NCBI GenBank assembly: GCA_020718085.1
Contig: DYDB01000001.1
Coordinates: 218,891-282,890 of the forward strand
DNA from: Micavibrio sp.
Lineage (GTDB): Bacteria; Patescibacteriota; Minisyncoccia; Moranbacterales; GCA-2747515
Length of the DNA: 64,000 nucleotides
Reading direction: 5' to 3'
The notes beneath the pieces are model-generated. The model was given only the letters and a program-made list of their open reading frames with translations, ran no database searches and was not told where the DNA came from. This document shows, piece after piece, positions 1-64,000 of the stretch. Numbering within the stretch: position 1 is the stretch's first letter; every line of letters starts with the position of its first letter. The translations under genes and the position numbers were made by a program.

Positions 1-264
1 GGGGTTTATTTGTGCGGATGGTGCGATGGTCTCGTTTTTTTCATTTGAAAGAGCTTCTTTATCTGCGACAATATTTTCTGTGGCGGGCATGGGAAGATCT
101 TGATCCGAGGTTTGTGATTGTGTGGGTGATGCCTGATTATAAATGACGATCGGAGTAAATGCGTCAGAACGATTGATAAAACGAAAAAATACAATTGCAA
201 TGACGACAAAAAGACAGAGCAATGTAATGCTGACAGCTAAGGATAAAATCCATTTTTCTTTCAT
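1..264 (-). CDS. Hypothetical membrane-anchored protein, 3'-truncated by the window edge; ATG at 262-264 on the minus strand
   Basis: Manual minus-strand translation reads MKEKWILSLAVSITLLCLFVVIAIVFFRFINRSDAFTPIVIYNQASPTQSQTSDQDLPMPATENIVADKEALSNEKNETIAPSAQINP with no stop before position 1. N-terminal hydrophobic helix. The ORF runs off the window edge (no in-window stop), so it is absent from the track. Confidence 0.45.
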   Translation of the reverse strand, partial: MKEKWILSLAVSITLLCLFVVIAIVFFRFINRSDAFTPIVIYNQASPTQSQTSDQDLPMPATENIVADKEALSNEKNETIAPSAQINP

Positions 265-320
265 AAGTGTATTATACAATAAAAAACAGAGCATACATAT
301 CTATAAATAAATAATTTTGG

Positions 321-372
321 TCTTTACGCCTGTCCGCCTCTGGTGGAAGGAGCGTTGTGACGAAGCAATGGG
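321..372. repeat. Copy of the dispersed hairpin-module repeat (CGCCTGTCCGCCTCTGGTGGAAGG + ..GACGAAGCAATGG)
   Basis: The same modules recur at 34589, 37425 and 39140 (CCTGTCCGCCT(C/T)TGG(T/C/A)GGAAG) and in the GAAGCAATCC family. Confidence 0.5.
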
Positions 373-456
373 TAGTCGATAAATTTGCAGTGGTTTCAAG
401 GTTTACATTTTTGACCAAGATGTGTCATGATGGAATTGTTATAGTTGATATATTTT

Positions 457-975
457 ATGACAGTGAGCACAGACAAAAAGATTGTTATCGTACATGATAA
501 AATGCAAGACAATTATTCCTATCGGCTCACAGAGTCCATGGGTCGCAATTTTGATCCTGCATTTCAACCGGAACTCACACCAGAACAGATGCTTGCTTTG
601 GGAGTATTTGGTGGAAAATACATGACGGATTGTCGGGATGAGTTTCCTGCAAGTTGGTTTGCGCATGCAAAATTGTGTAGTGTAGAACATGATCCAATGC
701 TAAATTATTTTGGGGTAAATGCATCTCAACCGCTATCCGTGTGGCGCGCAAAAGGATGGATCTATCATGAAGATCCAAGAGGATGGTTCCAGTGGTATTG
801 TCGCTATTATATGGGACGGCGATCTGATGATGATGCGCGGCAAATTCGCAGATGGAGAGCGATGAAGCGACATGTGGCACAACTGATAAACGGTTGTCAG
901 AAGGGAGATTTTCTCTGTCGCACCAAACAACGTCAAGCGCTTTTGCATTGGGCATACGACAGTCGAAAAATGTGA
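457..975 (+). CDS. Conserved hypothetical protein
   Basis: ORF track 445..975 (TTG); first ATG at 457. Trp/Arg-rich C-terminus (GWFQWYCRYYMGRR). No family recognised. Confidence 0.5.
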   Translation: MTVSTDKKIVIVHDKMQDNYSYRLTESMGRNFDPAFQPELTPEQMLALGVFGGKYMTDCRDEFPASWFAHAKLCSVEHDPMLNYFGVNASQPLSVWRAKGWIYHEDPRGWFQWYCRYYMGRRSDDDARQIRRWRAMKRHVAQLINGCQKGDFLCRTKQRQALLHWAYDSRKM

Positions 976-982
976 TAAATAT

Positions 983-1011
983 TTGACAAATTATAAAAAA
1001 TACGTTAAATT
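983..1011 (+). promoter_or_regulatory. Sigma70-like promoter (TTGACA-17-TAAATT) upstream of the 1104-5713 operon
   Basis: TTGACA at 983-988, 17-nt spacer, TAAATT at 1006-1011. Confidence 0.3.
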
Positions 1012-1103
1012 TCTAAGTTGCAGATTGGGTCTGTAACGGAGGTTGTTCGTTGAAAATTTGGCCAAATTTTCAAATTCTGTCAAAAGAAAAAGGAGTTGAG
1101 ATC

Positions 1104-2681
1104 ATGAACATGAGCACAGCGGCAACGGCAGTAAAGGTCACGGAGGAACATGTGCAAGCTTTACGAGAGGGCACTGCAACAATTGAGACTGTTATGGAAA
1201 TGGGTGGCGTAGCGAATCTGGAAGAGCAGATCTCGCAGTTGACCATGGAAAAAACGGCGGAGTATTTCACGCGACGTACCGCATTGGAAGCGAGAATCCG
1301 CGAATTGACGGATCTCGATAATCAGGAAGGACTAGCAATGGCAAAGGCCGACCTGGAGTCAGTAGAGGTCGAGATTGCCAAGCGTGCAGAAAATGTTGGT
1401 ATGATCTTGTCTCAGATTGCTCAGAAGCTTGGGTATTTCAAGGATCTCGGAACAAAGCTGCTTGAGGATTCCCCTGAGGATGTTGCGAAACGGCAAGCGG
1501 CACTGGATGCCGTACAGGCAATCCGTGATCAAATTGCTAAAGCACAGGAACGTGCTGCAGCGGCTGAAACGGATAGAGCCACCGCTGAAACGAGCAAAAC
1601 AAATGCAGAAGCCGATCTGAAAAAAGCACAAGGCTCGTGGAATCTTTTAACCAAGGGCGGAAAGATCAATACTGCCAGAGCGGCAATTCAGTCGGCACAA
1701 CGGATCATCGATGCCAAACAAAGTGTCATCGATAATATGCCGGATGCCATTGCTGACCTCAACGAACAGTTTGAGACAGCACAGACCAACATCGTCTCCG
1801 TTGAGGAGCAAATCAAGGTTGATAAGGAGCATCGGATCCAGACATTGAGCCTTGATTCACTTTATGCAACCTTGACGGAGTGGGAGAGTAAGGTCTTTAA
1901 GATCATCGAAGCAGACATTGATGCAAATCAAGTCTGTATTGGTGACTCTGAAACAGCGCTTAAAGAATCTCGTGAGTTTGGTATTGCCGAAACTCGACGA
2001 CTCAAGGGCATTGAGGAGAGTATTGCAACTCTTGAAGTCGAGCTCGACGAGAAGCAGGCGGCATTGAAAGGCATTCTCGATCATGAGAGTGAAGAGTATT
2101 TCAAAGCTCGTGATGCGGCAAAAGACTGTGCAATGCGCCTTGATGAGCTTAACAAAGAATCTACGATCGTTCGTGGAAATCTGAGCAAGGCTGAGGTCAA
2201 GATCGCGGAACACGAGGCATCGCTGATGGCAATGAAAGCTGATCTGCAGTTACAGAAACGCAATTATAACGACTTTGCACTGGATGCCGAAGCGGCACGT
2301 AGCGTGGGTAACGCAATCGCCCAATTGATCAAAAATCAAACGGGAAAAACGGTCAGTGACTCATTGTCCAGAAGCAGAGATGCTATGACATTGACAGTAG
2401 TTGATGTATCGCTGCAAAATGCAACTGCAACAGTGAGGAGTCTTGCGGATCGTGCTGAGCGTGGTGTAACCTTGCTTGATAAGATCCAAAAGAAGCAAGT
2501 TGAAGGAGATGCGAACATTGCACTTCAGGAAGAACGGCTTGCCAAGGCTGAAGATCAATATCGGAAACAGTATGGTGGTGAGCAGGTTTTCCCCTCTTCA
2601 TCAGAACATGCTGCTCCAATAGAAACGATAGCGCCGGAAAAAAAACCGGCTGAAAGTGGTGGAAAAAGAACATTATTCTGA
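1104..2681 (+). CDS. Long coiled-coil protein (possibly TelA-like); first gene of a 3-gene operon
   Basis: ORF 1050..2681. Internal ATG at 1104 follows AAAGGAG with an 8-nt spacer. Sequence is dominated by heptad-like Ala/Glu/Lys/Gln repeats. Confidence 0.65.
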   Translation: MNMSTAATAVKVTEEHVQALREGTATIETVMEMGGVANLEEQISQLTMEKTAEYFTRRTALEARIRELTDLDNQEGLAMAKADLESVEVEIAKRAENVGMILSQIAQKLGYFKDLGTKLLEDSPEDVAKRQAALDAVQAIRDQIAKAQERAAAAETDRATAETSKTNAEADLKKAQGSWNLLTKGGKINTARAAIQSAQRIIDAKQSVIDNMPDAIADLNEQFETAQTNIVSVEEQIKVDKEHRIQTLSLDSLYATLTEWESKVFKIIEADIDANQVCIGDSETALKESREFGIAETRRLKGIEESIATLEVELDEKQAALKGILDHESEEYFKARDAAKDCAMRLDELNKESTIVRGNLSKAEVKIAEHEASLMAMKADLQLQKRNYNDFALDAEAARSVGNAIAQLIKNQTGKTVSDSLSRSRDAMTLTVVDVSLQNATATVRSLADRAERGVTLLDKIQKKQVEGDANIALQEERLAKAEDQYRKQYGGEQVFPSSSEHAAPIETIAPEKKPAESGGKRTLF

Positions 2682-2750
2682 TCCATCGCGTCCATCATGA
2701 GCGGCAGTCAATATTTGGCTGCCGCTCAATTGCTAGAAAGGAGTTTTTCC

Positions 2751-3785
2751 ATGAGAGAATTGATGATCACAGATCCAGAAAAATTGCATGCATACATGAG
2801 ATGTATGCATCAATCGATTGATGCGTGGGAAGATTCCTTGAAAAAACGCAATGGAGTTGACTGGCTATCATTCGATGAGATTCAGGTATGGCTTAAAAGA
2901 GTTCGTGTAACATTGGAGATCATGGAAAATGTCTATATCTTTGATGAGAAGCGATCTCTGATCGTAGAAACGTTGGGGTCAGGATTTCCAAAGAGACAAC
3001 ACTTTGATCATATCAATTTTACCAAAAGAACTGCGCGTTATGATAAAGGGCGCATACAAACGGTAAAGAGATCGTTTTTGAACGAGTTGTTCTCAAATGG
3101 CAATCAAATGCCGTCATTGGATCGTATCGCACGCTCACTGGCTTTTGATCTCCTTTTTCAAAATGAAGTTCTCGAAGCATTCCATTTTTCTGGAATTGAG
3201 AGAATCACAAACAATAATACGAGAGAGGATGCATTTGTATGTTCATGGGAACGCATCTCTGATGGCGTGCCTGTGAAGTACGTTATGTTATTTGACGTAT
3301 CGGATGGTTGGTCAATTCGAGAGCAAGATATGAATGAATTAGTGCTCATGTTACGTGAAAGGACGCTCTTTTTGGCACCAATGGAAAGAATTGCCAGAAG
3401 CATTGATGTGGCACATACTATGATCCATCCGAAATGGGTTGGACGCATCATACTTGGCCCTGTATTTATATCAGGCGTCACGTGTGATGATCATGCATTG
3501 CAATCAGCGCTGAACATTATTTCTTCCGAAGATATGATGAAAAGCGCATCGCGGATCATATACGAATACGTGATCTCGGAAAAAGAAGCTCCCGTTGATG
3601 GCGTGCATGATCAAAAGGGCAGGCTTCATACCACCATGCAGAAGTATGTTGTGCGATATGAACAGGAGCATTATCAGCGTGGTGTCACACATCTGGAAAA
3701 AATTCTTTTTGCAGAACATGACATTATACAAAAATTGGAGCCAGATTTTTTAAGAGAAATTGGCCATACGATATATGGTCATTGA
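2751..3785 (+). CDS. Hypothetical protein (operon member)
   Basis: ORF 2697..3785. ATG at 2751 is preceded by GAAAGGAG with a 7-nt spacer. Stop overlaps the next gene's start region. Confidence 0.6.
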   Translation: MRELMITDPEKLHAYMRCMHQSIDAWEDSLKKRNGVDWLSFDEIQVWLKRVRVTLEIMENVYIFDEKRSLIVETLGSGFPKRQHFDHINFTKRTARYDKGRIQTVKRSFLNELFSNGNQMPSLDRIARSLAFDLLFQNEVLEAFHFSGIERITNNNTREDAFVCSWERISDGVPVKYVMLFDVSDGWSIREQDMNELVLMLRERTLFLAPMERIARSIDVAHTMIHPKWVGRIILGPVFISGVTCDDHALQSALNIISSEDMMKSASRIIYEYVISEKEAPVDGVHDQKGRLHTTMQKYVVRYEQEHYQRGVTHLEKILFAEHDIIQKLEPDFLREIGHTIYGH

Positions 3786-3799
3786 CGGAGGAGATGAAG

Positions 3800-5713
3800 A
3801 TGAATAGCAAGTCACTGAACGCAGTTCCAATTACCCAAAAGGATCTGCGTGAAAAAATGTCAGGTGCCAAGGCTCTAATCAGATCGGCAAAATGGGAGAT
3901 CACGCCGACGGTAAATAAAAATGATCCGAATTACCATCAAAAAATGCTACGCAAACAGGAAGTTGAGGTGAGTATTCGTGGTTTGATAGAAAGGATCAAT
4001 GTTGAAGATGATCTTCTCAATGAAAGGCAGAATCACGTCATTCGTACTATTCGTGAAGCGTTGCAGTTGGCATTGCATGTTGCTGGCGACTACAGCAAAA
4101 GAGCGGGTGTGCCTGCGGTTATGCCAAAAGGTGCAACTTCTTTGCAAAAAACAGAGATCAAAGAAAAGGAGCAGACAGCAGCGGTTATCGCTTTGTTTGT
4201 CATGTGTCGATATATTATATGGAATTTGACCACGGACATCGGTAACAATTCTTTCCTTGCAACGGTCAGTCCTGAATTTACAGATCTTGATCTTTCAGGT
4301 GTGAATCAATCATTGATCTGCGGGACATTCTTTCTGGGAAGATCACTGGAAAAAGAGATGCAGGGAGATGATGCAAGGCTCATCGCGATTGTCTACAAGT
4401 ATGCAGATAGCTTGCAGCGTGACATGATCGATCGCACAATGTCTCTAAAGCACGGCGTGCCATTTACGGACATTTCGTATCAACTGGAAGAAACAGAATT
4501 TACCATTTCAGGTTTTGATACGATGCTGTCAAATGGGGAACGTATACAGGTCAGTGAAGTATATCCTGACCAGGTAATCGGCAATTCAAATGCGGTGGAT
4601 GGAACAGAAGATGGGATGAAAAAATTATTTCTGTATGATCCAATCGCACGTGAAAATCCCATCGGTGCTTTTGGCGGATTCCAAACTGTTAGATTGTATT
4701 CTGGCAGTCCAGGTAATGGTAAGACGCTTGTCCTTTCTGTGGCTCGAACGCTCGGAAGAGACTATGCGGAAGAATCAGGGCTGCCGTATCGAGATCTTGT
4801 TGTGCCAAATCTCGTGTCAAAAATGCAGGGTGAATCGTCGGATCTGGCAATTGAATTTTTAAGGAAATTGTTCGATCCAAACACGATCAATCTCGGCATC
4901 GGCGATGAATTTGAAGCAGTACTACCAGATCATGGAGGTGAACATATTTCAGAAGGTGACAAAAAAGTTGCAGTAGAATTTCTGAAAATGTTCAGTGGCG
5001 TCAGCAGTGTAGAACTTTATAACAAATTGTTCTTAGCTGCGACGAACTATCCGGAAAGTGTGGATCCAGCATTTATGAGCCGTATTAAGGTGCGGTATCA
5101 TGTTGTAGGAGCTGAGACCATCGATGATTACATCAGATTCATCATCTTGAATTTGAAGAAGGTCAACAAACAGCATCCAGGTCTGATCAATCTCAAAAAA
5201 GTAGATTGGGATCGAGACCTCCGAGGATCGCGTATACCAAATAGCTCAGTTATCAATGTTAATCCACTGGCAACAGTGCAAGACATTTATGATCAAGCGA
5301 TTGATATGTACGATCCCGATGACATCCGGTTTTTAGCGCATTTTTTCTATATGATGAAACTTCGCGAAGGAAAGTTCTCATTACGAGATTGTGCAAATAT
5401 CATTGATGCTGTGAAGGCAAGGATTGCTGGGTTTGATGTGCCAATGGAATTTATCAAAGCCAGTGGAGAATATCAGAATGGGAGCATTGAGGACAAACGA
5501 GGACTCATATCCGAGATCGCCTTCGGCCATGTCAAAAAGAGTGGCATTGACGTAGCAGCCCTTTTGGCACAAAATGCTCTGGAATATTCTGGAGAAGCAC
5601 TACGCATGGCAGAGACCAAGCGAGAACGTGATGCCGAGGCAATGGCAGAACAAATGGTTGTAAGTGAGCTTGCTCGGCAAAAGTTCAATAAAAAAATGGG
5701 TATGTCGTCATAA
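3800..5713 (+). CDS. Classic-clade AAA ATPase with a large N-terminal domain
   Basis: Walker A GSPGNGKT, Walker B IGDEFEA, second region of homology ATNYPESVDPAFMSRI. GGAGGA RBS 7 nt before the ATG at 3800 (ORF track 3782). Confidence 0.75.
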   Translation: MNSKSLNAVPITQKDLREKMSGAKALIRSAKWEITPTVNKNDPNYHQKMLRKQEVEVSIRGLIERINVEDDLLNERQNHVIRTIREALQLALHVAGDYSKRAGVPAVMPKGATSLQKTEIKEKEQTAAVIALFVMCRYIIWNLTTDIGNNSFLATVSPEFTDLDLSGVNQSLICGTFFLGRSLEKEMQGDDARLIAIVYKYADSLQRDMIDRTMSLKHGVPFTDISYQLEETEFTISGFDTMLSNGERIQVSEVYPDQVIGNSNAVDGTEDGMKKLFLYDPIARENPIGAFGGFQTVRLYSGSPGNGKTLVLSVARTLGRDYAEESGLPYRDLVVPNLVSKMQGESSDLAIEFLRKLFDPNTINLGIGDEFEAVLPDHGGEHISEGDKKVAVEFLKMFSGVSSVELYNKLFLAATNYPESVDPAFMSRIKVRYHVVGAETIDDYIRFIILNLKKVNKQHPGLINLKKVDWDRDLRGSRIPNSSVINVNPLATVQDIYDQAIDMYDPDDIRFLAHFFYMMKLREGKFSLRDCANIIDAVKARIAGFDVPMEFIKASGEYQNGSIEDKRGLISEIAFGHVKKSGIDVAALLAQNALEYSGEALRMAETKRERDAEAMAEQMVVSELARQKFNKKMGMSS

Positions 5714-5735
5714 TATGTGATACATCCATATAAAT

Positions 5736-5767
5736 GCGATAAGGAACATTTCCTTATCGCATTTTTA
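5736..5767 (+). terminator. Intrinsic terminator after the AAA ATPase gene
   Basis: GCGATAAGGAAC-ATT-TCCTTATCGC hairpin followed by ATTTTT. Confidence 0.6.
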
Positions 5768-5769
5768 AT

Positions 5770-5798
5770 TTGACAAATGATCTTATGTATAGTACTAT
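5770..5798 (+). promoter_or_regulatory. Sigma70-like promoter (TTGACA-17-TACTAT)
   Basis: TTGACA at 5770-5775, 17-nt spacer, TACTAT at 5793-5798, upstream of the 5877 gene. Confidence 0.3.
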
Positions 5799-5876
5799 GA
5801 GCAGTTGATATTTAAAAAAATATCATAATATTACATGTTATTTAACACTGTCACCATATAACGAGGGGATTAAAAG

Positions 5877-7118
5877 ATGCAAGAACTTATAGATGCTGGT
5901 CTGTATGGAAAGGGACTCATCTGCATTGATGACGCAGAACTTATTAGAAGATATAATGCATGTCTGGAGATGATTGGAGTGAAAAAAGTACGGCGAAAAA
6001 GAATTTGTATTGATCGCATGGGATGGAGTCCTGATGTTGCTGCGACGCTTGGTAATAATTTTTACTTGTCGAGAGGAGAGGCAAATCCATTCGCTATTAT
6101 CATCACGCCAAAACAAAAGTATGCGCCGATCTACTTTCCATGTCATTCGTTTGATTGGGAGCTCATGCATCAGTGGTTTGTGATATATGAACAAGAAGTT
6201 TCTGAGATCACAAAATATACTGGCATCTTGCTGGACATAGATCAGGAGGTTAATGCTTATGAAGATGAGAGAGATCTGATTATGGTTGATCATGTGATCG
6301 TTCGTGTGAGCACACCTGGTAGTTTAATAGAAGAAGCGCGATCACAAAAAGTGCTTGTGGAACGTTTTATGCAAGAAAGAAAGATCATCGAGATCCAACA
6401 TATTGCACGTGATCTCATGGTATCGCGTGCAAAGATTGGTGATATGCGCAATCAAAAAGTCTTCATTGACGATCTGCGTTTTGAGGGTTTATGTGTATAT
6501 TATACCAGAGCGTTTGGAGGCACATTTGTGCTTTGCCAAAATGGTGAACATGCATCCGATGAGTACTTTATTCTCAATAAGAGCATTGCTCGTAGTTCAT
6601 CTGGAATTAACTCAGTGATTGATAAGAATATTTTATCAAAGCTGGAATCTTTTCATTTGATCGATCTGGGAGTCACATTTTGGATCGATAATGTAACTTG
6701 TTTGGAATTAATAAGAGATTCCTTTTTGATGGAGTATTTAGACAAGTATGATCCTGATCTCAATTTTGTTGAGCTGAGCCCCGCACTCAAAAAGGGCATG
6801 ATCGCTGAGATTTCATCAGAATTGCCGATCGAATATCACGAGCTTGATATCTTGATACGGTCTATTCGTAGCAATCGTAGTCCGGCTAACATTCCTGACA
6901 TTATAAGACCATTTCTCATGTATCCGCGGAGGGAATTGTCGATCGTTACTATTGAAGTGATCTGGCATATCCTCACTCTGGTGTGTGATGGAAGAAATGT
7001 GCTCATGCTCTATCTGTATGATAAAGATAGTTTCATGCAAATGTTTGGAACGTGGAAAACTCCCCGTAAAACATGGGCGATAAAGGTCATCCAAAAATAT
7101 CATGTAAATCGGTTATAA
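5877..7118 (+). CDS. Hypothetical protein
   Basis: 413-aa ORF with a GAGGGGA RBS; no recognisable domain. Confidence 0.6.
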   Translation: MQELIDAGLYGKGLICIDDAELIRRYNACLEMIGVKKVRRKRICIDRMGWSPDVAATLGNNFYLSRGEANPFAIIITPKQKYAPIYFPCHSFDWELMHQWFVIYEQEVSEITKYTGILLDIDQEVNAYEDERDLIMVDHVIVRVSTPGSLIEEARSQKVLVERFMQERKIIEIQHIARDLMVSRAKIGDMRNQKVFIDDLRFEGLCVYYTRAFGGTFVLCQNGEHASDEYFILNKSIARSSSGINSVIDKNILSKLESFHLIDLGVTFWIDNVTCLELIRDSFLMEYLDKYDPDLNFVELSPALKKGMIAEISSELPIEYHELDILIRSIRSNRSPANIPDIIRPFLMYPRRELSIVTIEVIWHILTLVCDGRNVLMLYLYDKDSFMQMFGTWKTPRKTWAIKVIQKYHVNRL

Positions 7119-7128
7119 AGATCGAAAA

Positions 7129-7165
7129 GCAAGCATGTGCCCCAACAGGGACCATGCTTGTTTTC
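7129..7165 (+). terminator. Intrinsic terminator
   Basis: GCAAGCATG..CATGCTTG stem followed by TTTTC. Confidence 0.5.
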
Positions 7166-7274
7166 ATTTGACCGATTTTTGATATTATGGTAGAGTTATA
7201 TGATTTGTAAATTTGGAAATGAAATATGAGGCAAATCAAAACAGTTATTTAACATTACATGGAGGGTGGTCTGT

Positions 7275-7787
7275 ATGGTCAAATACGAGATGATCGGGGC
7301 AAGTATACTTCTTGTTTTGGGTATATTAATACTTGTGCCAGCTATTCAGAAAAATGTAGCACGACTAATCGGTAGTTTTATGCCGCGTCAGTGGCTTTCT
7401 TATGCAGGTGTCATATTCATCGTGACATGGATCTACGTTGTGGTTCCGCGACTCAATTTTGTTTTGGGACTGACATTCATATCTCTTTCGCTTGTCATGA
7501 TCTTTGCCGTACCGAATAATCCGCAGATCAGAGCATGGGTCAGTGAGATGTTCTTCACAGGAAATGACATTTTTGATGTAAATGCGCCGTATGCGGATGT
7601 TGTGGATCTTTTCAGGTGGCCACTATTCGGATTGGGCGTATATATTGTTTGTCAACAAATGCTCATTGTGTTGGATCTCATGCCTATTGCATTTGCATTG
7701 TATGTGTGGCGCAAGCGTGTGAAAAAAGCAGAGATCAAAATGCAACAAAGCAATTCAGGTGAAATGCAGTCAATGTATAATATTTGA
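7275..7787 (+). CDS. Integral membrane protein (4-5 TM helices), hypothetical
   Basis: ORF 7266..7787. ATG at 7275 follows a GGAGGG RBS. Hydrophobic helices throughout. Confidence 0.6.
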   Translation: MVKYEMIGASILLVLGILILVPAIQKNVARLIGSFMPRQWLSYAGVIFIVTWIYVVVPRLNFVLGLTFISLSLVMIFAVPNNPQIRAWVSEMFFTGNDIFDVNAPYADVVDLFRWPLFGLGVYIVCQQMLIVLDLMPIAFALYVWRKRVKKAEIKMQQSNSGEMQSMYNI

Positions 7788-7834
7788 TTTGGTCGTAACA
7801 CACAAAAAATCAGAACTGAAAAAAGGAGGAAGTG

Positions 7835-8371
7835 ATGCACAAGCTGACGTTCATTTTAGGACTCGTTGCAATCGTGATCGGTCTCGGAGCTATGATAGCG
7901 AAAAACAAGAAGGATGGACTGACGTTCCTGGCCGATAAGTTTGGTGATGGATGGGAATCCAGTCTTGCCGGCATTTGGCTGGGATGGCGACTGGTGGCAT
8001 TGGGTATGGTATGCTTGATGTTCTCCTGGCAACATCTGACTCTTGGGAGCTTGTTCTCAGGAGGTCATCTCGTCGGCACACTATCAATATTAGCCGGCAT
8101 CATTTTCATTATGATGCGACACAATCCTTCTGGTCTTGTATGGTTCGAAAAGTATTTCGGCGCAGGCTGGCGGACAAATATTTTTGCCAGGTTTTTTGAC
8201 TGGCCGCTCCTAGCAGCTGGAATTGCCATGTGGTTTCCCGACAAGGATTGGTACGATGTTCTGAAACTATTTGGATTCTTTATTGCGTTTTGGTTGTGGA
8301 CCATGTTTGGAGGCAAGCGAGCTTCCAAGAGCACTGGTGTACCGCCAGCCACGGATAAACAGCAAGCGTAG
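7835..8371 (+). CDS. Integral membrane protein, hypothetical
   Basis: ORF 7832..8371. AAGGAGG RBS. Multiple TM helices. Confidence 0.6.
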   Translation: MHKLTFILGLVAIVIGLGAMIAKNKKDGLTFLADKFGDGWESSLAGIWLGWRLVALGMVCLMFSWQHLTLGSLFSGGHLVGTLSILAGIIFIMMRHNPSGLVWFEKYFGAGWRTNIFARFFDWPLLAAGIAMWFPDKDWYDVLKLFGFFIAFWLWTMFGGKRASKSTGVPPATDKQQA

Positions 8372-8394
8372 CAACGCTTTTGCGTGAACGATGA

Positions 8395-8426
8395 AGGGCT
8401 CGAGAGTAATATTCTCGAGCCCTTTT
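8395..8426 (+). terminator. Intrinsic terminator
   Basis: GGGCTCGAGAGTAATATTCTCGAGCCC followed by TTTT. Confidence 0.6.
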
Positions 8427-8429
8427 ACA

Positions 8430-8458
8430 TTTGACAAATTGTGTAAAAGTTGATATTG
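8430..8458 (+). promoter_or_regulatory. Sigma70-like promoter (TTGACA-17-TATTGT)
   Basis: TTGACA at 8430-8435 and TATTGT at 8453-8458, upstream of the 8529 gene. Confidence 0.3.
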
Positions 8459-8528
8459 TGAAACGTTGTTCGTTACAAATTTAGAACAGGTTGTTCACTC
8501 ACATATCACTCAGACAATGGAGGTTGTC

Positions 8529-9746
8529 ATGGCAGAACTGAATGAAGAAATGGTAGAAGAGAGAAGAAGTGCGTTTGGGCATGTGCTCGACGAAATTGTG
8601 AGCATTTTCAATGCGGAAAAGCGTCAAAATGTCAAAGATCAACGTAAAGATGAGAAGATCGTCAAAAAGATCCTGTATTTTTTATGGGATTATCTGATCG
8701 CCGGTCCGTTGTATGGTTTCTTTTGTGCTGTTGTTTCAATTGGTAAAGCATCGTGGGATGCGGGGTCGTCGTATAATAGTTATGTCAAACAGGTGATCGC
8801 TCGCAAGGAAAAGCCACTCGTGCATTATCTGATGTATGCTGCGTATGTGCTATGGCCCGTTGCGTTGTTTATTATTCCAATAGGCATTTGTGTTATCACC
8901 ATAACTCTACTTGTTGTGGTGGATCAAGTTGTCTACCCGGAATTTCCGATCAATCCAAAATTTGACCAAAAATCAAATGCGGAACTGTCTTTGGATCGCA
9001 AAAGCGCACTGCTATTTGAGGCAGCGACTCATCAAATGAACAAAGAAATGCAGTCACTTACCGGTTGGACGCCGAATGACTTGTCTTGGATGCCGACGAA
9101 GTGGTTTGATAATAAACTGAATCGTCAAATAGGCGTGCGAAACGCAACGCGATTGTTGACTGCTGCGATGTCTGTAAAATTTACAAATCTCGGACATGGT
9201 ACGAAAGAAAATGATGATACGCGAGAAGGTAGCGCAAATCTCAGCTCACCAGAGAACAAATGGAACATGGGCTTTGGTGATACGGAAGTTAATTTCATTG
9301 ATGGGCTTAACCTCTTGCAAAAGTATATTACAGAGGCAAATGCGGCGAATGGAAAAAAAATGTCCAACATTAATCCACCTGATCTGCTTGATATCATGAA
9401 TGTGATTATTTATGATGTTCTGCGAGAACCCCTGGGACGATTGCAGGAACAGGAAAAGCCTCTTACGTTTAGTGAATTGGATGACGAAGTGTATTATGCA
9501 CAAGGTACGGCAATTGTAGTGCGTGATGTGCTTGTGGCACTGCGGTCTACATTTCCGAGTATCATGGTCAAAGGAGAGTCAGAGAATCTCAATATGGCAA
9601 TCGAAAAATTAAGCAAGATGGCTGATGATAATCCGTATTGCGTATATTCGATCATGGAATTGGGAGATACACGTGCGATCTTTGCAACGTTTTACAACAG
9701 CGCAATGGAGCAGTTGAAAGTTGTCGCAAGTTCCATCAAAGTGTGA
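8529..9746 (+). CDS. Hypothetical protein with an N-terminal TM segment
   Basis: ORF 8466..9746. ATG at 8529 follows GGAGG with a 5-nt spacer. Confidence 0.6.
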   Translation: MAELNEEMVEERRSAFGHVLDEIVSIFNAEKRQNVKDQRKDEKIVKKILYFLWDYLIAGPLYGFFCAVVSIGKASWDAGSSYNSYVKQVIARKEKPLVHYLMYAAYVLWPVALFIIPIGICVITITLLVVVDQVVYPEFPINPKFDQKSNAELSLDRKSALLFEAATHQMNKEMQSLTGWTPNDLSWMPTKWFDNKLNRQIGVRNATRLLTAAMSVKFTNLGHGTKENDDTREGSANLSSPENKWNMGFGDTEVNFIDGLNLLQKYITEANAANGKKMSNINPPDLLDIMNVIIYDVLREPLGRLQEQEKPLTFSELDDEVYYAQGTAIVVRDVLVALRSTFPSIMVKGESENLNMAIEKLSKMADDNPYCVYSIMELGDTRAIFATFYNSAMEQLKVVASSIKV

Positions 9747-9755
9747 GGAAAGACT

Positions 9756-10220
9756 ATGGAGCATATGACTGCTGAAGTACAAAAAATTGCGCACGCGCTC
9801 ATGGCATTGATCGATGGCGTTCGATGGACCGTTACACATATCGGCATTGAGAGGTATGTGGAAAACGGTCCGCAGTGGGTGCGTTTGGAAGTCGCGCTCG
9901 GTGATCAAAGGCATAAGTATCTGATTGCACGCAAGGAAATGGTTAGGGCATGGATTGCTTTGGATCAACGCGGAGAATCAATTGTTGAGGGTATGCAAAC
10001 ATTTGTCGATGGTCATGAATGGATACCTGTCGAGACGAATATCGTGCAGATCGATGGTGTACGGTGTGTACAATTGACCTTGCAGACCACGGATGCGATA
10101 ACTCGTCAAACAGTTATCATTGATCATCATGGTCTCGTGGATGCGTATTACGCACTACGAACTGGCATAGAGCTTCTTTCAGATGCACAAGAGGCAATGG
10201 GCTATCTTACCAGCTTTTAA
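9756..10220 (+). CDS. Hypothetical protein
   Basis: 154-aa ORF with a GAGGAAAG RBS. Confidence 0.55.
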   Translation: MEHMTAEVQKIAHALMALIDGVRWTVTHIGIERYVENGPQWVRLEVALGDQRHKYLIARKEMVRAWIALDQRGESIVEGMQTFVDGHEWIPVETNIVQIDGVRCVQLTLQTTDAITRQTVIIDHHGLVDAYYALRTGIELLSDAQEAMGYLTSF

Positions 10221-10248
10221 TCAAAAAACAGACAAGAGGAGGAAAGTG

Positions 10249-10605
10249 ATGGGACAGTTTATTGGTCCGGAAAATCTGGACTTTATCGTAAAACATTCAT
10301 GGACATGGTATCTGATTGGCGCCGTGTTCTTGCAGGCACTTCTCATTATTTGGGCAATGGTCGTGATCCGGCGTAAAACTGCTGAGATCAAGGAATTGGT
10401 TCTTGATGTTTTGGCAAAGGCAGAAAAAAATTCGTCTGCTGATGTAAATATCGCCAAATTACAGGCTGAGATTACCACAAAAGGAACCATGATCAGCGAT
10501 TTGAGACAGCAGCTTGCCAATACGAAACAACTGGTGATGGATGGAGTCGCAGCGTACTTCGATAAGAAGGAAGACGTTGCAATTCCACCGGCCACCCAAG
10601 AATAA
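10249..10605 (+). CDS. Small membrane-anchored coiled-coil protein
   Basis: ORF 10183..10605. ATG at 10249 follows GAGGAGGA. One TM helix then a coiled coil. Confidence 0.55.
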   Translation: MGQFIGPENLDFIVKHSWTWYLIGAVFLQALLIIWAMVVIRRKTAEIKELVLDVLAKAEKNSSADVNIAKLQAEITTKGTMISDLRQQLANTKQLVMDGVAAYFDKKEDVAIPPATQE

Positions 10606-10641
10606 CCGAGGGAAAACCCAAAGAGCACTCATGCGATCGCT

Positions 10642-10687
10642 ATCGCTGAGTGCTCTTTCTTTTTTTGTCATTCGTGAGATGATATAA
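10642..10687 (+). terminator. Intrinsic terminator
   Basis: AGAGCACTCATGCGATCGCTATCGCTGAGTGCTCT hairpin followed by TTCTTTTTTTG. Confidence 0.6.
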
Positions 10688-10724
10688 ATTATGAGAGGTG
10701 TATAAATAATAGCGAAAATGCATT

Positions 10725-11696
10725 ATGAAAAACATGATATGGAGCGCGATCTTCCTCTGTTTTGCGGGAATGGGTTTGGCGTGGGGATATGTGTTTTTGT
10801 ATCATCATGCGAAAGTTGAGACGACTCAAGAGATTGCAGAACCTGTGATACCTGTTACACGTCCGGCGACGATCATATTTGCCGGCGATATGAATTTTGA
10901 TCGGTATATTCGACAGACGGCAGAGCACAATGGTTACGACAGCATTTTTACACATATAAGAGATGTGATGTACGAAAGTGATTGCGTATTTGCAAATCTT
11001 GAAGGACCGATCACAGAACATGGGTCAGTGTCTCAGGGCTCAGCGTTCGGCTCTGCTCAAAATTATCAATTTACGTTTGATCCCGTCATACGTGATACAT
11101 TGAAAAATATGAATGTCTGTGCGGTGAATCTCGGCAACAACCACATACATAATTTTGGTGATGATGGCATTTATAGCACAAAGAAATTTTTGGAAGAGAA
11201 AGAGTTCTTGTATGTTGGTGATACCGGTCTTGCAGAGGAAAAGCGATATGATGTGATCACGATCAATGACATAAAAATTGGCGTAGTAAATTATAATGCA
11301 TTTGTCGTGCAGTCACCGGAGCATGCGCGTGCAGATATGATCGAAATTAAAGATCAGAGTGATTTTGTTATCGTGTATACGCATTGGGGCGTGGAATATG
11401 CTAGTGTCCCACGTAGTATGGAAAGAGCGTTGGCACATGAACTGATCGATGCCGGAGCAGATGCGATCATCGGGTCACATCCGCACGTCGTCCAAGAAAC
11501 GGAAGAGTATAAGGGAAAGATGATCTATTATTCCTTGGGCAATTTTGTCTTTGATCAATATTTTCGCGCAGAAACACAAAAAGGACTTTTGGTTGCCGTG
11601 ACTTTTGATAAAGAACATGATACACTGACGTTTCGCGATTACGCCGTGTGTATGAAAAACACCGGTCAAACAGTATTGTGTGACAGTAAAAAATAA
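10725..11696 (+). CDS. CapA/PgsA-family metallophosphatase (poly-gamma-glutamate synthesis-like)
   Basis: N-terminal TM. Motifs GNNHIHNFG, HWGVEY and GSHPHVVQ are typical of the CapA family. Confidence 0.8.
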   Translation: MKNMIWSAIFLCFAGMGLAWGYVFLYHHAKVETTQEIAEPVIPVTRPATIIFAGDMNFDRYIRQTAEHNGYDSIFTHIRDVMYESDCVFANLEGPITEHGSVSQGSAFGSAQNYQFTFDPVIRDTLKNMNVCAVNLGNNHIHNFGDDGIYSTKKFLEEKEFLYVGDTGLAEEKRYDVITINDIKIGVVNYNAFVVQSPEHARADMIEIKDQSDFVIVYTHWGVEYASVPRSMERALAHELIDAGADAIIGSHPHVVQETEEYKGKMIYYSLGNFVFDQYFRAETQKGLLVAVTFDKEHDTLTFRDYAVCMKNTGQTVLCDSKK

Positions 11697-11704
11697 GAAA
11701 TATT

Positions 11705-12733
11705 ATGGACATTGCATATTTATCACGTTATCTTACAGAACATAAATATCCTGCTTTTCGTACAAAACAGATCATTAAAGGTGTCATACAAGATGGCTGT
11801 GCGACATATGCAGAAATTACAACAATTCCGCGAGCCCTTCAAGAAGAATTGACGCGTGATGTACCAATTTTACCGTTCGCTGTGGTTTCTGTGCATACAT
11901 CACATGACGGGCAAGCAGTGAAAGCATTGCTTCAACTGACGGATGGAGGGCATATGATCGAAACGGTTCTGATCTCTCCAAAACCGGGCATGTGGTCTGC
12001 ATGCATCTCGTGCCAGGTGGGTTGTGCCATGGGCTGTGCTTTTTGTGCAACAGGAAAACTTGGATTGAAGCGCAATCTTACAACAGACGAGATCACATCA
12101 CAAGTGCTTTTCTGGCGACAATATTTAAAAAAGCAACAGATTGCTGGCACATTTGATAACATCGTCTATATGGGCATGGGAGAGCCATTTATGAATTGGA
12201 AAAATGTGAGAGAGAGCATCAGCATTTTGACAGATAAAACACTATTTAGTTTTTCCAATCGCGGACTTTCCGTATCAACTTCCGGCGTTGTTCCGGGAAT
12301 CAAAGATTTCGCGGACACGTGCCCGCAGGTCAACCTGGCGATCTCACTGCACTTTGCGTCAGATGAAAAGCGTACAATGTATATGCCTGTCAATACAGGA
12401 TATGATCTTTCTGCACTCAGAGAAGCATTGCAATATTACTTATCAAAAAACAAACGTAAAATATTTATTGAATATATCATGCTCAAAGGGATCAACGACA
12501 CGCCGGAAGATGCGCGACTACTTGCACAGTATGTGTCGTCGATCGGACACATGCAGCTCTTACATATCAATTTGATCCGCTATAATTCCATCGGAGAAAA
12601 TTTTATACCATCAGATCGTGATACAGTCAAAAAATTTCAATCTGTCATGCAAAAAATGCATATTCCCTGCACAATTCGCAAGAGCGTGGGAGATGATATT
12701 AGTGGTGCGTGTGGGCAACTTGCAGGGAAGTAG
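11705..12733 (+). CDS. rlmN: Radical SAM 23S rRNA/tRNA adenine C2-methyltransferase RlmN
   Basis: CxxxCxxC radical SAM cluster (CQVGCAMGCAFCATG) and RlmN-like length and motifs. Confidence 0.9.
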   Translation: MDIAYLSRYLTEHKYPAFRTKQIIKGVIQDGCATYAEITTIPRALQEELTRDVPILPFAVVSVHTSHDGQAVKALLQLTDGGHMIETVLISPKPGMWSACISCQVGCAMGCAFCATGKLGLKRNLTTDEITSQVLFWRQYLKKQQIAGTFDNIVYMGMGEPFMNWKNVRESISILTDKTLFSFSNRGLSVSTSGVVPGIKDFADTCPQVNLAISLHFASDEKRTMYMPVNTGYDLSALREALQYYLSKNKRKIFIEYIMLKGINDTPEDARLLAQYVSSIGHMQLLHINLIRYNSIGENFIPSDRDTVKKFQSVMQKMHIPCTIRKSVGDDISGACGQLAGK

Positions 12734-12755
12734 TCTGGAAAAATATAAAAATATA

Positions 12756-14750
12756 TTACACAATGGAGATTGGATCTACATCGATCGCCCATGCGAGATC
12801 GCAGTCGCGCAGAATATAATGAAGATGCTCAGGAATCTGCGCATGTGCACTGCGGATGACGATCTGACGATAGTACTTTGTGCGCACTTTATTTACGATC
12901 GGATCATGCGGTTCGGAAATGCGGATATTTTTATCATCTTTACATGCAATGCACAGTTGTCCATATTTTTCGTCTACGATTTTGTGAACTTTTTCTTTTA
13001 CATCACCCTTACAAGTGATCTTGATGATCTGTGCATAGGGAGGATAGGATAGAACTTTGCGCAGTGCCAATTCTTCCTCATAAAAACCGTTGAAGTCATA
13101 TGTGGTGGCAAAGAGCAGAGCCGGGTTTTCTGGTTGAAATGTTTGTACAAGTACAGTGCCGTGATTTGTGCGCGCAGTAAGTTGCATGATATATGAAAAA
13201 GCTTTCTCGTTCCCATCATATGTCGGCAGACTGAGCAAGTCGTCCATGTCAATGATCCCGCAGAGCGCAACATGATCACCATGCCAACCTTTTGTGATCA
13301 TTTGTGTGCCGATCACTACATCGATCTCTTTTTTACGAAAAGCATCATAGATATTTTTGTGGGCATCCGCTTTTTTCATCGTTGAAGAATCAACCACGGC
13401 GATGCGGGCATTGGGAAGTATTTTGTGCAATTCTTTTGCAATGCGTTGAGTGCCGATCCCAATGTGTTCGATTGGCGCTTTACATGCTGCACATTTTGCA
13501 TTGTCCGGTTTGGTAAAAGAACAATGTATGCACACGTATTTTTTGGATGTGTGATGAATGAGTGCGCGATTGCATGTGGGGCACAATACAACACTCCGAC
13601 ATTTGCTACAGATTGAAAAAGCACTCTCACCTTGACGATTGACGAATAGGAGCACCTGTTTGTTTTTTTGAATAGCTGTTTTGATCTGATATGTTAGCGT
13701 GCGTGACAAAGGAGATTTATTTTTATCCCATCGTTCTTTTTTCATATCTACGATCTCGATTTTTGCACAAGCGTTTTCCGGTGACTGTATGAATGTGAGA
13801 GAGTCGTCCTTGGTCAGCTTGTGGACATAATCAACCGCGCGCGGTGCGGCCGATGTAAGAATATGCGTTGCATTGTGCATTTGTGCGAGTGTGCGTGATA
13901 CTGTACGTGCATCATAAAGCGGATAGTGGTCCCACTGTTTATGCGAAGGATCGTGGGCTTCATCAACAATGACCATTTTGAGATCGGTGAATGGTGCAAA
14001 AAGTGCACTGCGTGTTCCAATGACAATACGCACTTTGCCGGCGCGAATGGCGCGCCATTTATGATAGAATTGCCCACGGGGAATTTTGCTGTGGAGGATG
14101 GCAATTTCTTCACTGGGAAAAAACTGATGAAAGAATTCAGAAATGTACGGTGTTTGCATGAGCTCGGGAAGAATGTAGATCGCTTGAGCAGTGTCATCGG
14201 CGCGGATCTCTTGCAAAAGCGCCAAGAGAATTGTCATTTTATCACGTACAACAGGCGCATGGAGAAAAAATGATCGCGATGACGCATGATCGGCAAGAAG
14301 TTTCTTGATGATCTTTTTTTGTGTCGGACCGGTTTCCACAATTTGTTTTTTTACGCGTGATGAAACCGGCATACCGCGCATCATGGTGCGTTGTGGAACG
14401 AAGTGCTTAAGGACGAGTCCCAAAGGTGCGTAATAATATGTGGATATATAATGCGCTAACTGTAATTGGCGCTCAGTTAAAAATGCGTTTTCAAGTACTT
14501 TGGCAATGCGTTTGAGTTGAAATTGACTGTCGCGAGGAAAATCTGGAGCGCTATTGGTCACAACACCTTCAATGGTGCGTCGTCCAATTGGGATAGTGAC
14601 CAGTGTGCCAACAGGCAAGGATTCATGCCAGAGATAGAAAAACGACTGATCACGCGTGAGAGAGATGCGCGTAAGCGGTGCCACGGATATGAGATATTTT
14701 TGATCTTCTTTATTCATGAGATTATTGTAGCATAATCGCCACTCATTCAT
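12756..14750 (-). CDS. priA: Primosomal protein N' (PriA helicase)
   Basis: DEAH-type helicase motifs (VIVDEAHD), Cys4 zinc-ribbon insertions (CSKCRSVVLCPTCN..CIHCS) and a 664-aa length. Confidence 0.9.
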   Translation of the reverse strand: MNEWRLCYNNLMNKEDQKYLISVAPLTRISLTRDQSFFYLWHESLPVGTLVTIPIGRRTIEGVVTNSAPDFPRDSQFQLKRIAKVLENAFLTERQLQLAHYISTYYYAPLGLVLKHFVPQRTMMRGMPVSSRVKKQIVETGPTQKKIIKKLLADHASSRSFFLHAPVVRDKMTILLALLQEIRADDTAQAIYILPELMQTPYISEFFHQFFPSEEIAILHSKIPRGQFYHKWRAIRAGKVRIVIGTRSALFAPFTDLKMVIVDEAHDPSHKQWDHYPLYDARTVSRTLAQMHNATHILTSAAPRAVDYVHKLTKDDSLTFIQSPENACAKIEIVDMKKERWDKNKSPLSRTLTYQIKTAIQKNKQVLLFVNRQGESAFSICSKCRSVVLCPTCNRALIHHTSKKYVCIHCSFTKPDNAKCAACKAPIEHIGIGTQRIAKELHKILPNARIAVVDSSTMKKADAHKNIYDAFRKKEIDVVIGTQMITKGWHGDHVALCGIIDMDDLLSLPTYDGNEKAFSYIMQLTARTNHGTVLVQTFQPENPALLFATTYDFNGFYEEELALRKVLSYPPYAQIIKITCKGDVKEKVHKIVDEKYGQLCIACKDDKNIRISEPHDPIVNKVRTKYYRQIVIRSAHAQIPEHLHYILRDCDLAWAIDVDPISIV

Positions 14751-14889
14751 GCAAATTTAATGTTCACTTAATGTAAATTTTCGTATTATTTTATTTTCGC
14801 ATGTTAGAGTAAAATATGACATTGTGCCATGATCGTGTGTGCATGGTTGAATTTGGCGTAAATAAATGATAGTCTAATGATATAACCCT

Positions 14890-15465
14890 ATGACAACAGA
14901 TACTATGCAGAGAAAGATCTTTATCGGTATTGACCTTGATGCACGCATTAAGCGTATGGCATCACGTGCGCTTGCACCATGGCAAGACCTGCCGATCAAA
15001 TGGCACAAAGAAGACAGTTTTCATATTGAATTGATCACCATAGGATGGATCGGGGAAAGCGATTTTTTGCGCATTGAAGATGTGATGACAGAGTTGAGTG
15101 CGCGAACACCAGCCTTCACATTGAACTTTTCACAGATCATTGCACGCAGTAAGGATATCACCGCAACTGCCCCGCGAGAGATGCAATTGGTACAATTGAT
15201 GGGAGAAGAAAGCGATGTTTTAAAAGAGTTGTATAACACAATTGGCAAATCATTGCAGATCCCTTGTGGAGAAAAGAGGTCTTTTCGTCCGGTGGTGACA
15301 CTGGGTCGCATGCGTGCGCAAAAATGGCAAGAGTTAGAAACCTATCCGGAAATGTTGTTGCCCCTTACTGCAGAGATGGATGTATCCGCACTGACACTTT
15401 TTGAGAGTGTGAATGTGGATGATACATGGCAATTTGAACCCGTGGAAATATTTGACTTACAATAA
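14890..15465 (+). CDS. 2H phosphoesterase family (LigT/ThpR-like RNA 2',3'-cyclic phosphodiesterase)
   Basis: The N-terminus (RKIFIGIDLD..FHIELITIG) resembles ThpR. The second HxT motif is degenerate (VVTLGR). Confidence 0.55.
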   Translation: MTTDTMQRKIFIGIDLDARIKRMASRALAPWQDLPIKWHKEDSFHIELITIGWIGESDFLRIEDVMTELSARTPAFTLNFSQIIARSKDITATAPREMQLVQLMGEESDVLKELYNTIGKSLQIPCGEKRSFRPVVTLGRMRAQKWQELETYPEMLLPLTAEMDVSALTLFESVNVDDTWQFEPVEIFDLQ

Positions 15466-15471
15466 AAAAAC

Positions 15472-15512
15472 CTCCCAAACAAAGAAATGCGATCTTTGTA
15501 AGGGAGGCTGTG
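15472..15512. terminator. Bidirectional hairpin terminator between convergent genes
   Basis: CCTCCCAAACAAAG..CTTTGTAAGGGAGG with A-run and T-run flanks. Confidence 0.4.
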
Positions 15513-15670
15513 GAGGCTCATTTGCGGACATTTCCTTTCAGAAAGTCCATTGCAACAACCTGCTCATTTTTATGAGATTTGCCGAGTTTATCAGCATGAT
15601 GTGCCAGAGTGATTCCGGCAAAGAACAATGATGAACAAAGGACAAAAATGGAAAGAACTTTTAATAACAT
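15509..15670 (-). CDS. Possible small secreted or membrane peptide (~50 aa)
   Basis: Manual minus-strand ORF MLLKVLSIFVLCSSLFFAGITLAHHADKLGKSHKNEQVVAMDFLKGNVRK. Below the track length cutoff. Confidence 0.25.
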
Positions 15671-15741
15671 GGCTCATCTCCGATATATAAGTTTTTGCTG
15701 GGATCTAAACTGAAGGTTAATTATAGCACAAATTAATACAT

Positions 15742-16458
15742 ATGTCAAGTATCAAAAGCGTCTATTTGTGTGGTGTGCATGTGTCAAATCACACGTGCAG
15801 AGAGATCGAGCAAACGATCGGTGGCTTTTTGCAAGGTGCAGAAGCACGACACATCGTCACGGTCAATCCAGAGTTTCTCTACAGGTCGGTGCATGACCCC
15901 ATTTTTCGCGAGGTGCTCAATACTGCAGATCTGCAGGTAATTGACGGTTTTGGCGTGACATGTGCATTCTTGTGGCATGGTCAACGTGCGCAGTGTCGTA
16001 TGACGGGTGTGGAGCTTATGTGGCAATTATTAGATCATGCAGATCGTAAAAACTTGTCTGTTTTTCTTGCTGCAAATGCATTTGGACTTACGCTATGGCA
16101 GGATATGCAAGATGTGATCCAATTGCGTTATCCGCACATCAGAATTTCAGGCGCAAATATCGATCCGCAAAAACCGCATATTGATGCGGATACAAAGGCA
16201 GATATCGTCCTCTGTAATTTTGGGGCACCATATCAAGAATTATTTTTACACGAACTCAAAAAGCGTCATGCATGCAAGGTGGGCATCGGCGTGGGTGGGG
16301 CATTTGATTTTGCATCTGGACGCATTGTGCGTGCGCCAAAATGGATGCGCATGTGCGGATGTGAATGGTTATGGCGACTGATCAGACAACCGAAGCGATG
16401 GCGACGGATCGTGCGAGCGGTCATTGTTTTTCCGATCTATGTTGTGTTGGGCAAATAA
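15742..16458 (+). CDS. WecB/TagA/CpsF-family glycosyltransferase
   Basis: Family-typical layout (VNPEF..DG.GV..) and a 238-aa length. Confidence 0.7.
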   Translation: MSSIKSVYLCGVHVSNHTCREIEQTIGGFLQGAEARHIVTVNPEFLYRSVHDPIFREVLNTADLQVIDGFGVTCAFLWHGQRAQCRMTGVELMWQLLDHADRKNLSVFLAANAFGLTLWQDMQDVIQLRYPHIRISGANIDPQKPHIDADTKADIVLCNFGAPYQELFLHELKKRHACKVGIGVGGAFDFASGRIVRAPKWMRMCGCEWLWRLIRQPKRWRRIVRAVIVFPIYVVLGK

Positions 16459-16531
16459 AGGCTTTTGTGGACGAATGAAGGGTTTTTGTGTTATGCTGTA
16501 AGTACGTTTTAATATCATTTTCACACCTCTT

Positions 16532-18034
16532 ATGACTGACCTCAAGGGTATTCGCGTACGTTTTGCACCGTCACCGACAGGAGAACTACATATTGGCAGT
16601 TTGCGTACAACGCTGACAAACTATCTTTTTGCACGCAAAAATAACGGTACATTTATATTGCGTATTGAAGATACTGACCAAAAACGTTTTGTAGATGGCG
16701 CAATTGAGCGCTTGATCGATTCTTTGGCATGGGCCGGCATGACGATCGATGAGGGTGTGAAGATCGATGAAAGTACCGGTGTGGTGATCGAAGACGGACC
16801 ATGTGGACCCTATATTCAATCCAAAAGACTTGCAATTTACAGAGAATATGTACAACAATTGCTAGATGAAGGCAAAGCATATCATTGCTTTTGTAGCGCA
16901 GAGCGTCTAGCTGAAATGCGTGCAGTGCAACAAGCGCGTAAAGAAGCACCAAAATACGATCGTCACTGTTGCGCACTTACCACAGAAGAAGTACAAGCAA
17001 AGATCGATGCAGGAGAATCGCACGTGGTACGCTTTAAAATTCCGGAAGGAATGACATCTTTTGATGATATGATCTTTGGACACATTGAAGTAAACAATGA
17101 CACGCTGGATGATCAGGTGCTCATGAAATCGGATGGATTTCCCACATATCACTTGGCAGTCGTGGTGGATGATCATCTTATGGAAATCTCCCATGTGATT
17201 CGCGCGACTGAGTGGTTGGCAAGTACGCCAAAACACGTTTTACTTTATGAAGCGTTTGGATGGAAAGAGACCATGCCTCAATTCTGTCATGTTGCGCCGA
17301 TTCTCAACCACAATCGCAAAAAACTCTCCAAGCGGGAGGGAAGTGTGAGCGTGCAGGATTTTCGAGACAAAGGTTATCCCAAAGAGGCAATTATCAATTT
17401 CATTGCACTTTTAGGATGGAATCCCAAAACAGAACAAGAGATCTTCACAATGGATGAGCTCATTTCACAATTTGATACTGCCAAGATGAATCGTGCAGGG
17501 GGCGTGTTCGACATGGATCGTCTCAATTGGATCTCACGTGAACATATCAAGCGCATGACGATCGAGGATCTGTATCGTGAGGGATTGCCTTTTTTGGAGC
17601 AGAAGGAATTTTTTGAAAAAGCAAAAGTTTCCAAACATAAAGAAGACTTCATTAAGAGATTGCTTACAGTGGAACAGGATCGTCTTGATACGTTTGTGCA
17701 AATCGGTGAAGAAAATCAATTCTTTTTTGCTGATGCTGTCACTGTGGATAAGGACGTTCTGCGTTGGAAAGAAAATACGGACACTGACACACAAGAGGTT
17801 CTTGCACGAGCACAAACAATTCTTGCAGCGGTATCGGAAGAGGACTGGACGCGAGAAAATGTGGAAAAAATTCTCATGGAAGCTGCTGGAGAAAAACGTG
17901 GAGATTTTCTGTGGCCTTTGCGCGCGGCACTTACCGGAGAGAAGCGTTCTCCAAGCCCCTTTGATTGTGCATGGGTACTTGGTAAAGACGAGACACTTGA
18001 GCGTATTACACATGCATTGACCTGCTATATGTAA
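16532..18034 (+). CDS. gltX: Glutamyl-tRNA synthetase
   Basis: HIGH motif (ELHIGSLRT) and KMSKS-like KLSKR. Class I GluRS architecture. Confidence 0.95.
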   Translation: MTDLKGIRVRFAPSPTGELHIGSLRTTLTNYLFARKNNGTFILRIEDTDQKRFVDGAIERLIDSLAWAGMTIDEGVKIDESTGVVIEDGPCGPYIQSKRLAIYREYVQQLLDEGKAYHCFCSAERLAEMRAVQQARKEAPKYDRHCCALTTEEVQAKIDAGESHVVRFKIPEGMTSFDDMIFGHIEVNNDTLDDQVLMKSDGFPTYHLAVVVDDHLMEISHVIRATEWLASTPKHVLLYEAFGWKETMPQFCHVAPILNHNRKKLSKREGSVSVQDFRDKGYPKEAIINFIALLGWNPKTEQEIFTMDELISQFDTAKMNRAGGVFDMDRLNWISREHIKRMTIEDLYREGLPFLEQKEFFEKAKVSKHKEDFIKRLLTVEQDRLDTFVQIGEENQFFFADAVTVDKDVLRWKENTDTDTQEVLARAQTILAAVSEEDWTRENVEKILMEAAGEKRGDFLWPLRAALTGEKRSPSPFDCAWVLGKDETLERITHALTCYM

Positions 18035-18095
18035 ATTTGTCCTCTAAATTTTTTGTTGCAATTGTTAAGTAACTGTCTGATGTAAAGGTAAACAT

Positions 18096-18725
18096 ATGCA
18101 CACACAGCAGTCTTTAGTTGACCATTTGGTGCGTAGCGGGGTATTGACGACACCGCATATCATACAGGCATTTAGAATTGTCGATCGAAAGCATTTTGTA
18201 TCGGAGGCATATAACGCTGAGACGGCATATGCAAATCAGGCATTGCCTCTCGGCTATGAACAAACGACCTCACAACCATCGGTTGTCGCATTTATGTGTG
18301 AATTATTACAACCGGAATCAGGCGAGAAGATCTTGGATGTGGGTAGCGGTTCCGGATGGACAACGGCAATTTTGGCACAGATCGTTGGTGAAAACGGTTC
18401 TGTGCATGGTGTGGAACTCGTGCCGGAGTTGGTAGCATATGGTTCAACAAATCTGGCACAATATCATTTTGCACAGGCATCGATCGTGCAAGCAACAGGA
18501 ACATACGGACTGCCTGCATATGCACCTTATGACAAAATTCTTGTTTCTGCCTCCAGTATGCATATCCCACAGGAATTGATCGATCAATTATCTATTGATG
18601 GTGTGTTGGTCATGCCCATGCACAATGAGATCATTCGTTATCAAAAGCGCAGTAATGGACATAGCACGATCGATCGATTTGGCGGATTTGTTTTTGTGCC
18701 ACTAATTGATCCAAGAAATTATTAA
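18096..18725 (+). CDS. pcm: Protein-L-isoaspartate O-methyltransferase
   Basis: SAM motif DVGSGSGW; PIMT length and layout. Confidence 0.8.
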   Translation: MHTQQSLVDHLVRSGVLTTPHIIQAFRIVDRKHFVSEAYNAETAYANQALPLGYEQTTSQPSVVAFMCELLQPESGEKILDVGSGSGWTTAILAQIVGENGSVHGVELVPELVAYGSTNLAQYHFAQASIVQATGTYGLPAYAPYDKILVSASSMHIPQELIDQLSIDGVLVMPMHNEIIRYQKRSNGHSTIDRFGGFVFVPLIDPRNY

Positions 18726-18864
18726 TCTTTCAGACATACCCACAACAGGTGATCGGAGCAGTGACGGTATACCCGTCATTTTTTATTATGGGATTACTCT
18801 CTCCAATATTTTCATATATTGAAAATTAAAAGAACCCCAATGAAATTACTTATATAACAGCAAT

Positions 18865-18926
18865 GCCCCCTCTCCCTACAGGGAGAGCCTGCCTGTCCGG
18901 TAGGCAGGGGCTGGGGTGAGGGTTGG
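18865..18926. repeat. Nested-hairpin miniature repeat (CCCCCTCTCCC-N-GGGAGAG..GGGGCTGGGGTGAGGG)
   Basis: Family copies at 26742, 31745, 37365 and 38996. Confidence 0.8.
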
Positions 18927-18974
18927 TAAAAATGTATAAGAATTAAATATGCGCGTGTTGGTGGTCAAAAAACA

Positions 18975-19003
18975 TTGACAAATTGACGATTTTGGTGTAT
19001 AAT
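18975..19003 (+). promoter_or_regulatory. Perfect consensus sigma70 promoter TTGACA-17-TATAAT
   Basis: TTGACA at 18975-18980, TATAAT at 18998-19003. Drives the 19061 gene. A TTATCCACA 9-mer lies at about 19028. Confidence 0.55.
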
Positions 19004-19060
19004 CGAAAGTTAGTCGTTATTTTACATTTATCCACACATTCAACCTGAAGAGGGAATGAC

Positions 19061-19885
19061 ATGATGAAATTTTTTGCAGTATGCATGATGTTCTTGTGTT
19101 TTTGTGGCAGCGTTTCTGCAGAAGTTAATTCATACGCAGAACGTACGGAAGTGTATGATCAATGGATGAAAGCCGCAAAAAACATCGCTGGTGACGATGA
19201 GGGAGCAAAAGATGTGCTTGATTTCATCATTGCCAATGAGCAAAAGTCCATGCCGATCTATACAGATGAAGGACTCGGAATTCGTCCACTATTAAATGGT
19301 GTGCAAAAAGAAGCAAAAAGTTTGCTGGTCATCTGTCTCATGCCTGGAGATGAGAATACATCTCCGGAATGGTTTGAAACGACGGATAATAGTTTTGCTG
19401 CAGGGTTCATGGGAGATGAAAGTATGTCTATCATCGTTTTGCGTGCACAAGCACAAATGAGCGATGTGTGGAAAGGTCTACTCTTTCTTCATGAAGGTTT
19501 TCACGCTATGGCACACGTCAAAAAATTCTTTGCAGAAGAAAAAGATCCCTTACGTCATCGTGTGATCGAGGAATACTTCGCATATGCCATGGAATTCAAT
19601 CTTTTGAGAAAGTATGGAGGCAAGGCGTATGAAACACTTCTCGATAAGGAGGTTGTCCGTATCAAAAAAACCGACAAAGTTGCACCAGAGTATGGTATGT
19701 ATGAAAAAGAGCTCACACGAATCTTTGGTAAGTCTGTTTCACAGCGTGAAACGTTTTTGCGAGAGACGATCTTTTGGCTCAATGCACAGTTTCAAAAGAT
19801 TGCCGATGAGGTGAAGCCGGAAAAGGTGGATGATGCCATTGCAACTTTTCTTCTTGGATGTTATCAAAATGAAATTTTGCAATAA
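19061..19885 (+). CDS. Secreted protein with an HExxH zinc-metallopeptidase-like motif
   Basis: N-terminal signal peptide (MMKFFAVCMMFLCFCGSVSA) and an HEGFH motif. Confidence 0.55.
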   Translation: MMKFFAVCMMFLCFCGSVSAEVNSYAERTEVYDQWMKAAKNIAGDDEGAKDVLDFIIANEQKSMPIYTDEGLGIRPLLNGVQKEAKSLLVICLMPGDENTSPEWFETTDNSFAAGFMGDESMSIIVLRAQAQMSDVWKGLLFLHEGFHAMAHVKKFFAEEKDPLRHRVIEEYFAYAMEFNLLRKYGGKAYETLLDKEVVRIKKTDKVAPEYGMYEKELTRIFGKSVSQRETFLRETIFWLNAQFQKIADEVKPEKVDDAIATFLLGCYQNEILQ

Positions 19886-19901
19886 GTGAAAATGAACGAC
19901 A

Positions 19902-19943
19902 AATACCCCGTAGATGTAAATCATCTGTGGGGTATTTTAATTT
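19902..19943 (+). terminator. Intrinsic terminator
   Basis: AATACCCCGTAGATG..CATCTGTGGGGTATT hairpin followed by TTAATTTT. It lies inside the GTG-extended recQ ORF, which argues for the later ATG start. Confidence 0.5.
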
Positions 19944-19986
19944 TGTCCGGTGGCAGAAAAGTGCAAAACGCGGTATATTAAAAGCT

Positions 19987-21762
19987 ATGAAAAAACTTCT
20001 CAAAAAACATTTCGGATATGATGATTTTCGCTCAATACAAGAGGAAGTGATCACGCAGTTTGTCAACGGTCGAGATGTTGTGGTGGTAATGCCGACTGGC
20101 GGGGGAAAATCTCTCTGTTTTCAGTTGCCTGCGCTCATGCGAGACGGTACGATGATCGTGATCTCCCCGCTTATTTCATTGATGAAAGATCAGGTGGACG
20201 CACTTCGCGCCAACGGTATTGCGGCGACTATGATCAATTCTTCCATTGCACCGGAAGAGATCGACATACGCATGCGCGATGCACAAAAAGGGAAATTCAA
20301 ACTGATCTATATCGCACCGGAACGACTTGCCAATGCCCGGGTACGCAATTGGTTGGAACAGATCAATGTAAATGCGCTTGCAGTGGATGAAGCACATTGT
20401 ATCTCGCAATGGGGCCATGATTTTCGGCCGGACTATCGTAATTTAAAACTCTTTCGTGAAAAATTTCCACAGATTCCGATCATAGCACTTACAGCATCAG
20501 CAACACAACATGTGCGTGATGATATTGTACGAGAATTAAATTTACATGATCCGGAGATCTTCGTATCCGGATTTTATCGAAACAATCTTCATCTGCGTGT
20601 CGTACCAAAAAGCGGGGCAACCGATACGATCATGCGATTGATCAAAAAACATGCGGGAGAATCTGTGATCGTCTATTGTTTTTCACGTAAAGAAACGGAA
20701 GAGCTGGCACGTATTCTCGTGGCGGAAGGTGTGAGCGCGGGAAGTTATCATGCAGGCATGAGCGTGGAAGATCGACACAACACACAAGATGCCTTTGTGC
20801 GTGATGAGATCAACGTGGTTGTTGCAACGATCGCTTTTGGCATGGGTATCGACAAGCCCGATGTGCGATTGGTCATCCATAAGACATTTTCCAAAACGAT
20901 CGAAGGCTATTATCAAGAGATTGGACGCGCCGGTCGTGACGGACTTACGAGTGAATGTGTGTTATTGTTTTCCGCGGGAGATAAAATGAAATTGGATTAT
21001 TTTCTCAACGATATTGCAGACGATGAACATCGCGCTCGTGAAGAAAAAAAGATCCGAGAAATGATGGATTATGCACAATCCCGTGTGTGTCGTTGGCAAT
21101 GGATCACGGCGTATTTTGGGCAAGCCGGCTTACCCGCATGTGAAACATGTGATGTCTGTATGAGTGCACATGATACGGAAGACGCTACTGAGATCGTACA
21201 GAAGATCCTCTCTGCTGTTGTGCGTACAGGCAATGTATTTGGCAAAGGGCATATTGTAAAAGTGTTACGCGGCTCGCAGGACAAAAGTGTTCTGGCACGC
21301 GGACATGAGAAGCTTTCTGTTTGGGGCATTGCCAAAGAATATTCTACGGCAACGCTGATGGAATACTTTGCACATATCGTGGCACGCGGTTTTGTTGTGC
21401 GTAATAGTGGAGAATTTGAAACATATCGCATTTCAGCAAAAGGCATCGTTTTTCTCACACAACATGAAAAGATCCAGCTGCCAAAAGTAAAAGAGATCGA
21501 TACACATGTGACACGTCGTGATCATGCGCTTTCGTATGATGCGGATGTGTTCAATGCACTGCGTGCACTGCGTAGGCACATTGCAGATGAGCAAAACGTT
21601 CCGGCATTTGTCATTTTTGGCGATGTGGCGCTTCGGGAGATGTCACACTATTTACCGACAACGCCGCATGAATTTGCCAAAATTTCCGGTGTAGGTAGTC
21701 AAAAACTGCAAAAATATGGTGATATTTTTACAGCACGCATCAAAGAATTGAAGGGTGAGTAA
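19987..21762 (+). CDS. recQ: ATP-dependent DNA helicase RecQ
   Basis: Helicase motifs (MPTGGGKS, DEAH, SAT), a zinc-binding domain and a C-terminal HRDC domain. ORF track starts at 19927 (GTG); ATG chosen at 19987. Confidence 0.9.
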   Translation: MKKLLKKHFGYDDFRSIQEEVITQFVNGRDVVVVMPTGGGKSLCFQLPALMRDGTMIVISPLISLMKDQVDALRANGIAATMINSSIAPEEIDIRMRDAQKGKFKLIYIAPERLANARVRNWLEQINVNALAVDEAHCISQWGHDFRPDYRNLKLFREKFPQIPIIALTASATQHVRDDIVRELNLHDPEIFVSGFYRNNLHLRVVPKSGATDTIMRLIKKHAGESVIVYCFSRKETEELARILVAEGVSAGSYHAGMSVEDRHNTQDAFVRDEINVVVATIAFGMGIDKPDVRLVIHKTFSKTIEGYYQEIGRAGRDGLTSECVLLFSAGDKMKLDYFLNDIADDEHRAREEKKIREMMDYAQSRVCRWQWITAYFGQAGLPACETCDVCMSAHDTEDATEIVQKILSAVVRTGNVFGKGHIVKVLRGSQDKSVLARGHEKLSVWGIAKEYSTATLMEYFAHIVARGFVVRNSGEFETYRISAKGIVFLTQHEKIQLPKVKEIDTHVTRRDHALSYDADVFNALRALRRHIADEQNVPAFVIFGDVALREMSHYLPTTPHEFAKISGVGSQKLQKYGDIFTARIKELKGE

Positions 21763-21879
21763 TGACAAATATCACTAAAAAGAGGTTTGACATCAGTAGA
21801 TATTTATATTATCATATAAGTTCGTTCTTTAATTATGCAAGAAGCATGAACATCAAAAATTCTTTCAGGGAGAGAGAAC

Positions 21880-23031
21880 ATGGCATTTACTTTCAAAGGT
21901 AAGGTTGCAGAAGTTGGTGATCTGGAGCAATTAGCTCGTGTAACTGAAAACATTGCGATATGGAATCGTATAAAACGTTGTGATGTTGTGATAGCGAAGG
22001 CAAGTGAGATTATGACACAGGATATTGATCAGATAATCGCCTTCATACGAAGTTGTAAGCACAATATTTTGATCTACGCTATTTTGCGCCTGTACATTGT
22101 AAGATATGGTGCAAAAGATTTTGCGAATGCTGATGCGATAGTTTCATTGATCAATGTTGTGAGGAATTTTTCACAAGAAGGCGCAGCACAATTGATCGAT
22201 CTGCTCTTTGCTCAAACCCCGCAATTTTTTGTTGTACCGGACAATGCAGACACATCGGTACTGACGGATTTATTGCGTAATGTCTCTCAGCTTATCACGA
22301 AAATAGATAACTTTGATCTTCTGCGAGATGGTGTCATACGTGAATGCGATCTTTTTGCAAGTGATATTGTCACATACATGGCGCAAGCGATCGTGAAGGG
22401 GCATCCTGTGAAAACGTTTTTTGAATCAACGATGGTTGTGAACTATGAATGCGACCTGATCGTTGCAGTGGCACTGACAGAGAATGTACGCGTTGCTGTG
22501 TTGATGGAATTGCTTGCCAGTGATGTTTTCACTGATCCGCGAAAAAGAACAATAAATTTCATCAGAAGCACGGTTCATTTTTTTATTGAATCTTTAATCG
22601 TCGCGGCCCGACGTGAGAAAACTATATTCACGTTGCATGAATTGTGCGTCATCGCGCAAAACATCATTGATGTGAAAAATGATGGCAAGTCATCAATGGT
22701 CGAGGAAATGTTCGTGATCACAGCAGCACTGCCACTCTTTTGTAAGGAAAATGATGTGATCACTTTAAGCAAGGCGTTTGGTACCGCATCGGGTAGGCAT
22801 GCATTGATATGTTCATTTTTATCCGCGTGTACGAGTCTTACCAATTACCAGCTGAAAATGCTTGCGGAGTTGGTGGGAACAACAAAATATGGTGGTAAAG
22901 AAGCAATGGATCAATTGCGTATCGCCAAAGAAAAATTCGGTTTAACAGCTGATATTGAGAAAGATCTTGATTTTGCAAATAACAGATTTCCACTTATGTC
23001 TGGTTTGTTTATCGAAATACGCGAAGTATGA
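21880..23031 (+). CDS. Hypothetical protein; paralog of the 26908..28203 protein
   Basis: Shared C-terminal block L(T)xxQLKxLAxxV..G.EAxxQ.xxAKExF.L..D.EK.L with the 26908 gene. Confidence 0.6.
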   Translation: MAFTFKGKVAEVGDLEQLARVTENIAIWNRIKRCDVVIAKASEIMTQDIDQIIAFIRSCKHNILIYAILRLYIVRYGAKDFANADAIVSLINVVRNFSQEGAAQLIDLLFAQTPQFFVVPDNADTSVLTDLLRNVSQLITKIDNFDLLRDGVIRECDLFASDIVTYMAQAIVKGHPVKTFFESTMVVNYECDLIVAVALTENVRVAVLMELLASDVFTDPRKRTINFIRSTVHFFIESLIVAARREKTIFTLHELCVIAQNIIDVKNDGKSSMVEEMFVITAALPLFCKENDVITLSKAFGTASGRHALICSFLSACTSLTNYQLKMLAELVGTTKYGGKEAMDQLRIAKEKFGLTADIEKDLDFANNRFPLMSGLFIEIREV

Positions 23032-23057
23032 GATCCAATCTTTCGGATGATGGGAAA

Positions 23058-23094
23058 CTGGCATGATCTCAAACAGATCTGCCAGTTTTTATTT
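23058..23094 (+). terminator. Intrinsic terminator
   Basis: CTGGCATGATCTCAAACAGATCTGCCAG followed by TTTTT. Confidence 0.6.
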
Positions 23095-23145
23095 TGTATG
23101 GATCATATAGTTCCATATTTTGTGTTTTTATGATTAAATATACAG

Positions 23146-23577
23146 ATGGCTACAGATCACTATACAACGCTTGGCGTACAGAGAACAGCAACGCAAAAAG
23201 AAATTAAGGCGGCTTTTCGTGCGCTTGCGCATACACATCATCCGGACAAGGGTGGTGATGAAAAGAAATTTCAAGAGATCAATCGTGCCTATCAAACGCT
23301 CTCCAACACAGAAAAGCGTTCGCAGTATGATCGTTATGGCGAGGCGGCACAAAGTTTCAATGGATTTGGCGGGGGTCAAGGTGGTTTTGAACATGCACAA
23401 TATTATACGCATTTCACACGAGGGTATACAGATCAACGATTTACAATGTCGTCACTCAAAAAGATCCCTTTTTTGACATGGATCATGCTCTCGCCGTTGA
23501 TCATTCTGGTTATATTTTTTGGTGCGATTATTTTGGGCGTGTCACTCATACGATCAGTGAGTCGCAGTTTGAAATAG
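23146..23577 (+). CDS. DnaJ (J-domain) protein with a C-terminal TM helix
   Basis: J-domain with an HPD motif ([23 protein letters not shown]). C-terminal hydrophobic segment. Confidence 0.75.
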
Positions 23578-23599
23578 TTGTATATGATAGAGAAATGTA

Positions 23600-23634
23600 A
23601 AAAGGATGAGAAGATCGATCTTCTCATCCTTTTA
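23600..23634. terminator. Bidirectional terminator between convergent genes
   Basis: AAAAGGATGAGAAGATCGATCTTCTCATCCTTTT. Confidence 0.6.
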
Positions 23635-23645
23635 TCTTTGGGTTA

Positions 23646-24851
23646 TTAGGATAAAACAACCATGCGGCGATTCTTGATCACTTGGCACAGATGTTCCGAC
23701 GTGAACAACACTGCATCAAACATGACATGCAACACGATCGCATAGATCAGTCCATGTGTGAATGCAACGTAGAACATATAGATCCCGATCACATAACTGT
23801 TCAACATCCCTGAAGGTCCTTGGTATTTATGACCATCGCGAAATTTTGCGTTGCTCCATAAAATCGCGCCAACATACAAGAGATACGTCCAGTGGTCGCT
23901 ATTTTCAGGCAGAATCGGCATGTGAGCAATTGCGCCAATTCCCAGTGGAATGCAGTAGGTGCTCCACGCTGAGAAAGATAACACGCGTGTGAAAAATTCA
24001 ACGATGCTCATCGAATAATTTTCCTTTGCGCGGCATACGGCTACTGTGATACCCAGACATACTGCCATAGACAGTCCAATGCTGATTGCAAGAGTTGATA
24101 TGTCGGAGGCGAGCCACTGGAAAAGCGCAAATATATATCCGTTGAATTGATAGATCACATTCTCCGGAATATATGCTTTCATTTTCAGCACAACAATGAA
24201 CGAAAAAAGAAAGACCGGTCCAGAGATCAAAAAGGGAACTTCAAATTTTGCCAGAATGAATACACAAAGACATACAGCCAGTGCAACGATGATCCATGGC
24301 AGAAATGCGTTTGAAAGATAGACCGAGATCAATCCAACAAATATCAATAAACTTCGGTGGTTAAACTCTTCGGTTACGCCAGCCTCAATTGATACGAGCC
24401 ATTTGAGTGGCAGGGATTCTGCCATAACGGTTCCGTCTTCATGGGCGTCATTACTTCCAAACCAGTCTAACTGACCACAAAAGAATGCATAGAGCGCCAT
24501 GGGTGTGCCGATTACAACAATCGCTTCCCAGAAATGTCCGTTAACATCCATATAGGAGAACGGATCAAATTCTGTGAAAAACCACTTGCTGAGAACATAC
24601 CAGAGTAAGATGTTGAATAGCATAAGTCCGACCTTGAGGAACATGTTCAAATAAATTCCTGCCCGGACTTTTGCATCTCCTTCGCGCGATGCTGTGAGAA
24701 AATGCTTCCATAAACGGAGTTGATTTTTTGTAAACTGTGCACCGGATACGACTGAATCAATGCCAGTGTTCAGCCAATTGATCCAGGTAATATTTCTGCC
24801 TTTTCGTTGCACGAGACTGCTGAGGATGTATTTTACAAGCATTTCTAACAT
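23646..24851 (-). CDS. Polytopic membrane protein, CPBP (CAAX protease / Abi)-like intramembrane protease family
   Basis: At least 8 TM helices, an EExxxR motif (EEFNHR) and a downstream conserved His. AAAGGAG RBS. Confidence 0.55.
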   Translation of the reverse strand: MLEMLVKYILSSLVQRKGRNITWINWLNTGIDSVVSGAQFTKNQLRLWKHFLTASREGDAKVRAGIYLNMFLKVGLMLFNILLWYVLSKWFFTEFDPFSYMDVNGHFWEAIVVIGTPMALYAFFCGQLDWFGSNDAHEDGTVMAESLPLKWLVSIEAGVTEEFNHRSLLIFVGLISVYLSNAFLPWIIVALAVCLCVFILAKFEVPFLISGPVFLFSFIVVLKMKAYIPENVIYQFNGYIFALFQWLASDISTLAISIGLSMAVCLGITVAVCRAKENYSMSIVEFFTRVLSFSAWSTYCIPLGIGAIAHMPILPENSDHWTYLLYVGAILWSNAKFRDGHKYQGPSGMLNSYVIGIYMFYVAFTHGLIYAIVLHVMFDAVLFTSEHLCQVIKNRRMVVLS

Positions 24852-25067
24852 GAGTACACTCCTTTGGTAGAGTTTTGCGATTGGATAATTAGTATCCTAA
24901 ATATTTTGGATAAAAAAGAACAACTGCGAATCATAACACAAACACAATAATATGTCAAAGATCTAAAATCACATGAAATTAGTCTAAAAGAAGAAATAAT
25001 TGTAGAATAAAAGGAGAAAAAGGCTTGTGTAATGATATGAGCTTTACAAATAATTCACAATAATATT

Positions 25068-25511
25068 ATGCATGTACAAGAATTTCGCAGAAAGATCTCA
25101 GCTGGAGCAACGATCATCGTAGACGGCAAAGAGCTCGATGTTTTGGAAGTGGTGTTATTTCGCTTTAAAGATAAAAGTTTTTATATCAAGTGTTTTCTTT
25201 CAGATGGCTATGTATTGGCCGATGATGCGCACAGTGATGCATTTGTACTTGTACGTGAAGTGACATGTGATATTACAGAACCATTCCCCAAGGAATTGAC
25301 ATTTGATGAAAAAAGCTTTACATTCCTTTTTGAAGCACATGCTGTAGCGGAACGCATCAGTGGCGAAGAAATTTTCAAAGAGGGTGATAGTGAGACTTTT
25401 TGGGATTATGAATCTGAGGATGGTTCCTATCTGAGTTTGGGCATACATGATCACAGTGGTGAAAGACAGGATTTTTACGGGAAAACCGTTCATGACATTG
25501 AATTTGTGTAA
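25068..25511 (+). CDS. Hypothetical protein
   Basis: 147-aa acidic ORF; no family recognised. Confidence 0.5.
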   Translation: MHVQEFRRKISAGATIIVDGKELDVLEVVLFRFKDKSFYIKCFLSDGYVLADDAHSDAFVLVREVTCDITEPFPKELTFDEKSFTFLFEAHAVAERISGEEIFKEGDSETFWDYESEDGSYLSLGIHDHSGERQDFYGKTVHDIEFV

Positions 25512-25553
25512 AAAATAGACGTTTATTTTACAATTGCAGAGAGGGGGAAAGTG

Positions 25554-25847
25554 ATGGAGAAAGAACTAAATTGTTTTGTTGTATCGGCATTGTTTAGCGC
25601 GCACACGTCGCAAGGAAGGTTTTTATGTCAGCAATATTTCAAAAAGTGCATTGAAGCACAAGGCGTGCGGGACGCAAAGGAGATCTTTGAACGATTATTT
25701 ACATCGCACATGGCAAAAAGATATCATCTCGCAGTGGAAGATATTCAATTGCTGCAACATGGATCAATGACCGTAAAAAAAGTGCCATTTGAAAGCTGTA
25801 TTAAAAGTAAAAAGCGTGCAGAAAAAAAATTAGCAAAAAAGAATTGA
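25554..25847 (+). CDS. Hypothetical small protein
   Basis: GAGGGGGAAAG RBS; 97 aa. Confidence 0.5.
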   Translation: MEKELNCFVVSALFSAHTSQGRFLCQQYFKKCIEAQGVRDAKEIFERLFTSHMAKRYHLAVEDIQLLQHGSMTVKKVPFESCIKSKKRAEKKLAKKN

Positions 25848-25859
25848 CTGCATACGCAT

Positions 25860-26197
25860 TTTTCTTGTATGATGTATGCAACCGGAATCAGTGCGTAATC
25901 CTGCTGTGCTGATTCGGCGACGAGATAACACCGGTTAACACTTGTCGTGCACCCATCCTGGCGGATTTTGCAGGGCCATTACTGCAGGGAGTTTCTCATC
26001 GGAGAACGTGCTTGTCTGATTCGGATGTTCTGAATTGTACATGAGACATGCAGTCTGTGAATGAATGGCACAACTCGTGTCCACAAACTACCGCGCGAAT
26101 ACGTGGGTTAGTAGCGGCGAGCGAACAGCACGGCGCATCTGTTGTGGATCACAAAAACAAGCAGCATATCTGCATAAGATATGCTGCTTTCTTTTTG
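25860..26197 (+). ncRNA. Candidate structured non-coding RNA of unassigned family
   Basis: About 330 nt with no ORF of 60 aa or more on either strand. GC-richer than its flanks. Several internal stems (e.g. CCGGAATCAG..CTGATTCGG) and a strong intrinsic terminator at 26159-26197. Contains the 17-mer AGTAGCGGCGAGCGAAC, identical to a conserved 23S rRNA segment. Confidence 0.3.
26159..26197 (+). terminator. Intrinsic terminator
   Basis: AAGCAGCATATCTGCATAAGATATGCTGCTT followed by TCTTTTTG. Confidence 0.6.
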
Positions 26198-26225
26198 ATA
26201 CATGTATAATATATTTTTGCAAATG

Positions 26226-26265
26226 AAAAACGGATCGGATATGAGTTCATATCGGATCCGTTTTT
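26226..26265 (-). terminator. Intrinsic terminator for the minus-strand gene 26288..26689
   Basis: AAAAACGGATCGGATATGAGTTCATATCGGATCCGTTTTT. Confidence 0.6.
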
Positions 26266-26287
26266 ATCGTAATGGGGTCATGATCGT

Positions 26288-26689
26288 CTATGGGAGAAAG
26301 TTGTCGATGATCAGTCTGCTTTCTACAACTACATCAACGGTTTTGAGGATTGTATACTCATTATCATCCTCACCATAGGCAATGAGCTTGATCGATAATT
26401 CACCACAGGCATCACATTTTACATAGGGTCTGATCTGGTATTTTCTACCAGCCATGAACACTCTCATGATAACTTCCTCCTGTAATTGCGGGTCTGGAGT
26501 GTTATCGGTCGTGAGGACACCTTTACTATGCGGTGTCTTGCGCCAATACAGATCTTTTTTACACAAAATTTCGGGTAACATAGAGAGGATCTCCTTTTGG
26601 TTGTGAATGAATCGAATAGTACAATTGAGAGAATATTGTCGTGCAAAATTGTAACAGAACATCGTAACAGAAATATCATGATCGGTCAA
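26288..26689 (-). CDS. Hypothetical protein
   Basis: 133-aa ORF followed by a terminator. Confidence 0.5.
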   Translation of the reverse strand: MTDHDISVTMFCYNFARQYSLNCTIRFIHNQKEILSMLPEILCKKDLYWRKTPHSKGVLTTDNTPDPQLQEEVIMRVFMAGRKYQIRPYVKCDACGELSIKLIAYGEDDNEYTILKTVDVVVESRLIIDNFLP

Positions 26690-26741
26690 TTGTAAAATTC
26701 AGCAATGTAAAAACTTAAAATATCACTAATATATCAAAAGA

Positions 26742-26790
26742 ACCCCCTCTCCCTCCGGGAGAGGGTTGGGGTGAGGGATAGCGTGAGGGT
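26742..26790. repeat. Nested-hairpin miniature repeat (CCCCCTCTCCCTCCGGGAGAGGGTTGGGGTGAGGG..)
   Basis: Member of the family seen at 18865, 31745, 37365 and 38996. Confidence 0.8.
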
Positions 26791-26907
26791 GAAATTGACT
26801 TTCAGTCAATTTTGACGTAGTATAATATGTTGTACATTAACAGGTTTATAAACTGCATATCTGTTTTTTGCATGTTATTTGGTAGATCAATCTATGGAGG
26901 AAATGAG

Positions 26908-28203
26908 ATGAGTAGATTAGCATACGTTGGTGGACAAGTGCGTGCAGCACAAAATATTTTGCAACTCGTAGCGATTGCAAATGGAATACAACCCACAATT
27001 AAGGACCTGACCGATCCGGAAAAGAAAAAGGAGTATGAAAAAAGTTTGGACGTTTTGCGTGCAGGGATCGATCGATTGATCCCAAGCAGTGCCAGGGTCG
27101 TGGGAAGTTTCGCTGTGGGATGTAATTATCCCGATCTCCGTCATTTTGCCATACGTACGTATATGAAAAAACATGGCATACAAGAACTCGAAGATGTGGA
27201 GATATTTCTCGCGGTACTTACCAAAGATCCATATCCGGAAAACGATATCGCGAGAACGCTTCTGCGTGATATTTTTATCGCTGCAAAGGATGTGCTTATC
27301 CTTCCATGTAATTCAACTGTGCTCGATCTGCAGCAGATAAGTGCAAAGATCGATAACATTCTGAGAGAGCTTGTCGCATTGAAGTTGAGACGATTTGATC
27401 ACATGCCGGCACTTGATATTTTCATTGCGGAAGTTGCCGATGCGATTGCACAAAGAGTTGAGGATGGTTTTTCTGTGGACTATTTTTTGAATGAGAGCAT
27501 ACGTACGGCAAGTTTCATTTGCAATATCGTTGTTGCAATTACGCAAAAAGAACGTGTAACCGTGGAAACGCTCCTCACTGCTCTGCAAACACCATTGTTT
27601 ACAAATGACGCATGCAAAGAAATGATGTTATACGAACCATACATCGGCGAAACCTACGATCTATTCTTGCAAAGATTCATTGCCTTGGTAGAACAGGAAG
27701 GCTACGATCTGACGCTCGATCACTTACGGCTTGTGGCGTTCAATATCATTGTTGATCCTGATCATGATGATCCGATTGTACGAATGCGAGAAGATTTTGT
27801 GATCTCGCGTGCGGTGCCCCTGCTTGTAAATGATGCAGAGGAATCTTATGCTGTTGCACGATCGTTTGTCTCCAGAATAAGTGCACATCGATTCATTGCT
27901 GCGTTCTTGCGACAGTGTAAAGTGCTTACAGATGCGCAACTGAAACACCTTGCCAATTGCGTCGACAAAAAAGAACCTTTTGGTGCAGAAGCCGCCGAGC
28001 AGGTCCTTGCAGCGAAGGAGAGATTTCTTCTGGATGTTGATGTAGAAAAGGTGCTCAAATCTGTGGAAGACGGTACAACAATGGGATTGGCGATCATTAT
28101 CGGTGGCCCGGAAGGTGTGCCAGGCTCTATCACCTTTGAACAAATGCAAGCGTTTATAAAAAAAATGCAGGACCTTGCAAATCCTGACAATACCGTGCAT
28201 TAA
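26908..28203 (+). CDS. Hypothetical protein; paralog of the 21880..23031 protein
   Basis: ORF 26827..28203. ATG at 26908 follows GGAGGA. Shares the C-terminal conserved block with the 21880 gene. Confidence 0.6.
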   Translation: MSRLAYVGGQVRAAQNILQLVAIANGIQPTIKDLTDPEKKKEYEKSLDVLRAGIDRLIPSSARVVGSFAVGCNYPDLRHFAIRTYMKKHGIQELEDVEIFLAVLTKDPYPENDIARTLLRDIFIAAKDVLILPCNSTVLDLQQISAKIDNILRELVALKLRRFDHMPALDIFIAEVADAIAQRVEDGFSVDYFLNESIRTASFICNIVVAITQKERVTVETLLTALQTPLFTNDACKEMMLYEPYIGETYDLFLQRFIALVEQEGYDLTLDHLRLVAFNIIVDPDHDDPIVRMREDFVISRAVPLLVNDAEESYAVARSFVSRISAHRFIAAFLRQCKVLTDAQLKHLANCVDKKEPFGAEAAEQVLAAKERFLLDVDVEKVLKSVEDGTTMGLAIIIGGPEGVPGSITFEQMQAFIKKMQDLANPDNTVH

Positions 28204-28223
28204 AAATGCGCAAAGGAGGTGAA

Positions 28224-28265
28224 AACCGGGTAGTTCTCAAAAGAGATCCACCCGGTTTTAATTTT
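28224..28265 (+). terminator. Intrinsic terminator
   Basis: AACCGGGTAGTTCTCAAAAGAGATCCACCCGGTT followed by TTAATTTT. Confidence 0.6.
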
Positions 28266-28486
28266 GCTTGCGAATACGTGTTCAGTATAAGAGTGAAATG
28301 GTTGTAGCTGGAAAATGAAAAATCGACATTACTATAAAAAGAAAACCACCACAGAAGTGGCAGCTCTTTTGGTGTTTGGCACCTTCTGATATTATACACC
28401 AAAAAATACCTTTTGTAAAGTATCGGATGTACATATGGCAGTTAGTGACTATTCACCATTTTTCAAAAAATACCTTTAAGATCATT

Positions 28487-28563
28487 GTCATTGCGAGGAG
28501 GAACGACGAAGCAATCTAATTCATCAGATATGCCGTTCGTCACCGTGTTCCTCGCGAAGACGC
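28487..28563. repeat. GTCATTGCGA..GAAGCAATC module repeat with a partial inverted partner
   Basis: GTCATTGCGAGGAGGAACGACGAAGCAATC; family copies at 31702, 36356, 37425 and 39048. Confidence 0.6.
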
Positions 28564-28593
28564 TACTCTTATGGCAGTTATGCTGGACAGTGA

Positions 28594-28618
28594 TATTAAG
28601 TAGTGATACAATATCACT
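28594..28618. promoter_or_regulatory. Palindromic candidate LexA operator upstream of lexA
   Basis: TAGTGATACAATATCACTATA (inverted AGTGATA/TATCACT) about 25 nt before the lexA start. Confidence 0.35.
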
Positions 28619-28641
28619 ATAATTATATAATAATACAAAAA

Positions 28642-29322
28642 ATGAATGAGACAAAAGAACTTACGCGCAAGCAACATATGATCATGGAGACGATCCGTGA
28701 GATCCTCGAGCAAGGATCCAAAAACCCCACAGCTTATAAAGTGCACAATGCACTCAAGACGGATGGACATGATGTGGGTTCGCTCAAAGGAACAGTGCAA
28801 GTTGTGGAAGCATTGGAAAAGAAGGGAATTCTCAAACGTGATGAGGATCGCAAGATCTACATTGTGAGAAATGAGACATTTATGGATCTGGACAACATCT
28901 TTTCGATTCCCACATACGGTCTTGCCTCATGTGGGGAAGCGTTGGCTTTTGCAGATAATAATGTAGAAGGATATGTGCAAGTATCCAAGAGTCTTTTTCG
29001 CAAAGAAAAACCCGCACAGCTTTTTGCGGTAAAGGCACTTGGAGATTCCATGAACAAAGCTGATATCAATGACAATGATTATGTCGTTTTTGCAAAATAT
29101 GATCATGGTGAAGATCTTGAAGGAAAAATTGTTGTTGCGGTGATCAACGGTATGGCAACGATCAAGATATATCAGAAACTCAAAGGAAATATGATTGGCT
29201 TATTCCCACAATCCAAAAACAAGAAACATCAGCCCATCTATCTTGACCGCTCAGATCAGATCCTCATCGCCGGTGTGTTTCGCAAGGTCCTGCCGACGTC
29301 GTACAGAAAGGGTCGCAAATAA
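28642..29322 (+). CDS. lexA: LexA-family repressor (wHTH plus S24 peptidase)
   Basis: C-terminal S24 domain with the catalytic Ser in GDSM and a Lys in TIKIYQ. N-terminal winged helix. ORF 28603; ATG at 28642. Confidence 0.8.
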   Translation: MNETKELTRKQHMIMETIREILEQGSKNPTAYKVHNALKTDGHDVGSLKGTVQVVEALEKKGILKRDEDRKIYIVRNETFMDLDNIFSIPTYGLASCGEALAFADNNVEGYVQVSKSLFRKEKPAQLFAVKALGDSMNKADINDNDYVVFAKYDHGEDLEGKIVVAVINGMATIKIYQKLKGNMIGLFPQSKNKKHQPIYLDRSDQILIAGVFRKVLPTSYRKGRK

Positions 29323-29350
29323 AAGATTGTTTTACATAAAAAATTAAAAA

Positions 29351-29383
29351 CCACTGTCTCCAGATAAAGGCAGTGGCTTTTTG
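29351..29383 (+). terminator. Intrinsic terminator
   Basis: CCACTGTCTCCAGATAAAGGCAGTGG followed by CTTTTTG. Confidence 0.6.
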
Positions 29384-29405
29384 TATGATGTGCAATATGC
29401 ATGTT

Positions 29406-29597
29406 TCATGATGCGCGTTTTCCCGCAATATATCCCATCGTTCGTTCATCGGGATTCAGACGATCAAAGATCCGATTGAGAATGTCTTCGAAATGATCAC
29501 CAAATGTTGCGGTGCCATCAGCACATTTTTTCTTGTACTCACAACCCTCCTTGAATCCTTTTTGAAATACAGTTTCAACATGAAAAATTGTGGTCAT
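29406..29597 (-). CDS. Possible small protein (63 aa)
   Basis: Isolated ORF in an otherwise empty 480-bp gap; weak support. Confidence 0.25.
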   Translation of the reverse strand: MTTIFHVETVFQKGFKEGCEYKKKCADGTATFGDHFEDILNRIFDRLNPDERTMGYIAGKRAS

Positions 29598-29807
29598 ATG
29601 CAGTCTCCAAAAGTATTTTCATCAATATGTGATGAATTCATGAAATTTATTAATGAACGATGATCAAATTAGTTTATAAATATAACACAAATCTATGCCC
29701 TAATCAATTGACATTATGTGGTTTGCTGAATTAGAATGAAAGACCGCAAAGAGAAGAAGTATATTAACTGTGCATTGTACTTTTATACATGAAGGAGGTA
29801 AATCCCA

Positions 29808-30203
29808 ATGATACGTACCAAATGCATTATATTACCACCATCCGCAGGGGATGGACTGCGCATATCTGTGATGTCACGACACACATTAAATGATGGTGTT
29901 ACACCAGATCCACGCATATGGCCATCGTCATATGATCTGTGGCTCAAAGATGTCGCACCGCCGGACGCGATCGTTGGTAAATATTATCGTGGAGAGATCA
30001 CTTTTGATCAGTATTACAACCTGTATCAAGCGCATTTGCGTAAAGACCATATTGCAGTGATCGTACAAACGATCGCACGCTACGCTCTGCACAAGAGGAT
30101 TACTTTTCTGTGCATCGATTGGATGCCGGTCATGTGCCATCGCACACAATTGGCATACGAGTGCTTGTATTATGAGCCAACGCTCCATATCCAAAACTTC
30201 TAA
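29808..30203 (+). CDS. DUF488-family protein
   Basis: C-terminal ..FLCIDWMPVMCHRTQLAYECL matches the DUF488 C.E.....CHR motif. GAAGGAGGT RBS. Confidence 0.5.
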   Translation: MIRTKCIILPPSAGDGLRISVMSRHTLNDGVTPDPRIWPSSYDLWLKDVAPPDAIVGKYYRGEITFDQYYNLYQAHLRKDHIAVIVQTIARYALHKRITFLCIDWMPVMCHRTQLAYECLYYEPTLHIQNF

Positions 30204-30237
30204 AAAGCCGGATGTTCCAAAAGGAACACCGGCTTTT
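30202..30237 (+). terminator. Intrinsic terminator
   Basis: AAAAAGCCGGATGTTCCAAAAGGAACACCGGCTTTT. Confidence 0.6.
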
Positions 30238-30319
30238 ACTCTATAAAATTCACATAATTAAATTAGCAAAATGTGAAAATTGGGAATAGAATAAATAGAG
30301 AGAACATTTATACACACAC

Positions 30320-31678
30320 ATGGAGCATAACGATCTGACAAAAGGTAATATCTCCAAGCAGATAAAAATGATCGCAGTACCCGCGAGCATCGGCTTCTTT
30401 TTTAACACGATGTACAATGTTGTGGATACCTATTTTGGCGGACTCGTGTCAACCGATGCTCTGGCGGCATTATCTTTATCCTTTCCTGTGTTTTTTATTA
30501 TCATTGCACTTGGATCAGGCGTGTCAACTGGAGCAACTGTTCTTATTGCAAATGCACTTGGCGCCAAAGACGAAGACCGTTCACGATTGTATGCATTGCA
30601 AGCATTGAGTTTTTCTGTGATCACAAGTGTGATTTTGACAGTCGCCGGATACTTTGTTGCACCTTTTCTATTTACTGTTTTGGGCGCAACAGGTGATTAT
30701 CTTGCAATCTCGGTATCATATATCAATATCATATTACTGGGGTCGGTATTTTTTGGATTGACATTTGTAATGAATGGTATCTTGAATGCACGAGGGGATA
30801 CCAAAACGTTTCGGAATTTTTTGATCTTTGGATTTTTTCTCAATTGCATTTTGGATCCAGTATTTTTATTTGGCCTATGGGGCTTTCCGGAGCTTGGTCT
30901 TCCGGGTGTTGCGTGGGCTACATTTTTGATACAAGTGATTGGTGTTGTATATATGGGAAGCGTTCTTATAAAAAAAGATATTTTTTGCAAAGGTTGTTTT
31001 CATATGTTCTATCCGAAAGTGCAATATTTCAAAGAGATCGCACAACAAGGATTTCCCGCAAGCTTGAACATGTTGACGATCGCTGTTGGTATTTTCATCA
31101 TCACGTATTTTGTTGCACCGTTTGGAAAAACCGCAGTCGCTGCATATGGCATTGCAACAAGGATCGATCAGATCGCATTATTACCGACAATTGGACTAAA
31201 TATTGCAGCATTGACTCTTGTGGGGCAAAACAACGGTGCTAAGAAATTTGATCGATGCGTCACGGTCTTCCAGACGTCGTTGCGATACGGGTTTTATGTT
31301 TGTGTGATTGGCATGATCGGTGTGTATTTTTTTGCGAGTCAACTTATGGGATTATTTACACATGATGCAGATGTATTGCATGTAGGTATACATTATTTGC
31401 GCATCTCCGTTTTCATCTATTGGGCATATATGATCTTGTTTATCACCGTATCGGTGTTACAAGGTCTCAAAAAGCCGAACTTTGCTCTATGGATCGGTGT
31501 GTATCGTCAAATTCTTGCACCTGTATTGTTTTTCTACGTGTTTAGCAAAATGCTCGGATGGGGAGCTGATGGTGTGTGGTGGGGAATCTTTGCGATCAAC
31601 TGGACAGCTGTTGCAATCACACTTTTGTATGCGCGACATGTAATGAAAAATATTTTATCAGTTACTGCCAAAGAGTAG
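30320..31678 (+). CDS. MATE-family efflux transporter
   Basis: 12-TM profile, 452 aa and MATE-like conserved loops. Confidence 0.8.
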   Translation: MEHNDLTKGNISKQIKMIAVPASIGFFFNTMYNVVDTYFGGLVSTDALAALSLSFPVFFIIIALGSGVSTGATVLIANALGAKDEDRSRLYALQALSFSVITSVILTVAGYFVAPFLFTVLGATGDYLAISVSYINIILLGSVFFGLTFVMNGILNARGDTKTFRNFLIFGFFLNCILDPVFLFGLWGFPELGLPGVAWATFLIQVIGVVYMGSVLIKKDIFCKGCFHMFYPKVQYFKEIAQQGFPASLNMLTIAVGIFIITYFVAPFGKTAVAAYGIATRIDQIALLPTIGLNIAALTLVGQNNGAKKFDRCVTVFQTSLRYGFYVCVIGMIGVYFFASQLMGLFTHDADVLHVGIHYLRISVFIYWAYMILFITVSVLQGLKKPNFALWIGVYRQILAPVLFFYVFSKMLGWGADGVWWGIFAINWTAVAITLLYARHVMKNILSVTAKE

Positions 31679-31701
31679 TTTTATCACCATCTCTCCCTAA
31701 A

Positions 31702-31785
31702 CGTCATTGCGATCCGCCTCGGGCGGAGAAGCAATCAGAAAGATTTTTAACCCCCTCTCCCTATGGGAGAGGGTTGGGGTGAGGG
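31702..31785. repeat. Composite miniature repeat (GTCATTGCGATCCGCCTCGGGCGGAGAAGCAATC + CCCCCTCTCCCTATGGGAGAGGGTTGGGGTGAGGG)
   Basis: The two hairpin modules are juxtaposed. Its translation gives the spurious ORF ending PSPYGRGLG. Confidence 0.8.
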
Positions 31786-31941
31786 ACAATACCATAAAAA
31801 CGAAGGTAAATAAAAATGTAATGAACTCTTTAATTCATTGTTGACAGCGCAATGCAACTACGGTACGGTCTCAGTATACAGAGTTCTTTAATTGGGTGTA
31901 GAAACATATCAACAATCACGGCCAAAAAGGAGACGATGATC

Positions 31942-32808
31942 ATGCAAAAAAGAGAAGTTGTTGTGGCGATGAGCGGACTGCCTGGGAACATGCCCACAAA
32001 GATCGTTGAGCACATTTTGCGAGCGGATAAAGAAAAATATCCATTCATATTATGTCCGCATGCATTGACTGGTCCCGAGGTCACACAAAAAACGGTGACC
32101 ATATATAGGAAAAAGATCAAGCTATATCAACCTGATCGTGCAGAAGAATTTTTTGATGCAGTAGAGCGTTTCGAAGATACGCGTCCCGTGGTCATTGTGG
32201 ATTACACGCATGCATCGGCAATTGAAAAAAACGTGCAGCTGTATTGTGCTGAGGGAATCCCGTTTGTTATGGGAACAACTGGTGGAGATGAAAAGTGGAT
32301 CAAAAAGATCGTAAAAGAAACGACCAACTGCGCCATTGTCGGCCCGAATGCATCCGCACAGATCGTTGTCTTTCAAGCGATGATGACCTATGTGGCTACA
32401 ACGTTTCCCGATATTTTTCGTGGATTCACACTTGAAGTTGTAGAGAGTCATCAAAAAGGGAAAAAGGACACCAGCGGTACTGCCAAGGCCATTGTAAAGA
32501 ATTTCAATGCCATGGGCATTCCGTTTACGTTCGATCAGATCAGAAAGATCCGCGAACCCAATGAACAACGTGCCATTGGCGTACCCGAAGAATATCTTAC
32601 CGGACACGCATGGCATACATATACTGTGCGTGCGCCGGATGATAGTGTATTCTTTCAATTCACGCACAATGTCAACGGCAGAGATACGTACGCTCTCGGC
32701 ACATTGGACCTTATCAATTTTTTGATGAATAATATCAAGATCGGAAAAACCTATTCCGTGATCGACTGTGCAAAAAAAGCACAAAAAATGAACACGATGG
32801 TCAATTGA
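31942..32808 (+). CDS. dapB: Dihydrodipicolinate reductase (DapB) family protein
   Basis: Motif ESHQKGKKDTSGTAKAI matches the DapB E(x)HHxxKxDAPSGTA signature. N-terminal Rossmann GxxG. ORF 31852; ATG at 31942 follows AAAGGAG. Confidence 0.65.
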   Translation: MQKREVVVAMSGLPGNMPTKIVEHILRADKEKYPFILCPHALTGPEVTQKTVTIYRKKIKLYQPDRAEEFFDAVERFEDTRPVVIVDYTHASAIEKNVQLYCAEGIPFVMGTTGGDEKWIKKIVKETTNCAIVGPNASAQIVVFQAMMTYVATTFPDIFRGFTLEVVESHQKGKKDTSGTAKAIVKNFNAMGIPFTFDQIRKIREPNEQRAIGVPEEYLTGHAWHTYTVRAPDDSVFFQFTHNVNGRDTYALGTLDLINFLMNNIKIGKTYSVIDCAKKAQKMNTMVN

Positions 32809-32828
32809 GAAGATCAGATCTCACGAAC

Positions 32829-32872
32829 CAAAACAGCACATGACGACACCGTCACTGTGCTGTTTTCTTTTT
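32829..32872 (+). terminator. Intrinsic terminator
   Basis: ACAGCACATGACGACACCGTCACTGTGCTGT followed by TTTCTTTTTTTT. Confidence 0.6.
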
Positions 32873-33057
32873 TTACGTGGCGGTATTGCCAAAAATAATT
32901 ACATCAAGACCGCTTTCATTTTGACATTTTCTCTATTTCCTATACTCTTCAGAGTAAGAAAAAAGGTTTAAACAACAGTAAAGAATAAACTTTTTTGAGC
33001 ATAAAAGTCCATTAACAATGCTTCATAACCGATCAATCACATCTGGAGGAGATTGCC

Positions 33058-34479
33058 ATGAGCAAAGTGCAAGAAGAATTGTTGAAATTACCTGACTTTG
33101 TACAATTGCCAACGTTAGAAAGCCAATTATGTGCTCTGACACCGCACGATGGCCGCTATGCCGAATCGACATATTTACTGGCAAACTATTGTTCCGAAGC
33201 CGGTCTGCAGAGACTGCGTCTTTTGACGGAGATCGAATATCTGATCTATCTCAACCCGCATTTGATCAACAAAGTGGACGAACAGCAATTACGCAATATC
33301 TATGGAGGTTACGACGTAAGCGCCGCCATGCGGATCAAGGAGATCGATCGAAAGATCAATCACGATGTCAAAGCGGTCGAATATTTCATTTGCGACCGCT
33401 TAGATCAATTGAACAAGGGACATCTCAAACCGCATGTACATAAATTTCTCACCTCGGAAGACGTGACCAACGCGGCGATCGGTATGATGTTCTCCTTGGT
33501 GTATGACAAGATCATGCGTCCCGAAATGATGAAACTTCTGCAGATGATTTCTGCCCATGCAAAAATGTGGCAGGGTCAGCCAATGCTTGCTCGTACACAC
33601 GGTCAACCGGCAAGTCCGACAACTGTGGGAAAAGAATTTGCGATCTATGCATCGCGCATTGGTCAGATCATGCAAAAACTGGATGAACTGCCCATCACGA
33701 TCAAATGGAATGGCGCAAGCGGTAACTACAATGCGCACATTGCTGCAGATCCTGCACGTGACTGGTTTGATTTCAGCATCAATTTTGTGGAAATTCATCT
33801 CGGTTTTACGGTTGAGTTGTACACCGCACAGACAAATCATTATCTGTATGTTGCGGACATTTTACATCAATACAAAAATCTGTGCTCTGTTCTGATCGAT
33901 CTGTGCCAAGATATCTGGCTCTACATTTCCTACGACAATTTCAAATTGAAACCAAAGGATGGGGAAGTGGGCTCATCGGTGATGCCACACAAGGTCAATC
34001 CCATTGATTTTGAGAACGGGGAAGGTAACCTGGGACTTGCAGAGATCAATTTTGGCTACTTGGCGAGTAAATTGCAAAAATCCCGTATGCAACGCGATCT
34101 TTCTGATAGTACCACTTTGCGCAATCTGGGTGTGCATTTTGGTTCGTTTCTCATTGCGATCAAAAGTATCATGCGCGGTTTGGGAAAGATCGATATCAAT
34201 GAGCAGAAACTTCTGGAAGATCTCGAAAGAAATCCTGCCATACTTTCAGAAGCGATCCAATCTGTGATGAGAGGGCATAATATCCCAAATGGCTATGAGC
34301 GACTCAAAGAGATCACCAGGGGCAAAGTCGTGGATCTGGATATATTGCGAACGTTCGTTGCTTCACTGAAAGGAGAGCTGCCTGCGGGAGCTTTTGATTA
34401 TCTCTTTCATACAGTTCCCAGTGCATATACCGGACTAGCCGAGCAGTTAGTGGAAAATTGTTTGGATGAAGTGACCTGA
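33058..34479 (+). CDS. purB: Adenylosuccinate lyase
   Basis: Fumarate-lyase signature GSSVMPHKVNP. 473 aa. GGAGGAG RBS. Confidence 0.9.
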   Translation: MSKVQEELLKLPDFVQLPTLESQLCALTPHDGRYAESTYLLANYCSEAGLQRLRLLTEIEYLIYLNPHLINKVDEQQLRNIYGGYDVSAAMRIKEIDRKINHDVKAVEYFICDRLDQLNKGHLKPHVHKFLTSEDVTNAAIGMMFSLVYDKIMRPEMMKLLQMISAHAKMWQGQPMLARTHGQPASPTTVGKEFAIYASRIGQIMQKLDELPITIKWNGASGNYNAHIAADPARDWFDFSINFVEIHLGFTVELYTAQTNHYLYVADILHQYKNLCSVLIDLCQDIWLYISYDNFKLKPKDGEVGSSVMPHKVNPIDFENGEGNLGLAEINFGYLASKLQKSRMQRDLSDSTTLRNLGVHFGSFLIAIKSIMRGLGKIDINEQKLLEDLERNPAILSEAIQSVMRGHNIPNGYERLKEITRGKVVDLDILRTFVASLKGELPAGAFDYLFHTVPSAYTGLAEQLVENCLDEVT

Positions 34480-34513
34480 TAATAATCACTGTGTCAAAGA
34501 CACGCAAAAATGA

Positions 34514-34549
34514 ACAGCATATAGCCGCGCTATATGCTGTTTTCCTTTT
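34514..34549 (+). terminator. Intrinsic terminator
   Basis: ACAGCATATAGCCGCGCTATATGCTGT followed by TTTCCTTTT. Confidence 0.6.
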
Positions 34550-34588
34550 ATTCGATATTTTTTCTCATGCTATAAATAACTATAAATT

Positions 34589-34635
34589 GTCATTTCGGAC
34601 ATGCCTGTCCGCCTCTGGTGGAATCCGGAATCTAG
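34589..34635. repeat. Miniature repeat modules (GTCATTTCGGACATGCCTGTCCGCCTCTGGTGGAATCCGGAATCTAG)
   Basis: Shares modules with 321, 37425, 39100 and 39140. Confidence 0.7.
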
Positions 34636-34786
34636 AAAAATTTAATATGTAATGCAAAAATGTTAGTAAAAAATATATTTTAGTCATATCTTGTCGTCCT
34701 GATTTTGTTATAGTATAGTTCCATGTAGAAGTTGAAAGTGAAAAAATTAGTACCTACACAACCATTTTCCAAGAAGGAGACATCGT

Positions 34787-35479
34787 ATGAATTTACTGGC
34801 AAAGGAACAGGAACGGACAGTACAAATATCAGCATTCATGAGTGGTGTATATCTGTGGATGAGCATAGGTCTTCTCATTACCGGCATGATCGCACATTGG
34901 TTCGGCACGACGGGAGAATTGAGCCAGTTCGCACAAAAGAACATGTTTCTCTTATGCATTGCAGAACTGGGTATCGTATTTTACCTGTGTGCACGTATTG
35001 AACGCATGACCGCATTAACCGCACAGATGGCATTTGTCATCTATGCAGCGCTCAACGGCATCACGTTGTCAACGATCTTCATGATATATACACAACAGTC
35101 GATTGCGACCACCTTCATGATCTGTGCAGCAACATTTGCAATGTGCAGTGTCTATGGGTATACCACAAAAAAAGATCTGACGTCCTGGGGAAGCTTTTTG
35201 TTCATGGGGCTCATCGGTCTTGTGATCGCTACGTTTGTGAACGTTTTACTGCAAAGTCCGGCCATACATTTTGCCACATCAGCCATCGGTGTTATTGTTT
35301 TCGTTGGGTTAACGGCATATGATACGCAAAAACTCAAAGCGATGTCTGGCGTGGAAGGTTATCTCGTTCGCAACAAGCAGGTCAGCAACGCGGCGATCAT
35401 GGGCGCATTGGCTCTGTACCTTGATTTCATCAACCTCTTCTTGTTCTTCCTACGATTCTTTGGTGTTTCTCGAGACTGA
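34787..35479 (+). CDS. Bax inhibitor-1 / YccA-family membrane protein
   Basis: 7-TM profile with BI-1-family conserved residues. AAGGAG RBS. Confidence 0.8.
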   Translation: MNLLAKEQERTVQISAFMSGVYLWMSIGLLITGMIAHWFGTTGELSQFAQKNMFLLCIAELGIVFYLCARIERMTALTAQMAFVIYAALNGITLSTIFMIYTQQSIATTFMICAATFAMCSVYGYTTKKDLTSWGSFLFMGLIGLVIATFVNVLLQSPAIHFATSAIGVIVFVGLTAYDTQKLKAMSGVEGYLVRNKQVSNAAIMGALALYLDFINLFLFFLRFFGVSRD

Positions 35480-35506
35480 GATCATTCCACGTAGAAGATG
35501 AATATG

Positions 35507-35545
35507 TGGCGGCAAATCACCGAGTTGATTTGCCGCCATTTAAAT
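35507..35545 (+). terminator. Probable terminator hairpin
   Basis: TGGCGGCAAATCACCGAGTTGATTTGCCGCCA followed by a weak T-tract. Confidence 0.4.
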
Positions 35546-35664
35546 TGTCTTCGCGAGCCCGCTATATGCGGGCGTGGCGATCTATACAAAATTTTGATTA
35601 TTTGATCTGCACATGCTACAGTACAAACATTATTTGGGATCTGTAAACAATCATATTTTTGTGT

Positions 35665-36336
35665 ATGTCACCGATCCTACATCTTCCAAAACATGCTATG
35701 CCGCGTGAAAAACTCATTGAAAAAGGCCCTGAAAATCTCAGAGACAGCGAGCTTTTGGCAATCCTTCTCCGTACGGGTGTAAGAGGGAAGAACGTCATCG
35801 AACTGTCGCGAACTATTTTACAAGATCATCCGACCAAAAAACTGTTGTCACGAAATTACAAAGATCTCGCAAAGATCAAGGGCATCGGCCCGGCAAAGGC
35901 GTGCAATATGTTGGCAGCATTTGAACTGACCAAGCGCGCATTGGACGTGCAAGACAATAATCTTCCATCACTTACGCGCGCGATCGATGCCGTAGCACAA
36001 CTTCAAGAATTACGTCATGCAAAACGTGAGTATTTTGTTGCGCTCTATCTCAATGCACGCAATCAATTGGTGCACAAGGAAACGATCTCGATCGGCACAC
36101 TGAACGCCAGTCTCATCCATCCGCGCGAGATCTTCAAACCGGCAGTGGATCATCTTGCTGCCTCACTGATCGTTGCGCACAATCATCCCTCAGGTGACAC
36201 AGAACCGTCACATGACGATATGATGGTCACCAAAAGGATCACAGAAGCAGGACATATCATGGGCGTGGAGCTCATCGATCACATCATCATCACCCACAAC
36301 GCATTTTACAGTTTTCAAGAAAGAAACATTTTATAG
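35665..36336 (+). CDS. radC: RadC-family (UPF0758) JAMM-motif protein
   Basis: HNHPSGDTEPSHDD JAMM motif and MPREKL..ELLAILLRTG at the N-terminus. ORF 35659 (TTG); ATG at 35665. Confidence 0.85.
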   Translation: MSPILHLPKHAMPREKLIEKGPENLRDSELLAILLRTGVRGKNVIELSRTILQDHPTKKLLSRNYKDLAKIKGIGPAKACNMLAAFELTKRALDVQDNNLPSLTRAIDAVAQLQELRHAKREYFVALYLNARNQLVHKETISIGTLNASLIHPREIFKPAVDHLAASLIVAHNHPSGDTEPSHDDMMVTKRITEAGHIMGVELIDHIIITHNAFYSFQERNIL

Positions 36337-36355
36337 TGCCATACCGATTCGATAT

Positions 36356-36390
36356 GTCATTGCGATCCGCCTCGGGCTGAGAAGTAATCC
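36356..36390. repeat. GTCATTGCGATCCGCCTCGGGCTGAGAAGTAATCC module repeat
   Basis: Family copy. Confidence 0.7.
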
Positions 36391-36490
36391 AGAACCCTTA
36401 AAGATTGAAAAAGCAATATTTTTACAGGTTTCAATAAAAGAATATAATCATATTAACAAGTAATAAATCAATAAATACGGCAATACTTTT

Positions 36491-37261
36491 ATGAAAAATA
36501 ATCTAAACACGATATTATCGCAAATATTAAAAATCATGATGATCTTCTTTTTACTGATCTCTTCCGTCTATATATTTATGCATCTCTTTTTCTACAAGTC
36601 ACATACATTTATCATTGTAGATAACGTTCAAGATGACAGAGCCTCTTTTATTACCAAAAGCCTCAAAAAAATTGCTGAATCATCCGCATTCACCAAAGTC
36701 ATGGATAGTCAGGATGTTTTGCAACTGATAAGTATCTTTGCGATTTTCGGTGGTGTGTTGGCATACATCTTTCAAACCATCGTTAAAGCCGATTTGATCA
36801 ATGAAAATGAGAAGGCAAAATTGGATAATAGAAGATTTACAGAAGCACAAGCATTTAAGACTATAGGACTCGTGGGATATTATCACTATGAGATGGTTAG
36901 AGAAATTGATGAGAAGGACGAGGAAGAAGAAAATGAAGATGATGATGATATTTGTGGAAAGGAAGATCTTTTGAATAAAAATGTACTACTTGATGATGCA
37001 ATAAAACAGACGTACAAAGCTATGGAGTTTGCAAGTGAACTTAACGAAAAAGATTTCAATCATGGACCGCTGTTGTACATCTGCAAAAATAATCTAGCAT
37101 GGTATCTGGCAGAGCGAAAAAATGAAAACGATGCCGAAGAGGCGTGTGCACTTATAAATGATTGCATAGAAAAACTGCACACATACCCCACACATGCGCA
37201 TGCTTGGAAATCAACTTTATGTTTCGTGAATGAAAGATTCAAAAAACAAACAAAATGCTAG
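36491..37261 (+). CDS. Hypothetical membrane-anchored protein with an acidic stretch
   Basis: N-terminal TM helices and an acidic EEEENEDDDD run. Confidence 0.55.
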   Translation: MKNNLNTILSQILKIMMIFFLLISSVYIFMHLFFYKSHTFIIVDNVQDDRASFITKSLKKIAESSAFTKVMDSQDVLQLISIFAIFGGVLAYIFQTIVKADLINENEKAKLDNRRFTEAQAFKTIGLVGYYHYEMVREIDEKDEEEENEDDDDICGKEDLLNKNVLLDDAIKQTYKAMEFASELNEKDFNHGPLLYICKNNLAWYLAERKNENDAEEACALINDCIEKLHTYPTHAHAWKSTLCFVNERFKKQTKC

Positions 37262-37364
37262 AATTCTGGAATAAATTTCATATTTAAAAGCCTGTTTATT
37301 TTTACATTAGTAACTACGTACAGTATATCATAATACTTTCAATATTCAAACATAGAAGAATGAT

Positions 37365-37471
37365 GCCCCCTCTCCCTCTGGGAGAGGGCTGGGGTGAGGG
37401 AAATATTTTCATCCTAACCAAACACGTCATTGCGCCTGTCCGCCTTTGGCGGAAGCATAGAGAAGCAATCC
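37365..37471. repeat. Composite miniature repeat (CCCCCTCTCCCTCTGGGAGAGGGCTGGGGTGAGGG .. CGTCATTGCGCCTGTCCGCCTTTGGCGGAAGC..GAAGCAATCC)
   Basis: All three module types are combined. Confidence 0.8.
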
Positions 37472-37583
37472 ATGATCCGAATTGACACCAATCAGTATTC
37501 CTGCTTTTATTATGGCAAGATATTTTTGTTGTTTTGACAATTACATATAATACACGAAACCACTACACAGGAGGTAAAAAGAG

Positions 37584-38930
37584 ATGGAAAAAAAAGCATT
37601 CACTTCTGCACAAACATTTTTACAATGTATCAATTGTCAGCATACCGCCGATCTGCTGGATGAGCGCACGTTCTCTTGTCCGAAATGTGGCAGTCTCTAT
37701 GATGTTGTGCATAACTCAGATGTGAGCAAGTTACTCGATTTTAACGCATATACAAAGATCTTTGACGAACGCGCGCAATCAAAACATCATCTGTACCTCA
37801 ATCCACGTTCGCGATCCGGCGTATGGCGTTTTCAGGAATGGATCATGCCATATCTGCCAACGCAATACATCACGACGCTTGGCGAAGGTAATGTGCCGAT
37901 CGTTCGTGCCGGCAGATATTTACAGGCATGGATCGGTGATATTGAATTGTGGATCATTTTGGAAGGCATGACACCGACAGGATCTTTCAAAGATTTTGGC
38001 GGTACGGTCATGATCTCTGTAGCCAAGGCTGCCGGGATCAACGCAATCGGATGTGCTTCCACCGGTGATACGTCCGCTATGGCCGCTGCATATGCATCAG
38101 CAGCGGGTATGAGATGTGTCGTTGTATTGCCAAAAAATTTGGTGACTGCGGCACAAATCGCACAACCACTTGTACACGGTGCAACAGTGATCATGCTCCC
38201 GGGAACTTTCGACGTATGCATGCGTGTTGTACGTGAACTTGTGCAAGCAGGTTTACTTTTTCCGGCAAACAGTCTCAACCCCACACGCATTGAGGGACAT
38301 CAGGCGACAGTATTTCTCACAGCACAATTCTTCAATTGGGAATTGCCCGATTTCTTTGGAGTACCGGTAGGCAACGGCAGTAATGGCAGTTCCATTGGTA
38401 AAGGTATTCGTACCATGCAATCGTTCGGCTATACAGGAAAAATTCCGCATATTTTAGGTTGTCAGTCAGAAGCAGCGCATCCGTTATCACTGTCATGGCT
38501 CAAAGCATGTGATGCACGACAAAAGAACGTAGAATCAGCATGGCGTGAAATTTACAAGCCCCAGATGAGCGTTGGCGTTACGACCGCAACTGCTGCATTG
38601 ATTGGTAATCCGGTATCGTGGCAGAAAGTCATTCGCGAAGTGGTTCACACTGACGGGATGATGAACATCGTACCGGAAGCTATGCTCAATGAGGCGGTAG
38701 CTGTATGTGGTAAAGATGGACACTTTGTCTGTCCGCAAACCGGCACAGTTCTTGCAGGCATCAAACAGGCTGTAGAAAGTGGGCAAATCGCCAAGGGATC
38801 ACGCGTTGTCGCTGTGTCCACAGCAAATGGTCTCAAATTCACAGAGTCAGCGACAATGGGGTTGCAGGATACGATCATTCATGCACAGGACTGTAACACA
38901 GAAACAGTTGCAAAGATCATGGGTTTCTAG
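37584..38930 (+). CDS. thrC: Threonine synthase (long form with an N-terminal zinc ribbon)
   Basis: PLP-lysine motif (GSFKD). N-terminal CxxC..CxxC. AGGAGGT RBS. Confidence 0.85.
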   Translation: MEKKAFTSAQTFLQCINCQHTADLLDERTFSCPKCGSLYDVVHNSDVSKLLDFNAYTKIFDERAQSKHHLYLNPRSRSGVWRFQEWIMPYLPTQYITTLGEGNVPIVRAGRYLQAWIGDIELWIILEGMTPTGSFKDFGGTVMISVAKAAGINAIGCASTGDTSAMAAAYASAAGMRCVVVLPKNLVTAAQIAQPLVHGATVIMLPGTFDVCMRVVRELVQAGLLFPANSLNPTRIEGHQATVFLTAQFFNWELPDFFGVPVGNGSNGSSIGKGIRTMQSFGYTGKIPHILGCQSEAAHPLSLSWLKACDARQKNVESAWREIYKPQMSVGVTTATAALIGNPVSWQKVIREVVHTDGMMNIVPEAMLNEAVAVCGKDGHFVCPQTGTVLAGIKQAVESGQIAKGSRVVAVSTANGLKFTESATMGLQDTIIHAQDCNTETVAKIMGF

Positions 38931-38945
38931 AGAACACTCTACAAA

Positions 38946-38985
38946 AACAGTAGTGTCACACAATGTGATACTACTGTTTTCTTTT
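38946..38985 (+). terminator. Intrinsic terminator
   Basis: ACAGTAGTGTCACACAATGTGATACTACTGT followed by TTTCTTTT. Confidence 0.6.
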
Positions 38986-38995
38986 ACTCCAAATT

Positions 38996-39180
38996 CCCCC
39001 TCTCCCTATGGGAGAGGGTTGGGGTGAGGGCATTTTTTATCCCAACTAAACACGTCTTTGCGATCCGCCTCGGGTGGAGAAGCAATCCAGCCCCTTTTGT
39101 CATTCCGGACTTGATCCGGAATCTAGTCTTATGTCATCCCGCCTGTCCGCCTTTGGAGGAAGCGAAATCGAGGAATCCAG
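38996..39180. repeat. Largest composite miniature repeat: all four hairpin modules in tandem
   Basis: CCCCCTCTCCCTATGGGAGAGGGTTGGGGTGAGGG; CGTCTTTGCGATCCGCCTCGGGTGGAGAAGCAATCC; TCATTCCGGACTTGATCCGGAATCTAG; CGCCTGTCCGCCTTTGGAGGAAGCGAAATCGAGGAATCC. Confidence 0.85.
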
Positions 39181-39256
39181 AGAACAAAATCAACATGTTC
39201 CAAGATGAAAACAGTTGGAAATTATAGCAACTATCCGGAAACTCCGAATAGTTCAC

Positions 39257-39280
39257 AAAACCCCATCAAATTGGCAAAAA
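39257..39280. repeat. Direct repeat AAAACCCCATCAAATTGGCAAAAA (left copy)
   Basis: 23 of 24 nt identical to 40377-40400. The pair brackets the promoter + ORF-free transcript + HD gene. Confidence 0.7.
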
Positions 39281-39293
39281 TGAATAAAAACAT

Positions 39294-39321
39294 TGATTTA
39301 TTGGTGAAAATGTGCTATAAT
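39294..39321 (+). promoter_or_regulatory. Near-consensus sigma70 promoter with an extended -10 (TTGATT-16-TGcTATAAT)
   Basis: TTGATT at 39294-39299, TGC + TATAAT at 39313-39321. Confidence 0.5.
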
Positions 39322-39329
39322 AAGGGTGT

Positions 39330-39510
39330 AGAGAACTTAACAATATTACAAAATACGGATCTTTTCTTGTGAAATACACAGGATGGGCAAACTGGGAAAT
39401 CTGCGGTGCGCCTTACGGGATCTGTAACTGACATGCTTTACAAAGCGGTTGGGAGATTTCATTCAGTTGTCGAACTGGATCAAAACTCTTAGCCGCTTTT
39501 TTTGTTTGGT
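39330..39510 (+). ncRNA. Candidate small RNA or 5' leader transcribed from the consensus promoter
   Basis: ORF-free stretch of about 180 nt ending in ..GCCGCTTTTTTTG. Downstream HD-domain gene at 39587. Family not identified. Confidence 0.25.
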
Positions 39511-39586
39511 TAAGAGATAATCAAAGAAAGTGAGGCACGCCTATGATATATCGCACAAAACATTTTAATCAGTAATAATATTCATT

Positions 39587-40378
39587 ATGACAATTTACAC
39601 ACCAAAGATCCAAAAAGCGATTCAATTCGCGATCCAAACGCATGAGATCGATCAAAAACAAAAAAGAAAAGGTAAAGACATTGCGTACATCATCCATCCG
39701 TTGACTGTGGGACTGATCCTCGCACGTGCAGGTGCATCGGAAGATGTCATTGTTGCGGGCATTTTACATGATACGATCGAGGATTCGCTGGAACAGCATA
39801 AAGTCACAGCAGAAACAGTAGAAAAACTGTTTGGCAAAGAGGTGGCAACGTATGTGCTGAGCGTGACAGAAACAAACAAGGCATTGCCGTGGGAGGAACG
39901 CAAAGAACACGCCCTGGCACACATCGCGACATTATCAGAAGGATCCCTGCTAATCAAATCTGCAGATATCCTGGTAAATGGTACAGAACTTCTCGATGAC
40001 CATGCACAGCATGGTGATGCTGTATTTAAACGATTCAACGCCCCGAGCAAGGAACTGCTCATCAAAAATCAATTGCGTCTCATTACGGCGATCATAAAGA
40101 AGTGGGCTGATAACCCATTGGCACAGGACTTGAAATTCTTGGCGTATAGTTTATTTGGGATCTGTGAGTTGGCATTTATGATGGCTGAGCCGGCACGGAG
40201 CATTCCACACAGAGAATATGATGAGAATGCTGTGATCTCATGTCCAGTGTGTTTATGGCAGGGAATGGGGAGGGATGCATTATCGGAATCTGGGCATGTA
40301 TGTGTTGAGTTACGATGCCCAATCTGCGATAAGATGATCATTGTGGCTGAATTCGCGATGTTGAATAAAGCTTTATAA
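39587..40378 (+). CDS. HD-domain phosphohydrolase (RelA/SpoT-type HD) with a C-terminal zinc ribbon
   Basis: HPLTVGLILARAGASEDVIVAGILHDTIED matches the HD motif of (p)ppGpp hydrolases. C-terminal CPVC..CPIC. Confidence 0.7.
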   Translation: MTIYTPKIQKAIQFAIQTHEIDQKQKRKGKDIAYIIHPLTVGLILARAGASEDVIVAGILHDTIEDSLEQHKVTAETVEKLFGKEVATYVLSVTETNKALPWEERKEHALAHIATLSEGSLLIKSADILVNGTELLDDHAQHGDAVFKRFNAPSKELLIKNQLRLITAIIKKWADNPLAQDLKFLAYSLFGICELAFMMAEPARSIPHREYDENAVISCPVCLWQGMGRDALSESGHVCVELRCPICDKMIIVAEFAMLNKAL

Positions 40379-40400
40379 AACCCCATAAAATTGGCAAAAA
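40377..40400. repeat. Direct repeat AAAACCCCATAAAATTGGCAAAAA (right copy)
   Basis: Partner of 39257-39280, at the left border of the defense island. Confidence 0.7.
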
Positions 40401-40458
40401 GGGAAGAAAAGGGGTAGAATTATAATTATGTATTATAGAAATTTGAAAGAAATTAATT

Positions 40459-43400
40459 ATGACCTCCAAAAATAGCATTATCGACAATCATAGTCATAAT
40501 AACCTCTATCGAGCCATATCCGACGCAATAGGGTCTGACACAATAGGCATAGATATTGAGGTCGGATATTTTTATCTCTGTGGTTTTGAACTTTTGTCAA
40601 AAAAACTCAGTAAAATCAAAGTGCGATTATTAGTTGGTTCTTATATTGACCCAGAAGCTATGCCAACTTTGATAATGGAGTCGATGAAAAAATCAACGAT
40701 AAATCTTGATCCTTTTCAGCCTAGAAGCATTCCGTCATCAAAACAAGAAAGAGTCCGAGCTTTTAGCGAAGGCATTAAAAAACTTGCAAACCAAACGTCA
40801 ATATTTGACGCGCCGGAAGCACAGGAATCATACTCAATTCTCGAAAAAAAACTCGAGGATGGCTCCCTTGAAATTAAAATGACCGAAACACAAGCACATG
40901 GAAAATATTATGTGATCCATAATAAAAATGTAGGCAAAGTCTTTATGGGCTCGAGCAATTTTACGTATAATGGCCTAATTGGACAACAGGAAATAAACGA
41001 ATCTTTTGATTCAGAAGAAAAATATATAGAATATTCAAATAAATTTTCTGATCGATGGTCTGATGCTCGCAATATTGTCATTCAAGAAAAAGGAAAATCA
41101 GACATGTTTTTGAGAAAATTTAAAGATGAGCTGTGGATGAATGTGGTGCCGACCCCGTATCTTATGTATATTCGACTTCTTAATGAAATATTTGGTGCCG
41201 AATATGAAATTGATGTAACTAGCGCCTCGCAGGCAACACGAGGACAATATTTAAATCTTTCATATCAGATGGACGCGGTGAAGATGGCACTTGAAAGATT
41301 AAAAAATTATGATGGTGCTATTATTGCAGATGTTGTTGGTTTAGGGAAAAGTGTTATAGCTACTACTATTGCTGTAAACTGTCCTGACTTAAAAACGATC
41401 ATTATTGCTCCGCCACATTTAGTTCCGATGTGGGAGGATTATGTTGAAGAATTTAAACTTCGAGGACCAAAGGTTTTTAGTTCTGGGAAAATTGATGATG
41501 TTTATAATAAATACAAAAATTCTACAGAGCCTATATTATTTATCTTTGATGAAGCCCATAGATATAGAAATGAGGACACACAAGACTATCAGTCACTTCA
41601 TCAATTGACTCGCAGCAATAGTGAAAATAAGGTTCTAATATTATCCGCAACACCTTTTAATAATGATCCGAGTGATATCTTTGCGTTGATTAAACTTTTT
41701 CAAACCCCTGGTGCAGCTACACTCCGAACAGTGGAAAATTTATCAGCAAAGTTTGCAGATCTTGCAAATAGATACAAAATGCTGCGACGATTTCAAGCAA
41801 AGGGAGCCGTAACCGCAGATCAACGTAAAGAATTGGATATCAAGCGCGACGACATTGCTTCTGAACTTCGACGATTGCTCGAACCTATTATAATTAGACG
41901 TTCAAGGATAGATCTTGAAAAAATTACTCGATACCGAGAGGATTTAAAAGCTCAAGAAATTGAATTTTCAAAGATGAACGATCCAATTATCCGGGAGTAT
42001 GAGTTAGGTGAATTTACCAGCATATATCTGGATACTATAGAGCGAATTGTGCCAAATTCTAAAATCGCGGGTGGTTTAACTGGTGCGCGATATATGCCAA
42101 CGACCTACGCATTAGATATTGTTGAATTTGCTGAGAAGTATCCAGAATTGGAGGATATCAGAACTGCTCAAATGAACGTGGCTTCTTTTATGCGCAAACT
42201 TTTGGTAATGCGCTTTGAAAGTTCAAGAGCGGCGTTCAAAAGCACTCTGCAAAAATTTATCGATTCACATCAAAAAATTCTTGATTGGGTAGAAAAGAAA
42301 CAATTAGTACCGATTTCCAAGAAAGCCTACATTCCCTCTCCAGATGAGATGCCGGAAGAGGATACCGAAGAAATCAATTTGGAAGAACATGCTGAATTTG
42401 CAAACACTGAAGTTAAAAATAGTAAAAAGATTGTTTTCGTCAAACTTGAAGATCTGAATGAAAATTTTGTACCTGAGCTTAAGCGCGATATCAGTGTACT
42501 AAGAGATATTTACGAAAAATGGTTTGGTTCGCGATCGCCATTTTTATCGATGCCAGACCCAAAATTAAAACAACTCACGCTAGATATTCAAGAACATCTA
42601 GAAAATGATCCCCATCGAAAAATAATTATTTTTAGCATGTATGCTGATACTGTTGTTTATGTGGGAGAATCTCTGCAAAAGTCTGGAATTTCAACATTAG
42701 TTTATACTGCCCAGAATAGCAGAAATGATCGCAAAATAGTGAGAGAGAATTTTGACGCCGGTATCCCGGACAATAAACAATCTGATGATTTTAGAGTTCT
42801 TGTTGCAACTGATGCTTTGAGCGAGGGCGTAAATCTAAATAGAGCAGGACGAATTATTAATTATGATATTCCATATAACCCAACCAGAGTCATACAGCGA
42901 GTGGGCAGAATAAACCGCATAGATAAAAAAATGTTTAATGAGCTTTTTATTGATAATTATTTTCCTACCGAACACGGCGAGAAGGAAACAAATATTAGAG
43001 GGGTATCAACATTAAAGATGCAGATATTTAATTCCGTGGTAGGAAATGACTCGCGCACTCTCACGAAAGATGAAACCCCAGAATCATTTTTTATCGATGA
43101 ATTTAGAAAAGCAACGACTGAAGAAGAGAGTTGGGACACTACTCATAGAGAAGCATATGAGCAAGCAAAGAAAAATATTGAAGTAATTGAGCTTGCAAAA
43201 AAAATACCGATGCGAGCGCGAATTATTAGAAAAAATAAACAAGTTCAATTGGGAGTTGGCGTTGGTATTCGCGGCGAAAATAAAATTTATGCTCTTGAAA
43301 ATAGTGGACAGGCTGAGTTGGTTGATGCAGAAAAAGTATTAAATCATTTTGCGGCGAAGCAAGATGAAATTGGCGAGAAAGCCGATGATCAGTTTGGTGT

Positions 43401-43746
43401 TGTATTTGATGCAATTAAAGAAAAATTATTTGAAAAACCGCCGATGGGAAGAATGTCAAAAAACCGAACTGATGTTGTAAATATATTACGAAGCGTTCAA
43501 GAATCTCAGTATCAGAATTATTGTGATGATTTATTGCAAGTTGTGAGTGATCTTGACGATCTTTCAGAAGGTCAACTCAAGGCAATAATAAGGCTCGCAA
43601 AAAATACAGACGTATCTGATGATAAATTGCTGGAAGGCATTATTGAAATAGCGCCAGAACAGCAGATAAGAGTTAGTTTAGAAAGACAAAGCAATGAAAC
43701 AAAATCAGCAAATCTTCTATTATTCACTCAAGAGCACCGAGTATGA
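40459..43746 (+). CDS. PLD-family nuclease domain fused to an SNF2/SF2 helicase (restriction-type motor-nuclease)
   Basis: N-terminal PLD-like HxK..GSxN (HGKYYVIHNKNVGKVFMGSSNF). Helicase motifs I (DVVGLGKS), II (DEAHRYRN), III (LSATPFNN) and VI (QRVGRINR). Confidence 0.85.
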   Translation: MTSKNSIIDNHSHNNLYRAISDAIGSDTIGIDIEVGYFYLCGFELLSKKLSKIKVRLLVGSYIDPEAMPTLIMESMKKSTINLDPFQPRSIPSSKQERVRAFSEGIKKLANQTSIFDAPEAQESYSILEKKLEDGSLEIKMTETQAHGKYYVIHNKNVGKVFMGSSNFTYNGLIGQQEINESFDSEEKYIEYSNKFSDRWSDARNIVIQEKGKSDMFLRKFKDELWMNVVPTPYLMYIRLLNEIFGAEYEIDVTSASQATRGQYLNLSYQMDAVKMALERLKNYDGAIIADVVGLGKSVIATTIAVNCPDLKTIIIAPPHLVPMWEDYVEEFKLRGPKVFSSGKIDDVYNKYKNSTEPILFIFDEAHRYRNEDTQDYQSLHQLTRSNSENKVLILSATPFNNDPSDIFALIKLFQTPGAATLRTVENLSAKFADLANRYKMLRRFQAKGAVTADQRKELDIKRDDIASELRRLLEPIIIRRSRIDLEKITRYREDLKAQEIEFSKMNDPIIREYELGEFTSIYLDTIERIVPNSKIAGGLTGARYMPTTYALDIVEFAEKYPELEDIRTAQMNVASFMRKLLVMRFESSRAAFKSTLQKFIDSHQKILDWVEKKQLVPISKKAYIPSPDEMPEEDTEEINLEEHAEFANTEVKNSKKIVFVKLEDLNENFVPELKRDISVLRDIYEKWFGSRSPFLSMPDPKLKQLTLDIQEHLENDPHRKIIIFSMYADTVVYVGESLQKSGISTLVYTAQNSRNDRKIVRENFDAGIPDNKQSDDFRVLVATDALSEGVNLNRAGRIINYDIPYNPTRVIQRVGRINRIDKKMFNELFIDNYFPTEHGEKETNIRGVSTLKMQIFNSVVGNDSRTLTKDETPESFFIDEFRKATTEEESWDTTHREAYEQAKKNIEVIELAKKIPMRARIIRKNKQVQLGVGVGIRGENKIYALENSGQAELVDAEKVLNHFAAKQDEIGEKADDQFGVVFDAIKEKLFEKPPMGRMSKNRTDVVNILRSVQESQYQNYCDDLLQVVSDLDDLSEGQLKAIIRLAKNTDVSDDKLLEGIIEIAPEQQIRVSLERQSNETKSANLLLFTQEHRV

Positions 43747-46700
43747 AAAATCCTATTTTTGAAAATAAATTCAACGAAGAGGCTTTTAATGACTTTATTC
43801 ATGGCATTATTCCAAATCTTTCCTTGGGAAAAAAACGAGCCGAGGTTCGCACTGGCTTCAAATCAATTCAACAAATCGCTGAAGCCGGCGGAAATACACT
43901 AGATTTAGTCGTTTTTGTTGCAAAAATTGAATCATCACTTCATGCTCGTGTCGAAATTACAAAAAATACATACTCGATACTAAAAAGTCATGCCCGGTCT
44001 AATGCTTTAGTTGCCTATATTTCAGATGATTCTTCAGAATGGCGCCTCTCTCTTATTACGACAAAAGTTACGAGGACAAAAGACGGGATAAGGGAATCAA
44101 TATCAAATCCTCGCAGATTTTCATATGTCTTAGGGCCAGATGCAAAAGTGGCAACCCCTTCAAAAATGCTCCAAGGACATGTTGATTCAATTATTGATCT
44201 GGAAAATAAGTTTTCTTTGGCAGTGGTTAGCAAGGAATTTTTTACTCAAATAGCAACACAATATTCTAAACTTGTTGGAGGTACGAGGGGTGCAGGCAAA
44301 AAGGCAATAGTTTTCAAAAGAACGCTTAAGCTTGGGGATGAAAATGATGCCGTCAATGCAAATTTTGCCATTCGACTTATTGGTCGATTAGTTTTTTGTT
44401 GGTTTTTGAAACAAAAGAAAGGACATGCGGACAATCCGCTTATACCGTCTGAGATTCTATCTGTTTCCGCAGTAAAAACAATTAGTGATTATTATCATTC
44501 AGTTTGTGTGCCACTTTTTTTTGAAGTGTTAAATAAACCACAATCATCTAGACCGACATTTTATTCTCATGCTGAATTATTTGATAAAGTTCCTTTCTTG
44601 AATGGTGGTTTGTTCCAAGACCATGTCGAAGATAATCACAAATTCAATCGTGCCACCGGGATGAGTGAACGTCGCGGTGTGGTAGATGTGCCGGATGTTT
44701 GGTTTTCTGAATTATTTCAAATTTTTGAGGAGTATAACTTTACTATAGACGAAAACACTTCAATTGATACCGAGCTTTCAATCGATCCGGAAATGTTAGG
44801 ACGAATTTTTGAAAATTTATTGGCAGAGGTAAACCCGGAGACGGGCGCAAGCGCTCGCAAATCAACTGGCAGTTTCTACACACCTAGAGAGATTGTGGAT
44901 TTTATGGTGGAAGAATCACTCATCGCTCACCTAAAAACACAAATTAATATATCCGAAGATAAGTTACGTGCTCTTTCATCTTACGATTTGGACGATGATG
45001 TATCACAACCAATAGACCCGCAAGAACGAAAACTTATAGTTGAAGCAATTCATAATACCACAGTTTTAGATCCGGCCTGTGGCTCGGGCGCATTCCCAAT
45101 AGGAGTTCTCCAGAGATTGGTTCATATGCTCGGTGTTCTTGACCCGGAATGTTCAATTTATTTAAGCAAGATTCCGCCCGAAGTTCGCAGGGAATTACAA
45201 AAACATAGCCTTACTTATGTGCGGAAACTTGGAGTAATTAGAGAGTGTATTCACGGAGTAGATATTCAGCCCATCGCTATAGATATTTCGCGTCTGCGAT
45301 GTTTTCTGACGCTTGTAGTAGATCAGCAAGTTGATGACAGCGCTCCAAACAGAGGCATTGAACCATTGCCAAACCTTGATTTTAAGTTTGTTTGCGCCAA
45401 CACTCTTGTTAAACCACCAGTTCATGAAGGTCCGCTATTTGGTGATGAGTTTGCGACTGCTTTAGGCGAGCTTATTGATGAATATTTTGCGCCGGTTGAC
45501 CAGTTGCACAAACTGGAGACGGCGCGAAAATTGCAGCAATTGATTAGTGATAAAACAAAAAAAGAGTTAGAAAATATTTTGAAGTCATATAGTTACATAA
45601 AAGATGAAAAATACAAAAAAGCACTGGCTCAGAAAAATGAAAAATCAGACGCTGAAAGAATGCGCATAAATAATTTGTGGGGAAGTTATGAAAATATTTT
45701 TCAAAATAAACCAGTTGGCTTTTTTGATACCAGATATTTTTTCCCCACAGTATTTCGCAATGGTGGATTTGATATTGTGATTGGAAATCCACCTTATGTT
45801 GGAGAAAAAGGACATAAAGAGATGTTTAGGGAAATTAAATATTCACCACTGGGAAAGAGATTTTATCAAGGAAAGATGGATTTTTTCTATTTTTTCTTTC
45901 ATGTAGCTTTGGATAATTTACAGGATGATGGGGTGCTGGCGTATATAACCACTAATTATTACTTAACAGCATTGGGTGCGCGGAAACTTCGGGAAGATTT
46001 TAAAAACCGTACTATTATCAAAAAACTTGTTAATTTTAACGAGCTTAAAATTTTTAAATCGGCTGCGGGTCAACATAACATGGTTACAATTTTAACTAAA
46101 AGACAAAACAACGGAACATTAGTTAAAACATGTATAACGAAAAATACAGGCGATACAACTCCTGCTGTACTAGAAAGTATTATTGGTTGGAAAGACAATA
46201 ATACAGACTACTATGAAGTTGCTCAAAAAGATTTATATGATGGGGAAGAGAATTATTTGCGTCTAGCTGGAACAAATAGTGAGCGTAATCCTCTACAGTT
46301 CTTATTGAATAAGATAAAAGAGAAGGGTGAATTATTAGAGAATATTTGCAATATTAATACTGGAATAATGGGAGGCTGCGATTATATAAATAAAAGTAAT
46401 ATTGAATATTGCACACAAAGAGAAAGGTTACAAAAAGATATTCAGGTAGGAGATGGTGTTTTTGTTCTTGATATAAAAAATGATCGAGATAAAAAAGTAT
46501 TTGATATTATTCAAAACAATAAATCTCTAGTGAAATTTTTTAAAAATTCAGATATTGTTAAGTATCATACAAGCTATTCAACAACAAAATATATCATTTT
46601 CTCATCTAGAGAAAATGATGCAGTAAAAGATAGCAATGTAATGAAGCATCTGGATAAATTCAAACAAGTTCTTATAAAAATTCGTGAAATAAATAATGAG

Positions 46701-47201
46701 AAAACTTCAGATTACCCATTTCTTAGACGAGGAACTTCTCATCAGGAAATATTTGTATCGCCTAAAATAGTTACTCCATATCGATGTTCTGTAAACTTGT
46801 TCGCATATAATGATATTCCTTGGTATGCGAGAACTGATGTGTATTATTTATCTGAAAAAGACAAGAGAATATCTCTTAAATATATACTCGGCTTGTTAAA
46901 TTCAAAACTTTATTATTTATGGCTCTATCATCGTGGAAAAAGAAAAGGAGAGCTTTTAGAAATATTACAAAAACCTTTATCTGAAATTCCAATTAAAAAA
47001 ATACCAGAGCTAGAACAAAAACCCTTCATCGAAATTGTTGATAAAATTTTGACAATTACCAAATCCAGCGATTATTTAGAAAATCCAGCAAAAAAAGCAG
47101 AAGTCGAAAAGTACGAAGAGGATATTGATAAGCTTGTTTATAAGCTCTATGACCTTACGTATGAAGAAATTGAAATTGTGAAAAAATCAATTAAAAAATA
47201 A
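43743..47201 (+). CDS. Gamma-class N6-adenine DNA methyltransferase (Eco57I/PglX-like) with large N- and C-terminal (TRD-like) regions
   Basis: SFYTPREIV, DPACGSGAFP (motif I) and NPPY (motif IV, IGNPPYVGE). Start overlaps the upstream stop (ATGA), so translationally coupled. Confidence 0.85.
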   Translation: MKNPIFENKFNEEAFNDFIHGIIPNLSLGKKRAEVRTGFKSIQQIAEAGGNTLDLVVFVAKIESSLHARVEITKNTYSILKSHARSNALVAYISDDSSEWRLSLITTKVTRTKDGIRESISNPRRFSYVLGPDAKVATPSKMLQGHVDSIIDLENKFSLAVVSKEFFTQIATQYSKLVGGTRGAGKKAIVFKRTLKLGDENDAVNANFAIRLIGRLVFCWFLKQKKGHADNPLIPSEILSVSAVKTISDYYHSVCVPLFFEVLNKPQSSRPTFYSHAELFDKVPFLNGGLFQDHVEDNHKFNRATGMSERRGVVDVPDVWFSELFQIFEEYNFTIDENTSIDTELSIDPEMLGRIFENLLAEVNPETGASARKSTGSFYTPREIVDFMVEESLIAHLKTQINISEDKLRALSSYDLDDDVSQPIDPQERKLIVEAIHNTTVLDPACGSGAFPIGVLQRLVHMLGVLDPECSIYLSKIPPEVRRELQKHSLTYVRKLGVIRECIHGVDIQPIAIDISRLRCFLTLVVDQQVDDSAPNRGIEPLPNLDFKFVCANTLVKPPVHEGPLFGDEFATALGELIDEYFAPVDQLHKLETARKLQQLISDKTKKELENILKSYSYIKDEKYKKALAQKNEKSDAERMRINNLWGSYENIFQNKPVGFFDTRYFFPTVFRNGGFDIVIGNPPYVGEKGHKEMFREIKYSPLGKRFYQGKMDFFYFFFHVALDNLQDDGVLAYITTNYYLTALGARKLREDFKNRTIIKKLVNFNELKIFKSAAGQHNMVTILTKRQNNGTLVKTCITKNTGDTTPAVLESIIGWKDNNTDYYEVAQKDLYDGEENYLRLAGTNSERNPLQFLLNKIKEKGELLENICNINTGIMGGCDYINKSNIEYCTQRERLQKDIQVGDGVFVLDIKNDRDKKVFDIIQNNKSLVKFFKNSDIVKYHTSYSTTKYIIFSSRENDAVKDSNVMKHLDKFKQVLIKIREINNEKTSDYPFLRRGTSHQEIFVSPKIVTPYRCSVNLFAYNDIPWYARTDVYYLSEKDKRISLKYILGLLNSKLYYLWLYHRGKRKGELLEILQKPLSEIPIKKIPELEQKPFIEIVDKILTITKSSDYLENPAKKAEVEKYEEDIDKLVYKLYDLTYEEIEIVKKSIKK

Positions 47202-47278
47202 TTATATTAACGCTGGTTTTTCATATCTCAAATATTATTAGTAGACTTGGGGGAATAACATAATTAATAATTAAAAAG

Positions 47279-47680
47279 ATGAATTACAATAATTTTTATC
47301 AACCAAAGAAACGCGTATTTATTAGCTTTGATTTTGACAACGATCAATTTCTCAGGGATTCTCTTATTGGTCAATGTAAAAACAATGGCACGCCGTTTGA
47401 TATGGAGGATTGGTCAGTGAAAGAGCCATGGAGCCAATGTGATTGGAAAGAAAAATGTTTGTCTAAAATCAAGAGATGTAATTTAGTTATTGTTATGGTG
47501 GGAGAGAAAACACATACTTGTAGCGGAGTGTTAGCTGAAATAGCAATGGCGAAAGAAGCTCGTGTTCCAGTTGTTGGATTAAAAGGCTATTCTAATAAAA
47601 ATTGCCCCAGACCGGAAGGATTGGATGGTTACTATAATTGGGCATGGGAAAATGTAAAAAAACTAGTTAATAGATATTAG
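47279..47680 (+). CDS. Short TIR-like (ThsB / DUF1863-type) domain protein
   Basis: RVFISFDFDND..CNLVIVMVGEKTHTCSGVLAEIAMAKEARVPVVGLKG parallels ThsB SVTVVLIGAETSNRRWVKYEIEESYKRGNGLLGIYI. Confidence 0.65.
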   Translation: MNYNNFYQPKKRVFISFDFDNDQFLRDSLIGQCKNNGTPFDMEDWSVKEPWSQCDWKEKCLSKIKRCNLVIVMVGEKTHTCSGVLAEIAMAKEARVPVVGLKGYSNKNCPRPEGLDGYYNWAWENVKKLVNRY

Positions 47681-47685
47681 ATAAT

Positions 47686-48168
47686 ATGGATAAAAAGCTT
47701 CTTAATAGGTCTGTGCAAGAATACGGTGAGAATTATTATGCTCATTATTTCGAACAATACAAAATGTATATTGAAAGCACCGAAAGAATTAGCGATAGAA
47801 GGCAGAATGCAAATAATTTCTTTTTAACTATTAATACCGTTCTTATATCCGCATTTGGATTGTCTTTTCAACTTAAAGTACTAGAAAATCTTAATTGGAT
47901 AAAAATGATTTTAGCATTACTCGGGCTTGTTATTTGTGTGATATTTTGGTTTCTGCTTAGGGCTTATAAGCAGTTAAATTCTGGCAAATTTAAAGTTATT
48001 CACGAAATAGAACAAAATTTGCCATTAGGATTATATGATTATGAATGGGAGCTTCTTGAAAAAGGAAAAAATAAAAAAATTTATTATCCATTTTCTCATA
48101 TCGAATTGTTAATACCGTGGGTATTTGGTTTATTCTATTTTGTTTTAGGAGTTATTTTTATAGTATAA
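47686..48168 (+). CDS. Small 2-TM (SLATT-like) membrane protein, putative effector partner of the TIR protein
   Basis: 5-nt gap after the TIR gene. 160 aa with a soluble N-terminal helix, two adjacent TM helices, a helical C-terminus and a terminal hydrophobic segment. Confidence 0.45.
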   Translation: MDKKLLNRSVQEYGENYYAHYFEQYKMYIESTERISDRRQNANNFFLTINTVLISAFGLSFQLKVLENLNWIKMILALLGLVICVIFWFLLRAYKQLNSGKFKVIHEIEQNLPLGLYDYEWELLEKGKNKKIYYPFSHIELLIPWVFGLFYFVLGVIFIV

Positions 48169-48227
48169 AGGTTTCGCCTAAATGAATAATGCTGTTCATT
48201 TATTAATTACTTACATAATTTTAAAAT

Positions 48228-49652
48228 ATGGCAAAAAAAGAAGCTACAAACGAGCTGGTAAATTACGATAGGCAAATGGCTCAACATCAAGAGCAATTTT
48301 TGACTTTGCTTGGTAGCAAGGGTTTGCCAACAGAGAATATATTTGTTCCAATCAAAGAAAGATCCACTGTTTTTTCAAATGCTAATTCTTTGTTAGATAA
48401 TATTGATGATACAAGAAGATTTGAAGCAGTTTACGTTTCTAAATTTTTTGCTGCAGTTGCCGTTGGTTTATTTGATGCTGCATTGAATTATCTTTGGGAT
48501 GAGACGGTCGTTCATTTACGAAAAAGAGTTGAAACATATGATCTTGAATATTTTTATGACATAGCAACTTCAGCTGACAAAAGAAAAGAGCTCAAAACCA
48601 TAGATGATATTTCTAAGCTTACAGATGATGAACTGTTGAGAGGATCACTTACAATTGAGCTTATATCTGAGGTTGGATTTAGGAATATGGATCTTGTAAG
48701 GCATATGAGAAATAATGCTAGTGCAGCACATCCAAACCAAATGAATATTACGGGCCTCAAGTTAATTTCGATGGCAGAAGATTGTCTGAGGGAAGTTATC
48801 TCAACACCAATTCCGCCTGCAGCTATAGCTGTCCAGAAGCTACTTGAGAACATAAAAACTACCACAATGAAAACTGGCGATGCACAAGACGTGTCAGTGC
48901 ATTTTTCTAGTATGGGGCCAGTTCGAACACAAAGATTGGTCGAAGGGTTATTTGGAATTTTTTATAAAAGAGAAACAACTGAGGCCGTAAGACAAAATAT
49001 TAGACTACTCGCACCAATGCTTTGGCCTTACGTGGATGAACCTACTAGAAAGAATTTAGGCCTAAAGCATGCATATTTTAGTGCAAATAATCATATTGTA
49101 GAAAAGAATTTTTCCAAAGAGTTCTTGGCTGTTGTTGATGGTCTTCAATATATAACTGATCAGCATAGAGCAATAGAAGTTTCTACAGTTCTTGAGGAGC
49201 TAAAAAATGCGCATTATGGTTTAAATAATTTTTATAATGAAGTGTTGCCTGCACGGAGACTTAAATCAATAATTGGAGATGTGCCCAGTGTTCCCATGGG
49301 GATTCAAAATAAGTATATAGAAACCTTAATTGATGTATTTCTGACGAATGGATATGGCGAAGCGCGATCTGCAAATGACATATATTTCGAATTAATAAAT
49401 GGCTTTACCCCAAAACAAGCCGTTTATGCGATAACCTTAATATTTGATGAGGGAATTTCGAGTAAATTAAGAATTAAATTGTGTGCAGAAAAATATTACG
49501 AAATGATTAAAATTGTTGAACCAAAAATATCTACACATGCTGCCAAGCAGTTAATCGAACAGATAAAATTAAAAAAAACACAGGCAGGAGATATTAGGTC
49601 TGATGAAAAATTAAAGCAAGTCGTAAAATTAGCGCTAGAGGAAATTAGATGA
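48228..49652 (+). CDS. Hypothetical 474-aa protein with an Rx6H (HEPN-like) motif
   Basis: RNNASAAH within LVRHMRNNASAAHPN. No other recognisable domain. Confidence 0.55.
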   Translation: MAKKEATNELVNYDRQMAQHQEQFLTLLGSKGLPTENIFVPIKERSTVFSNANSLLDNIDDTRRFEAVYVSKFFAAVAVGLFDAALNYLWDETVVHLRKRVETYDLEYFYDIATSADKRKELKTIDDISKLTDDELLRGSLTIELISEVGFRNMDLVRHMRNNASAAHPNQMNITGLKLISMAEDCLREVISTPIPPAAIAVQKLLENIKTTTMKTGDAQDVSVHFSSMGPVRTQRLVEGLFGIFYKRETTEAVRQNIRLLAPMLWPYVDEPTRKNLGLKHAYFSANNHIVEKNFSKEFLAVVDGLQYITDQHRAIEVSTVLEELKNAHYGLNNFYNEVLPARRLKSIIGDVPSVPMGIQNKYIETLIDVFLTNGYGEARSANDIYFELINGFTPKQAVYAITLIFDEGISSKLRIKLCAEKYYEMIKIVEPKISTHAAKQLIEQIKLKKTQAGDIRSDEKLKQVVKLALEEIR

Positions 49653-49692
49653 AAAATTATAATAATTTCATTAATATTTATAAACAAAAACT

Positions 49693-49726
49693 GTAACATA
49701 ATCCAACGGCCGTGGAATTATGTTAC
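49693..49726. repeat. 34-bp palindromic cassette-boundary repeat, copy A (GTAACATAATccaACGGCCGTggaATTATGTTAC)
   Basis: 10-bp AT-rich arms, ACGGCCGT core, followed by TTTTAGAGAATAATTTA. The next start codon lies 29 nt downstream. Confidence 0.9.
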
Positions 49727-49754
49727 TTTTAGAGAATAATTTAAAAACAAAATT

Positions 49755-50477
49755 ATGACGAAAAAAATATCGTTTAGTGATAAATTAATTGAGTTTTATC
49801 TGACTGTTTTTGTTGTTACTCTCATTTATCTTTATTTACATCACGAATATTTTGCAATGGGTGTTTTAGTCGTTACAATGCCTTGGCCAGTAGTTGCATA
49901 TATTTTATATAAAAAGAGAAAAAAGCGATCTTTTTTTGAAAGTAATAATTCACTGGAAAAAATTAGAGCGTTGACTCCGATGCAGTTTGAGGATTTTATC
50001 TGTCACTTGTTTGATAAATTGGGTTATGTGACGGAAAGGGTGGGTGGCTCGAGTGATGGTGGTATTGATGTGATTGCAACAAAAAATGGGGTGAAGCACT
50101 ATATTCAATGTAAAAAATTTATTACTAGTCAGGTAAGTGTTGGTGCGATGCGTGATTTTTATGGTGCTGTGACAGATAAACTTACAGATGCAAAATCATT
50201 TTTTATCACAACAAATATTTTCACGCTTGAAGCAGAACAGTTTGCTGAAGGGAAGTCGATAGAGTTAATTGATGGGAAAAAACTGATGGACTATGTAAAA
50301 CTGGCAGGTATCGATGCGCCAGCATCGGATCAGACAAGTTCCAGTGGTGATACTGCAGAAAAGTGTCCAAATTGTGGAAACGATTTGATTCTAAGAACTG
50401 CACGAAAAGGCACTCACGCCGGAAAAACTTTCCTCGGTTGCACAAACTACCCCCACTGCCGATTTGTCAAAAAGTAA
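49755..50477 (+). CDS. Membrane-anchored Mrr-type (PD-D/ExK) restriction endonuclease with a C-terminal topoisomerase-type C4 zinc ribbon
   Basis: Mrr_cat signature GGSSDGGIDVIATKNGVKHYIQCKK..FITTNIFT..LIDG; CPNCG..GCTNYPHCRF. Its stop codon lies inside repeat B. Confidence 0.75.
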   Translation: MTKKISFSDKLIEFYLTVFVVTLIYLYLHHEYFAMGVLVVTMPWPVVAYILYKKRKKRSFFESNNSLEKIRALTPMQFEDFICHLFDKLGYVTERVGGSSDGGIDVIATKNGVKHYIQCKKFITSQVSVGAMRDFYGAVTDKLTDAKSFFITTNIFTLEAEQFAEGKSIELIDGKKLMDYVKLAGIDAPASDQTSSSGDTAEKCPNCGNDLILRTARKGTHAGKTFLGCTNYPHCRFVKK

Positions 50478-50507
50478 CATAATCCCACGGCCGTAGAATT
50501 ATGTTAC
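50474..50507. repeat. 34-bp palindromic cassette-boundary repeat, copy B
   Basis: GTAACATAATCCCACGGCCGTAGAATTATGTTAC followed by TTTTAGAGAATAATTTA. Confidence 0.9.
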
Positions 50508-50537
50508 TTTTAGAGAATAATTTATAATATAAGAAAT

Positions 50538-50762
50538 ATGATAAAAAATAGCACTGCACTGATCAAACCAAACAAATATATCTCAATAGCGATTTCATTA
50601 TTATTTGCTGGTGTATTTCTCTATCTATGTGGAAGAGATGTTAAGATGATTCTGGACAGTCAGGTGACTCTTGAGCCGATAAAATATGTGGCTGCAGTAA
50701 TATGGGGCGCGGCTACAGTCGCAATGGTTGTACGGGCATTTAAGACGATCTTTGCCAAATAA
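50538..50762 (+). CDS. Small 2-TM membrane protein
   Basis: 74 aa with two hydrophobic helices; starts 31 nt after repeat B. Confidence 0.4.
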   Translation: MIKNSTALIKPNKYISIAISLLFAGVFLYLCGRDVKMILDSQVTLEPIKYVAAVIWGAATVAMVVRAFKTIFAK

Positions 50763-50775
50763 TAACAAACCACAT

Positions 50776-51129
50776 ATGACTGATGCAGTACGAAAATATA
50801 TAGCTAAACAAGATCCCCAGAAAAAAGCGATATTGGAGAAATTACGCACATTGATCCAAAAGGCTGCACCGTTGGCGCAGGAGTGTATGAGCTATGGTGT
50901 ACCGGCTTTTAAAATTAATGGTGGCAATCTGGTCATGTACGCCGCATTCAAAAACCATATTGGCATCTATCCCGAGCCCGATACGATTCTGGCATTTACC
51001 AAAGAGCTTGCGGGATACAAAACCGCCAAAGGGTCGATCAAATTCATGTTGGATGAGCCGATCCCTTATCCTTTGATCAAAAAGATCATCACATATAAGT
51101 ACAAAAAACTCAAGGAAAATTCTAATTGA
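50776..51129 (+). CDS. DUF1801 (YdhG-like) family protein
   Basis: ORF 50728; internal ATG at 50776. Sequence resembles the YdhG/DUF1801 family. Confidence 0.55.
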   Translation: MTDAVRKYIAKQDPQKKAILEKLRTLIQKAAPLAQECMSYGVPAFKINGGNLVMYAAFKNHIGIYPEPDTILAFTKELAGYKTAKGSIKFMLDEPIPYPLIKKIITYKYKKLKENSN

Positions 51130-51145
51130 GTAAAATGCAAAATAT

Positions 51146-51394
51146 ATGACAAAAATCGCCACTGGCGTTGTGCATAAAGTCCCAAAAGATCTAAAAGAAA
51201 TGTTGATAGGAAATCCAGACATTTTGACAATATGGAATAGTTTAACCCCGCTTGCACGCAATGAATGGATCTGTTTTCTCGTAAGTGTAAAGCAGGAAGA
51301 AACACGAAGAAAACATCTGACTCGAATACAAGAGGATCTTAGCAAAGGAAAGAAACGTCCCTGTTGCTGGGCCGGATGTCCACATAGAAAATAA
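51146..51394 (+). CDS. YdeI/OmpD-associated family small protein
   Basis: C-terminal ..KQEETRRKHLTRIQEDLSKGKKR matches the YdeI-family ETRxxRi..L..GKK motif. Confidence 0.5.
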   Translation: MTKIATGVVHKVPKDLKEMLIGNPDILTIWNSLTPLARNEWICFLVSVKQEETRRKHLTRIQEDLSKGKKRPCCWAGCPHRK

Positions 51395-51411
51395 GTAAAA
51401 AACACTCAAAA

Positions 51412-51445
51412 GTAACATATTCCCACGGCCGTAGAATTATGTTAC
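51412..51445. repeat. 34-bp palindromic cassette-boundary repeat, copy C
   Basis: GTAACATATTCCCACGGCCGTAGAATTATGTTAC. Confidence 0.9.
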
Positions 51446-51474
51446 TTATTAAAATTTAATAAGATTTACATTTT

Positions 51475-52029
51475 ATGAATATTGACAATAGAAATAATCA
51501 CAACGCACGTGAAAAATCGCACGCAACGACAACTCGATCTTCCTATTTTATGATGTGGATCATTGTTGGTATCGTAGTGTTCTTAATATTTTTTATAATA
51601 CTTGTTTTTGGTATATTTTTGTTTCAAAAGAATGGGGATAATATGACAACATATGTTTCCACGTCGACTACTGATAAAAAAAACAACCATACATCACTGA
51701 AACCACATGATCCATGTCAAGATTTACTTGCAGGCATGTATCCAGACGGACGGGTTGAGATTAGGGATGAGTCAGACCTGCGCATCATATTGAATGAAAC
51801 TATGCAAAGATTGGCGCAAGTCAACAAAGACCTTTTAATTACATATGACGAGTCCTGCTTGATTTATATAATCACGACTAAATCACTTGTACACAATGAA
51901 AATGATAGCCTAGATGTAGCATACTACAATACGATTGCAAATGAATATATTACTTACTATGACATGGATTCTGATAATCTAAGAAAGGCTCTGGAAATAT
52001 TATTCAATGGAACTCCCAGATCAAAATAA
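51475..52029 (+). CDS. Hypothetical membrane-anchored protein
   Basis: 184 aa with an N-terminal TM helix; single-gene cassette between repeats C and D. Confidence 0.5.
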   Translation: MNIDNRNNHNAREKSHATTTRSSYFMMWIIVGIVVFLIFFIILVFGIFLFQKNGDNMTTYVSTSTTDKKNNHTSLKPHDPCQDLLAGMYPDGRVEIRDESDLRIILNETMQRLAQVNKDLLITYDESCLIYIITTKSLVHNENDSLDVAYYNTIANEYITYYDMDSDNLRKALEILFNGTPRSK

Positions 52030-52116
52030 TACGTCAAGAGAATCAGGTCAAGAACTTTGTGTTTTTGTGCCATATTACCTAATGATATAATATAGCCGCT
52101 ACAAAATTTCAAAAAA

Positions 52117-52150
52117 GTAACATATTCCCACGGCCGTATAATTATGTTAC
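52117..52150. repeat. 34-bp palindromic cassette-boundary repeat, copy D
   Basis: GTAACATATTCCCACGGCCGTATAATTATGTTAC. Confidence 0.9.
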
Positions 52151-52162
52151 GCTTGGTATGTT

Positions 52163-52726
52163 ATGTACAAAATAGGGAAGGTACAAAAAAAGATCCTTAT
52201 TTCACTTTTTGGTGGTGTCGCACTTGGTCTTTCACATTCGCCACGACAGTATTTTGCAACACTTTCGGTTATCCATAAAGATTGGCAAAAGATCAATCAA
52301 CGCAGTTTTGCGCGATCACTCAAGAGACTATCTCAAGAAAAACTCATCAAAGAATGTAAGATGCCGAATGGGTCATATAAACTTGTTTTGACTGCAGAGG
52401 GGAAAAAGATAGCGCATCAGTTAGACCTCTTTGGATCGGTCAAAACATTTATAAAACCCAAGAAATGGGATGGAAAGTGGCGCATTGTGATCTTTGATAT
52501 ACCGGAAAATGATCGTGTATTTCGTGATATTTTGCGCAAGCATCTCTATACATTGGAATTCAAACAATTACAGCAAAGTGTTTTTGTCTCACCGTATCCG
52601 TGTGAAAAAACGATATTAGATCTCGTGCGTCTATACAATGCAGGCAAATATGTTCGAGTAATTACAGCATCAGACATCGACAACGCTTCTGATCTCAAAA
52701 AACATTTTTTCAAAAAGGTAAAGTAA
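52163..52726 (+). CDS. PaaX-like regulator with a Cas2-fold C-terminal domain
   Basis: WRIVIFDIPENDRVFRDILRKHLYTLEFKQLQQSVFVSP resembles the Cas2/PaaX C-terminal fold. N-terminal wHTH-like. Confidence 0.5.
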   Translation: MYKIGKVQKKILISLFGGVALGLSHSPRQYFATLSVIHKDWQKINQRSFARSLKRLSQEKLIKECKMPNGSYKLVLTAEGKKIAHQLDLFGSVKTFIKPKKWDGKWRIVIFDIPENDRVFRDILRKHLYTLEFKQLQQSVFVSPYPCEKTILDLVRLYNAGKYVRVITASDIDNASDLKKHFFKKVK

Positions 52727-52756
52727 CATAATTATACGGCCGTGAGATTATGTTAC
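52723..52756. repeat. 34-bp palindromic cassette-boundary repeat, copy E
   Basis: GTAACATAATTATACGGCCGTGAGATTATGTTAC; the preceding gene's stop is in the repeat's left edge. Confidence 0.9.
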
Positions 52757-52808
52757 AATAAATAAATTATAAGTATTGTATCAATAAATTATATTAAATT
52801 GTGAATTT

Positions 52809-53309
52809 ATGAGTAAAGTTATTTGTACAGATAGAGATGGTAATACACATGAGGTTTCATCTGAAGAGTTGCGTTTTCGTCCCTCTGTGTATGGTGTGAT
52901 CATAAAAGACGGCGCACTACTTTTGTCCAAACAGTGGGATGGCTATGATTTTCCCGGAGGAGGTATTGAGATTGGTGAGGAAATCAAAAGCGCTCTTGTG
53001 CGAGAAGTCAAAGAGGAAACCGGCATGGATGTGACGGTGGGAGAAATTGTGGCATGTGAAAATTCTTTTTATAAGCCCCTTTTAGATGATTCACATAATA
53101 ACGGTTGTTTACATTCTATCCTGATCTATTATCTGTGTAATGTTATAGGCGGGGAACTCTCTATTGATCATATTGCAGATAATGAAAAAAAATACATCTC
53201 CATGCCGGAATGGATTCCCCTTGAAAATGTTGACAAGGTCAAATTTTATAATTCAATTGATAGCATGCAAATCATTCAACAAGCGCAACATGTTCTAAAT
53301 TCAATTTAA
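52809..53309 (+). CDS. NUDIX hydrolase
   Basis: Nudix box GGGIEIGEEIKSALVREVKEETG. Confidence 0.8.
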   Translation: MSKVICTDRDGNTHEVSSEELRFRPSVYGVIIKDGALLLSKQWDGYDFPGGGIEIGEEIKSALVREVKEETGMDVTVGEIVACENSFYKPLLDDSHNNGCLHSILIYYLCNVIGGELSIDHIADNEKKYISMPEWIPLENVDKVKFYNSIDSMQIIQQAQHVLNSI

Positions 53310-53330
53310 AAATTTATTAGTATACTTAAT

Positions 53331-54131
53331 ATGGATAAAGATAAAAATAAAGTTGCAATAGTTACTGGAGGTGCCTTGGGGTATATGAATGGTGGCCCAT
53401 CTATTGGTGGTTCTATAGCAATGCGCTTGGCTAATGATGGATACAGGGTGGTTGTGGTCGATCTCGGAGAGATGGGTCAAAGAACTGTAGATGTCATTGG
53501 CAAAAATGGTGGCGAGGCCATTTTCTTGCAGTTGGATGTCACAAAAACAGAAGATGTAAGGAAGATCGTGGAAACAACAGTGGACACGTTTGGTGGTGTG
53601 ACCTGTTTGGTAAATTGTGTTGCACGGTATAGTCCTGGTATGGCCAAGAATGTGGTTGATATTTCCGAAGAAGAATGGGATGAGACGCTCAAAGTAAATC
53701 TCACAGGATATTTTTTGATGGCGAAATATACTATCCCGGAAATACTGAAAACTGGAGGTGGTACGATCATAAACATCTCTTCAATCGAAAGTGACATTGC
53801 ATTGCCGAACTTTAGTGTATATTCAGTTTCAAAAGGTGCAATTGATGCACTGACACGAACTGTTGCAACTGATTTTGCCCCGCTTATCAGATGCAATTCT
53901 GTATTACCAGGGTTTGTAAAGATCGCAAATTCTGAAAATGATCGTTCGGAGCACGAATTAGAGGAATGGTATCAAAACATTGCAAAAAAATATCCGATGA
54001 AAAGAGTGTGTGAAACACATGAAGTGGCCAATGTCGTTTCCTTTCTTGCTGGCGATGAATCGTCATATATAAATGGTCAATCAATTGTTGTGGATGGTGG
54101 AAAAGGAATTGCAGATGCACATGAGTTTTAA
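53331..54131 (+). CDS. Short-chain dehydrogenase/reductase (SDR)
   Basis: TGGALG cofactor motif, YSVSK catalytic YxxxK and a 266-aa length. Confidence 0.85.
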   Translation: MDKDKNKVAIVTGGALGYMNGGPSIGGSIAMRLANDGYRVVVVDLGEMGQRTVDVIGKNGGEAIFLQLDVTKTEDVRKIVETTVDTFGGVTCLVNCVARYSPGMAKNVVDISEEEWDETLKVNLTGYFLMAKYTIPEILKTGGGTIINISSIESDIALPNFSVYSVSKGAIDALTRTVATDFAPLIRCNSVLPGFVKIANSENDRSEHELEEWYQNIAKKYPMKRVCETHEVANVVSFLAGDESSYINGQSIVVDGGKGIADAHEF

Positions 54132-54190
54132 AAAATGAAATAATTCAAGATGCTTTAGAGTACTACATAACAAGTAACTTATTAACTTTT

Positions 54191-54397
54191 ATGCATATGC
54201 AAGTCAATGAAAGCGCTATGGACCGTGTTTTGCGAGCAATCGGTGGTGTTGTGGTGTTATATTTCTCCTATATGGCATTCACAGGATGGATACAGATCGT
54301 AGGTTATGTGATCGCTGCAGTGCTCATTTTCACCGCTATTACGGGGTTTTGCGCGCTATATAAAGTACTTGGTATCAATACCAACAAGGCTGAATAG
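54191..54397 (+). CDS. DUF2892 (YgaP-like) small 2-TM protein
   Basis: RAIGGVVVLYFSYMAFTGW..IAAVLIFTAITGFCALYKVLG. Confidence 0.5.
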   Translation: MHMQVNESAMDRVLRAIGGVVVLYFSYMAFTGWIQIVGYVIAAVLIFTAITGFCALYKVLGINTNKAE

Positions 54398-54429
54398 AAG
54401 AAGTATTTTTGTTATTAAGATCATAGAGT

Positions 54430-54924
54430 ATGGTTATCGAAGCAATTCAAAAACGCAGAAGTATGCGTATGTACAAAACCGATGCGGTTTCTGAAGATGT
54501 GATCAATGAGATCATCAAAGCCGGGCAGTTTGCGCCAACAGCACATGGTACTGGAGCTGTTGAATTTCTAGTAATTACCGATGCAAAAATGAAGAAAGAT
54601 ATTTTTGACATTGTGGGTCAAGATTATGTTACAGAAGCGCCTGTGCTTATCATACCTGTTGCAACTGATGCAACAGTGCTTCCTGTGCAAGATATCTCCG
54701 TAGCAACGCAAAATATGCTTTTACAAGCGACCGATCTGGGACTAGGCAGCGTATGGAAGCATGTCGTACCTGAATGGGCAGGAAAGATCAAAGAAATGCT
54801 TTCTATTCCAGAAGGTTATCATGTGATCAATATGGTACCCATTGGATTGCCAAATGATCCGGATGTTATAGAACATGCAGATGATGATTTCAAGATCGAA
54901 AAAATTCATCGAGAAAAATGGTAA
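54430..54924 (+). CDS. Nitroreductase-family protein
   Basis: IQKRRSMRMYK..QFAPTAHGTGAVEFLVI is a typical nitroreductase N-terminus. Confidence 0.7.
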   Translation: MVIEAIQKRRSMRMYKTDAVSEDVINEIIKAGQFAPTAHGTGAVEFLVITDAKMKKDIFDIVGQDYVTEAPVLIIPVATDATVLPVQDISVATQNMLLQATDLGLGSVWKHVVPEWAGKIKEMLSIPEGYHVINMVPIGLPNDPDVIEHADDDFKIEKIHREKW

Positions 54925-54952
54925 GGATGGTGCACTTTTGAAGAATAAAATT

Positions 54953-54983
54953 AAAAGCTCCAGGAGTTATCCGGGAGCTTTTT
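54953..54983. terminator. Bidirectional terminator between convergent genes
   Basis: AAAAGCTCCAGGAGTTATCCGGGAGCTTTT. Confidence 0.6.
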
Positions 54984-55009
54984 GTGATACAAGATATAAA
55001 CGAATCAGA

Positions 55010-55510
55010 TCATTCACTGAAAAACGTGAATAGTACTTCTTTGGTGAGTCGCTTTGGAAGTCCGAAACAATGTTTCAAAATTTCGGCGACACGTTTCTGA
55101 TCCTGCTTATTGTTGAAATGCGTGATGGAGGAAAATGTGATCGGCAGAAATGTCGGCACTTTTTCAATTCCTTGTGCACTCAAGCGAGATACACATTCTT
55201 TGTCGTCGCAACACGTGTATGCCGCACTCATCGAATAACCAAATCGTTCAGAACCAAGATATGAAAAGAAAGAAACCGTTTTTTTGTTGCACTGCGGACA
55301 AATCATTTTTGGTATACGACTGCTGCCTTGTGCAAGCACCCACTCAATGTGCTTGTGCAGTTTATTTTTGGCTCCGGCACTTTTTTCGTTGAGCAAATTT
55401 TTCATGAACACTAACCAACCATAGTCAGTGAACATGAGTTGCTCGATACTTTTTCCTTTTTTCTTGCCACTTTCAATTACATATGGTGCACACGGGTTAT
55501 ATGCTGTCAC
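55010..55510 (-). CDS. Hypothetical Cys-rich protein
   Basis: 166 aa with CPQC..CCDDKEC. Confidence 0.5.
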   Translation of the reverse strand: MTAYNPCAPYVIESGKKKGKSIEQLMFTDYGWLVFMKNLLNEKSAGAKNKLHKHIEWVLAQGSSRIPKMICPQCNKKTVSFFSYLGSERFGYSMSAAYTCCDDKECVSRLSAQGIEKVPTFLPITFSSITHFNNKQDQKRVAEILKHCFGLPKRLTKEVLFTFFSE

Positions 55511-55668
55511 TGGTCAATCCTCCTGTATTTTTCTGATATGTTGCTGTTAAATTACGTTTACCAATTGTCTATTTTACTACTTTTTAAGGTCTTTGTCAAT
55601 CATTACTGCAATAAAAATCGTGCTATACTATCAAAAAAGCATGACTTTATTATAGAATTTCAACTTTT

Positions 55669-56652
55669 ATGCATAAAAGAAAAATTATCACATTACTGGG
55701 TGGCAGTCTGTGTATTATCATCATTTCAACAATGATATACTTTTTCCTTTTTAGTAAAAATCACGAGGAGGAGAGTGTATTTGTGGTGGGAAGAAATCAA
55801 ACGGAATCAGAGATCATTGCTAAATTGTACGCGCAAAATTTGATAAAAAACAAAACGATCTTTTCGGCAGCGCTTTTTCTCAGAGGAAAGCATGATAAGA
55901 TCGAACCTGGCGGTTATTATATGTCACAAACAATGACCTCTTGGCAGATCATTGATAAAGTCACTTCTTCGCCTGATATGAAATGGGTGATTGTACGTGA
56001 GGGATTACGCAAAGAACAGATCGGAGAATTACTGGCAGAAACATTTGGATGGAATACTGAGGATGTGGAAAAATGGAATACAATATACACAAAGATGGAC
56101 ATTGATCATGTGGAAGGAACATATTTTCCTGACACCTATTTGATCCCAATCGATGAAGATGGTTTGGCAATTGCAAAAAGAATGACGCGACGATTCAATG
56201 AACAGTTTGAACCATACATCACCCAATTTGCCGAGCAAAACATCAAATGGACAACTGGTCTCACATTGGCATCGATCATTCAAAGAGAAGCCGCTGGAAA
56301 AGAGGATATGTCACTTATCGCCGGTATTTTGTGGAATCGTTTGGAGAAAGATATGAAGTTGGAGATCGATGCAACCGTACAATATGCGCGAGGCAAGACA
56401 GAGGAAGGATGGTGGACACTTATATCATCAGAGGATATTCAAACGATCGATTCTCCATATAACACATATATGTATAACGGATTACCGCCACACCCAATTG
56501 CCAATCCGGGAATAGATGCCATTGACGCTGTTTTACATCCTACCCAAACAAATTGCTTGTATTATCTTCACGACAGTAACCGACAGATCCATTGTGCGGA
56601 AACATATGAAGGACATAAGGAAAATATTGAAAAGTATCTTCGCAATGAGTAA
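55669..56652 (+). CDS. mltG: Endolytic murein transglycosylase MltG (YceG-like)
   Basis: N-terminal TM and YceG-family conserved blocks (GLPPHPIANPG). Confidence 0.8.
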   Translation: MHKRKIITLLGGSLCIIIISTMIYFFLFSKNHEEESVFVVGRNQTESEIIAKLYAQNLIKNKTIFSAALFLRGKHDKIEPGGYYMSQTMTSWQIIDKVTSSPDMKWVIVREGLRKEQIGELLAETFGWNTEDVEKWNTIYTKMDIDHVEGTYFPDTYLIPIDEDGLAIAKRMTRRFNEQFEPYITQFAEQNIKWTTGLTLASIIQREAAGKEDMSLIAGILWNRLEKDMKLEIDATVQYARGKTEEGWWTLISSEDIQTIDSPYNTYMYNGLPPHPIANPGIDAIDAVLHPTQTNCLYYLHDSNRQIHCAETYEGHKENIEKYLRNE

Positions 56653-56654
56653 AT

Positions 56655-56693
56655 AAAAAAGGCTCTATACAAACTGTGATTGTATAGAGCCTT
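56655..56693. terminator. Bidirectional terminator between convergent genes
   Basis: AAAAAAGGCTCTATACAAACTGTGATTGTATAGAGCCTT. Confidence 0.6.
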
Positions 56694-56723
56694 CCGCCTA
56701 TCATGATAGGGAAAATCCTCTCC

Positions 56724-57044
56724 TTACTTTTTTTCTTCTTTTCTGAAAATGTCCGTGGTGATGCCAAGAGCATCTGCAAAATCCATTACATTTTTTTCGG
56801 TACCCTCGACCATGTAAATGATCTGCATGTCTGCGCCAATTTCCAGTGAAATTCTCAGAAAATCTATATTCTCCTCGAATTCTGCTGCATCATCATCCCT
56901 CATAATGCTCCATTTGACTCGATCCAAGGGTATTTTTACCGGAAGACCTGAGATACGGTGTATTGTGACGATGTCGGAATCATGTAAGACCGAACGGTCA
57001 ATGCCAAAGATCTCTTCCTTTAAAATTTCAATTTTTTCACTCAT
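56724..57044 (-). CDS. Hypothetical small protein
   Basis: ORF 56724..57140; internal ATG at 57044 preceded by AAAGGAG with an 8-nt spacer. Confidence 0.5.
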   Translation of the reverse strand: MSEKIEILKEEIFGIDRSVLHDSDIVTIHRISGLPVKIPLDRVKWSIMRDDDAAEFEENIDFLRISLEIGADMQIIYMVEGTEKNVMDFADALGITTDIFRKEEKK

Positions 57045-57271
57045 AGAAAGTTCTCCTTTTGTGAGAGGTGATATCATTTGGTGATGAAAAATTAACGAAC
57101 TGCGAAAAATCAATATAGCATAATATAAGTACATTGTCAATCATACACCAAAGGAATTGACAAGCGTGACATGCGGGATTTTTGATATGCTCAAAATGTC
57201 TACTTTTATGCTTTGTATTTCGCGTATTTATGACATACAATGAAAATGGTTCGACATGTGTGAATAAATTT

Positions 57272-57802
57272 ATGGAGAAAAATATTCTCAAAGAATTACA
57301 GAAAATTCCCGGAGTGGGGAAGAGCATTGCGGCTGATCTCTATGAAATTGGCATAAGATCTGTGAGTGATCTGCGCAATAAAGATCCGGAGGATCTCTAC
57401 GAAAGATCAAATATGATCGCAGGCCAACAGCAAGATCGCTGTTTGTTATATGTTTTTCGCTGTGCCATATATTTTGCCAAAACAAAAAAACCTATCCCAG
57501 AGAAATTACAGTGGTGGTATTGGAAAGATCCTCAAAAAAGGAAACGTTCCTCCTATTATCTTTATATCCTTCAGTGTGCAGATAAAACGCTCTACACAGG
57601 TATCACAACAGATGTCTCGCGTCGTGTGACTGAACATAACAAGAGTGTGCTAGGAGCAAAATACACGACTTCGCGCAGACCGGTAAAACTCCTTTACACA
57701 CAAAAATTCACGGATCGCTCTTCTGCATCTGTAGCAGAAGCAAAGATCAAAAAAATGAAACGGAAGGAGAAACTGAAACTTATTATTTCTTCACATCCAT
57801 AA
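57272..57802 (+). CDS. HhH plus GIY-YIG nuclease-domain protein
   Basis: LQKIPGVGKSIAADL (helix-hairpin-helix) and YYLYILQCADKTLYTGITTDVSRRVTEHN (GIY-YIG). Start uncertain (ORF 57182). Confidence 0.55.
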   Translation: MEKNILKELQKIPGVGKSIAADLYEIGIRSVSDLRNKDPEDLYERSNMIAGQQQDRCLLYVFRCAIYFAKTKKPIPEKLQWWYWKDPQKRKRSSYYLYILQCADKTLYTGITTDVSRRVTEHNKSVLGAKYTTSRRPVKLLYTQKFTDRSSASVAEAKIKKMKRKEKLKLIISSHP

Positions 57803-57818
57803 ATCTTATTATTTCGTT

Positions 57819-58928
57819 ATGACAACTTTTCTTTTTATATTAACGATATTCTTTGCCATCCTATGCGCAGGACACTATTTTTTGTATATTTCCACAATTA
57901 CATTTTTTACAATCAAAAATACTTGCACCAAAAGGATATTGATGACCATTTTTTTACTTGGTTGTGTGAGTTTTGTAATTTCTACATTTCTTGTACATTA
58001 CAGTGATAACACTATCACACGATTAATATACATTGCTTCTGGTTTGTGGCTGGCCATAGGCTGGCATGTGATTATGGCATTTACCCTTGTGTGGCTGATC
58101 ATTGGTATGAACATGCGCATGCATTATGCTCTGAATTTCAAAAAAATCGCTGTAATATTGCTCTCATGTGCACTTATATGGTCTGGCTATGGCTTATGGT
58201 GTGCTTTTCATCCAAAGGTCGTCCATGTCACCGTAAAGATCAAAGACCTTCCAGACTCTTGGAAAGATAAGACGGCAGTGCAACTATCGGATATACATTT
58301 AGGCAATATCTATGGTGCAAAATTTATTGAAAATGTGATCTCAAAAGTAAATGCTGAGCATCCTGATATTGTATTCATCACAGGAGATCTGTTTGACGGT
58401 ATGGACGGTGCACGTGAACACTTGCTCACACCGATCAAGAATCTACACACAACTGACGGTATATTTTTCATTACCGGTAATCATGAAATGTATGTTGGCG
58501 TAGATGCCGTGTATAAAACGATCGAGAACACGTCCATACATGTTTTAAATGATGAAATGAGATCTGTTGATGATATGCAAATTGTTGGAATAGCCTATCC
58601 TGAACGGGGTGCAGTAAAAAATATACGAGAAACACTACAAAATATCCAAGATTTTGATCCACAAAAACCAAATATTTTACTTTATCATACACCGGCTGGT
58701 GCATCGGAAGCGCAACAAGCGGGGATAGATCTTCAATTGGCCGGACATACACATCGAGGACAATTATTCCCATTTCAATTGATCACGCGATACATTTATG
58801 GTCCATATTTTTATGGGCAAACTAAAGAAGATGATTTTACGATGTATACATCTGGTGGTGTAGGTACATGGGGACCGCCGATGCGCACATCAGGACGTCC
58901 GGAAATTGTGATCATTCATTTTAAATAA
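57819..58928 (+). CDS. Membrane-anchored calcineurin-like metallophosphoesterase
   Basis: 5 N-terminal TM helices plus GDLFDG, GNHE and GHTHRG motifs. Confidence 0.8.
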   Translation: MTTFLFILTIFFAILCAGHYFLYISTITFFTIKNTCTKRILMTIFLLGCVSFVISTFLVHYSDNTITRLIYIASGLWLAIGWHVIMAFTLVWLIIGMNMRMHYALNFKKIAVILLSCALIWSGYGLWCAFHPKVVHVTVKIKDLPDSWKDKTAVQLSDIHLGNIYGAKFIENVISKVNAEHPDIVFITGDLFDGMDGAREHLLTPIKNLHTTDGIFFITGNHEMYVGVDAVYKTIENTSIHVLNDEMRSVDDMQIVGIAYPERGAVKNIRETLQNIQDFDPQKPNILLYHTPAGASEAQQAGIDLQLAGHTHRGQLFPFQLITRYIYGPYFYGQTKEDDFTMYTSGGVGTWGPPMRTSGRPEIVIIHFK

Positions 58929-58946
58929 ATTAAAATATACAAAATT

Positions 58947-59654
58947 ATGCCAACAAAAAAATGTCCGCATTGCAAAAAAGATATGCATGGTATCGACATG
59001 CTTTCACATTATGGTATCAATATCAGCATTGATCAATGTACGATCTGCGGTGGTATGTGGTTTGATAATGCGGAATTGTATCAAATTGATCCGGCGGAAT
59101 CTGCAAGAGCTGATCTGGCGCAACTAACATACAACACGACTTTGACACAAAAAATTACCTGCCCGAATGATGGCACGCCGCTTGAATCCTTTCATGACCC
59201 ACAATATCCAAAAACACTTACAATCAAGCAATGCTCCGTATGCTTTGGCACATGGCTCAATAGGGGGGAGTTTCATACATTTAGCTCTGAGCGACAAAAG
59301 ATCGTTGCACAACATACGCCGGAAATAAGCCCTGAGGACAAAGAATATCAAGAAACTCTACGACAGATCATGCATGACAGTGTTGATAAAAAAGATATGA
59401 AACGCGTACAGCACCTTGTAGATTTCTTAGCAGGACCAAAACCGAATGTTTTGCAAAAAGAAGAATATACAGATGAAATGTCCCATGCAATGAATCTCTT
59501 TTCCTCTCGTGGCAAAACATTTATTCATGGCATGAGCATGATCGCAAAAACCGTGCCATTACCATATCAACCGATTGCCGGTCTCATCCTTTTAGTTGCT
59601 CTGATCCTGGACATGACATTTAAAACAATAATTGAAAAAGAAAAACAAATTTGA
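58947..59654 (+). CDS. Zinc-ribbon-containing hypothetical protein
   Basis: CPHC..CTIC and CPNDG..CSVC pairs; C-terminal TM. Confidence 0.5.
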   Translation: MPTKKCPHCKKDMHGIDMLSHYGINISIDQCTICGGMWFDNAELYQIDPAESARADLAQLTYNTTLTQKITCPNDGTPLESFHDPQYPKTLTIKQCSVCFGTWLNRGEFHTFSSERQKIVAQHTPEISPEDKEYQETLRQIMHDSVDKKDMKRVQHLVDFLAGPKPNVLQKEEYTDEMSHAMNLFSSRGKTFIHGMSMIAKTVPLPYQPIAGLILLVALILDMTFKTIIEKEKQI

Positions 59655-59869
59655 CAAAGATCTCTATTTTATGTTAAAAGAGAATCACAAATAGTAATTA
59701 AGATTTATGAGCCATCATAGATACACATACATGACAAAGCCATGTAGCGATCAAATCGTAGCGGATCGCGGGCTTTTTAGTGTGTGTGACCAAGCTTGTT
59801 TTTACAAGGATATCTATGTGCGTATAATTACATAAAAAATACTTTATTATCCTTCATTTTTGAATCAAA

Positions 59870-59902
59870 AACAATCTCGGTCAGACACTGACCGAGTTTT
59901 TG
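59870..59902 (+). terminator. Intrinsic terminator
   Basis: CTCGGTCAGACACTGACCGAG followed by TTTTTG. Confidence 0.5.
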
Positions 59903-60056
59903 TTTGTTGTCTGTTAATTAATCACTTCACATTTCAGTTCTTTCACAATTCCATACAAAGGAGGTATTTAGTCATGAAAACGTAAATGCGCACTATTTAA
60001 CTGACAACTGTTTTTTTCATCTGTCAAAATTACTGACCTTAAAAAGGAGAATCATC

Positions 60057-60593
60057 ATGTTACAAGATAATAACATCGTTTTACGGCCGTTATCTCTCAC
60101 TGATCTCGACGAGATCATGACATGGATCAACGATCTGGAAGTAAATCAATACATTCTTCGCGTTTTGCCAATTACCAAAGAGAGTGAATCCGCATGGATC
60201 ACATCTTTGTCGGACAGTAAGACTGATATTGTCTTTGGCATTTGCTATCAGGACAATGCCCAGGAAAAATTAGTTGGCACGTGCGGTCTGCACAAGGTCA
60301 ATTGGATCGATCGTTCAGCAATCACGGGCATTGCAATCGGAAATAAAGACTACTGGCAGAAAAAGATCGGATCGATCACCTTTCACCTGCTGATCACCTA
60401 CGCATTCGTGAATCTCAATCTTCATAGAATTTCTTCTAGTGCGTTATCATTCAATGTGCGAAGCATTGCAATGCATAAACGTCTTGGCTTCACAGAGGAG
60501 GGCAGGGAACGAGAAGGGGTATATCGTCATGGTGTCTATCATGACATAATCAACTTCGGACTTCTGCAAAAAGAATATATGGATAAGAAATAA
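60057..60593 (+). CDS. GNAT-family N-acetyltransferase (RimJ/RimL-like)
   Basis: GNAT fold motifs (..GTCGLHKV.. and HRLGFTEEG). AAAAGGAG RBS. Confidence 0.8.
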   Translation: MLQDNNIVLRPLSLTDLDEIMTWINDLEVNQYILRVLPITKESESAWITSLSDSKTDIVFGICYQDNAQEKLVGTCGLHKVNWIDRSAITGIAIGNKDYWQKKIGSITFHLLITYAFVNLNLHRISSSALSFNVRSIAMHKRLGFTEEGREREGVYRHGVYHDIINFGLLQKEYMDKK

Positions 60594-60596
60594 TAT

Positions 60597-60630
60597 TAAA
60601 AGACCTGTGTAAATAATTACGCAGGTCTTT
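60597..60630. terminator. Bidirectional terminator between convergent genes
   Basis: AAAAGACCTGTGTAAATAATTACGCAGGTCTTTT. Confidence 0.6.
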
Positions 60631-60674
60631 TCCTTTTATTCAAAATAATAGGGAAGAATGGAGCTGTTAATTCC

Positions 60675-61028
60675 CTAGTTCACTTTACGAAAACTCACTG
60701 TGTATACCGGTTCATATAATGCATCATATTCATCACGCACTTCTACTGTTTCCCCATCCATCATCGTTGAAAGGGAGATGTCAGAGATCATTTCCTGCAA
60801 TGCTTTTATTTCACCTTTCAATTCCTCCATGCGCTCCCATCGAGAACCCATGTCGCGTTGTGCACCAAGTTCATGTTGTCTTTTCATTTCTCTCACCTCA
60901 TTGGATTTTTCTACAATCTTTTGATATTCAGCATCTTGTGCGAGGATATCTTTGAATTCCTTACGAATTTCTTTCATTTCCTTTTTGATGTTCTGAAATT
61001 CACTGAATACTTCTTGAACGTCTTTCAT
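60675..61028 (-). CDS. Coiled-coil hypothetical protein
   Basis: 117-aa Glu/Lys-rich ORF. Confidence 0.5.
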   Translation of the reverse strand: MKDVQEVFSEFQNIKKEMKEIRKEFKDILAQDAEYQKIVEKSNEVREMKRQHELGAQRDMGSRWERMEELKGEIKALQEMISDISLSTMMDGETVEVRDEYDALYEPVYTVSFRKVN

Positions 61029-61182
61029 TGTGTTTTTTTTAATTTATTACGTATAAAACAGAAATAATTCTACCATATTTATTGTAAATTGACAAACAAC
61101 TATTTTTATGCTAAAATTTTGTTCAGTTGATACATTTATGTTCTTTTGTCATCATTTTTTCTAGCAAAGGAGAGCAGGAATT

Positions 61183-61638
61183 ATGAAAAAAATTCATTTT
61201 TTTGTGGGCATCTGTATGGTATGTTCTTTTTTAATGGTAGGATCATCATCGGCATTTGCAGAGGATCTATCACAAAAGATCGTTACTGTCTGCACGAACG
61301 ACACTACCGAAGTTTTTGTGACTTATCCTGTCATCGATACAATTGGTCCAGGATTTGGTTCAACTGCCGTTGATCTACCACGACAGATCGGTACAGTAAT
61401 TCGTCGCGCATGTTTCAATGAACAAGATCACGTGATCACTGGATGGTTCAATCAATATCCGCAAGGACTTCATGAACATTATGGTGGGGATGAGGAGGAA
61501 TTACCAGAAACTCTTTCATTGTTCAACATCGATCCTAAGCGTGATCACATCACAGATTTGAAAGTGAACGCACCAAAAGGGGGAAGGGATGTAGTGCCCT
61601 TCATCATAAGCATTTATCATCGCTTTATTCCTTCATGA
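61183..61638 (+). CDS. Secreted hypothetical protein
   Basis: Signal peptide MKKIHFFVGICMVCSFLMVGSSSAFA; AAAGGAGAG RBS. Confidence 0.6.
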   Translation: MKKIHFFVGICMVCSFLMVGSSSAFAEDLSQKIVTVCTNDTTEVFVTYPVIDTIGPGFGSTAVDLPRQIGTVIRRACFNEQDHVITGWFNQYPQGLHEHYGGDEEELPETLSLFNIDPKRDHITDLKVNAPKGGRDVVPFIISIYHRFIPS

Positions 61639-61684
61639 GAGCATAAGAAAGTAAATAACTTTTTGTCACTAAAAGAATTACAAC

Positions 61685-61736
61685 AAACGCCACCTGAACT
61701 TCATAAAGAAGTATTCCATGTGGCGTTTTTATTTTT
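61685..61736 (+). terminator. Intrinsic terminator
   Basis: AACGCCAC..GTGGCGTT followed by TTTATTTTTG. Confidence 0.5.
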
Positions 61737-62066
61737 GTTAAATATTATAAAGATACACGCTATCAACCAACTTTATGTCGCACAATGTAGAGTATACATT
61801 TTACATAAAAACAGGGGACTTTAATAATTTTTTATAATACATTCAGACTCTCCCCAAGAAATCTTATAATTATTTAAATCCAAACGACGTATCGACGATG
61901 TTACTAAATTTTTTTTATACTATTCTTTAATCATATAAATAAATTTTTTTGCAATCATAAACTATAAAATCCAAATTTAAATTCTTATAGATTTTGTTAA
62001 GCGCACATTGATATATGATTCATATCGAACTCAATTTAATATGTAAATTTTTGTCCATACAACGCG

Positions 62067-62099
62067 TAACATAATTCTACGGCCGTCAGATTATGTTAC
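62067..62099. repeat. Palindromic repeat copy F (GTAACATAATTCTACGGCCGTCAGATTATGTTAC)
   Basis: Same family as the cassette-boundary repeats A-E, located 9.3 kb away in a non-coding region. Confidence 0.9.
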
Positions 62100-63039
62100 T
62101 GCTTTTAGATTGTTTCAGTATAGGTGAGCACAAAATAATATACTTATGCAATATCACGCAGTTTAGTACCACATATAGTTTTTATCATAATACTTTATGT
62201 ACATACCATACTGCATATAGTGCTTTTGCGTTGTTTCCAGTGGTACATGTATACCACTTAGTTCATGTCGCACAATGTAGACTCTATTTTTCACAAAAAG
62301 GTGAGAGGGTTATTGCTGCAACTTATATATGTATCGTGTGCGCCCTTACACATAAATTACAAATCACATTACCATGCTATGCAATACATATGATCCACAG
62401 ATATACGTATTGAATTAATAAGTTATAGATCAATATATTTTGATCAATGAAAGTTCATTCTAATCTAATATAATATTAATAAAGATTGGACACGGATAAA
62501 TATTCATATAAGCAGTGAAGGGTGTATAAGAGAAACATCTGTGTGATGTATATAATCAAAAGATATGCGAAAAGTAAAGAAATGAGAGATGAGATCTTAT
62601 GTATATGATCAGACGCTTTTTACTGCCTATGTCGCATAATATACATTGTGCGACGTATTATCACATAAACCTTATTGTCACCTTTTTGTACAACAAATGC
62701 AATATTTACAGCATTTATCGTATCTTATGATACATTATTTACATGATTCACTCTTCTACTGCTCTGCAACTATAAAGTGAATACAGTGTAACATTTTGAA
62801 AATGGTTTTCATGAACTTTTTCTAATAGGGGTTTTGTATGCTAGTAGTGTATCAATAAATTTTAAATGAAAATCTGCAGATACATATAAAAGGATCTTAT
62901 AAACACAATTGAAAAGAACAAGTATTTAATTTTTTAATCAACGACCACAACTATATATATGGGAATTGATTCTATACCCCCTACCCCTTTAAAAGTTATC
63001 CACAGTTGCCTTTTTACACTTAAAACAAATAACCACTCA

Positions 63040-63068
63040 AAAGAACATTTGAGTGGTTATAAATATAT
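63040..63068 (-). terminator. Terminator for the minus-strand gene 63086..63793
   Basis: AACCACTCAAA..TTTGAGTGGTT with a T-run on the minus strand. Confidence 0.5.
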
Positions 63069-63085
63069 AAGATGTAACTATATTT

Positions 63086-63793
63086 CTAATTATTTTTGAT
63101 CAATGTGCCTTCAAATTTTTCTCCGTTAAGATACGCGCGTAAATTATCAAGGTTTGTTCCCTTCAATGTTACTGCTTCCAGATCTTCTTTTTCCGCAAAT
63201 TGTGCAGCTACTGGATCAAATGGCGCATTCATACCTGGTGTCCATTCGTCAGTTGTCATTTCACGATATTGTGCCCACGACATTTCCTCGATCTTCTGTG
63301 CATCTGGAAATTGACTTGGGTCCTTATCATACACATATGCGATGTTGGATAGATTCACAACTTTTTTAATGCCCAAATAACGTGCCAATAATGCGGAATC
63401 ATAATCTGTAGAAAATCCAGGTTTCCATCCTGCAGCGATCATGATTGGTTGTGTACACTGATGAAAATCTTCCAGATCATGAGGGTTTGTATTGATACGC
63501 GGATGTGCCACATCGCGAAATATTGTGCGAATCAAGTGTGCATTTAATCGTGTAGAGTGAATGCCGAGCCAATCTTTATCTTCATTATTAACATCTTCCA
63601 GGATCTCTTGCGCAGCTTGTGCATAGCGACGCGCCGTTCTTCCGCCTCCTGTAATAAAAACAAATCGCTGCTCTTGTTCTGTGATCTGTTGAATGATCAA
63701 TGCGCGAAAATCTCTCAAAAATTCAATGTTTATTTCATCTGGCACGATAAGTGATCCACCCAAGTTCACGATAAATGTTTTTTTTGCATCCAT
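63086..63793 (-). CDS. pyrH: Amino-acid-kinase-family protein, UMP-kinase-like (archaeal/short type)
   Basis: FVFITGGGRTARRY and GFSTDYDSALLA..VYDKDP resemble PyrH motifs. Confidence 0.65.
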   Translation of the reverse strand: MDAKKTFIVNLGGSLIVPDEINIEFLRDFRALIIQQITEQEQRFVFITGGGRTARRYAQAAQEILEDVNNEDKDWLGIHSTRLNAHLIRTIFRDVAHPRINTNPHDLEDFHQCTQPIMIAAGWKPGFSTDYDSALLARYLGIKKVVNLSNIAYVYDKDPSQFPDAQKIEEMSWAQYREMTTDEWTPGMNAPFDPVAAQFAEKEDLEAVTLKGTNLDNLRAYLNGEKFEGTLIKNN

Positions 63794-63834
63794 ATTTTAT
63801 TAAATTAATTTATATTAATTGATTTTATTATACA

Positions 63835-64000
63835 CTAAGTTCCGCAAGAAGTGGATTTTGTATAACCCTTATCGATCGCATCTTGATCTGAGCGAAAGCA
63901 TCGCAGATTCTCAGGATCAATTTTAGTTGCATATGAACAGTCCGGTGTATAATATTTTGTGCCTTTTGTACTACCAACATAGACACAATCCTCTGGGCGT
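63835..64000 (-). CDS. Partial CDS (C-terminal end only) with an Ada-like Cys-rich metal-binding tail
   Basis: Minus-strand translation ..PEDCVYVGSTKGTKYYTPDCSYATKIDPENLRCFRSDQDAIDKGYTKSTSCGT*. Runs off the window edge. Confidence 0.4.
   Translation of the reverse strand, partial: RPEDCVYVGSTKGTKYYTPDCSYATKIDPENLRCFRSDQDAIDKGYTKSTSCGT

Follow-up and report, generated by a model that had tools for sequence, protein, structure and literature searches.

The DNA analysed here, a window of 64,000 nucleotides, carries three adjacent genes encoding a helical protein (A), a protein of a small unnamed family (B) and an AAA ATPase (C), and it raises the questions of what this ATPase acts upon and whether the three genes form its complete setting. 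The answer favored here, with a probability of roughly 40%, is that A, B and C may be the cytoplasmic core of a conserved AAA+ machine that, with a fourth protein (D) and an exchangeable membrane sub-module, would remodel proteins at the membrane.

The operon and its conserved surroundings

The reading frames at 1104-2681, 2751-3785 and 3800-5713, all on the forward strand, constitute a genuine coupled three-gene operon, as the earlier note on this DNA had proposed. Upstream of gene A, a consensus scan located a sigma-70-like promoter-like site on the same strand (TTGACA-17-TAAATT, 983-1011; 10 of 12 matches), which was also read directly. The strong ribosome binding sites attributed to the genes were found as AAGGAG (1090-1095), AAAGGAG (2736-2742) and GGAGGAG (3787-3793) before A, B and C, respectively, and the single terminator said to follow them is a 15-bp stem with a 3-nt loop and a T-run (5732-5764, forward strand) that ends the A-B-C transcription unit. 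The longest frame of gene C begins at TTG 3782 and overlaps the gene B stop codon (TGA, 3783-3785), while orthologue alignment favors ATG 3800, giving 637 residues rather than the 638 first reported; ATG 3794 would give 639. For protein A, the reported 526 is correct as a count of codons including the stop, the protein itself having 525 residues, and its start is matched by an NCBI protein of 525 aa with 99% identity. The distance from the B stop to the C start is 0-14 nt, or the genes overlap, in 13 of 14 loci, the exception being a Vibrio plasmid (~98 nt).

The functional unit is larger than three genes, extending beyond the terminator to genes for a DUF6638 protein (D), small transmembrane (TM) proteins and a DUF2333 protein (E). 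This extension, like the homologues in Proteobacteria and Bacteroidota, had escaped the earlier note. Gene D (5877-7118, forward strand) encodes 413 residues matching PF20343 (E 1.2e-20), and in the window the terminator and a new promoter-like site (TTGACA-17-TACTAT, 5770-5798, forward strand, from the consensus scan) lie between it and gene C. The order A-B-C-D was kept in all 14 loci, which come from CPR-type bacteria, Rhizobiaceae, Vibrio and Flavobacteriales and have varying flanking genes; because it was conserved in every related locus examined, the arrangement is not due to chance. No unrelated gene separates D from the upstream C in 12 of the 14; the gap holds an IS4-like element and an endonuclease-domain gene in S. 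meliloti and a Na+/H+ exchanger gene in locus L008. A tblastn search of a plasmid collection with C and with D matched the same 10 records, and in a Flavobacteriales genome the two are fused in a single 1082-aa frame, of which residues 1-646 match window C (E 2e-53) and residues 664-1074 match window D (E 8e-58). Sequence comparison suggests that D is an obligate partner of the ATPase, and the fusion points to D as a permanent accessory subunit of C.

Homologous A-B-AAA-DUF6638(-DUF2333) operons were found in Rhizobiaceae chromosomes and on Vibrio megaplasmids. The genes flanking the module are housekeeping genes: S. meliloti and Shinella share a position between tdk and fhs, and in one CPR-type clade the module lies within the spc ribosomal-protein operon, between rplE and rpsN/rpsH. 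A literature search did not find the module described and it is apparently unstudied, but the rhizobial homologues make it testable.

The patchy phyletic distribution and the megaplasmid copies would be in keeping with an anti-phage or other conflict system, in which the AAA protein would serve as sensor or effector alongside partner proteins. Components have been swapped between lineages (the DUF2333 proteins of locus L009 and of rhizobia share 43% identity), sequence change is rapid in A and B (and much faster in A than in C), an inserted McrBC cassette interrupts the Flavobacteriales copy, and the AAA core weakly matches TRIP13 and IetA in PADLOC. These matches are generic and restricted to the core, however, and A, B, D and E match no PADLOC model; PHROG, phage and viral searches likewise returned no match for the module. 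Moreover, effector domains such as nuclease, protease or TIR are absent from the module, its flanks are not defense islands, and its position is stable, both at tdk-fhs and in the spc operon. A role in conflict is considered distinctly unlikely. Of the earlier suggestion of a membrane or defense module, the first half is supported by membrane proteins in the conserved neighborhood, whereas no known defense family was matched.

The ATPase and its relatives

Gene C (3800-5713, forward strand) encodes a classic-clade AAA ATPase, predicted to be single-ring, that consists of an N-domain (residues 1-290), an AAA core (297-440), a lid and a long C-terminal helix (585-632). PF00004 matches residues 300-435 with 43 bits (cut-off 21.2), and the motifs quoted previously are all present: GSPGNGKT (Walker A, 302-309), IGDEFEA (367-373) and ATNYPESVDPAFMSRI (414-429), with Walker B residues D369-E370, sensor-1 N416 and the invariant R428. 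The pore loop SKMQGES (340-346), which we take to resemble that of yeast Cdc48 D1, reads S-[Y/F]-QG-x-S in relatives, the aromatic position being Met in the window clade. This clade also has no second arginine finger. Most relatives have DD instead of DE in Walker B, and some of them may therefore be slow ATPases. Classic AAA proteins have Ala at the sensor-2 position; C has Arg there in a weak stretch of the alignment.

PDB profile and Foldseek searches with C matched Afg2, Cdc48, p97, NVL, Rpt, ATAD1 and katanin, the fold matches to Cdc48/p97/VAT and Afg2 having a Foldseek probability of 1.0. Against a single D1 domain of Cdc48 or Afg2 the AAA domain scored 68-82 bits, versus 51 bits for katanin and, with the window-clade profile, about 41 bits for Vps4. 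By these scores C is a classic-clade protein closest to Cdc48/p97/Afg2 D1, and less close to the Vps4 type that had been envisaged. The matches in sequence and fold are substrate-threading unfoldases (Cdc48, Afg2, Rpt, ATAD1, katanin), and C would be a single-ring hexameric protein translocase or disassemblase, probably threading its substrates in the same way.

Cdc48/p97/VAT and Afg2, the best sequence-profile and fold matches to the core, resemble C in having dedicated cofactors and a large N-terminal domain that potentially binds partners, but they contain two AAA domains rather than one. The Cdc48-type double-psi-barrel N-domain has no detectable relation to that of C, and the Cdc48 cofactors Ufd1, Npl4 and UBX are unrelated to A, B and DUF6638. 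In agreement with the earlier description of about 300 residues of family-less N-domain, about 290 residues precede the AAA core; they comprise a small alpha/beta unit and four long helices, and neither they nor the lid found relatives in the PDB or Pfam. The MIT domain that the earlier note had proposed to search for was absent from the N-domains of all nine members checked.

Because Afg2/Drg1, NVL and Rix7 top the sequence and fold matches of C, and three CPR-type lineages carry the module among ribosomal-protein genes, a factor for biogenesis of ribosomes or other large complexes, similar to eukaryotic Afg2/Drg1 and NVL/Rix7, was also weighed. The matches, however, express a general resemblance to Cdc48-like proteins, with scores raised by counting two domains and with Cdc48 and p97 equal in score, and the three lineages form one clade (ribosomal proteins 68-79% identical), such that a single insertion can explain the spc location. 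The L019 module is equipped with a terminator and promoter of its own, the remaining loci lie away from ribosomal genes, and membrane partners are ill-suited to such a role, which is judged extremely improbable.

Proteins A and B

Gene A (1104-2681, forward strand), recognized by its reading frame, ribosome binding site and 10 syntenic orthologues, encodes a predicted all-helical protein rich in Ala, Glu, Leu and Lys that contains just 2 Pro within residues 1-496. Heptad periodicity exceeded the 95th percentile of shuffled sequences in 25% of sliding windows, versus 5% expected, which is consistent with a partly coiled-coil protein; coiled coil over nearly the entire length, as claimed earlier, is plausible. 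A motif W-x-x-L/F-x-K-x-x-K lies at about 179-187. The C-terminal tail of the window protein (~30-40 residues) is probably disordered and ends in Phe; the tail is conserved as a low-complexity stretch of 35-45 residues in all 10 CPR-type orthologues, the last residue being F or Y in nine and L in the other. Residues 241-423 share homology with the ~360-aa protein that the proteobacterial operons encode first (hhalign 90.9%, E 1e-6; reversed-sequence control, 0.3%). Searches of Pfam, NCBIfam, PADLOC and PHROG gave no family match for protein A. The operon itself proved to be conserved, which argues against the refuting case set out in the earlier note.

The earlier note likened A to PspA or ESCRT-III, and A could in principle be a divergent filament former that C, as a Vps4 orthologue, disassembles via MIT-MIM contacts. 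A helical protein and a classic-clade AAA share one operon with membrane proteins close by, the C-terminus of A is a flexible tail like those of ESCRT-III proteins, and the PDB profile matches of C include Vps4 as well as katanin. Several bacterial PspA/Snf7-AAA associations have also been recorded, although the architecture of this module is missing from those catalogued (PMC11237479). Eight A orthologues and two proteobacterial homologues gave no match to PspA_IM30, Snf7 or TelA and no meaningful match to SMC in Pfam/NCBIfam, and PspA_IM30 and Snf7 were not found in the eight even at E<=10. A PDB search with the A profile yielded generic coiled coils only, with PspA, Vipp1 and ESCRT-III chains absent, and A proteins have 360-540 residues versus about 220 in PspA/ESCRT-III. 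Profile-profile comparison of A with PspA gave no support either, its hhalign probability (0.3-0.4%) equaling that of reversed-sequence controls. With no PspA/Snf7 match, no MIT domain and an AAA core nearer Cdc48 D1, membership in the ESCRT-III/Vps4 family is unsupported and very unlikely.

An ESCRT-III/Vps4-like working mode is nevertheless possible as an analogy. Both systems would combine a helical, probably polymer-forming protein that has a flexible C-terminus with a single-ring classic AAA protein whose N-domain is helical and which bears a C-terminal helix, in a membrane context, but ESCRT systems have no counterparts of the obligatory B and DUF6638. Katanin and spastin, also single-ring classic AAA proteins with helical N-domains, engage their clients through a disordered tail (the C-terminal tails of tubulin), and the short SRH pattern of C, D-x-A-x-x-x-R-x-x-x-R, matches the meiotic-clade motif. 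They differ from C in their lower score and in the second arginine finger that the window clade is missing, and of tubulin, FtsZ and the other known cytoskeletal proteins none is encoded in the module. TelA proteins, the other likeness suggested for A, are similar in size and helicity to the ~360-aa proteobacterial A proteins, likewise contain an aromatic/basic stretch (F-x-G-x-F-x-K) that follows the first helices, and share a link to the cell envelope. However, PF05816 matched none of the A proteins, permissive thresholds included, and to our knowledge TelA operons include no AAA ATPase, DUF6638 or DUF2333.

Gene B (2751-3785, forward strand) encodes a soluble alpha+beta protein of 344 residues, the length given originally, and is supported by its reading frame, ribosome binding site, homologues and an AF2 model. 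Its family, with conserved motifs SGFP and HPKWVGRxxLGP and 16 close homologues of the window protein, amounted in an exhaustive HMMER search of 1.84 billion proteins to 267 clusters at 50% identity, all of single-domain proteins with 340-415 residues. The proteobacterial B proteins are homologous to it (hhalign 99.1%). The AlphaFold analysis proposed earlier gave a confident model for B (pLDDT 88.6, pTM 0.87), which in Foldseek matched nothing in the PDB or BFVD at E<=0.001. Its gene being tightly coupled to the AAA gene, B may be a cofactor or adaptor of C. In the favored reading, B, C and D would together remodel or disassemble assemblies of A as their client, with C gripping A by its flexible tail and the terminal aromatic residue serving as docking point.

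The membrane sub-module

In most loci the core genes are followed by genes for membrane proteins, and the remodeling of A would take place at the cytoplasmic face of the membrane, beside the sub-module that these encode. Two unrelated sub-modules interchange: DUF2333 plus small TM proteins, or a ~540-aa 3-TM protein plus a small TM protein, the ~540-aa proteins of a CPR-type and a Flavobacteriales locus being 31% identical. In the Vibrio and R. leguminosarum loci a membrane partner was not found adjacent to the core.

That one soluble core carries either of two unrelated sub-modules might also mean that AAA, DUF6638 and B act as a motor that exports, inserts or extracts proteins through the sub-module, with A as chaperone, stator or cargo receptor instead of client, by analogy to EccA in type VII secretion, Bcs1 or Msp1. 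Three TM segments lie at the N-terminus of the ~540-aa partner, whose large C-terminal domain would be extracellular by the positive-inside rule as read from the sequence, ATAD1/Msp1 is among the fold matches of C, and small CPR genomes keep the module. Set against this are the absence from the module of signal peptides, known secretion components and any recognized channel-forming family, the lack of a conserved candidate cargo gene in the flanks, and the Vibrio module with no adjoining membrane gene. Such a motor is considered rather unlikely, and remodeling of A at the membrane is preferred.

The sub-module of the window consists of two small TM proteins and the DUF2333 protein, all encoded on the forward strand. 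A hydropathy scan predicts about 4 TM segments in g5 (7266-7787, putative start codon; 173 aa) and 3-4 in g6 (7832-8371; 179 aa). These proteins are weakly related to each other; homologues of g5 occupy the same position in L001 and L018, and those of g6 in L001, L002 and L008. Gene E (8466-9746, putative start) encodes a DUF2333-family protein of at most 426 residues (PF10095, 27.7 bits versus a cut-off of 22), with about 2 TM segments and a domain of ~280 aa in a TM scan, and occurs at this position in nine loci, including S. meliloti and Shinella. The exact 426-aa translation was not found in the protein collection, and the true start may therefore lie further downstream. Homology assigned no function to A, B, D or E. 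The last gene, g8 (9756-10220, forward strand), encodes a soluble accessory protein of 154 residues that gave no match in family searches and, with same-position homologues in L001, L008 and L018 only, appears confined to the sub-lineage of the window.

The gene module and its conservation

The genes lie in a stretch of bacterial chromosome with a G+C content of 40%, in which nearly all genes are on the + strand, gene neighbours include PriA, GltX, RecQ, PCMT and PurB, and no RNA genes were found in the window. Gene A (1104-2681, + strand), which encodes a helical protein of 525 aa, is preceded by a promoter-like site (TTGACA-17-TAAATT) and has a ribosome-binding site (AAGGAG) eight bases upstream; gene B (2751-3785, + strand, 344 aa) has the site AAAGGAG. 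The reading frame of gene C, encoding the AAA ATPase, opens at a TTG at 3782 and overlaps the TGA stop of gene B (3783-3785), and a start at ATG 3800, favoured by the ribosome-binding site GGAGGAG (3787-3793) and by orthologue alignment, yields a protein of 637 aa (3800-5713, + strand). A terminator with a 15-bp stem follows gene C at 5732-5764. The three-gene operon described in the earlier note was recovered, with all three reading frames, the quoted AAA motifs, the ribosome-binding sites and a single terminator; the genes are as it described them, and only its gene lengths were off by one residue.

Beyond the terminator lie gene D (5877-7118), whose product matches DUF6638 (PF20343, E 1.2e-20, 74.2 bits against a gathering cut-off of 27, residues 14-410 of 413; the Sinorhizobium meliloti homologue scores 256 bits), and genes for two predicted polytopic membrane proteins, g5 (7266-7787) and g6 (7832-8371). 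These are followed by gene E (8466-9746), whose product has two predicted transmembrane (TM) segments and matches DUF2333 (PF10095, residues 139-295, 27.7 bits against a cut-off of 22), and by a gene for a small soluble protein, g8 (9756-10220). With this profile the gene at the syntenic position in S. meliloti, itself annotated as DUF2333, reaches 58.7 bits. The longest translation of gene E (TTG start, 426 aa) is absent from the protein collection as an exact sequence, while its neighbours are present; its true start is probably a downstream ATG.

On contigs carrying close homologues the order A, B, AAA, DUF6638 is constant. As a rule the contigs then continue with one or two small membrane proteins plus a larger, DUF2333-like one, and some also encode a protein of about 155 aa. 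All-against-all clustering of reading frames from 14 loci placed B, the AAA protein and DUF6638 at 14/14 loci each, A at 14/14 as two sequence groups, and DUF2333 at nine; no further flank gene was kept among these loci, and the outer flanks vary (HisRS, NAD synthesis, IF2 or ribosomal proteins). Gene order is conserved at all related loci examined, in a unit larger than the three genes, and the possibility raised in the earlier note that the operon is not conserved is contradicted by the core order at 14/14 loci. A 176-aa reading frame upstream (445-975), which matched nothing in Pfam, NCBIfam, PADLOC or PHROG, was ruled out as part of the unit, as it was not kept at any other locus examined. 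In one lineage (L008, 12082-13323) a Na+/H+ exchanger gene (PF00999, E 3e-64) lies between the AAA and DUF6638 genes.

By homologue counts, the close family of the window module is rare: a collection of 5.8 billion proteins held 12 close homologues of the ATPase and 16 of B, and a metagenome-contig scan added one short locus. A scan of 185,579 GTDB species gave two matches, a Parcubacteria-group MAG and a Moraniibacteriota MAG, but its peptide patterns are particular to the window sub-family, and it therefore does not gauge the spread of the whole family. Exhaustive HMMER searching of 1.84 billion proteins with a B profile found 267 clusters (50% identity), all of 340-415 aa and single-domain, the named members of which include Candidatus Yonathbacteria, a Patescibacteria-group MAG and Flavobacteriales.

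The genomic settings of the module are of housekeeping type. In three related CPR-type lineages, whose ribosomal proteins are 68-79% identical, the whole module lies within the spc ribosomal-protein operon, directly after rplE and before rpsN/rpsH (L009, 5367-18645; L019, 6621-14981; L020, 3287-13778). The next genes in L009 are a Zn-type S14 gene and rpsH, and L019 has a terminator and a TTGACA promoter of the module's own between rplE and gene A. Retention of the module in very small Patescibacteria/CPR genomes, in one clade inside a ribosomal-protein operon, argues for an important cellular role. That the module might be a ribosome-biogenesis factor, a reading that this position speaks for and that the separate promoter and the varied flanks of other loci speak against, is considered extremely unlikely.

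Relatives in Proteobacteria and Bacteroidota

A tblastn search of plasmid records with the DUF6638 protein returned 10 records, comprising chromosome-size Rhizobiaceae replicons and 0.9-Mb Vibrio megaplasmids, and the rhizobial ATPase returned exactly the same 10. The order in S. meliloti is a 362-aa hypothetical protein, a 382-aa hypothetical protein, a 638-aa 'ATP-binding protein', an endonuclease-domain gene and an IS element, DUF6638 and DUF2333; in Vibrio, proteins of 359, 371 and 634 aa are followed by DUF6638. The AAA proteins of the window and of Proteobacteria align over nearly their full length (25% identity, E 1e-40), and the DUF6638 proteins align with E 1e-23; profile-profile comparison (hhalign) gave a probability of 99.1% for B and 90.9% for A (E 1e-6, 181 columns; reversed control 0.3%). 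On these alignments the proteobacterial proteins are homologous to A, B, the AAA protein and DUF6638 of the window.

Two Rhizobiaceae have the module at an identical place in the chromosome, flanked by tdk and fhs. The S. meliloti Ak57 record (CP090106, locus L012), labelled pSymB, is 3.7 Mb long, and several other 'plasmid' records (Sinorhizobium sp., Shinella) are also chromosome-sized; L012 and similar records carry the core genes tdk, fhs and trpE and a choline ABC transporter. Because of their size and core genes, these records look like mislabelled chromosomes. The insertion between the AAA gene and DUF6638 in Ak57 consists of an IS4-like ISRm16 element and the endonuclease-domain gene.

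In a Flavobacteriales MAG (locus L023), A (456 aa) and B (370 aa) are followed by an uninterrupted reading frame of 1082 aa (11117-14365), residues 1-646 of which align with the window ATPase (E 2e-53) and residues 664-1074 with the window DUF6638 protein (E 8e-58). No other evidence argues as strongly for DUF6638 being a subunit of the ATPase machine as this fusion, taken with the strict co-occurrence of the two proteins. On the sister contig (L024, 11117-20387), a McrBC cassette (McrB AAA_5, McrB lid, McrC and two reading frames) lies between the AAA and DUF6638 parts, and the N-domain and AAA core are called as separate genes.

Relatedness differs among the components. DUF2333 of L009 (16788-18005) shares 43% identity (E 1e-103) with its S. 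meliloti counterpart (L012, 11294-12517) and about 23% with those of other CPR-type loci, while gene A of the window is closest to L006 and L009 (both CPR-type) and its ATPase to L001 and L008. These patterns suggest component exchange or very uneven rates of evolution.

The ATPase and its partners

Classic-clade AAA ATPases are central remodelling motors, and to our knowledge few bacterial members other than FtsH have been characterised. The assignment of gene C to this class held up: residues 300-435 match PF00004 with 43 bits against a cut-off of 21.2 (proteobacterial homologues, 41.8 and 50 bits), and the Walker A (GSPGNGKT, 302-309) and Walker B (IGDE, 367-370) motifs are as quoted in the earlier note. 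G302, P304, G305, G307, K308 and D369 are invariant across clades, with DD replacing DE outside the window clade, and sensor-1 N416, R428, the pore-loop motif Q-G-x-S and the lid motif F-[ST]-x-R-x-x-x-N are invariant or nearly so. Pore loop 1 reads S-K-M-Q-G-E-S in the window clade, with methionine as in Cdc48 D1, and S-[Y/F]-Q-G-x-S in the L006/L009 clade and in Proteobacteria; Q343, G344 and S346 are invariant. In the second region of homology R428 alone is invariant and the neighbouring position is serine in the window. The lid motif F-S-L-R-D-x-x-N-I aligns with G-F-S-G-A-D-I-A-N-I of paraplegin, which places R529 at the sensor-2 position in a weak alignment (E ~1). The AAA core is apparently competent for unfoldase-type activity.

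PDB profile searches and Foldseek comparison of an AF2 model (pLDDT 77) retrieved Afg2/Drg1, Cdc48/p97, NVL/Rix7, Rpt subunits, ATAD1 and katanin. A family-wide AAA-core profile scored 68-82 bits against D1 of Cdc48/p97/Afg2, compared with 51 each for katanin and Rpt4, so that the core is generically classic-clade and nearest Cdc48 D1 rather than specifically Vps4-like; a window-clade profile gave about 41 bits for Vps4B. A closest relationship to Vps4, suggested by per-domain scores, was overruled by the family-wide profile. The 290-aa N-domain is modelled as a small alpha/beta unit with four helices of 19-34 residues. No MIT domain (PF04212) was detected in window C or in any of the nine N-domains scanned at E<=10, and no PDB or Pfam relative was found for the N-domain or the lid and C-terminal helices. 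The Vps4-type ATPase considered in the earlier note is disfavoured by both the MIT scans and the higher D1 scores. The AAA protein represents a new classic-clade family.

Protein A is rich in Ala, Glu, Leu and Lys and has hardly any proline in its first 496 residues, and its heptad periodicity exceeds shuffle expectation in 25% of windows versus 5% expected. A coiled-coil protein of this kind beside an AAA ATPase had been read as TelA-like, or as a PspA/ESCRT-III-like filament. TelA (PF05816) did not match A of the window, seven other CPR-type orthologues, S. meliloti or Vibrio; PspA_IM30 (PF04012) and Snf7 (PF03357) did not match A of the window, S. meliloti or Vibrio at E<=0.1, nor eight orthologues at E<=10, in a scan where HMMER speed filters drop most matches above E ~0.1. 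Comparison by hhalign of a 10-sequence A profile and of a proteobacterial A profile with PspA gave probabilities of 0.3-0.4% (E ~0.17), equal to reversed controls, the PspA side consisting of two sequences (E. coli and Pseudarthrobacter) and thus being of limited sensitivity. A survey of PspA/Snf7-AAA associations lists nothing with this architecture (PMC11237479). True membership of an ESCRT-III/PspA-Vps4 system, for which helical A and an adjacent ATPase might speak, is accordingly considered highly unlikely. Alignment of A to a well-characterised family such as SMC, also raised in the earlier note, amounted to coiled-coil similarity: TIGR02168 matched a coiled-coil segment only, and its score of 15.9 bits lies below the cut-off of 567; from the PDB, a profile built on eight orthologues retrieved only generic coiled coils.

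A evolves much faster than the ATPase, being 26-28% identical within one clade where the AAA proteins are 57-59% identical. The motif W-x-x-[LF]-[FGT]-K-x-x-K occurs in the first third of A in 7/10 CPR-type orthologues, and similar aromatic and basic stretches are visible by eye in S. meliloti (FIGIFSRQK) and Flavobacteriales (WNILFGMK). All 10 CPR-type A proteins end in a low-complexity tail of 35-45 residues, nine with F or Y as the last residue and one with L.

In the confident AF2 model of B (16 sequences; pLDDT 88.6, pTM 0.87), five helices form the N-terminal region and the C-terminal domain is of alpha+beta type, its strands long and curved. The conserved motifs are SGFP and HP-x4-R-x2-LGP; Foldseek comparison of the model with the PDB and BFVD gave nothing significant. 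Searches of Pfam, NCBIfam, PADLOC and PHROG families found no match for A, B, g5, g6 or g8, and PDB sequence searches with A, B, D, E, the AAA N-domain and the lid gave generic coiled-coil or insignificant matches only. Neither A nor B falls in a named family; D and E are both DUFs. DUF6638 has no mention in the searchable literature, where DUF2333 appears only in passing, next to an hcp3 locus of P. fluorescens. A mutual relationship among A, B, D and E was also rejected (hhalign at most 0.5%).

Downstream, the Flavobacteriales fusion is followed by a small TM protein and by one of 532 aa with three TM segments; the latter shares 31% identity (E 9e-96) with its positional counterpart in L006, a CPR-type locus that is without DUF2333. 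Homology between DUF2333 and this membrane protein type (540 aa) was rejected (hhalign 1.4%). The soluble core is thus joined to one or the other of two unrelated membrane sub-modules.

Possible function of the module

The conserved module is a solid finding, and from it we infer a function. A distinct AAA family always travels with three soluble proteins, namely fast-evolving helical A, B, which is without a detectable relative of known structure, and DUF6638, and a membrane sub-module usually accompanies this core. The four-gene soluble core, the AAA-DUF6638 fusion, the tight coupling of the B and AAA genes, the tail of A and the alternative membrane partners point to a model in which an ATPase hexamer, together with DUF6638 and B, would remodel or disassemble assemblies of A. 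The ATPase might engage A through the C-terminal tail, and the site of remodelling would be the membrane, close by the TM sub-module. We give this model a probability of roughly 40%. The same membrane partners would also suit a transport or extraction motor, a reading regarded as unlikely.

The module resembles AAA remodelling machines in having an ATPase with dedicated partners, here from unnamed families or DUFs. It is possible, if somewhat doubtful, that it constitutes an unrecognised ancient multi-subunit AAA machine, built from a helical scaffold, a cofactor of new fold, AAA-DUF6638 and an exchangeable membrane complex, and carrying out ATP-driven, membrane-proximal remodelling. Were this true, the module would parallel ESCRT-III/Vps4 or NSF/SNARE in function while being built from unrelated parts, and such a machine would have been kept in genome-reduced candidate-phyla bacteria and rhizobia. 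If the module were solved, DUF6638, DUF2333 and two unnamed families would gain functional roles, and a new mode of homeostasis of membranes or protein assemblies could come to light.

A conflict system, in which the module would serve in defence, is judged quite improbable. The ATPase core domain has weak PADLOC matches to TRIP13 (E 9e-6) and IetA (E 2e-5); PADLOC-DB 2.0 gave no matches for A, B, D, g5, g6 or E, and PADLOC, PHROG, phage and IMG/VR searches gave no defence or phage signal. A phage or viral origin was rejected after megablast and tblastn searches of phages, and a scan of IMG/VR, all came back negative. Separately, a defence island lies about 35 kb downstream of the module (40459-50477), encoding a 1095-aa HKD(PLD)+Snf2 helicase (PADLOC 'HKD+Snf2', 3e-33; DrmD, 5e-32), followed by an overlapping 1152-aa type IIG restriction-methylase (2e-67), and a 240-aa Mrr-like/type IV restriction protein (49755-50477).

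Because the module lies between tdk and fhs in two Rhizobiaceae, its function is testable by genetics in S. meliloti. In S. meliloti strain 1021, a DNA fragment bound by ChvI has been reported to lie within SMc02733 (PMC3687685), and SMc02733, judged by gene order, may be the AAA gene.

Follow-up and report, generated by a model that had tools for sequence, protein, structure and literature searches.

The intrastrand-triplex motif TMECO of Enterobacteria, also called PIT or BoxC (Hoyne et al. 2000, as cited by Holder et al. 2015, PMC4666352), was reported to form a triplex in vitro with E. coli sequences, seen only with single-stranded oligonucleotides, and to be associated with local genome rearrangement; neither in vivo nor in double-stranded DNA was there evidence that a triplex is stable (Holder et al., PMC4666352). 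An earlier study, as far as it is summarized by Holder et al., detected neither promoter nor terminator activity of the E. coli motif. The consensus was reported only in 262 proteobacterial genomes, with a 13:10 split between the strands in E. coli K-12 and with inverted type A/type B pairs in E. coli.

A second group comprises the CGTC-tagged REPs, a superfamily including dRS3 of Neisseria and RPE-4 and RPE-6 of Rickettsia (Di Nocera et al. 2013, PMC3733652). These are defined by an unpaired 5' tag CGTC (TGTC and CCTC are allowed), a stem of 8-9 bp whose first pairs are A-T and T-A, a 4-5-nt loop, and an unpaired 3-nt tail with the consensus CCA. In the available text of Di Nocera et al. no dedicated transposase is known for them, CGTC-1 of Neisseria is interleaved with other repeats, and some REPs lie inside other palindromes. 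REPINs are short palindromes that RAYT transposases mobilize in trans as hairpins (Bertels and Rainey 2011, PMC3116915). Mixtures of short-repeat families in varied order within the same spacers are the hallmark of the BIMEs of E. coli and the NIMEs of Neisseria. In 2008, Elhai and colleagues reportedly described the SDR repeats of Nostoc and Anabaena, which are said to be 21-27 nt long, nested in other repeats or hairpins, and considered mobile. No paper in the searchable literature treats REPs in Patescibacteria.

Here we analyzed a 64,000-nt stretch of DNA (the window) from a groundwater bacterium of low GC content (42%), which is a Patescibacterium (CPR) close to Moranbacteria.

Results

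Nine intergenic loci carry a mosaic of short-repeat families

A preliminary description of the window had placed repeats at nine sites, always intergenic, and had interpreted them as a single MITE-like or REP-like family shuffled from four modules, a to d. GC-rich modules were indeed present at all nine sites, with 0 matches per pattern in 100 shuffles, the ORF list confirmed their intergenic position, and a repeat search of the window recovered the families independently (D3, D4, D5, and D8). The repeats form hairpins or triplexes of 20-50 bases, several families adjoining and nested within each other, and belong to at least five separate families arranged as a mosaic (a, the b, b', and d types, c, and e). 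They are listed below with the type assigned from their sequence.

319-371, + strand: b-type CGTC REP with a degenerate tag (GGTCTTTACG...GACGAAGCAATGG) and c nested at 328-348 (D5, D8)
18865-18922, + strand: module a interrupted by a 21-nt family e hairpin (18888-18908, CCTGCCTGTCCGGTAGGCAGG)
26742-26778, + strand: intact module a matching the TMECO consensus (26745-26777), between divergent genes (D3)
28486-28518, + strand: b' CGTC REP, TGTCATTGCGAGGAGGAACGACGAAGCAATCTA
28537-28566, - strand: b', degenerate inverted copy
31702-31739, + strand: b CGTC REP with inner hairpin TCCGCC-TCG-GGCGGA, 25 nt past the MatE stop codon (D4)
31750-31785, + strand: module a, intact TMECO-consensus copy
34588-34634, + strand: d CGTC REP, TGTC tag, arms ATTTCGGA/TCCGGAAT (one mismatch), tail CTA
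36355-36392, + strand: b CGTC REP, 20 nt past the RadC stop codon
37365-37472, + strand: composite in which a conserved T-rich spacer (37401-37424) links a (37365-37400) to b (37425-37472) with nested c (37434-37454)
38996-39090, + strand: composite of a (38996-39030), spacer (39031-39052), and b (39053-39090)
39098-39126, + strand: d, canonical CGTC REP with TGTC tag, 8-bp stem ATTCCGGA/TCCGGAAT, loop CTTGA, tail CTA
39132-39180, + strand: d-like CGTC REP (TGTCATCCCG...GAGGAATCCAG) with c nested at 39141-39161

Downstream of thrC the elements thus follow each other in the order a-b-d-d'. The d element at 34588-34634 is located downstream of the purB terminator and harbors c in its loop (34603-34623), and the b+c architecture of 319-371 recurs in a Gottesmanbacteria genome (L010). 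The low-GC defense island at approximately 40-53 kb of the window is free of elements. Some of the families are nearly identical to repeats of E. coli, cyanobacteria, and alphaproteobacteria. The interpretation as a single four-module family was rejected because a, b/d, and c are each distributed separately. The term MITE-like, which implies 50-500 bp, terminal inverted repeats related to an IS element, and a target-site duplication, does not fit either, since the modules are single hairpins of 20-50 nt with no terminal inverted repeats beyond their stems and no clear target-site duplication. REP-like, in turn, proved apt.

Module a matches the TMECO/PIT/BoxC triplex motif

On the basis of an exact consensus fit, module a is assigned to the TMECO/PIT/BoxC intrastrand-triplex motif. 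The consensus CCCTCNCCC-N3-6-GGGNGAGGG-N3-GGGNGAGGG gave four exact matches in the window, at 26745, 31753, 37368, and 38998, and a fifth one (18865) was regained once the 21-nt insert at 18888-18908 had been removed, giving CCCTCTCCC-TACA-GGGAGAGGG-CTG-GGGTGAGGG. This insert separates the purine strand of a from its third strand; it had been taken for module c, with which it shares only GCCTGTCCG, and belongs to the separate palindrome family e. The four intact copies have a perfect 9-bp Watson-Crick hairpin and 9/9 allowed purine-motif triads (G·G:C, A·A:T, T·A:T). In these four the first loop comprises 3 nt, and it is 4 nt long solely in the copy at 18865, so that the originally proposed pattern with an N4 loop matched this one site only. 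After the copy at 26742, the G-rich third strand is partially repeated at about 26783-26792.

Module a showed 95% identity over 40 of 42 nt to E. coli copies. Of 5426 complete E. coli genomes, 5395 carried the motif, at a median of 15 places each; viral contigs yielded only eight matches. As far as the E. coli motif is described via Holder et al. (PMC4666352), module a shares with it the three 9-nt blocks, the triads, and the intergenic site and differs only at the first loop. Unlike those copies, the ones in the window are found in a low-GC Patescibacterium, all lie on one strand, and do not form inverted type A/type B pairs; two are joined to a CGTC REP by a conserved spacer, and one holds a nested hairpin.

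Modules b, b', and d match CGTC-tagged REPs

Modules b, b', and d are assigned to the CGTC-tagged REPs by tag, AT-starting stem, and tail. The tag reads CGTC at 31702, 37425, and 39053, TGTC at 28486, 34588, 36355, 39098, and 39132, and a degenerate GGTC at 319, and the 3-nt tail is CCA (36390, 37470, 39088, 39178) or CTA (28516, 34632, 39124). The canonical d (ATTCCGGA-CTTGA-TCCGGAAT) conforms to the definition in its tag, 8-bp AT-starting stem, 5-nt loop, and 3-nt tail, and thus to all size parameters published in the available text of Di Nocera et al. (PMC3733652); stem and loop of the copy at 34588 also conform when the nested c is allowed for. The b and b' stems likewise start with AT; they differ from the described REPs in that only 5 bp of the outer stem pair perfectly (ATTGC/GCAAT) and that the large loop, 16-35 nt in length, holds a second hairpin. 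The intergenic site and the lack of an associated transposase are further features shared with the superfamily, as is the head-to-head arrangement of 28486-28518 and 28537-28566, a dimer that folds into a long hairpin (-33 kcal/mol). The eight other copies are single or head-to-tail, all on the + strand, in contrast to the usual head-to-head dimers. CPR are not among the host phyla listed in the available text of that paper.

Over its 33 nt, b' was 100% identical to Nostocales plasmid sequences (Calothrix, Aulosira), and d showed 96% identity over 28 nt to a Sphingopyxis plasmid and 93-96% to sequences of Sphingomonadaceae and Treponema.

Mini-hairpins c and e are nested in other hairpins

Module c (CCTGTCCGCC-YTY-GGNGGA) is a mini-hairpin of about 19-21 nt. 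Its exact 21-mer recurred in no fewer than 119 genome stretches spread over more than 10 phyla, mostly CPR, with approximately two expected by chance. The c-bearing stretches (825 kb) contained no TMECO copy and were enriched in CGTC REPs (81 versus 32 in shuffles). Within the window, every c sits inside a CGTC REP, and e (CCTGCCTRCCGGYAGGCAGG, about 20 nt) sits inside a; e also occurs in REP loops. Elsewhere, c occupied the loop of a hairpin whose stem spans 5 bp or more at 25/119 sites, compared with 134/1190 control GA sites (p = 0.005), for example as gtcattcccgc[c]agcgggaatc or in loops of terminator-like hairpins. The SDR repeats, as described, resemble these elements in small size and nesting, and b' matches Nostocales plasmids; c spans more than 10 phyla instead of one order. 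Neither c nor e was found in the plasmid collection or in any paper of the searchable literature. Carriage of c by phages was rejected, as there were zero matches among 2.9 million viral contigs.

At one and the same locus, c is present in four Saccharibacteria species. Sixteen of 123 copies have a tRNA gene no more than 100 nt away, and T-arm-like flanks occur at some; an origin as tRNA T-loop insertion or tRNA intron was rejected since in silico deletion of c restored a tRNA at 0/123 sites, and Rfam models detected only ordinary neighboring tRNAs around the copies. Several c copies in GAAA-type loops suggest an insertion point between G and A, which is not separable from the ends of c itself because the search pattern fixed these bases and few copies were unconstrained. 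A link of c orientation to the replication strand was discarded: the association with skew was weak (65 versus 42, p = 0.03), opposite to the window, and is not relied on.

Related lineages differ in their elements

Assemblies of the same population (L001, L121-L123; 99.8-99.99% identical) are the same through all elements, so insertion polymorphism within the population was rejected. Related lineages, in contrast, differ. The refuting condition set in the preliminary description, namely copies that are not polymorphic between strains and are only syntenically conserved, had a mixed outcome. In a relative whose ThrC is 80% identical, the approximately 103-nt a-spacer-b block (38996-39090) is cleanly absent as one unit, and the flanking terminator, d, and d+c (c included) are conserved. 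Synteny ends right after the repeat cluster downstream of thrC, with metK in the relative and an HD-domain gene in the window. The thrC promoter is conserved, and upstream of it the relative carries REPs different from the a-spacer-b+c of the window. Downstream of PCMT, the region around the a element is not collinear between the two genomes. A relative with 86% GltX identity had one b' in 21.5 kb, and relatives with 67-71% identity had no elements in 48 kb. Neither a clean empty site nor a target-site duplication, which had been proposed as a check, was recovered at the approximately 103-nt indel; it has no terminal inverted repeats, only an ambiguous T run at both junctions.

A search for a cognate transposase had also been proposed as a check. 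Among the approximately 58 ORFs of the window there is no transposase domain and no Y1_Tnp, and none of the modules carries a GTAG tag. Covariance models of Rfam 15 gave no hit in the window at the gathering threshold and none overlapping any element up to E = 5, and a known structured RNA was thus rejected.

Discussion

The elements are probably best understood as non-autonomous REP-type selfish repeats that accumulate at and within existing hairpins, in the manner of BIMEs and NIMEs. Several independent short, structure-forming families, namely the BoxC/TMECO triplex motif (a), the CGTC REPs (b, b', d), and the mini-hairpins c (approximately 21 nt) and e (approximately 20 nt), would colonize CPR intergenic spacers, and new copies would land or survive mainly where hairpins already exist, i.e., in terminator tails, repeat flanks, and repeat loops. 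The outcome would be concatenated and nested mosaics like those of E. coli and Neisseria. The identities of the families, their nesting, their near-identity across phyla, the presence or absence in related lineages, and the lack of a transposase in the window are established by the data. Copying may occur in trans, either by an enzyme encoded elsewhere, plausibly one recognizing single-stranded hairpins as HUH/Y1 enzymes do (RAYT, IS200/IS605), or by host replication and repair, and effects on mRNA 3' ends would be secondary. The novelty is the host and the nesting habit of known selfish REP-type repeats, not a new type of system. Compared with BIMEs and NIMEs, the partners are different (triplex motif, c, e), hairpin-in-loop nesting is prominent, and no IHF-type or other linker motifs were recognized. 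With REPIN/RAYT systems, the elements probably share mobilization as hairpins in trans, and there is one inverted doublet (28486-28566); they differ in that they are mostly singlets, without GTAG tag, and that the window encodes no RAYT.

The lack of a transposase in the window, of a clean empty site or target-site duplication, and of insertion polymorphism within the population counts against selfish accumulation. Three further observations fit less readily with it. First, d and d+c are stable at 80% protein identity, and c is retained at one locus in four Saccharibacteria species; such old, stable copies fit a maintained function as well as slow decay. Second, the single orientation of all nine loci in the window (binomial p = 0.004) is not predicted by random selfish insertion unless it is replication-strand-specific. 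Third, selfish spread by itself does not readily account for exact sequence identity between phyla.

A possible but doubtful extension is that c and e represent an undescribed class of ultra-small mobile hairpins homing into the loops of other hairpins (REPs, triplex motifs, terminators), near-invariant in more than 10 phyla and centered on CPR. If true, a machinery acting in trans and able to copy a hairpin of approximately 20 nt into single-stranded loops would have to be widespread.

We consider it unlikely that the elements are primarily functional RNA modules at mRNA 3' ends, protecting transcripts from 3'-5' exonucleases or serving as attenuators or auxiliary terminators like some E. coli REPs, with concatenation and nesting selected because they add stable hairpins. 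This reading draws on orientation and position: the 15 + strand modules of the nine loci all share the orientation of the flanking genes, co-directional genes border eight of these loci, and four directly follow a terminator. On the + strand, a number of the mismatches in stems are G-T (TCCGCC/GGTGGA at 328, 34603, and 39054; GTAAT at 36381), and the G-rich third strand of a can pair with the T-rich spacer of the two a-spacer-b units only by G-U pairs, which points to RNA. The 260-nt thrC 3' region is much more stably folded than its shuffles (z = -5.9), and d and d+c are conserved in the relative. Among 123 copies in other genomes, c showed no preference for either orientation: it was sense to flanking genes 17 times and antisense 19 times, and inside ORFs, by a crude ORF call, antisense 27 times and sense 19 times. 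At the variable stem position of c, the non-pairing A is the commonest variant (36 copies), the wobble T being present in only 11. Close relatives lack elements at the same genes, and the report of no promoter or terminator activity, as summarized by Holder et al. (PMC4666352), also argues against such a role. The usual position after a gene's own terminator, as claimed in the preliminary description, applied to only about four of nine sites (18865, 28487, 34589, 38996); three come after a stop codon and lack a terminator apart from the element, and 26742 lies between divergent genes and thus upstream of both. A terminator scan found the genes' own hairpins (18760, 34512, and that of thrC) and called no + strand module, its only calls on module a being on the - strand; at the sites inspected in the window, most elements have no trailing T-run.

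Action at the DNA level is distinctly unlikely. Triplexes, cruciforms, or protein sites (gyrase, IHF-like, nucleoid) would shape supercoiling, fork progress, or recombination, and a conserved host protein would explain the near-identity of sequences in very distant phyla. The perfect purine-motif design of four a copies, the in vitro triplex of E. coli with its tie to local rearrangement (Holder et al., PMC4666352), and the synteny break directly after the thrC-downstream cluster are consistent with it. The same study found no evidence that such a triplex is stable in vivo or in double-stranded DNA, no binding protein emerged as a candidate, and the patchy distribution among close relatives argues against an essential chromosomal role, an argument also made for REPs in the available text of Di Nocera et al. 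(PMC3733652). That the similarities are due to chance, assembly, or contamination has a negligible probability: the sequences are short, GC-rich, of low complexity, and from a metagenome assembly, and other assemblies of the population break at the repeats, but zero shuffle matches, three independent assemblies (ENA, NCBI, Logan) identical through the elements, and copies in long contigs with unique flanks across hundreds of independent projects already refute it.

The nesting of c and e in other hairpins provides a concrete loop-insertion signature that any mechanism must account for. The window, in which the elements reach a high local density, bears on the questions of what mobilizes CGTC REPs, what purpose BoxC/TMECO serves, and why repeats are near-identical across unrelated phyla. 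CPR bacteria have genomes of about 1 Mb with very few accessory enzymes. This small genome, together with element-free close relatives, makes a phylogenetic-profile search for a co-occurring enzyme much easier than it would be in E. coli or Bradyrhizobium.

On the practical side, the repeats fragment CPR assemblies and yield spurious ORFs. These had been described as ending in PSPYGRGLG, which holds for the frames closing with this peptide and a stop at 31782 and 39027; those at 26774 and 37397 end in PSPSGRGLG and a stop.

Inventory and genomic context of the repeat modules

Inspection of the sequence identified 15 + strand modules distributed over nine loci and, in addition, one degenerate copy in inverted orientation. 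They comprise a triplex motif (module a), CGTC-tagged REPs (b, b' and d), and mini-hairpins of approximately 20 nt (c and e). The pattern searches found the modules where the preliminary description had placed them, with zero matches expected as judged from 100 shuffles, and a repeat finder independently recovered the families as D3, D4, D5, and D8. The pattern of module a had to be corrected: with the N4 loop originally assigned, it matched at 18866 alone because the other copies have a 3-nt loop, and a loop of N3-6 retrieved four intact copies. A scan of the window (42% GC) for GC-rich islands revealed no further intergenic members.

Modules located in the window
26745, 31753, 37368, and 38998, + strand: module a, intact (pattern search with N3-6 loop)
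31703, 36356, and 39054, + strand: module b (pattern search)
28486-28566: head-to-head dimer of b' (sequence reading)
328, 34603, 37434, and 39141, + strand: module c (pattern search)
39100, + strand: module d (pattern search)

All 15 modules and the inverted copy lie outside the listed ORFs, in line with the intergenic location proposed earlier, and the neighboring genes serve housekeeping functions (gltX, pcm, recQ, a lexA-like gene, a MATE transporter gene, dapB, purB, radC, and thrC). A position just 3' of the gene's own terminator was seen at approximately four of the nine loci, which follow a recognizable terminator hairpin, but three loci directly follow a stop codon and one lies between divergent genes. 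The spurious reading frames attributed to the repeats were recovered at four a copies, where they end in PSPYGRGLG or PSPSGRGLG. The search for a cognate transposase was negative, with no transposase domain in any of the approximately 58 ORFs of the window.

The window corresponds to ENA, NCBI, and Logan contigs of the groundwater metagenome ERR628383 (99.8-99.99% identity, gapless), and the best named ThrC and GltX homologues were exclusively from Patescibacteria (Moranbacteria, Paceibacteria, Azambacteria, and Niyogibacteria). All 27 differences to a second assembly from the same population (L001) fall into two tight clusters, the first (28238-28394) in the spacer that immediately precedes the b' dimer and the second (30616-30685) within the MATE transporter gene; none of the 27 lies inside a repeat. 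This pattern resembles short tracts of recombination or a mixture of strains. Other assemblies of this population (L121, L122, and L123) stop at or within repeats: the start of L123 falls within an a copy, at 37371, and that of L122 lies just past b+c, at 37480; thus, the repeats fragment CPR metagenome assemblies.

Module a matches a known triplex motif

A text search with the sequence of module a led to the work of Holder et al. (2015, PMC4666352), who give the consensus CCCTCNCCC-N3-6-GGGNGAGGG-N3-GGGNGAGGG for TMECO (PIT) and connect BoxC structures of E. coli with triplex searches. This consensus was matched exactly by all four intact a copies, each of which forms a perfect 9-bp hairpin with 9/9 allowed third-strand triads. 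BLAST analysis with the 42-nt module a query gave matches in 5,395 of 5,426 complete E. coli genomes, with identities of up to 95% and a per-genome median of 15 places; the sole difference to the best E. coli copy is in the first loop (TGTG against TATG). BoxC is presumably the same element as TMECO/PIT. In the plasmid collection, a BoxC/TMECO-like motif was present on 319 proteobacterial plasmids from Klebsiella, Enterobacter, Escherichia, Citrobacter, Aeromonas, and Azospirillum, many of them conjugative or mobilizable. This differs from Holder et al. (2015, PMC4666352), who state that they did not find it on mobile elements. The module a motif also occurred in eight viral contigs.

The spacer between a and b (37401-37424 and 39031-39052) is common to both composite units and has the consensus tcatccYaacYaaaca. 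It could pair with the G-rich third strand of a through G-U pairs only; such pairing would compete against triplex formation and suggests that a-spacer-b is an independent unit.

Modules b, b', and d belong to the CGTC-tagged REPs

CGTC REPs are defined by an unpaired CGTC/TGTC tag, an 8-9-bp stem starting with AT, a 4-5-nt loop, and a 3-nt tail that is usually CCA; their superfamily includes Neisseria dRS3 and Rickettsia RPE-4 and RPE-6, and no association with a transposase was found (Di Nocera et al. 2013, PMC3733652). Module d (TGTC-ATTCCGGA-CTTGA-TCCGGAAT-CTA) has all of these features. In b and b', the tag, the initial AT, and a CCA or CTA tail are present, but the outer stem is only 5 bp and the large loop contains a second hairpin. 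Plasmid sequences of Calothrix and Aulosira match b' at 100% identity over 33 nt, and Trichormus matches it at 97%; module d shares 96% identity over 28 nt with Sphingopyxis and 93% with Treponema. A metagenome scan for the G-rich half of a (GGGAGAGGGYTGGGGTGAGGG) with GTC(A/T)TTGCG lying 15-35 nt further on yielded 28 contigs, most with a GC content of 52-73%; approximately a dozen contain the complete ...GAAGCAATCCAG REP. Thus, both families also adjoin in unrelated organisms.

Modules c and e are mini-hairpins of separate families

The exact c 21-mer GCCTGTCCGCCTYTGGNGGAA was present in at least 119 genome stretches, with approximately two expected by chance in the genome collection. CPR lineages form the majority among the matches listed, which further include Gammaproteobacteria, Ignavibacteria, Bacteroidota, Planctomycetota, Bdellovibrionales, Omnitrophota, Kiritimatiellia, Victivallales, Zixibacteria, and Marinimicrobia. 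Conservation around c fades within two flanking bases, indicating a unit of approximately 21 nt. The sequence was found neither in viral contigs nor in the plasmid collection nor in the literature searched.

Every c copy of the window is nested within a CGTC REP. Among the matches listed, 25 of 119 c sites fell within a hairpin loop (stem of 5 bp or more), versus 134 of 1190 control sites (odds ratio 2.1, p = 0.005); many CGTC REPs, GTAG-like repeats, and terminator-like hairpins are among the hosts. Relative to flanking genes, these matches showed no orientation bias (17 sense, 19 antisense), and at the variable stem position a non-pairing A was their commonest variant. Some c copies are old, as exemplified by a common locus with conserved flanks in four Saccharibacteria species (L013, L068, L100, and L116). 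A common locus with conserved flanks was also observed in four Victivallales-like genomes (L069, L103, L110, and L113). Rfam gave no known RNA for either locus, and both may be conserved structured elements containing c.

In CPR genomes, a tRNA gene occurs no further than 100 nt from 16 of the 123 c copies among the matches listed (L003, L007, L048, L064, L091, L092, L107, and others). In L007 and L092, an 11-nt repetition of the neighboring tRNA's 5' end comes directly after c, and in L007, a 55-nt tandem duplication takes in c. Interruption of a tRNA by c was considered and rejected, as removing c restored no tRNA.

The 21-nt insert at 18888 in an a copy has only GCCTGTCCG in common with c and is a member of a separate palindrome family, CCTGCCTRCCGGYAGGCAGG (module e), with 23 matches in the 119 c loci versus one in shuffles and with REP loops among its sites. 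Neither c nor e has the size or the AT start of the CGTC family, and the GTAG tag is absent. The literature searched described neither their loop-sitting habit nor their near-invariance across phyla. The closest known parallel is the small dispersed repeats of Nostoc, reportedly described by Elhai et al. in 2008.

Turnover between relatives

A relative with 80% ThrC identity (L124-L127) has kept the thrC terminator, d, and d+c. The presence/absence comparison gave a divided result: the a-spacer-b block of approximately 103 nt is missing from this relative as one clean gap, but the same-population assemblies match the window without gaps. Upstream of thrC, the two lineages share a nearly identical promoter, with different REPs just beyond it. 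A relative with 86% GltX identity has one b' element in 21.5 kb, and relatives at 67-71% identity have no elements in 48 kb.

The low-GC defense island at approximately 40-53 kb of the window contains no GC-rich repeats, which suggests that it was acquired recently.

about 40459-53309: low-GC island (34-37% GC) with defense-type genes
40459-47201: SNF2/PLD helicase-nuclease and Eco57I/MmeI-like methylase, within the island

A ThsB-like TIR protein, an 8xMP membrane protein, and an Mrr-like nuclease are also encoded in the island.

Nature of the elements

Anatomy, family identities, and patchy distribution fit REP-type selfish repeats that accumulate at and inside existing hairpins, an architecture shared with BIMEs of E. 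coli and NIMEs of Neisseria. Insertion in a loop would spare the host stem, so such insertions should be tolerated, and the loop, as the single-stranded part of an extruded hairpin, could serve as substrate of hairpin-recognizing HUH/Y1 transposases. No mobilizing enzyme for the elements was found. The main alternative is that the elements act at mRNA 3' ends. In its support, all nine loci share the + orientation (p = 0.004), G-T mismatches could pair in RNA, and in both a-b units the third strand of a shows G-U-dependent pairing with the conserved spacer. Nearly all genes of the window are on the leading + strand, so the window cannot distinguish transcription- from replication-linked orientation. 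Against an mRNA role, c lacks an orientation bias elsewhere, locus 26742 lies between divergent genes, T-runs are absent 3' of most elements, and a passage in Holder et al. (2015, PMC4666352) cites an earlier E. coli test that was negative for promoter/terminator activity.

Modules a, b, b', and d represent kinds of repeat already known, here from a new host; no report of REP-type repeats in Patescibacteria was found in the literature searched. The interest of the whole set lies mainly in the cross-phylum sequence identity and in the prospect that small CPR genomes may reveal the missing mobilizing factor.

A second, unrelated repeat family

A 34-nt palindrome, GTAACATAAT-NNN-ACGGCCGT-NNN-ATTATGTTAC, bordered by runs of A and T and unrelated to a-e, occurs six times in the window.

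49693-49726: 34-nt palindrome
50474-50507: 34-nt palindrome
51412-51445: 34-nt palindrome
52117-52150: 34-nt palindrome
52723-52756: 34-nt palindrome
62066-62099: 34-nt palindrome

It was not found in viral contigs. The palindrome does not match the integron attC core GTTRRRY, and no integrase is nearby. The copies are located at junctions of small unrelated genes (Mrr-like, DUF1801, PaaX-like, NUDIX, and others), and the set resembles a cassette array or a shared bidirectional terminator/operator.

Follow-up and report, generated by a model that had tools for sequence, protein, structure and literature searches.

Directly downstream of a small basic protein gene, the DNA analyzed here (64,000 nt in all, hereafter the window) contains a segment of about 330 nt, 25860-26197, which a preliminary description had presented as GC-richer, free of ORFs and provided with its own terminator. 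What does this segment encode? The compositional claim holds: positions 25880-26197 have a GC content of 0.494, whereas the flanks (1 kb) have 0.377 and the 64-kb window as a whole has 0.400. The predicted transcription unit and the gene before it are as follows.

25554-25847, plus strand: orf97, a small basic protein gene of 97 codons, directly upstream of the element, with no terminator between the two
25844-25873, plus strand: sigma-70-type promoter (-35 TTGACT at 25844-25849, 18-nt spacer, -10 TATGAT at 25868-25873)
25880-26197, plus strand: predicted RNA of ~318 nt, its presumed ends set by the positions of the -10 hexamer (5') and of the U-tract in the terminator (3')
26159-26197, plus strand: terminal hairpin T (13 bp, 26159-26189) and U-tract, together forming an intrinsic terminator

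The -35 hexamer overlaps the TGA stop codon of orf97. At the other end, the stem of hairpin T is followed by TCTTTTT (UCUUUUU in the RNA), in agreement with the terminator noted before, and an A-tract 5' of the hairpin makes this terminator bidirectional in form. Measured against dinucleotide shuffles, the folding z-score of the element was -4.0 for the plus strand, with a minimum free energy (MFE) of -116 kcal/mol, and -3.05 for the minus strand. A promoter-like site on the minus strand (26061-26034) was dropped, its spacing not being conserved in the sister species L001 described below. The element holds one imperfect 16-nt direct repeat in two copies, 107 nt apart; a TIGR- or CRISPR-like array was rejected for want of tandem units.

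A housekeeping RNA of an unrecognized family was among the candidates first proposed, together with a scan against Rfam. We ran all 4227 families of Rfam 15 with cmscan over the entire 64 kb, and no match reached the gathering threshold; the families covered include RNase P, tmRNA, SRP, 6S, OLE, raiA, ROOL, GOLLD, riboswitches, T-box, introns, and LSU and SSU rRNA. A permissive scan of 25700-26350 (E <= 10) returned only two terminator hairpins, matched to miRNA and sRNA models at least 200 bits under threshold. Rfam likewise gave nothing on the copies of the element in L044 and L002, and ARAGORN found no tRNA or tmRNA genes in the window. Together with the absence of the element from the syntenic site in relatives, these results speak against a housekeeping RNA. 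Searches of phage and plasmid collections (blastn) found no match to the element, and three pattern scans of viral contigs found nothing. Metagenome contigs scanned with the DNA pattern CGCGAATACG-N7-GTAGCGGCGAGCG were also negative, a weak result because the first anchor lies in hairpin H11, which is absent from the L044 copy; a second scan of metagenome contigs, with the orf97 protein alignment, gave nothing.

Where else does the element occur? The homologs closest to the adjoining DUF4178 gene (25068-25511) come from MAGs labeled Candidatus Moranbacteria/Moraniibacteriota and Parcubacteria group, and the window sequence itself is also found in GCA_017973895.1 and in one groundwater metagenome. 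The window is therefore assigned to a Candidatus Moranbacteria bacterium, a member of the candidate phyla radiation (CPR, Patescibacteria). Among 5.8 billion proteins, orf97 forms only three 90%-identity clusters, and their contigs carry the element. One of these contigs, L043, is a strain-level variant that covers the first 112 nt of the element with 2 changes. L001 and L002 represent a sister species with a complete element. An alignment of 317 positions gives the L001 copy (L001:5327-5650) 86.8% identity to the window copy and shows indels of 1, 4 and 2 nt; for six flanking genes of the same two sequences, identity at third codon positions is 60-69%. A more diverged copy was detected by a covariance model (CM) of the 5' 119 nt (R2), with 29.8 bits and an E value of 4.5e-4 over 376 kb, at L044:63-183. 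This ENA contig, L044, is 1113 nt long and encodes a DUF4178 protein with 85% identity to that of the window; its copy of the element spans 62-395. The identity to the window copy is 61% for the element and 45% for the third positions of DUF4178. In L044 the element lies upstream of DUF4178, that is, on the opposite side of this gene relative to the window, and its unit reads as follows.

L044, 27-55 and onward: promoter TTGACA-17-TATGAT at 27-55, RNA of ~335 nt, terminal hairpin GGGCGGCAUAUCUC/GAGAUGUGCCGCCU with a poor U-tract

The -35 hexamer of the promoter reads TTGACC, TTGACC and TTGACA in L043, L001 and L044, and TATGAT is present in all three, so that the hexamers are conserved in four sequences. 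The spacer drifts, with 7 of its 18 positions differing between the window and L001, while the hexamers stay; the terminator stem is conserved as well. Within the RNA, the window and L044 share the blocks CGGCGAC.AGAU, ACACCGGUUA, CUUGU.GUGCACCCA, UUUGCAGGGCCAU and UCGGAUGUUCYGA, and further UGUGAA, GCACAAC, AGUAGYGGCGAGCGAA and GCRGCAUAUCU.

Beyond these lineages the scans were negative. L006, L040/L041 and L042, whose DUF4178 proteins are 78-82% identical to that of the window, lack both orf97 and the element at the syntenic site, between DUF4178 and the gene that follows it. Across 34 GTDB loci around DUF4178 homologs and the contigs of close homologs, searched by blastn, nhmmer and three CMs, L044 was the only locus with an element, and across 47 loci (389 kb) none other than L044 scored with the three CMs. 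L055, a chimeric contig, was left out. A JGI contig of 1374 nt (JGI 3300075153), with a DUF4178 protein 93% identical and a 97-aa ORF, probably holds a further copy. As far as the scans reached, the known distribution is thus very narrow, namely three lineages of one Moranbacteria group.

The copies also bear on coding potential. That the segment has no ORF is correct for long or conserved ORFs and incorrect for short ones, since mechanical ORFs of 31-53 aa occur on both strands. In the window copy, every one of the six frames is interrupted by stops. The 53-aa ORF on the plus strand is without a conserved start and is frameshifted at both ends. In L001, a public gene call places a 102-aa, Cys/Arg-rich ORF on the minus strand over the element (L001:5312-5620); it is not open in the window, and the call is almost certainly a false positive. 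No ORF is conserved among the copies, the indels are not multiples of three, and Pfam at its curated threshold finds no protein family in the mechanical ORFs. The changes point to an RNA on the plus strand, because the A-to-G changes in helix P1 and the U-to-C change in hairpin H9 (A-U to G-U and G-U to G-C) keep their pairs only there, by way of G-U.

To define the fold, helices were mapped by hand because MAFFT shifts the register of P1 by one base. The following features of the RNA were assigned.

25882-25965, plus strand: 5' three-way junction P0/P1/P2, from helix mapping and covariation
25882-25884 with about 25961-25963, plus strand: P0, CCG with CGG, 3 bp, 1 compensatory change (C-G to U-A)
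25885-25915, plus strand: P1, GAAUCAGUGCGUA / UGCUGUGCUGAUUC, loop AUCC; 2 compensatory and 6 one-sided changes
25917-25948, plus strand: P2, GCGACGAG / CUUGUCGU, with the first of the shared blocks after CGGCGAC.AGAU as inner hairpin; 3 one-sided changes
25947-25979, plus strand: invariant blocks GUGCACCCA (25947-25955) and UUUGCAGGGCCAU (25967-25979), identical in the window, L043, L001 and L044
26018-26036, plus strand: hairpin H9, invariant core UCGGAUGUUCYGA; 1 compensatory and 2 one-sided changes, 1 pair broken in L044
26110-26136, plus strand: hairpin H12, containing the 23S-like motif AGUAGCGGCGAGCGAAC (26110-26126); stem GCGGCG (26114-26119) with CGGCGC (26131-26136)

P0, P1 and P2 are read as a three-way junction because P0 closes it. 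The internal stem CCGGAATCAG/CTGATTCGG, already pointed out in the preliminary description, is real; it is P1, the best-supported helix. In the window, UUUGCAGGGCCAU lies partly in the loop of a hairpin UGCAG/CUGCA, and H9 holds a second copy of CUGAUUCGG, a direct repeat with 25909-25917. Hairpin T shows 2 compensatory and 2 one-sided changes, and its stem sequence GCRGCAUAUCU is itself conserved. Altogether, the 45 hand-mapped pairs of P1, P2, H9 and T comprise 25 invariant, 13 one-sided with pairing kept, 5 compensatory and 2 broken. Covariation in homologous intergenic regions had been suggested as a check, and the copies show seven compensatory pairs, one of them inside the 23S-like motif; these are few events, from 3-4 sequences (three diverged lineages and one strain).

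We compared these counts with randomized controls. In the CM-aligned 5' domain, an alignment that by its fitting leans towards structure, 98.6% of cells are paired, compared with 30-55% when the partners are slid, and 3 pairs are changed on both sides, compared with 0.7 +/- 0.7 in shuffles (6 of 500). RNAalifold on the window and L001 gave 91 pairs with 0 broken and 3 compensatory, a count that is circular. When the 44 substitutions between the window and L001 were relocated at random, the alifold energy was -77.3 +/- 6.0 kcal/mol against the observed -91.05 kcal/mol (z = -2.3; 1.75% of 400 trials). By contrast, L001 does not preserve the MFE fold predicted from the window sequence by itself (21 broken pairs, 19.4 expected at random). 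This global fold should therefore not be trusted, because the substitutions in L001 break it as often as random ones. Two tentative pairings found no support in L044: a pseudoknot of the P1 loop AAUCC with GGAUU, and a helix between GCACAAC and the 3' arm of P2 as an alternative to P2. Judged from the alignments, six helices and about ten invariant blocks of 6-16 nt appear to be conserved, any pairs in the central region or over long range being tentative.

At the level of sequence, the comparison of three lineages shows purifying selection of a non-coding kind, with promoter and terminator signals kept and several helices that appear to covary, and a new sRNA or ncRNA, one of the candidates originally listed, is the one supported. 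With moderate confidence, we consider the element to be the gene for a lineage-restricted structured ncRNA of ~320 nt with a promoter and a terminator of its own, most likely a trans-acting RNA that binds protein or serves as a scaffold. The RNA would be transcribed from its own sigma-70-type promoter over the orf97 stop codon, and transcription would end at the terminal hairpin, which would double as the intrinsic terminator. It would fold into the 5' three-way junction, a central hairpin H9 with an invariant apex, the 3' hairpin H12 and the terminal hairpin T, and the roughly ten invariant blocks, placed between helices or at their tips, could be sites of protein contact. Transcription as drawn, action in trans and protein binding are what we infer from these features. 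A protein-bound RNA acting in trans is favored over a seed-type sRNA because the size of the element, its number of helices and its many invariant unpaired blocks are more like those of protein-binding or otherwise ornate ncRNAs. The element would be a candidate for a new, previously undescribed ncRNA family.

The best surviving alternative, although an unlikely one, is a base-pairing sRNA whose invariant single-stranded blocks, for example UUUGCAGGGCCAU, would act as seeds for mRNAs encoded elsewhere in the genome. Considered as a role for an invariant block, base pairing is a close second to protein binding. The complement of UUUGCAGGGCCAU is AUGGCCCUGCAAA, which looks like a start-codon region, and at 9-13 nt the invariant blocks exceed the length that structure by itself would demand. 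In enterobacteria, MicL and DapZ are type I 3'-UTR-derived sRNAs with an internal promoter. Like them, the element has a promoter located at the end of the preceding ORF or overlapping it, and shares its terminator with that mRNA. However, with ~320 nt and six or more conserved helices the element would be a large RNA for the seed type, and it is much larger and more structured than MicL and DapZ. No seed-target pair was found in the 64 kb: with up to 3 mismatches allowed there are 21 complementary matches, 19.6 being expected by chance, and the one exact match is the element's own sequence. Moreover, unlike the two enterobacterial RNAs, the element in L044 lies upstream of DUF4178 and not downstream of orf97.

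Next in order, and rather unlikely in our view, is a cis-acting structured 3' UTR or terminator module of a DUF4178-orf97 operon with no independent function. Because no terminator separates the two on their common strand, the element is at least also the 3' UTR of the orf97 mRNA, and it occurs together with orf97 in the window species, in L043 and in L001/L002. A mere 3' UTR is nevertheless disfavored because of the conserved promoter, complete before the element in all four sequences, and because of the arrangement in L044, where the element precedes DUF4178 and the last eight in-frame codons before the promoter are unlike the orf97 C-terminus. About 300 nt of conserved blocks and helices also far exceeds what a terminator needs. 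In addition, distant orf97 homologs in other CPR genomes, which sit in unrelated contexts, have no related RNA at their loci; a 16-nt match in L051 was put down to chance.

Concerning the protein itself, the orf97 family is restricted to CPR bacteria: of 1.84 billion cluster representatives, 9 belong to it at E <= 1e-3 (HMMER), and its homologs include P0123-P0129. An AF2 model built on a 10-sequence alignment has a pLDDT of 93 and predicts a beta-hairpin/helix/beta/helix fold, which has no significant match in PDB or BFVD and is not a recognizable RNA-binding fold. Weak matches to the archaeal ribosomal protein LX/eL20 (E 0.08-1, TM < 0.5) were not counted as evidence. Pfam, PHROGs, NCBIfam and PADLOC gave nothing on the neighbors of the element, orf97 included, and a partnership between orf97 and the RNA is possible but unsupported. 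One orf97 homolog, in L050, is located at a tRNA-integrase junction beside HsdM and Fic genes. On the CPR contig L046, the gap at the orf97 homolog contains a T-box-like leader (4470-4570; AAUUAAGGUGGUACCACG and then a terminator), identified by eye, which precedes a mannosyltransferase-like gene and an ileS-type tRNA synthetase.

A further alternative is a riboswitch-like cis-regulatory leader, with the terminal hairpin as the expression platform for a downstream gene. The preliminary description had held that the segment is not upstream of any same-strand gene. This is true in the window, where the next gene is convergent and has its own terminator, but not of the other copies: the same-strand gene begins 143 nt away in L001 and about 75 nt away in L044. 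These distances and the poor U-tract of the L044 hairpin would suit a leader. Still, we judge a leader improbable because the downstream gene differs in each lineage: in the window it is the convergent gene, in L044 it is DUF4178, and in L001 it is a 431-aa gene that has a promoter of its own. The 431-aa gene, for its part, keeps the promoter and the operator-like motif seen in relatives without the element, and no riboswitch of Rfam matches.

The remaining alternatives start from the 23S-like motif. The 17-mer AGTAGCGGCGAGCGAAC at 26110-26126 is, as first noted, identical to 23S rRNA (E. coli nt 241-257), and the identity extends not one base further on either side. It sits at position 235 of the RNA, about as far from the 5' end as its counterpart in 23S. 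Conservation of the element is highest in the 55-nt block that contains the motif, where the window and L001 differ by one change. In L044 the motif reads AGUAGUGGCGAGCGAAA, with 15 of 17 positions kept. In hairpin H12, whose loop begins AGCGAA, a C-to-U change of L044 is matched by G-to-A in the 3' strand (C-G to U-A). The 23S copy of the motif stands between CCCCC and GGGG, runs able to close a loop around it, and these are absent from the element. The local structure differs from that suggested by the 23S flanks, because covariation indicates that the 5' half of the motif forms a helix with a segment downstream of the motif. A 16-mer of the motif also appears in papers on E. coli rRNA and insect 28S work, which would fit a very widely conserved LSU element.

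How surprising is such a match? By a hand estimate, ~0.04 matches of 17 nt to one rRNA operon are expected by chance per 64-kb window, and ~2e-4 inside the element. The view that the 17-mer is unlikely by chance is therefore right only to a moderate extent, as the window also has a chance 15-mer match to rRNA. This 15-mer, ACATTGAGCCTTGAT at 1842-1856, is identical to a sequence of the E. coli rRNA operon; it was taken as chance and serves as a yardstick for the 17-mer. The resemblance of the motif to 23S may be due to chance, convergence or mimicry.

If it is mimicry, the RNA could be a CPR-specific ribosome-related decoy in which AGUAGYGGCGAGCGAA, displayed on H12, copies the conserved LSU element. 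The small RNA would then be bound in place of 23S, whether by a toxin that targets rRNA, by a factor for assembly or modification, or by a ribosomal protein. Sites that mimic rRNA are carried by the ribosomal-protein mRNA leaders of L1, L10 and L20. The element resembles these in its exact 17-nt copy of a very conserved LSU sequence, 15 nt of which are kept in L044, and differs from them in not lying beside a ribosomal-protein gene. Such a decoy would mimic rRNA in trans from a locus that is not a ribosomal-protein operon, perhaps in concert with orf97, the small basic protein encoded next to it, and we regard it as a long shot.

Derivation of the element from rDNA is not supported. Compared by blastn with E. 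coli rRNA as the reference, the other 23S and 16S matches are at most 19 nt long and none is collinear, and the LSU covariance model does not match the element. Hence an rRNA-derived fragment and a degraded protein-coding pseudogene, both raised at the outset, are not supported: the exact 17-mer at nearly the same distance from the 5' end and the 102-aa gene call in L001 are outweighed by the end of 23S similarity at 17 nt, by stops, frame-breaking indels and the absence of a Pfam match, and by purifying selection with a conserved promoter, so that a 23S fragment or a decaying gene is already largely refuted and very improbable.

We return to the structured ncRNA that we prefer. Among known RNAs, raiA, OLE, ROOL and GOLLD are orphan large structured ncRNAs of AT-rich bacteria that were found as GC-rich intergenic regions. 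As with raiA motif RNA, OLE, ROOL and GOLLD, the element is a stand-alone gene with its own promoter and terminator, is enriched in GC relative to the genome, interleaves helices with invariant single-stranded blocks and has no obvious cis target. It differs from them in matching no Rfam sequence or structure, in its far narrower known distribution and in its size of ~320 nt. The ncRNAs of CPR bacteria are almost unexplored because the organisms are uncultivated and their genomes are mostly draft MAGs. One system described from CPR bacteria and phages is that of TIGR arrays, whose tandem repeat units are processed to 36-nt guides and which have Nop-domain Tas proteins (PMC12045711). The element is likewise a non-coding RNA locus in Parcubacteria-group genomes beside uncharacterized proteins, but it has neither tandem units nor a Nop-domain neighbor. 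As it stands, the element is a solid but narrow orphan ncRNA candidate. Its three diverged copies are able to seed a covariance-model search of Patescibacteria assemblies; should the family prove broader, it would be a new structured RNA class for a major bacterial branch, and a proven function for the 23S-identical motif would make the element a rare example of a free-standing RNA that mimics rRNA.

Several features of the neighborhood deserve mention in their own right. A 401-aa ORF on the minus strand (23646-24851), between a DnaJ-domain gene and DUF4178, matches no family in Pfam, PHROGs, NCBIfam or PADLOC; it is absent from L001, where these two genes adjoin, and looks like a recent insertion. 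Between the RNA and a 458-aa gene lies another minus-strand ORF (26288-26689; 97-133 aa), without a family match and absent in L001. It has its own perfect 19-bp bidirectional terminator at 26226-26265 and is a second lineage-specific insertion beside the element. GC-rich hairpins CCCTCTCCC..GGGAGAGGG with adjacent GGGGTGAGGG/CCCTCACCCC recur between genes in different CPR genomes (window 26745-26790; L040:4590-4655; L050:3745-3790) and may be a REP-like repeat family or shared terminators. In the Parcubacteria contig L040, a diversity-generating-retroelement pair (bAvd and an RVT_1 reverse transcriptase; L040:861-2271) is found ~2 kb upstream of DUF4178. Finally, a motif TTGTAC(T/A)TTAACAG, which is CTGT-N6-ACAG-like, stands just 3' of the promoter of a 421-458-aa gene in five genomes, at these sites.

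Window, 26829-26846: TTGTAC(T/A)TTAACAG motif
L001, 5713-5726: the same motif
L006, 4540-4555: the same motif
L040, 4740-4755: the same motif
L042, 1170-1185: the same motif

One or two genes beyond the motif there is a gene for a LexA-like S24 peptidase (28603-29322 in the window), and the motif is possibly the SOS/LexA operator of these Moranbacteria.
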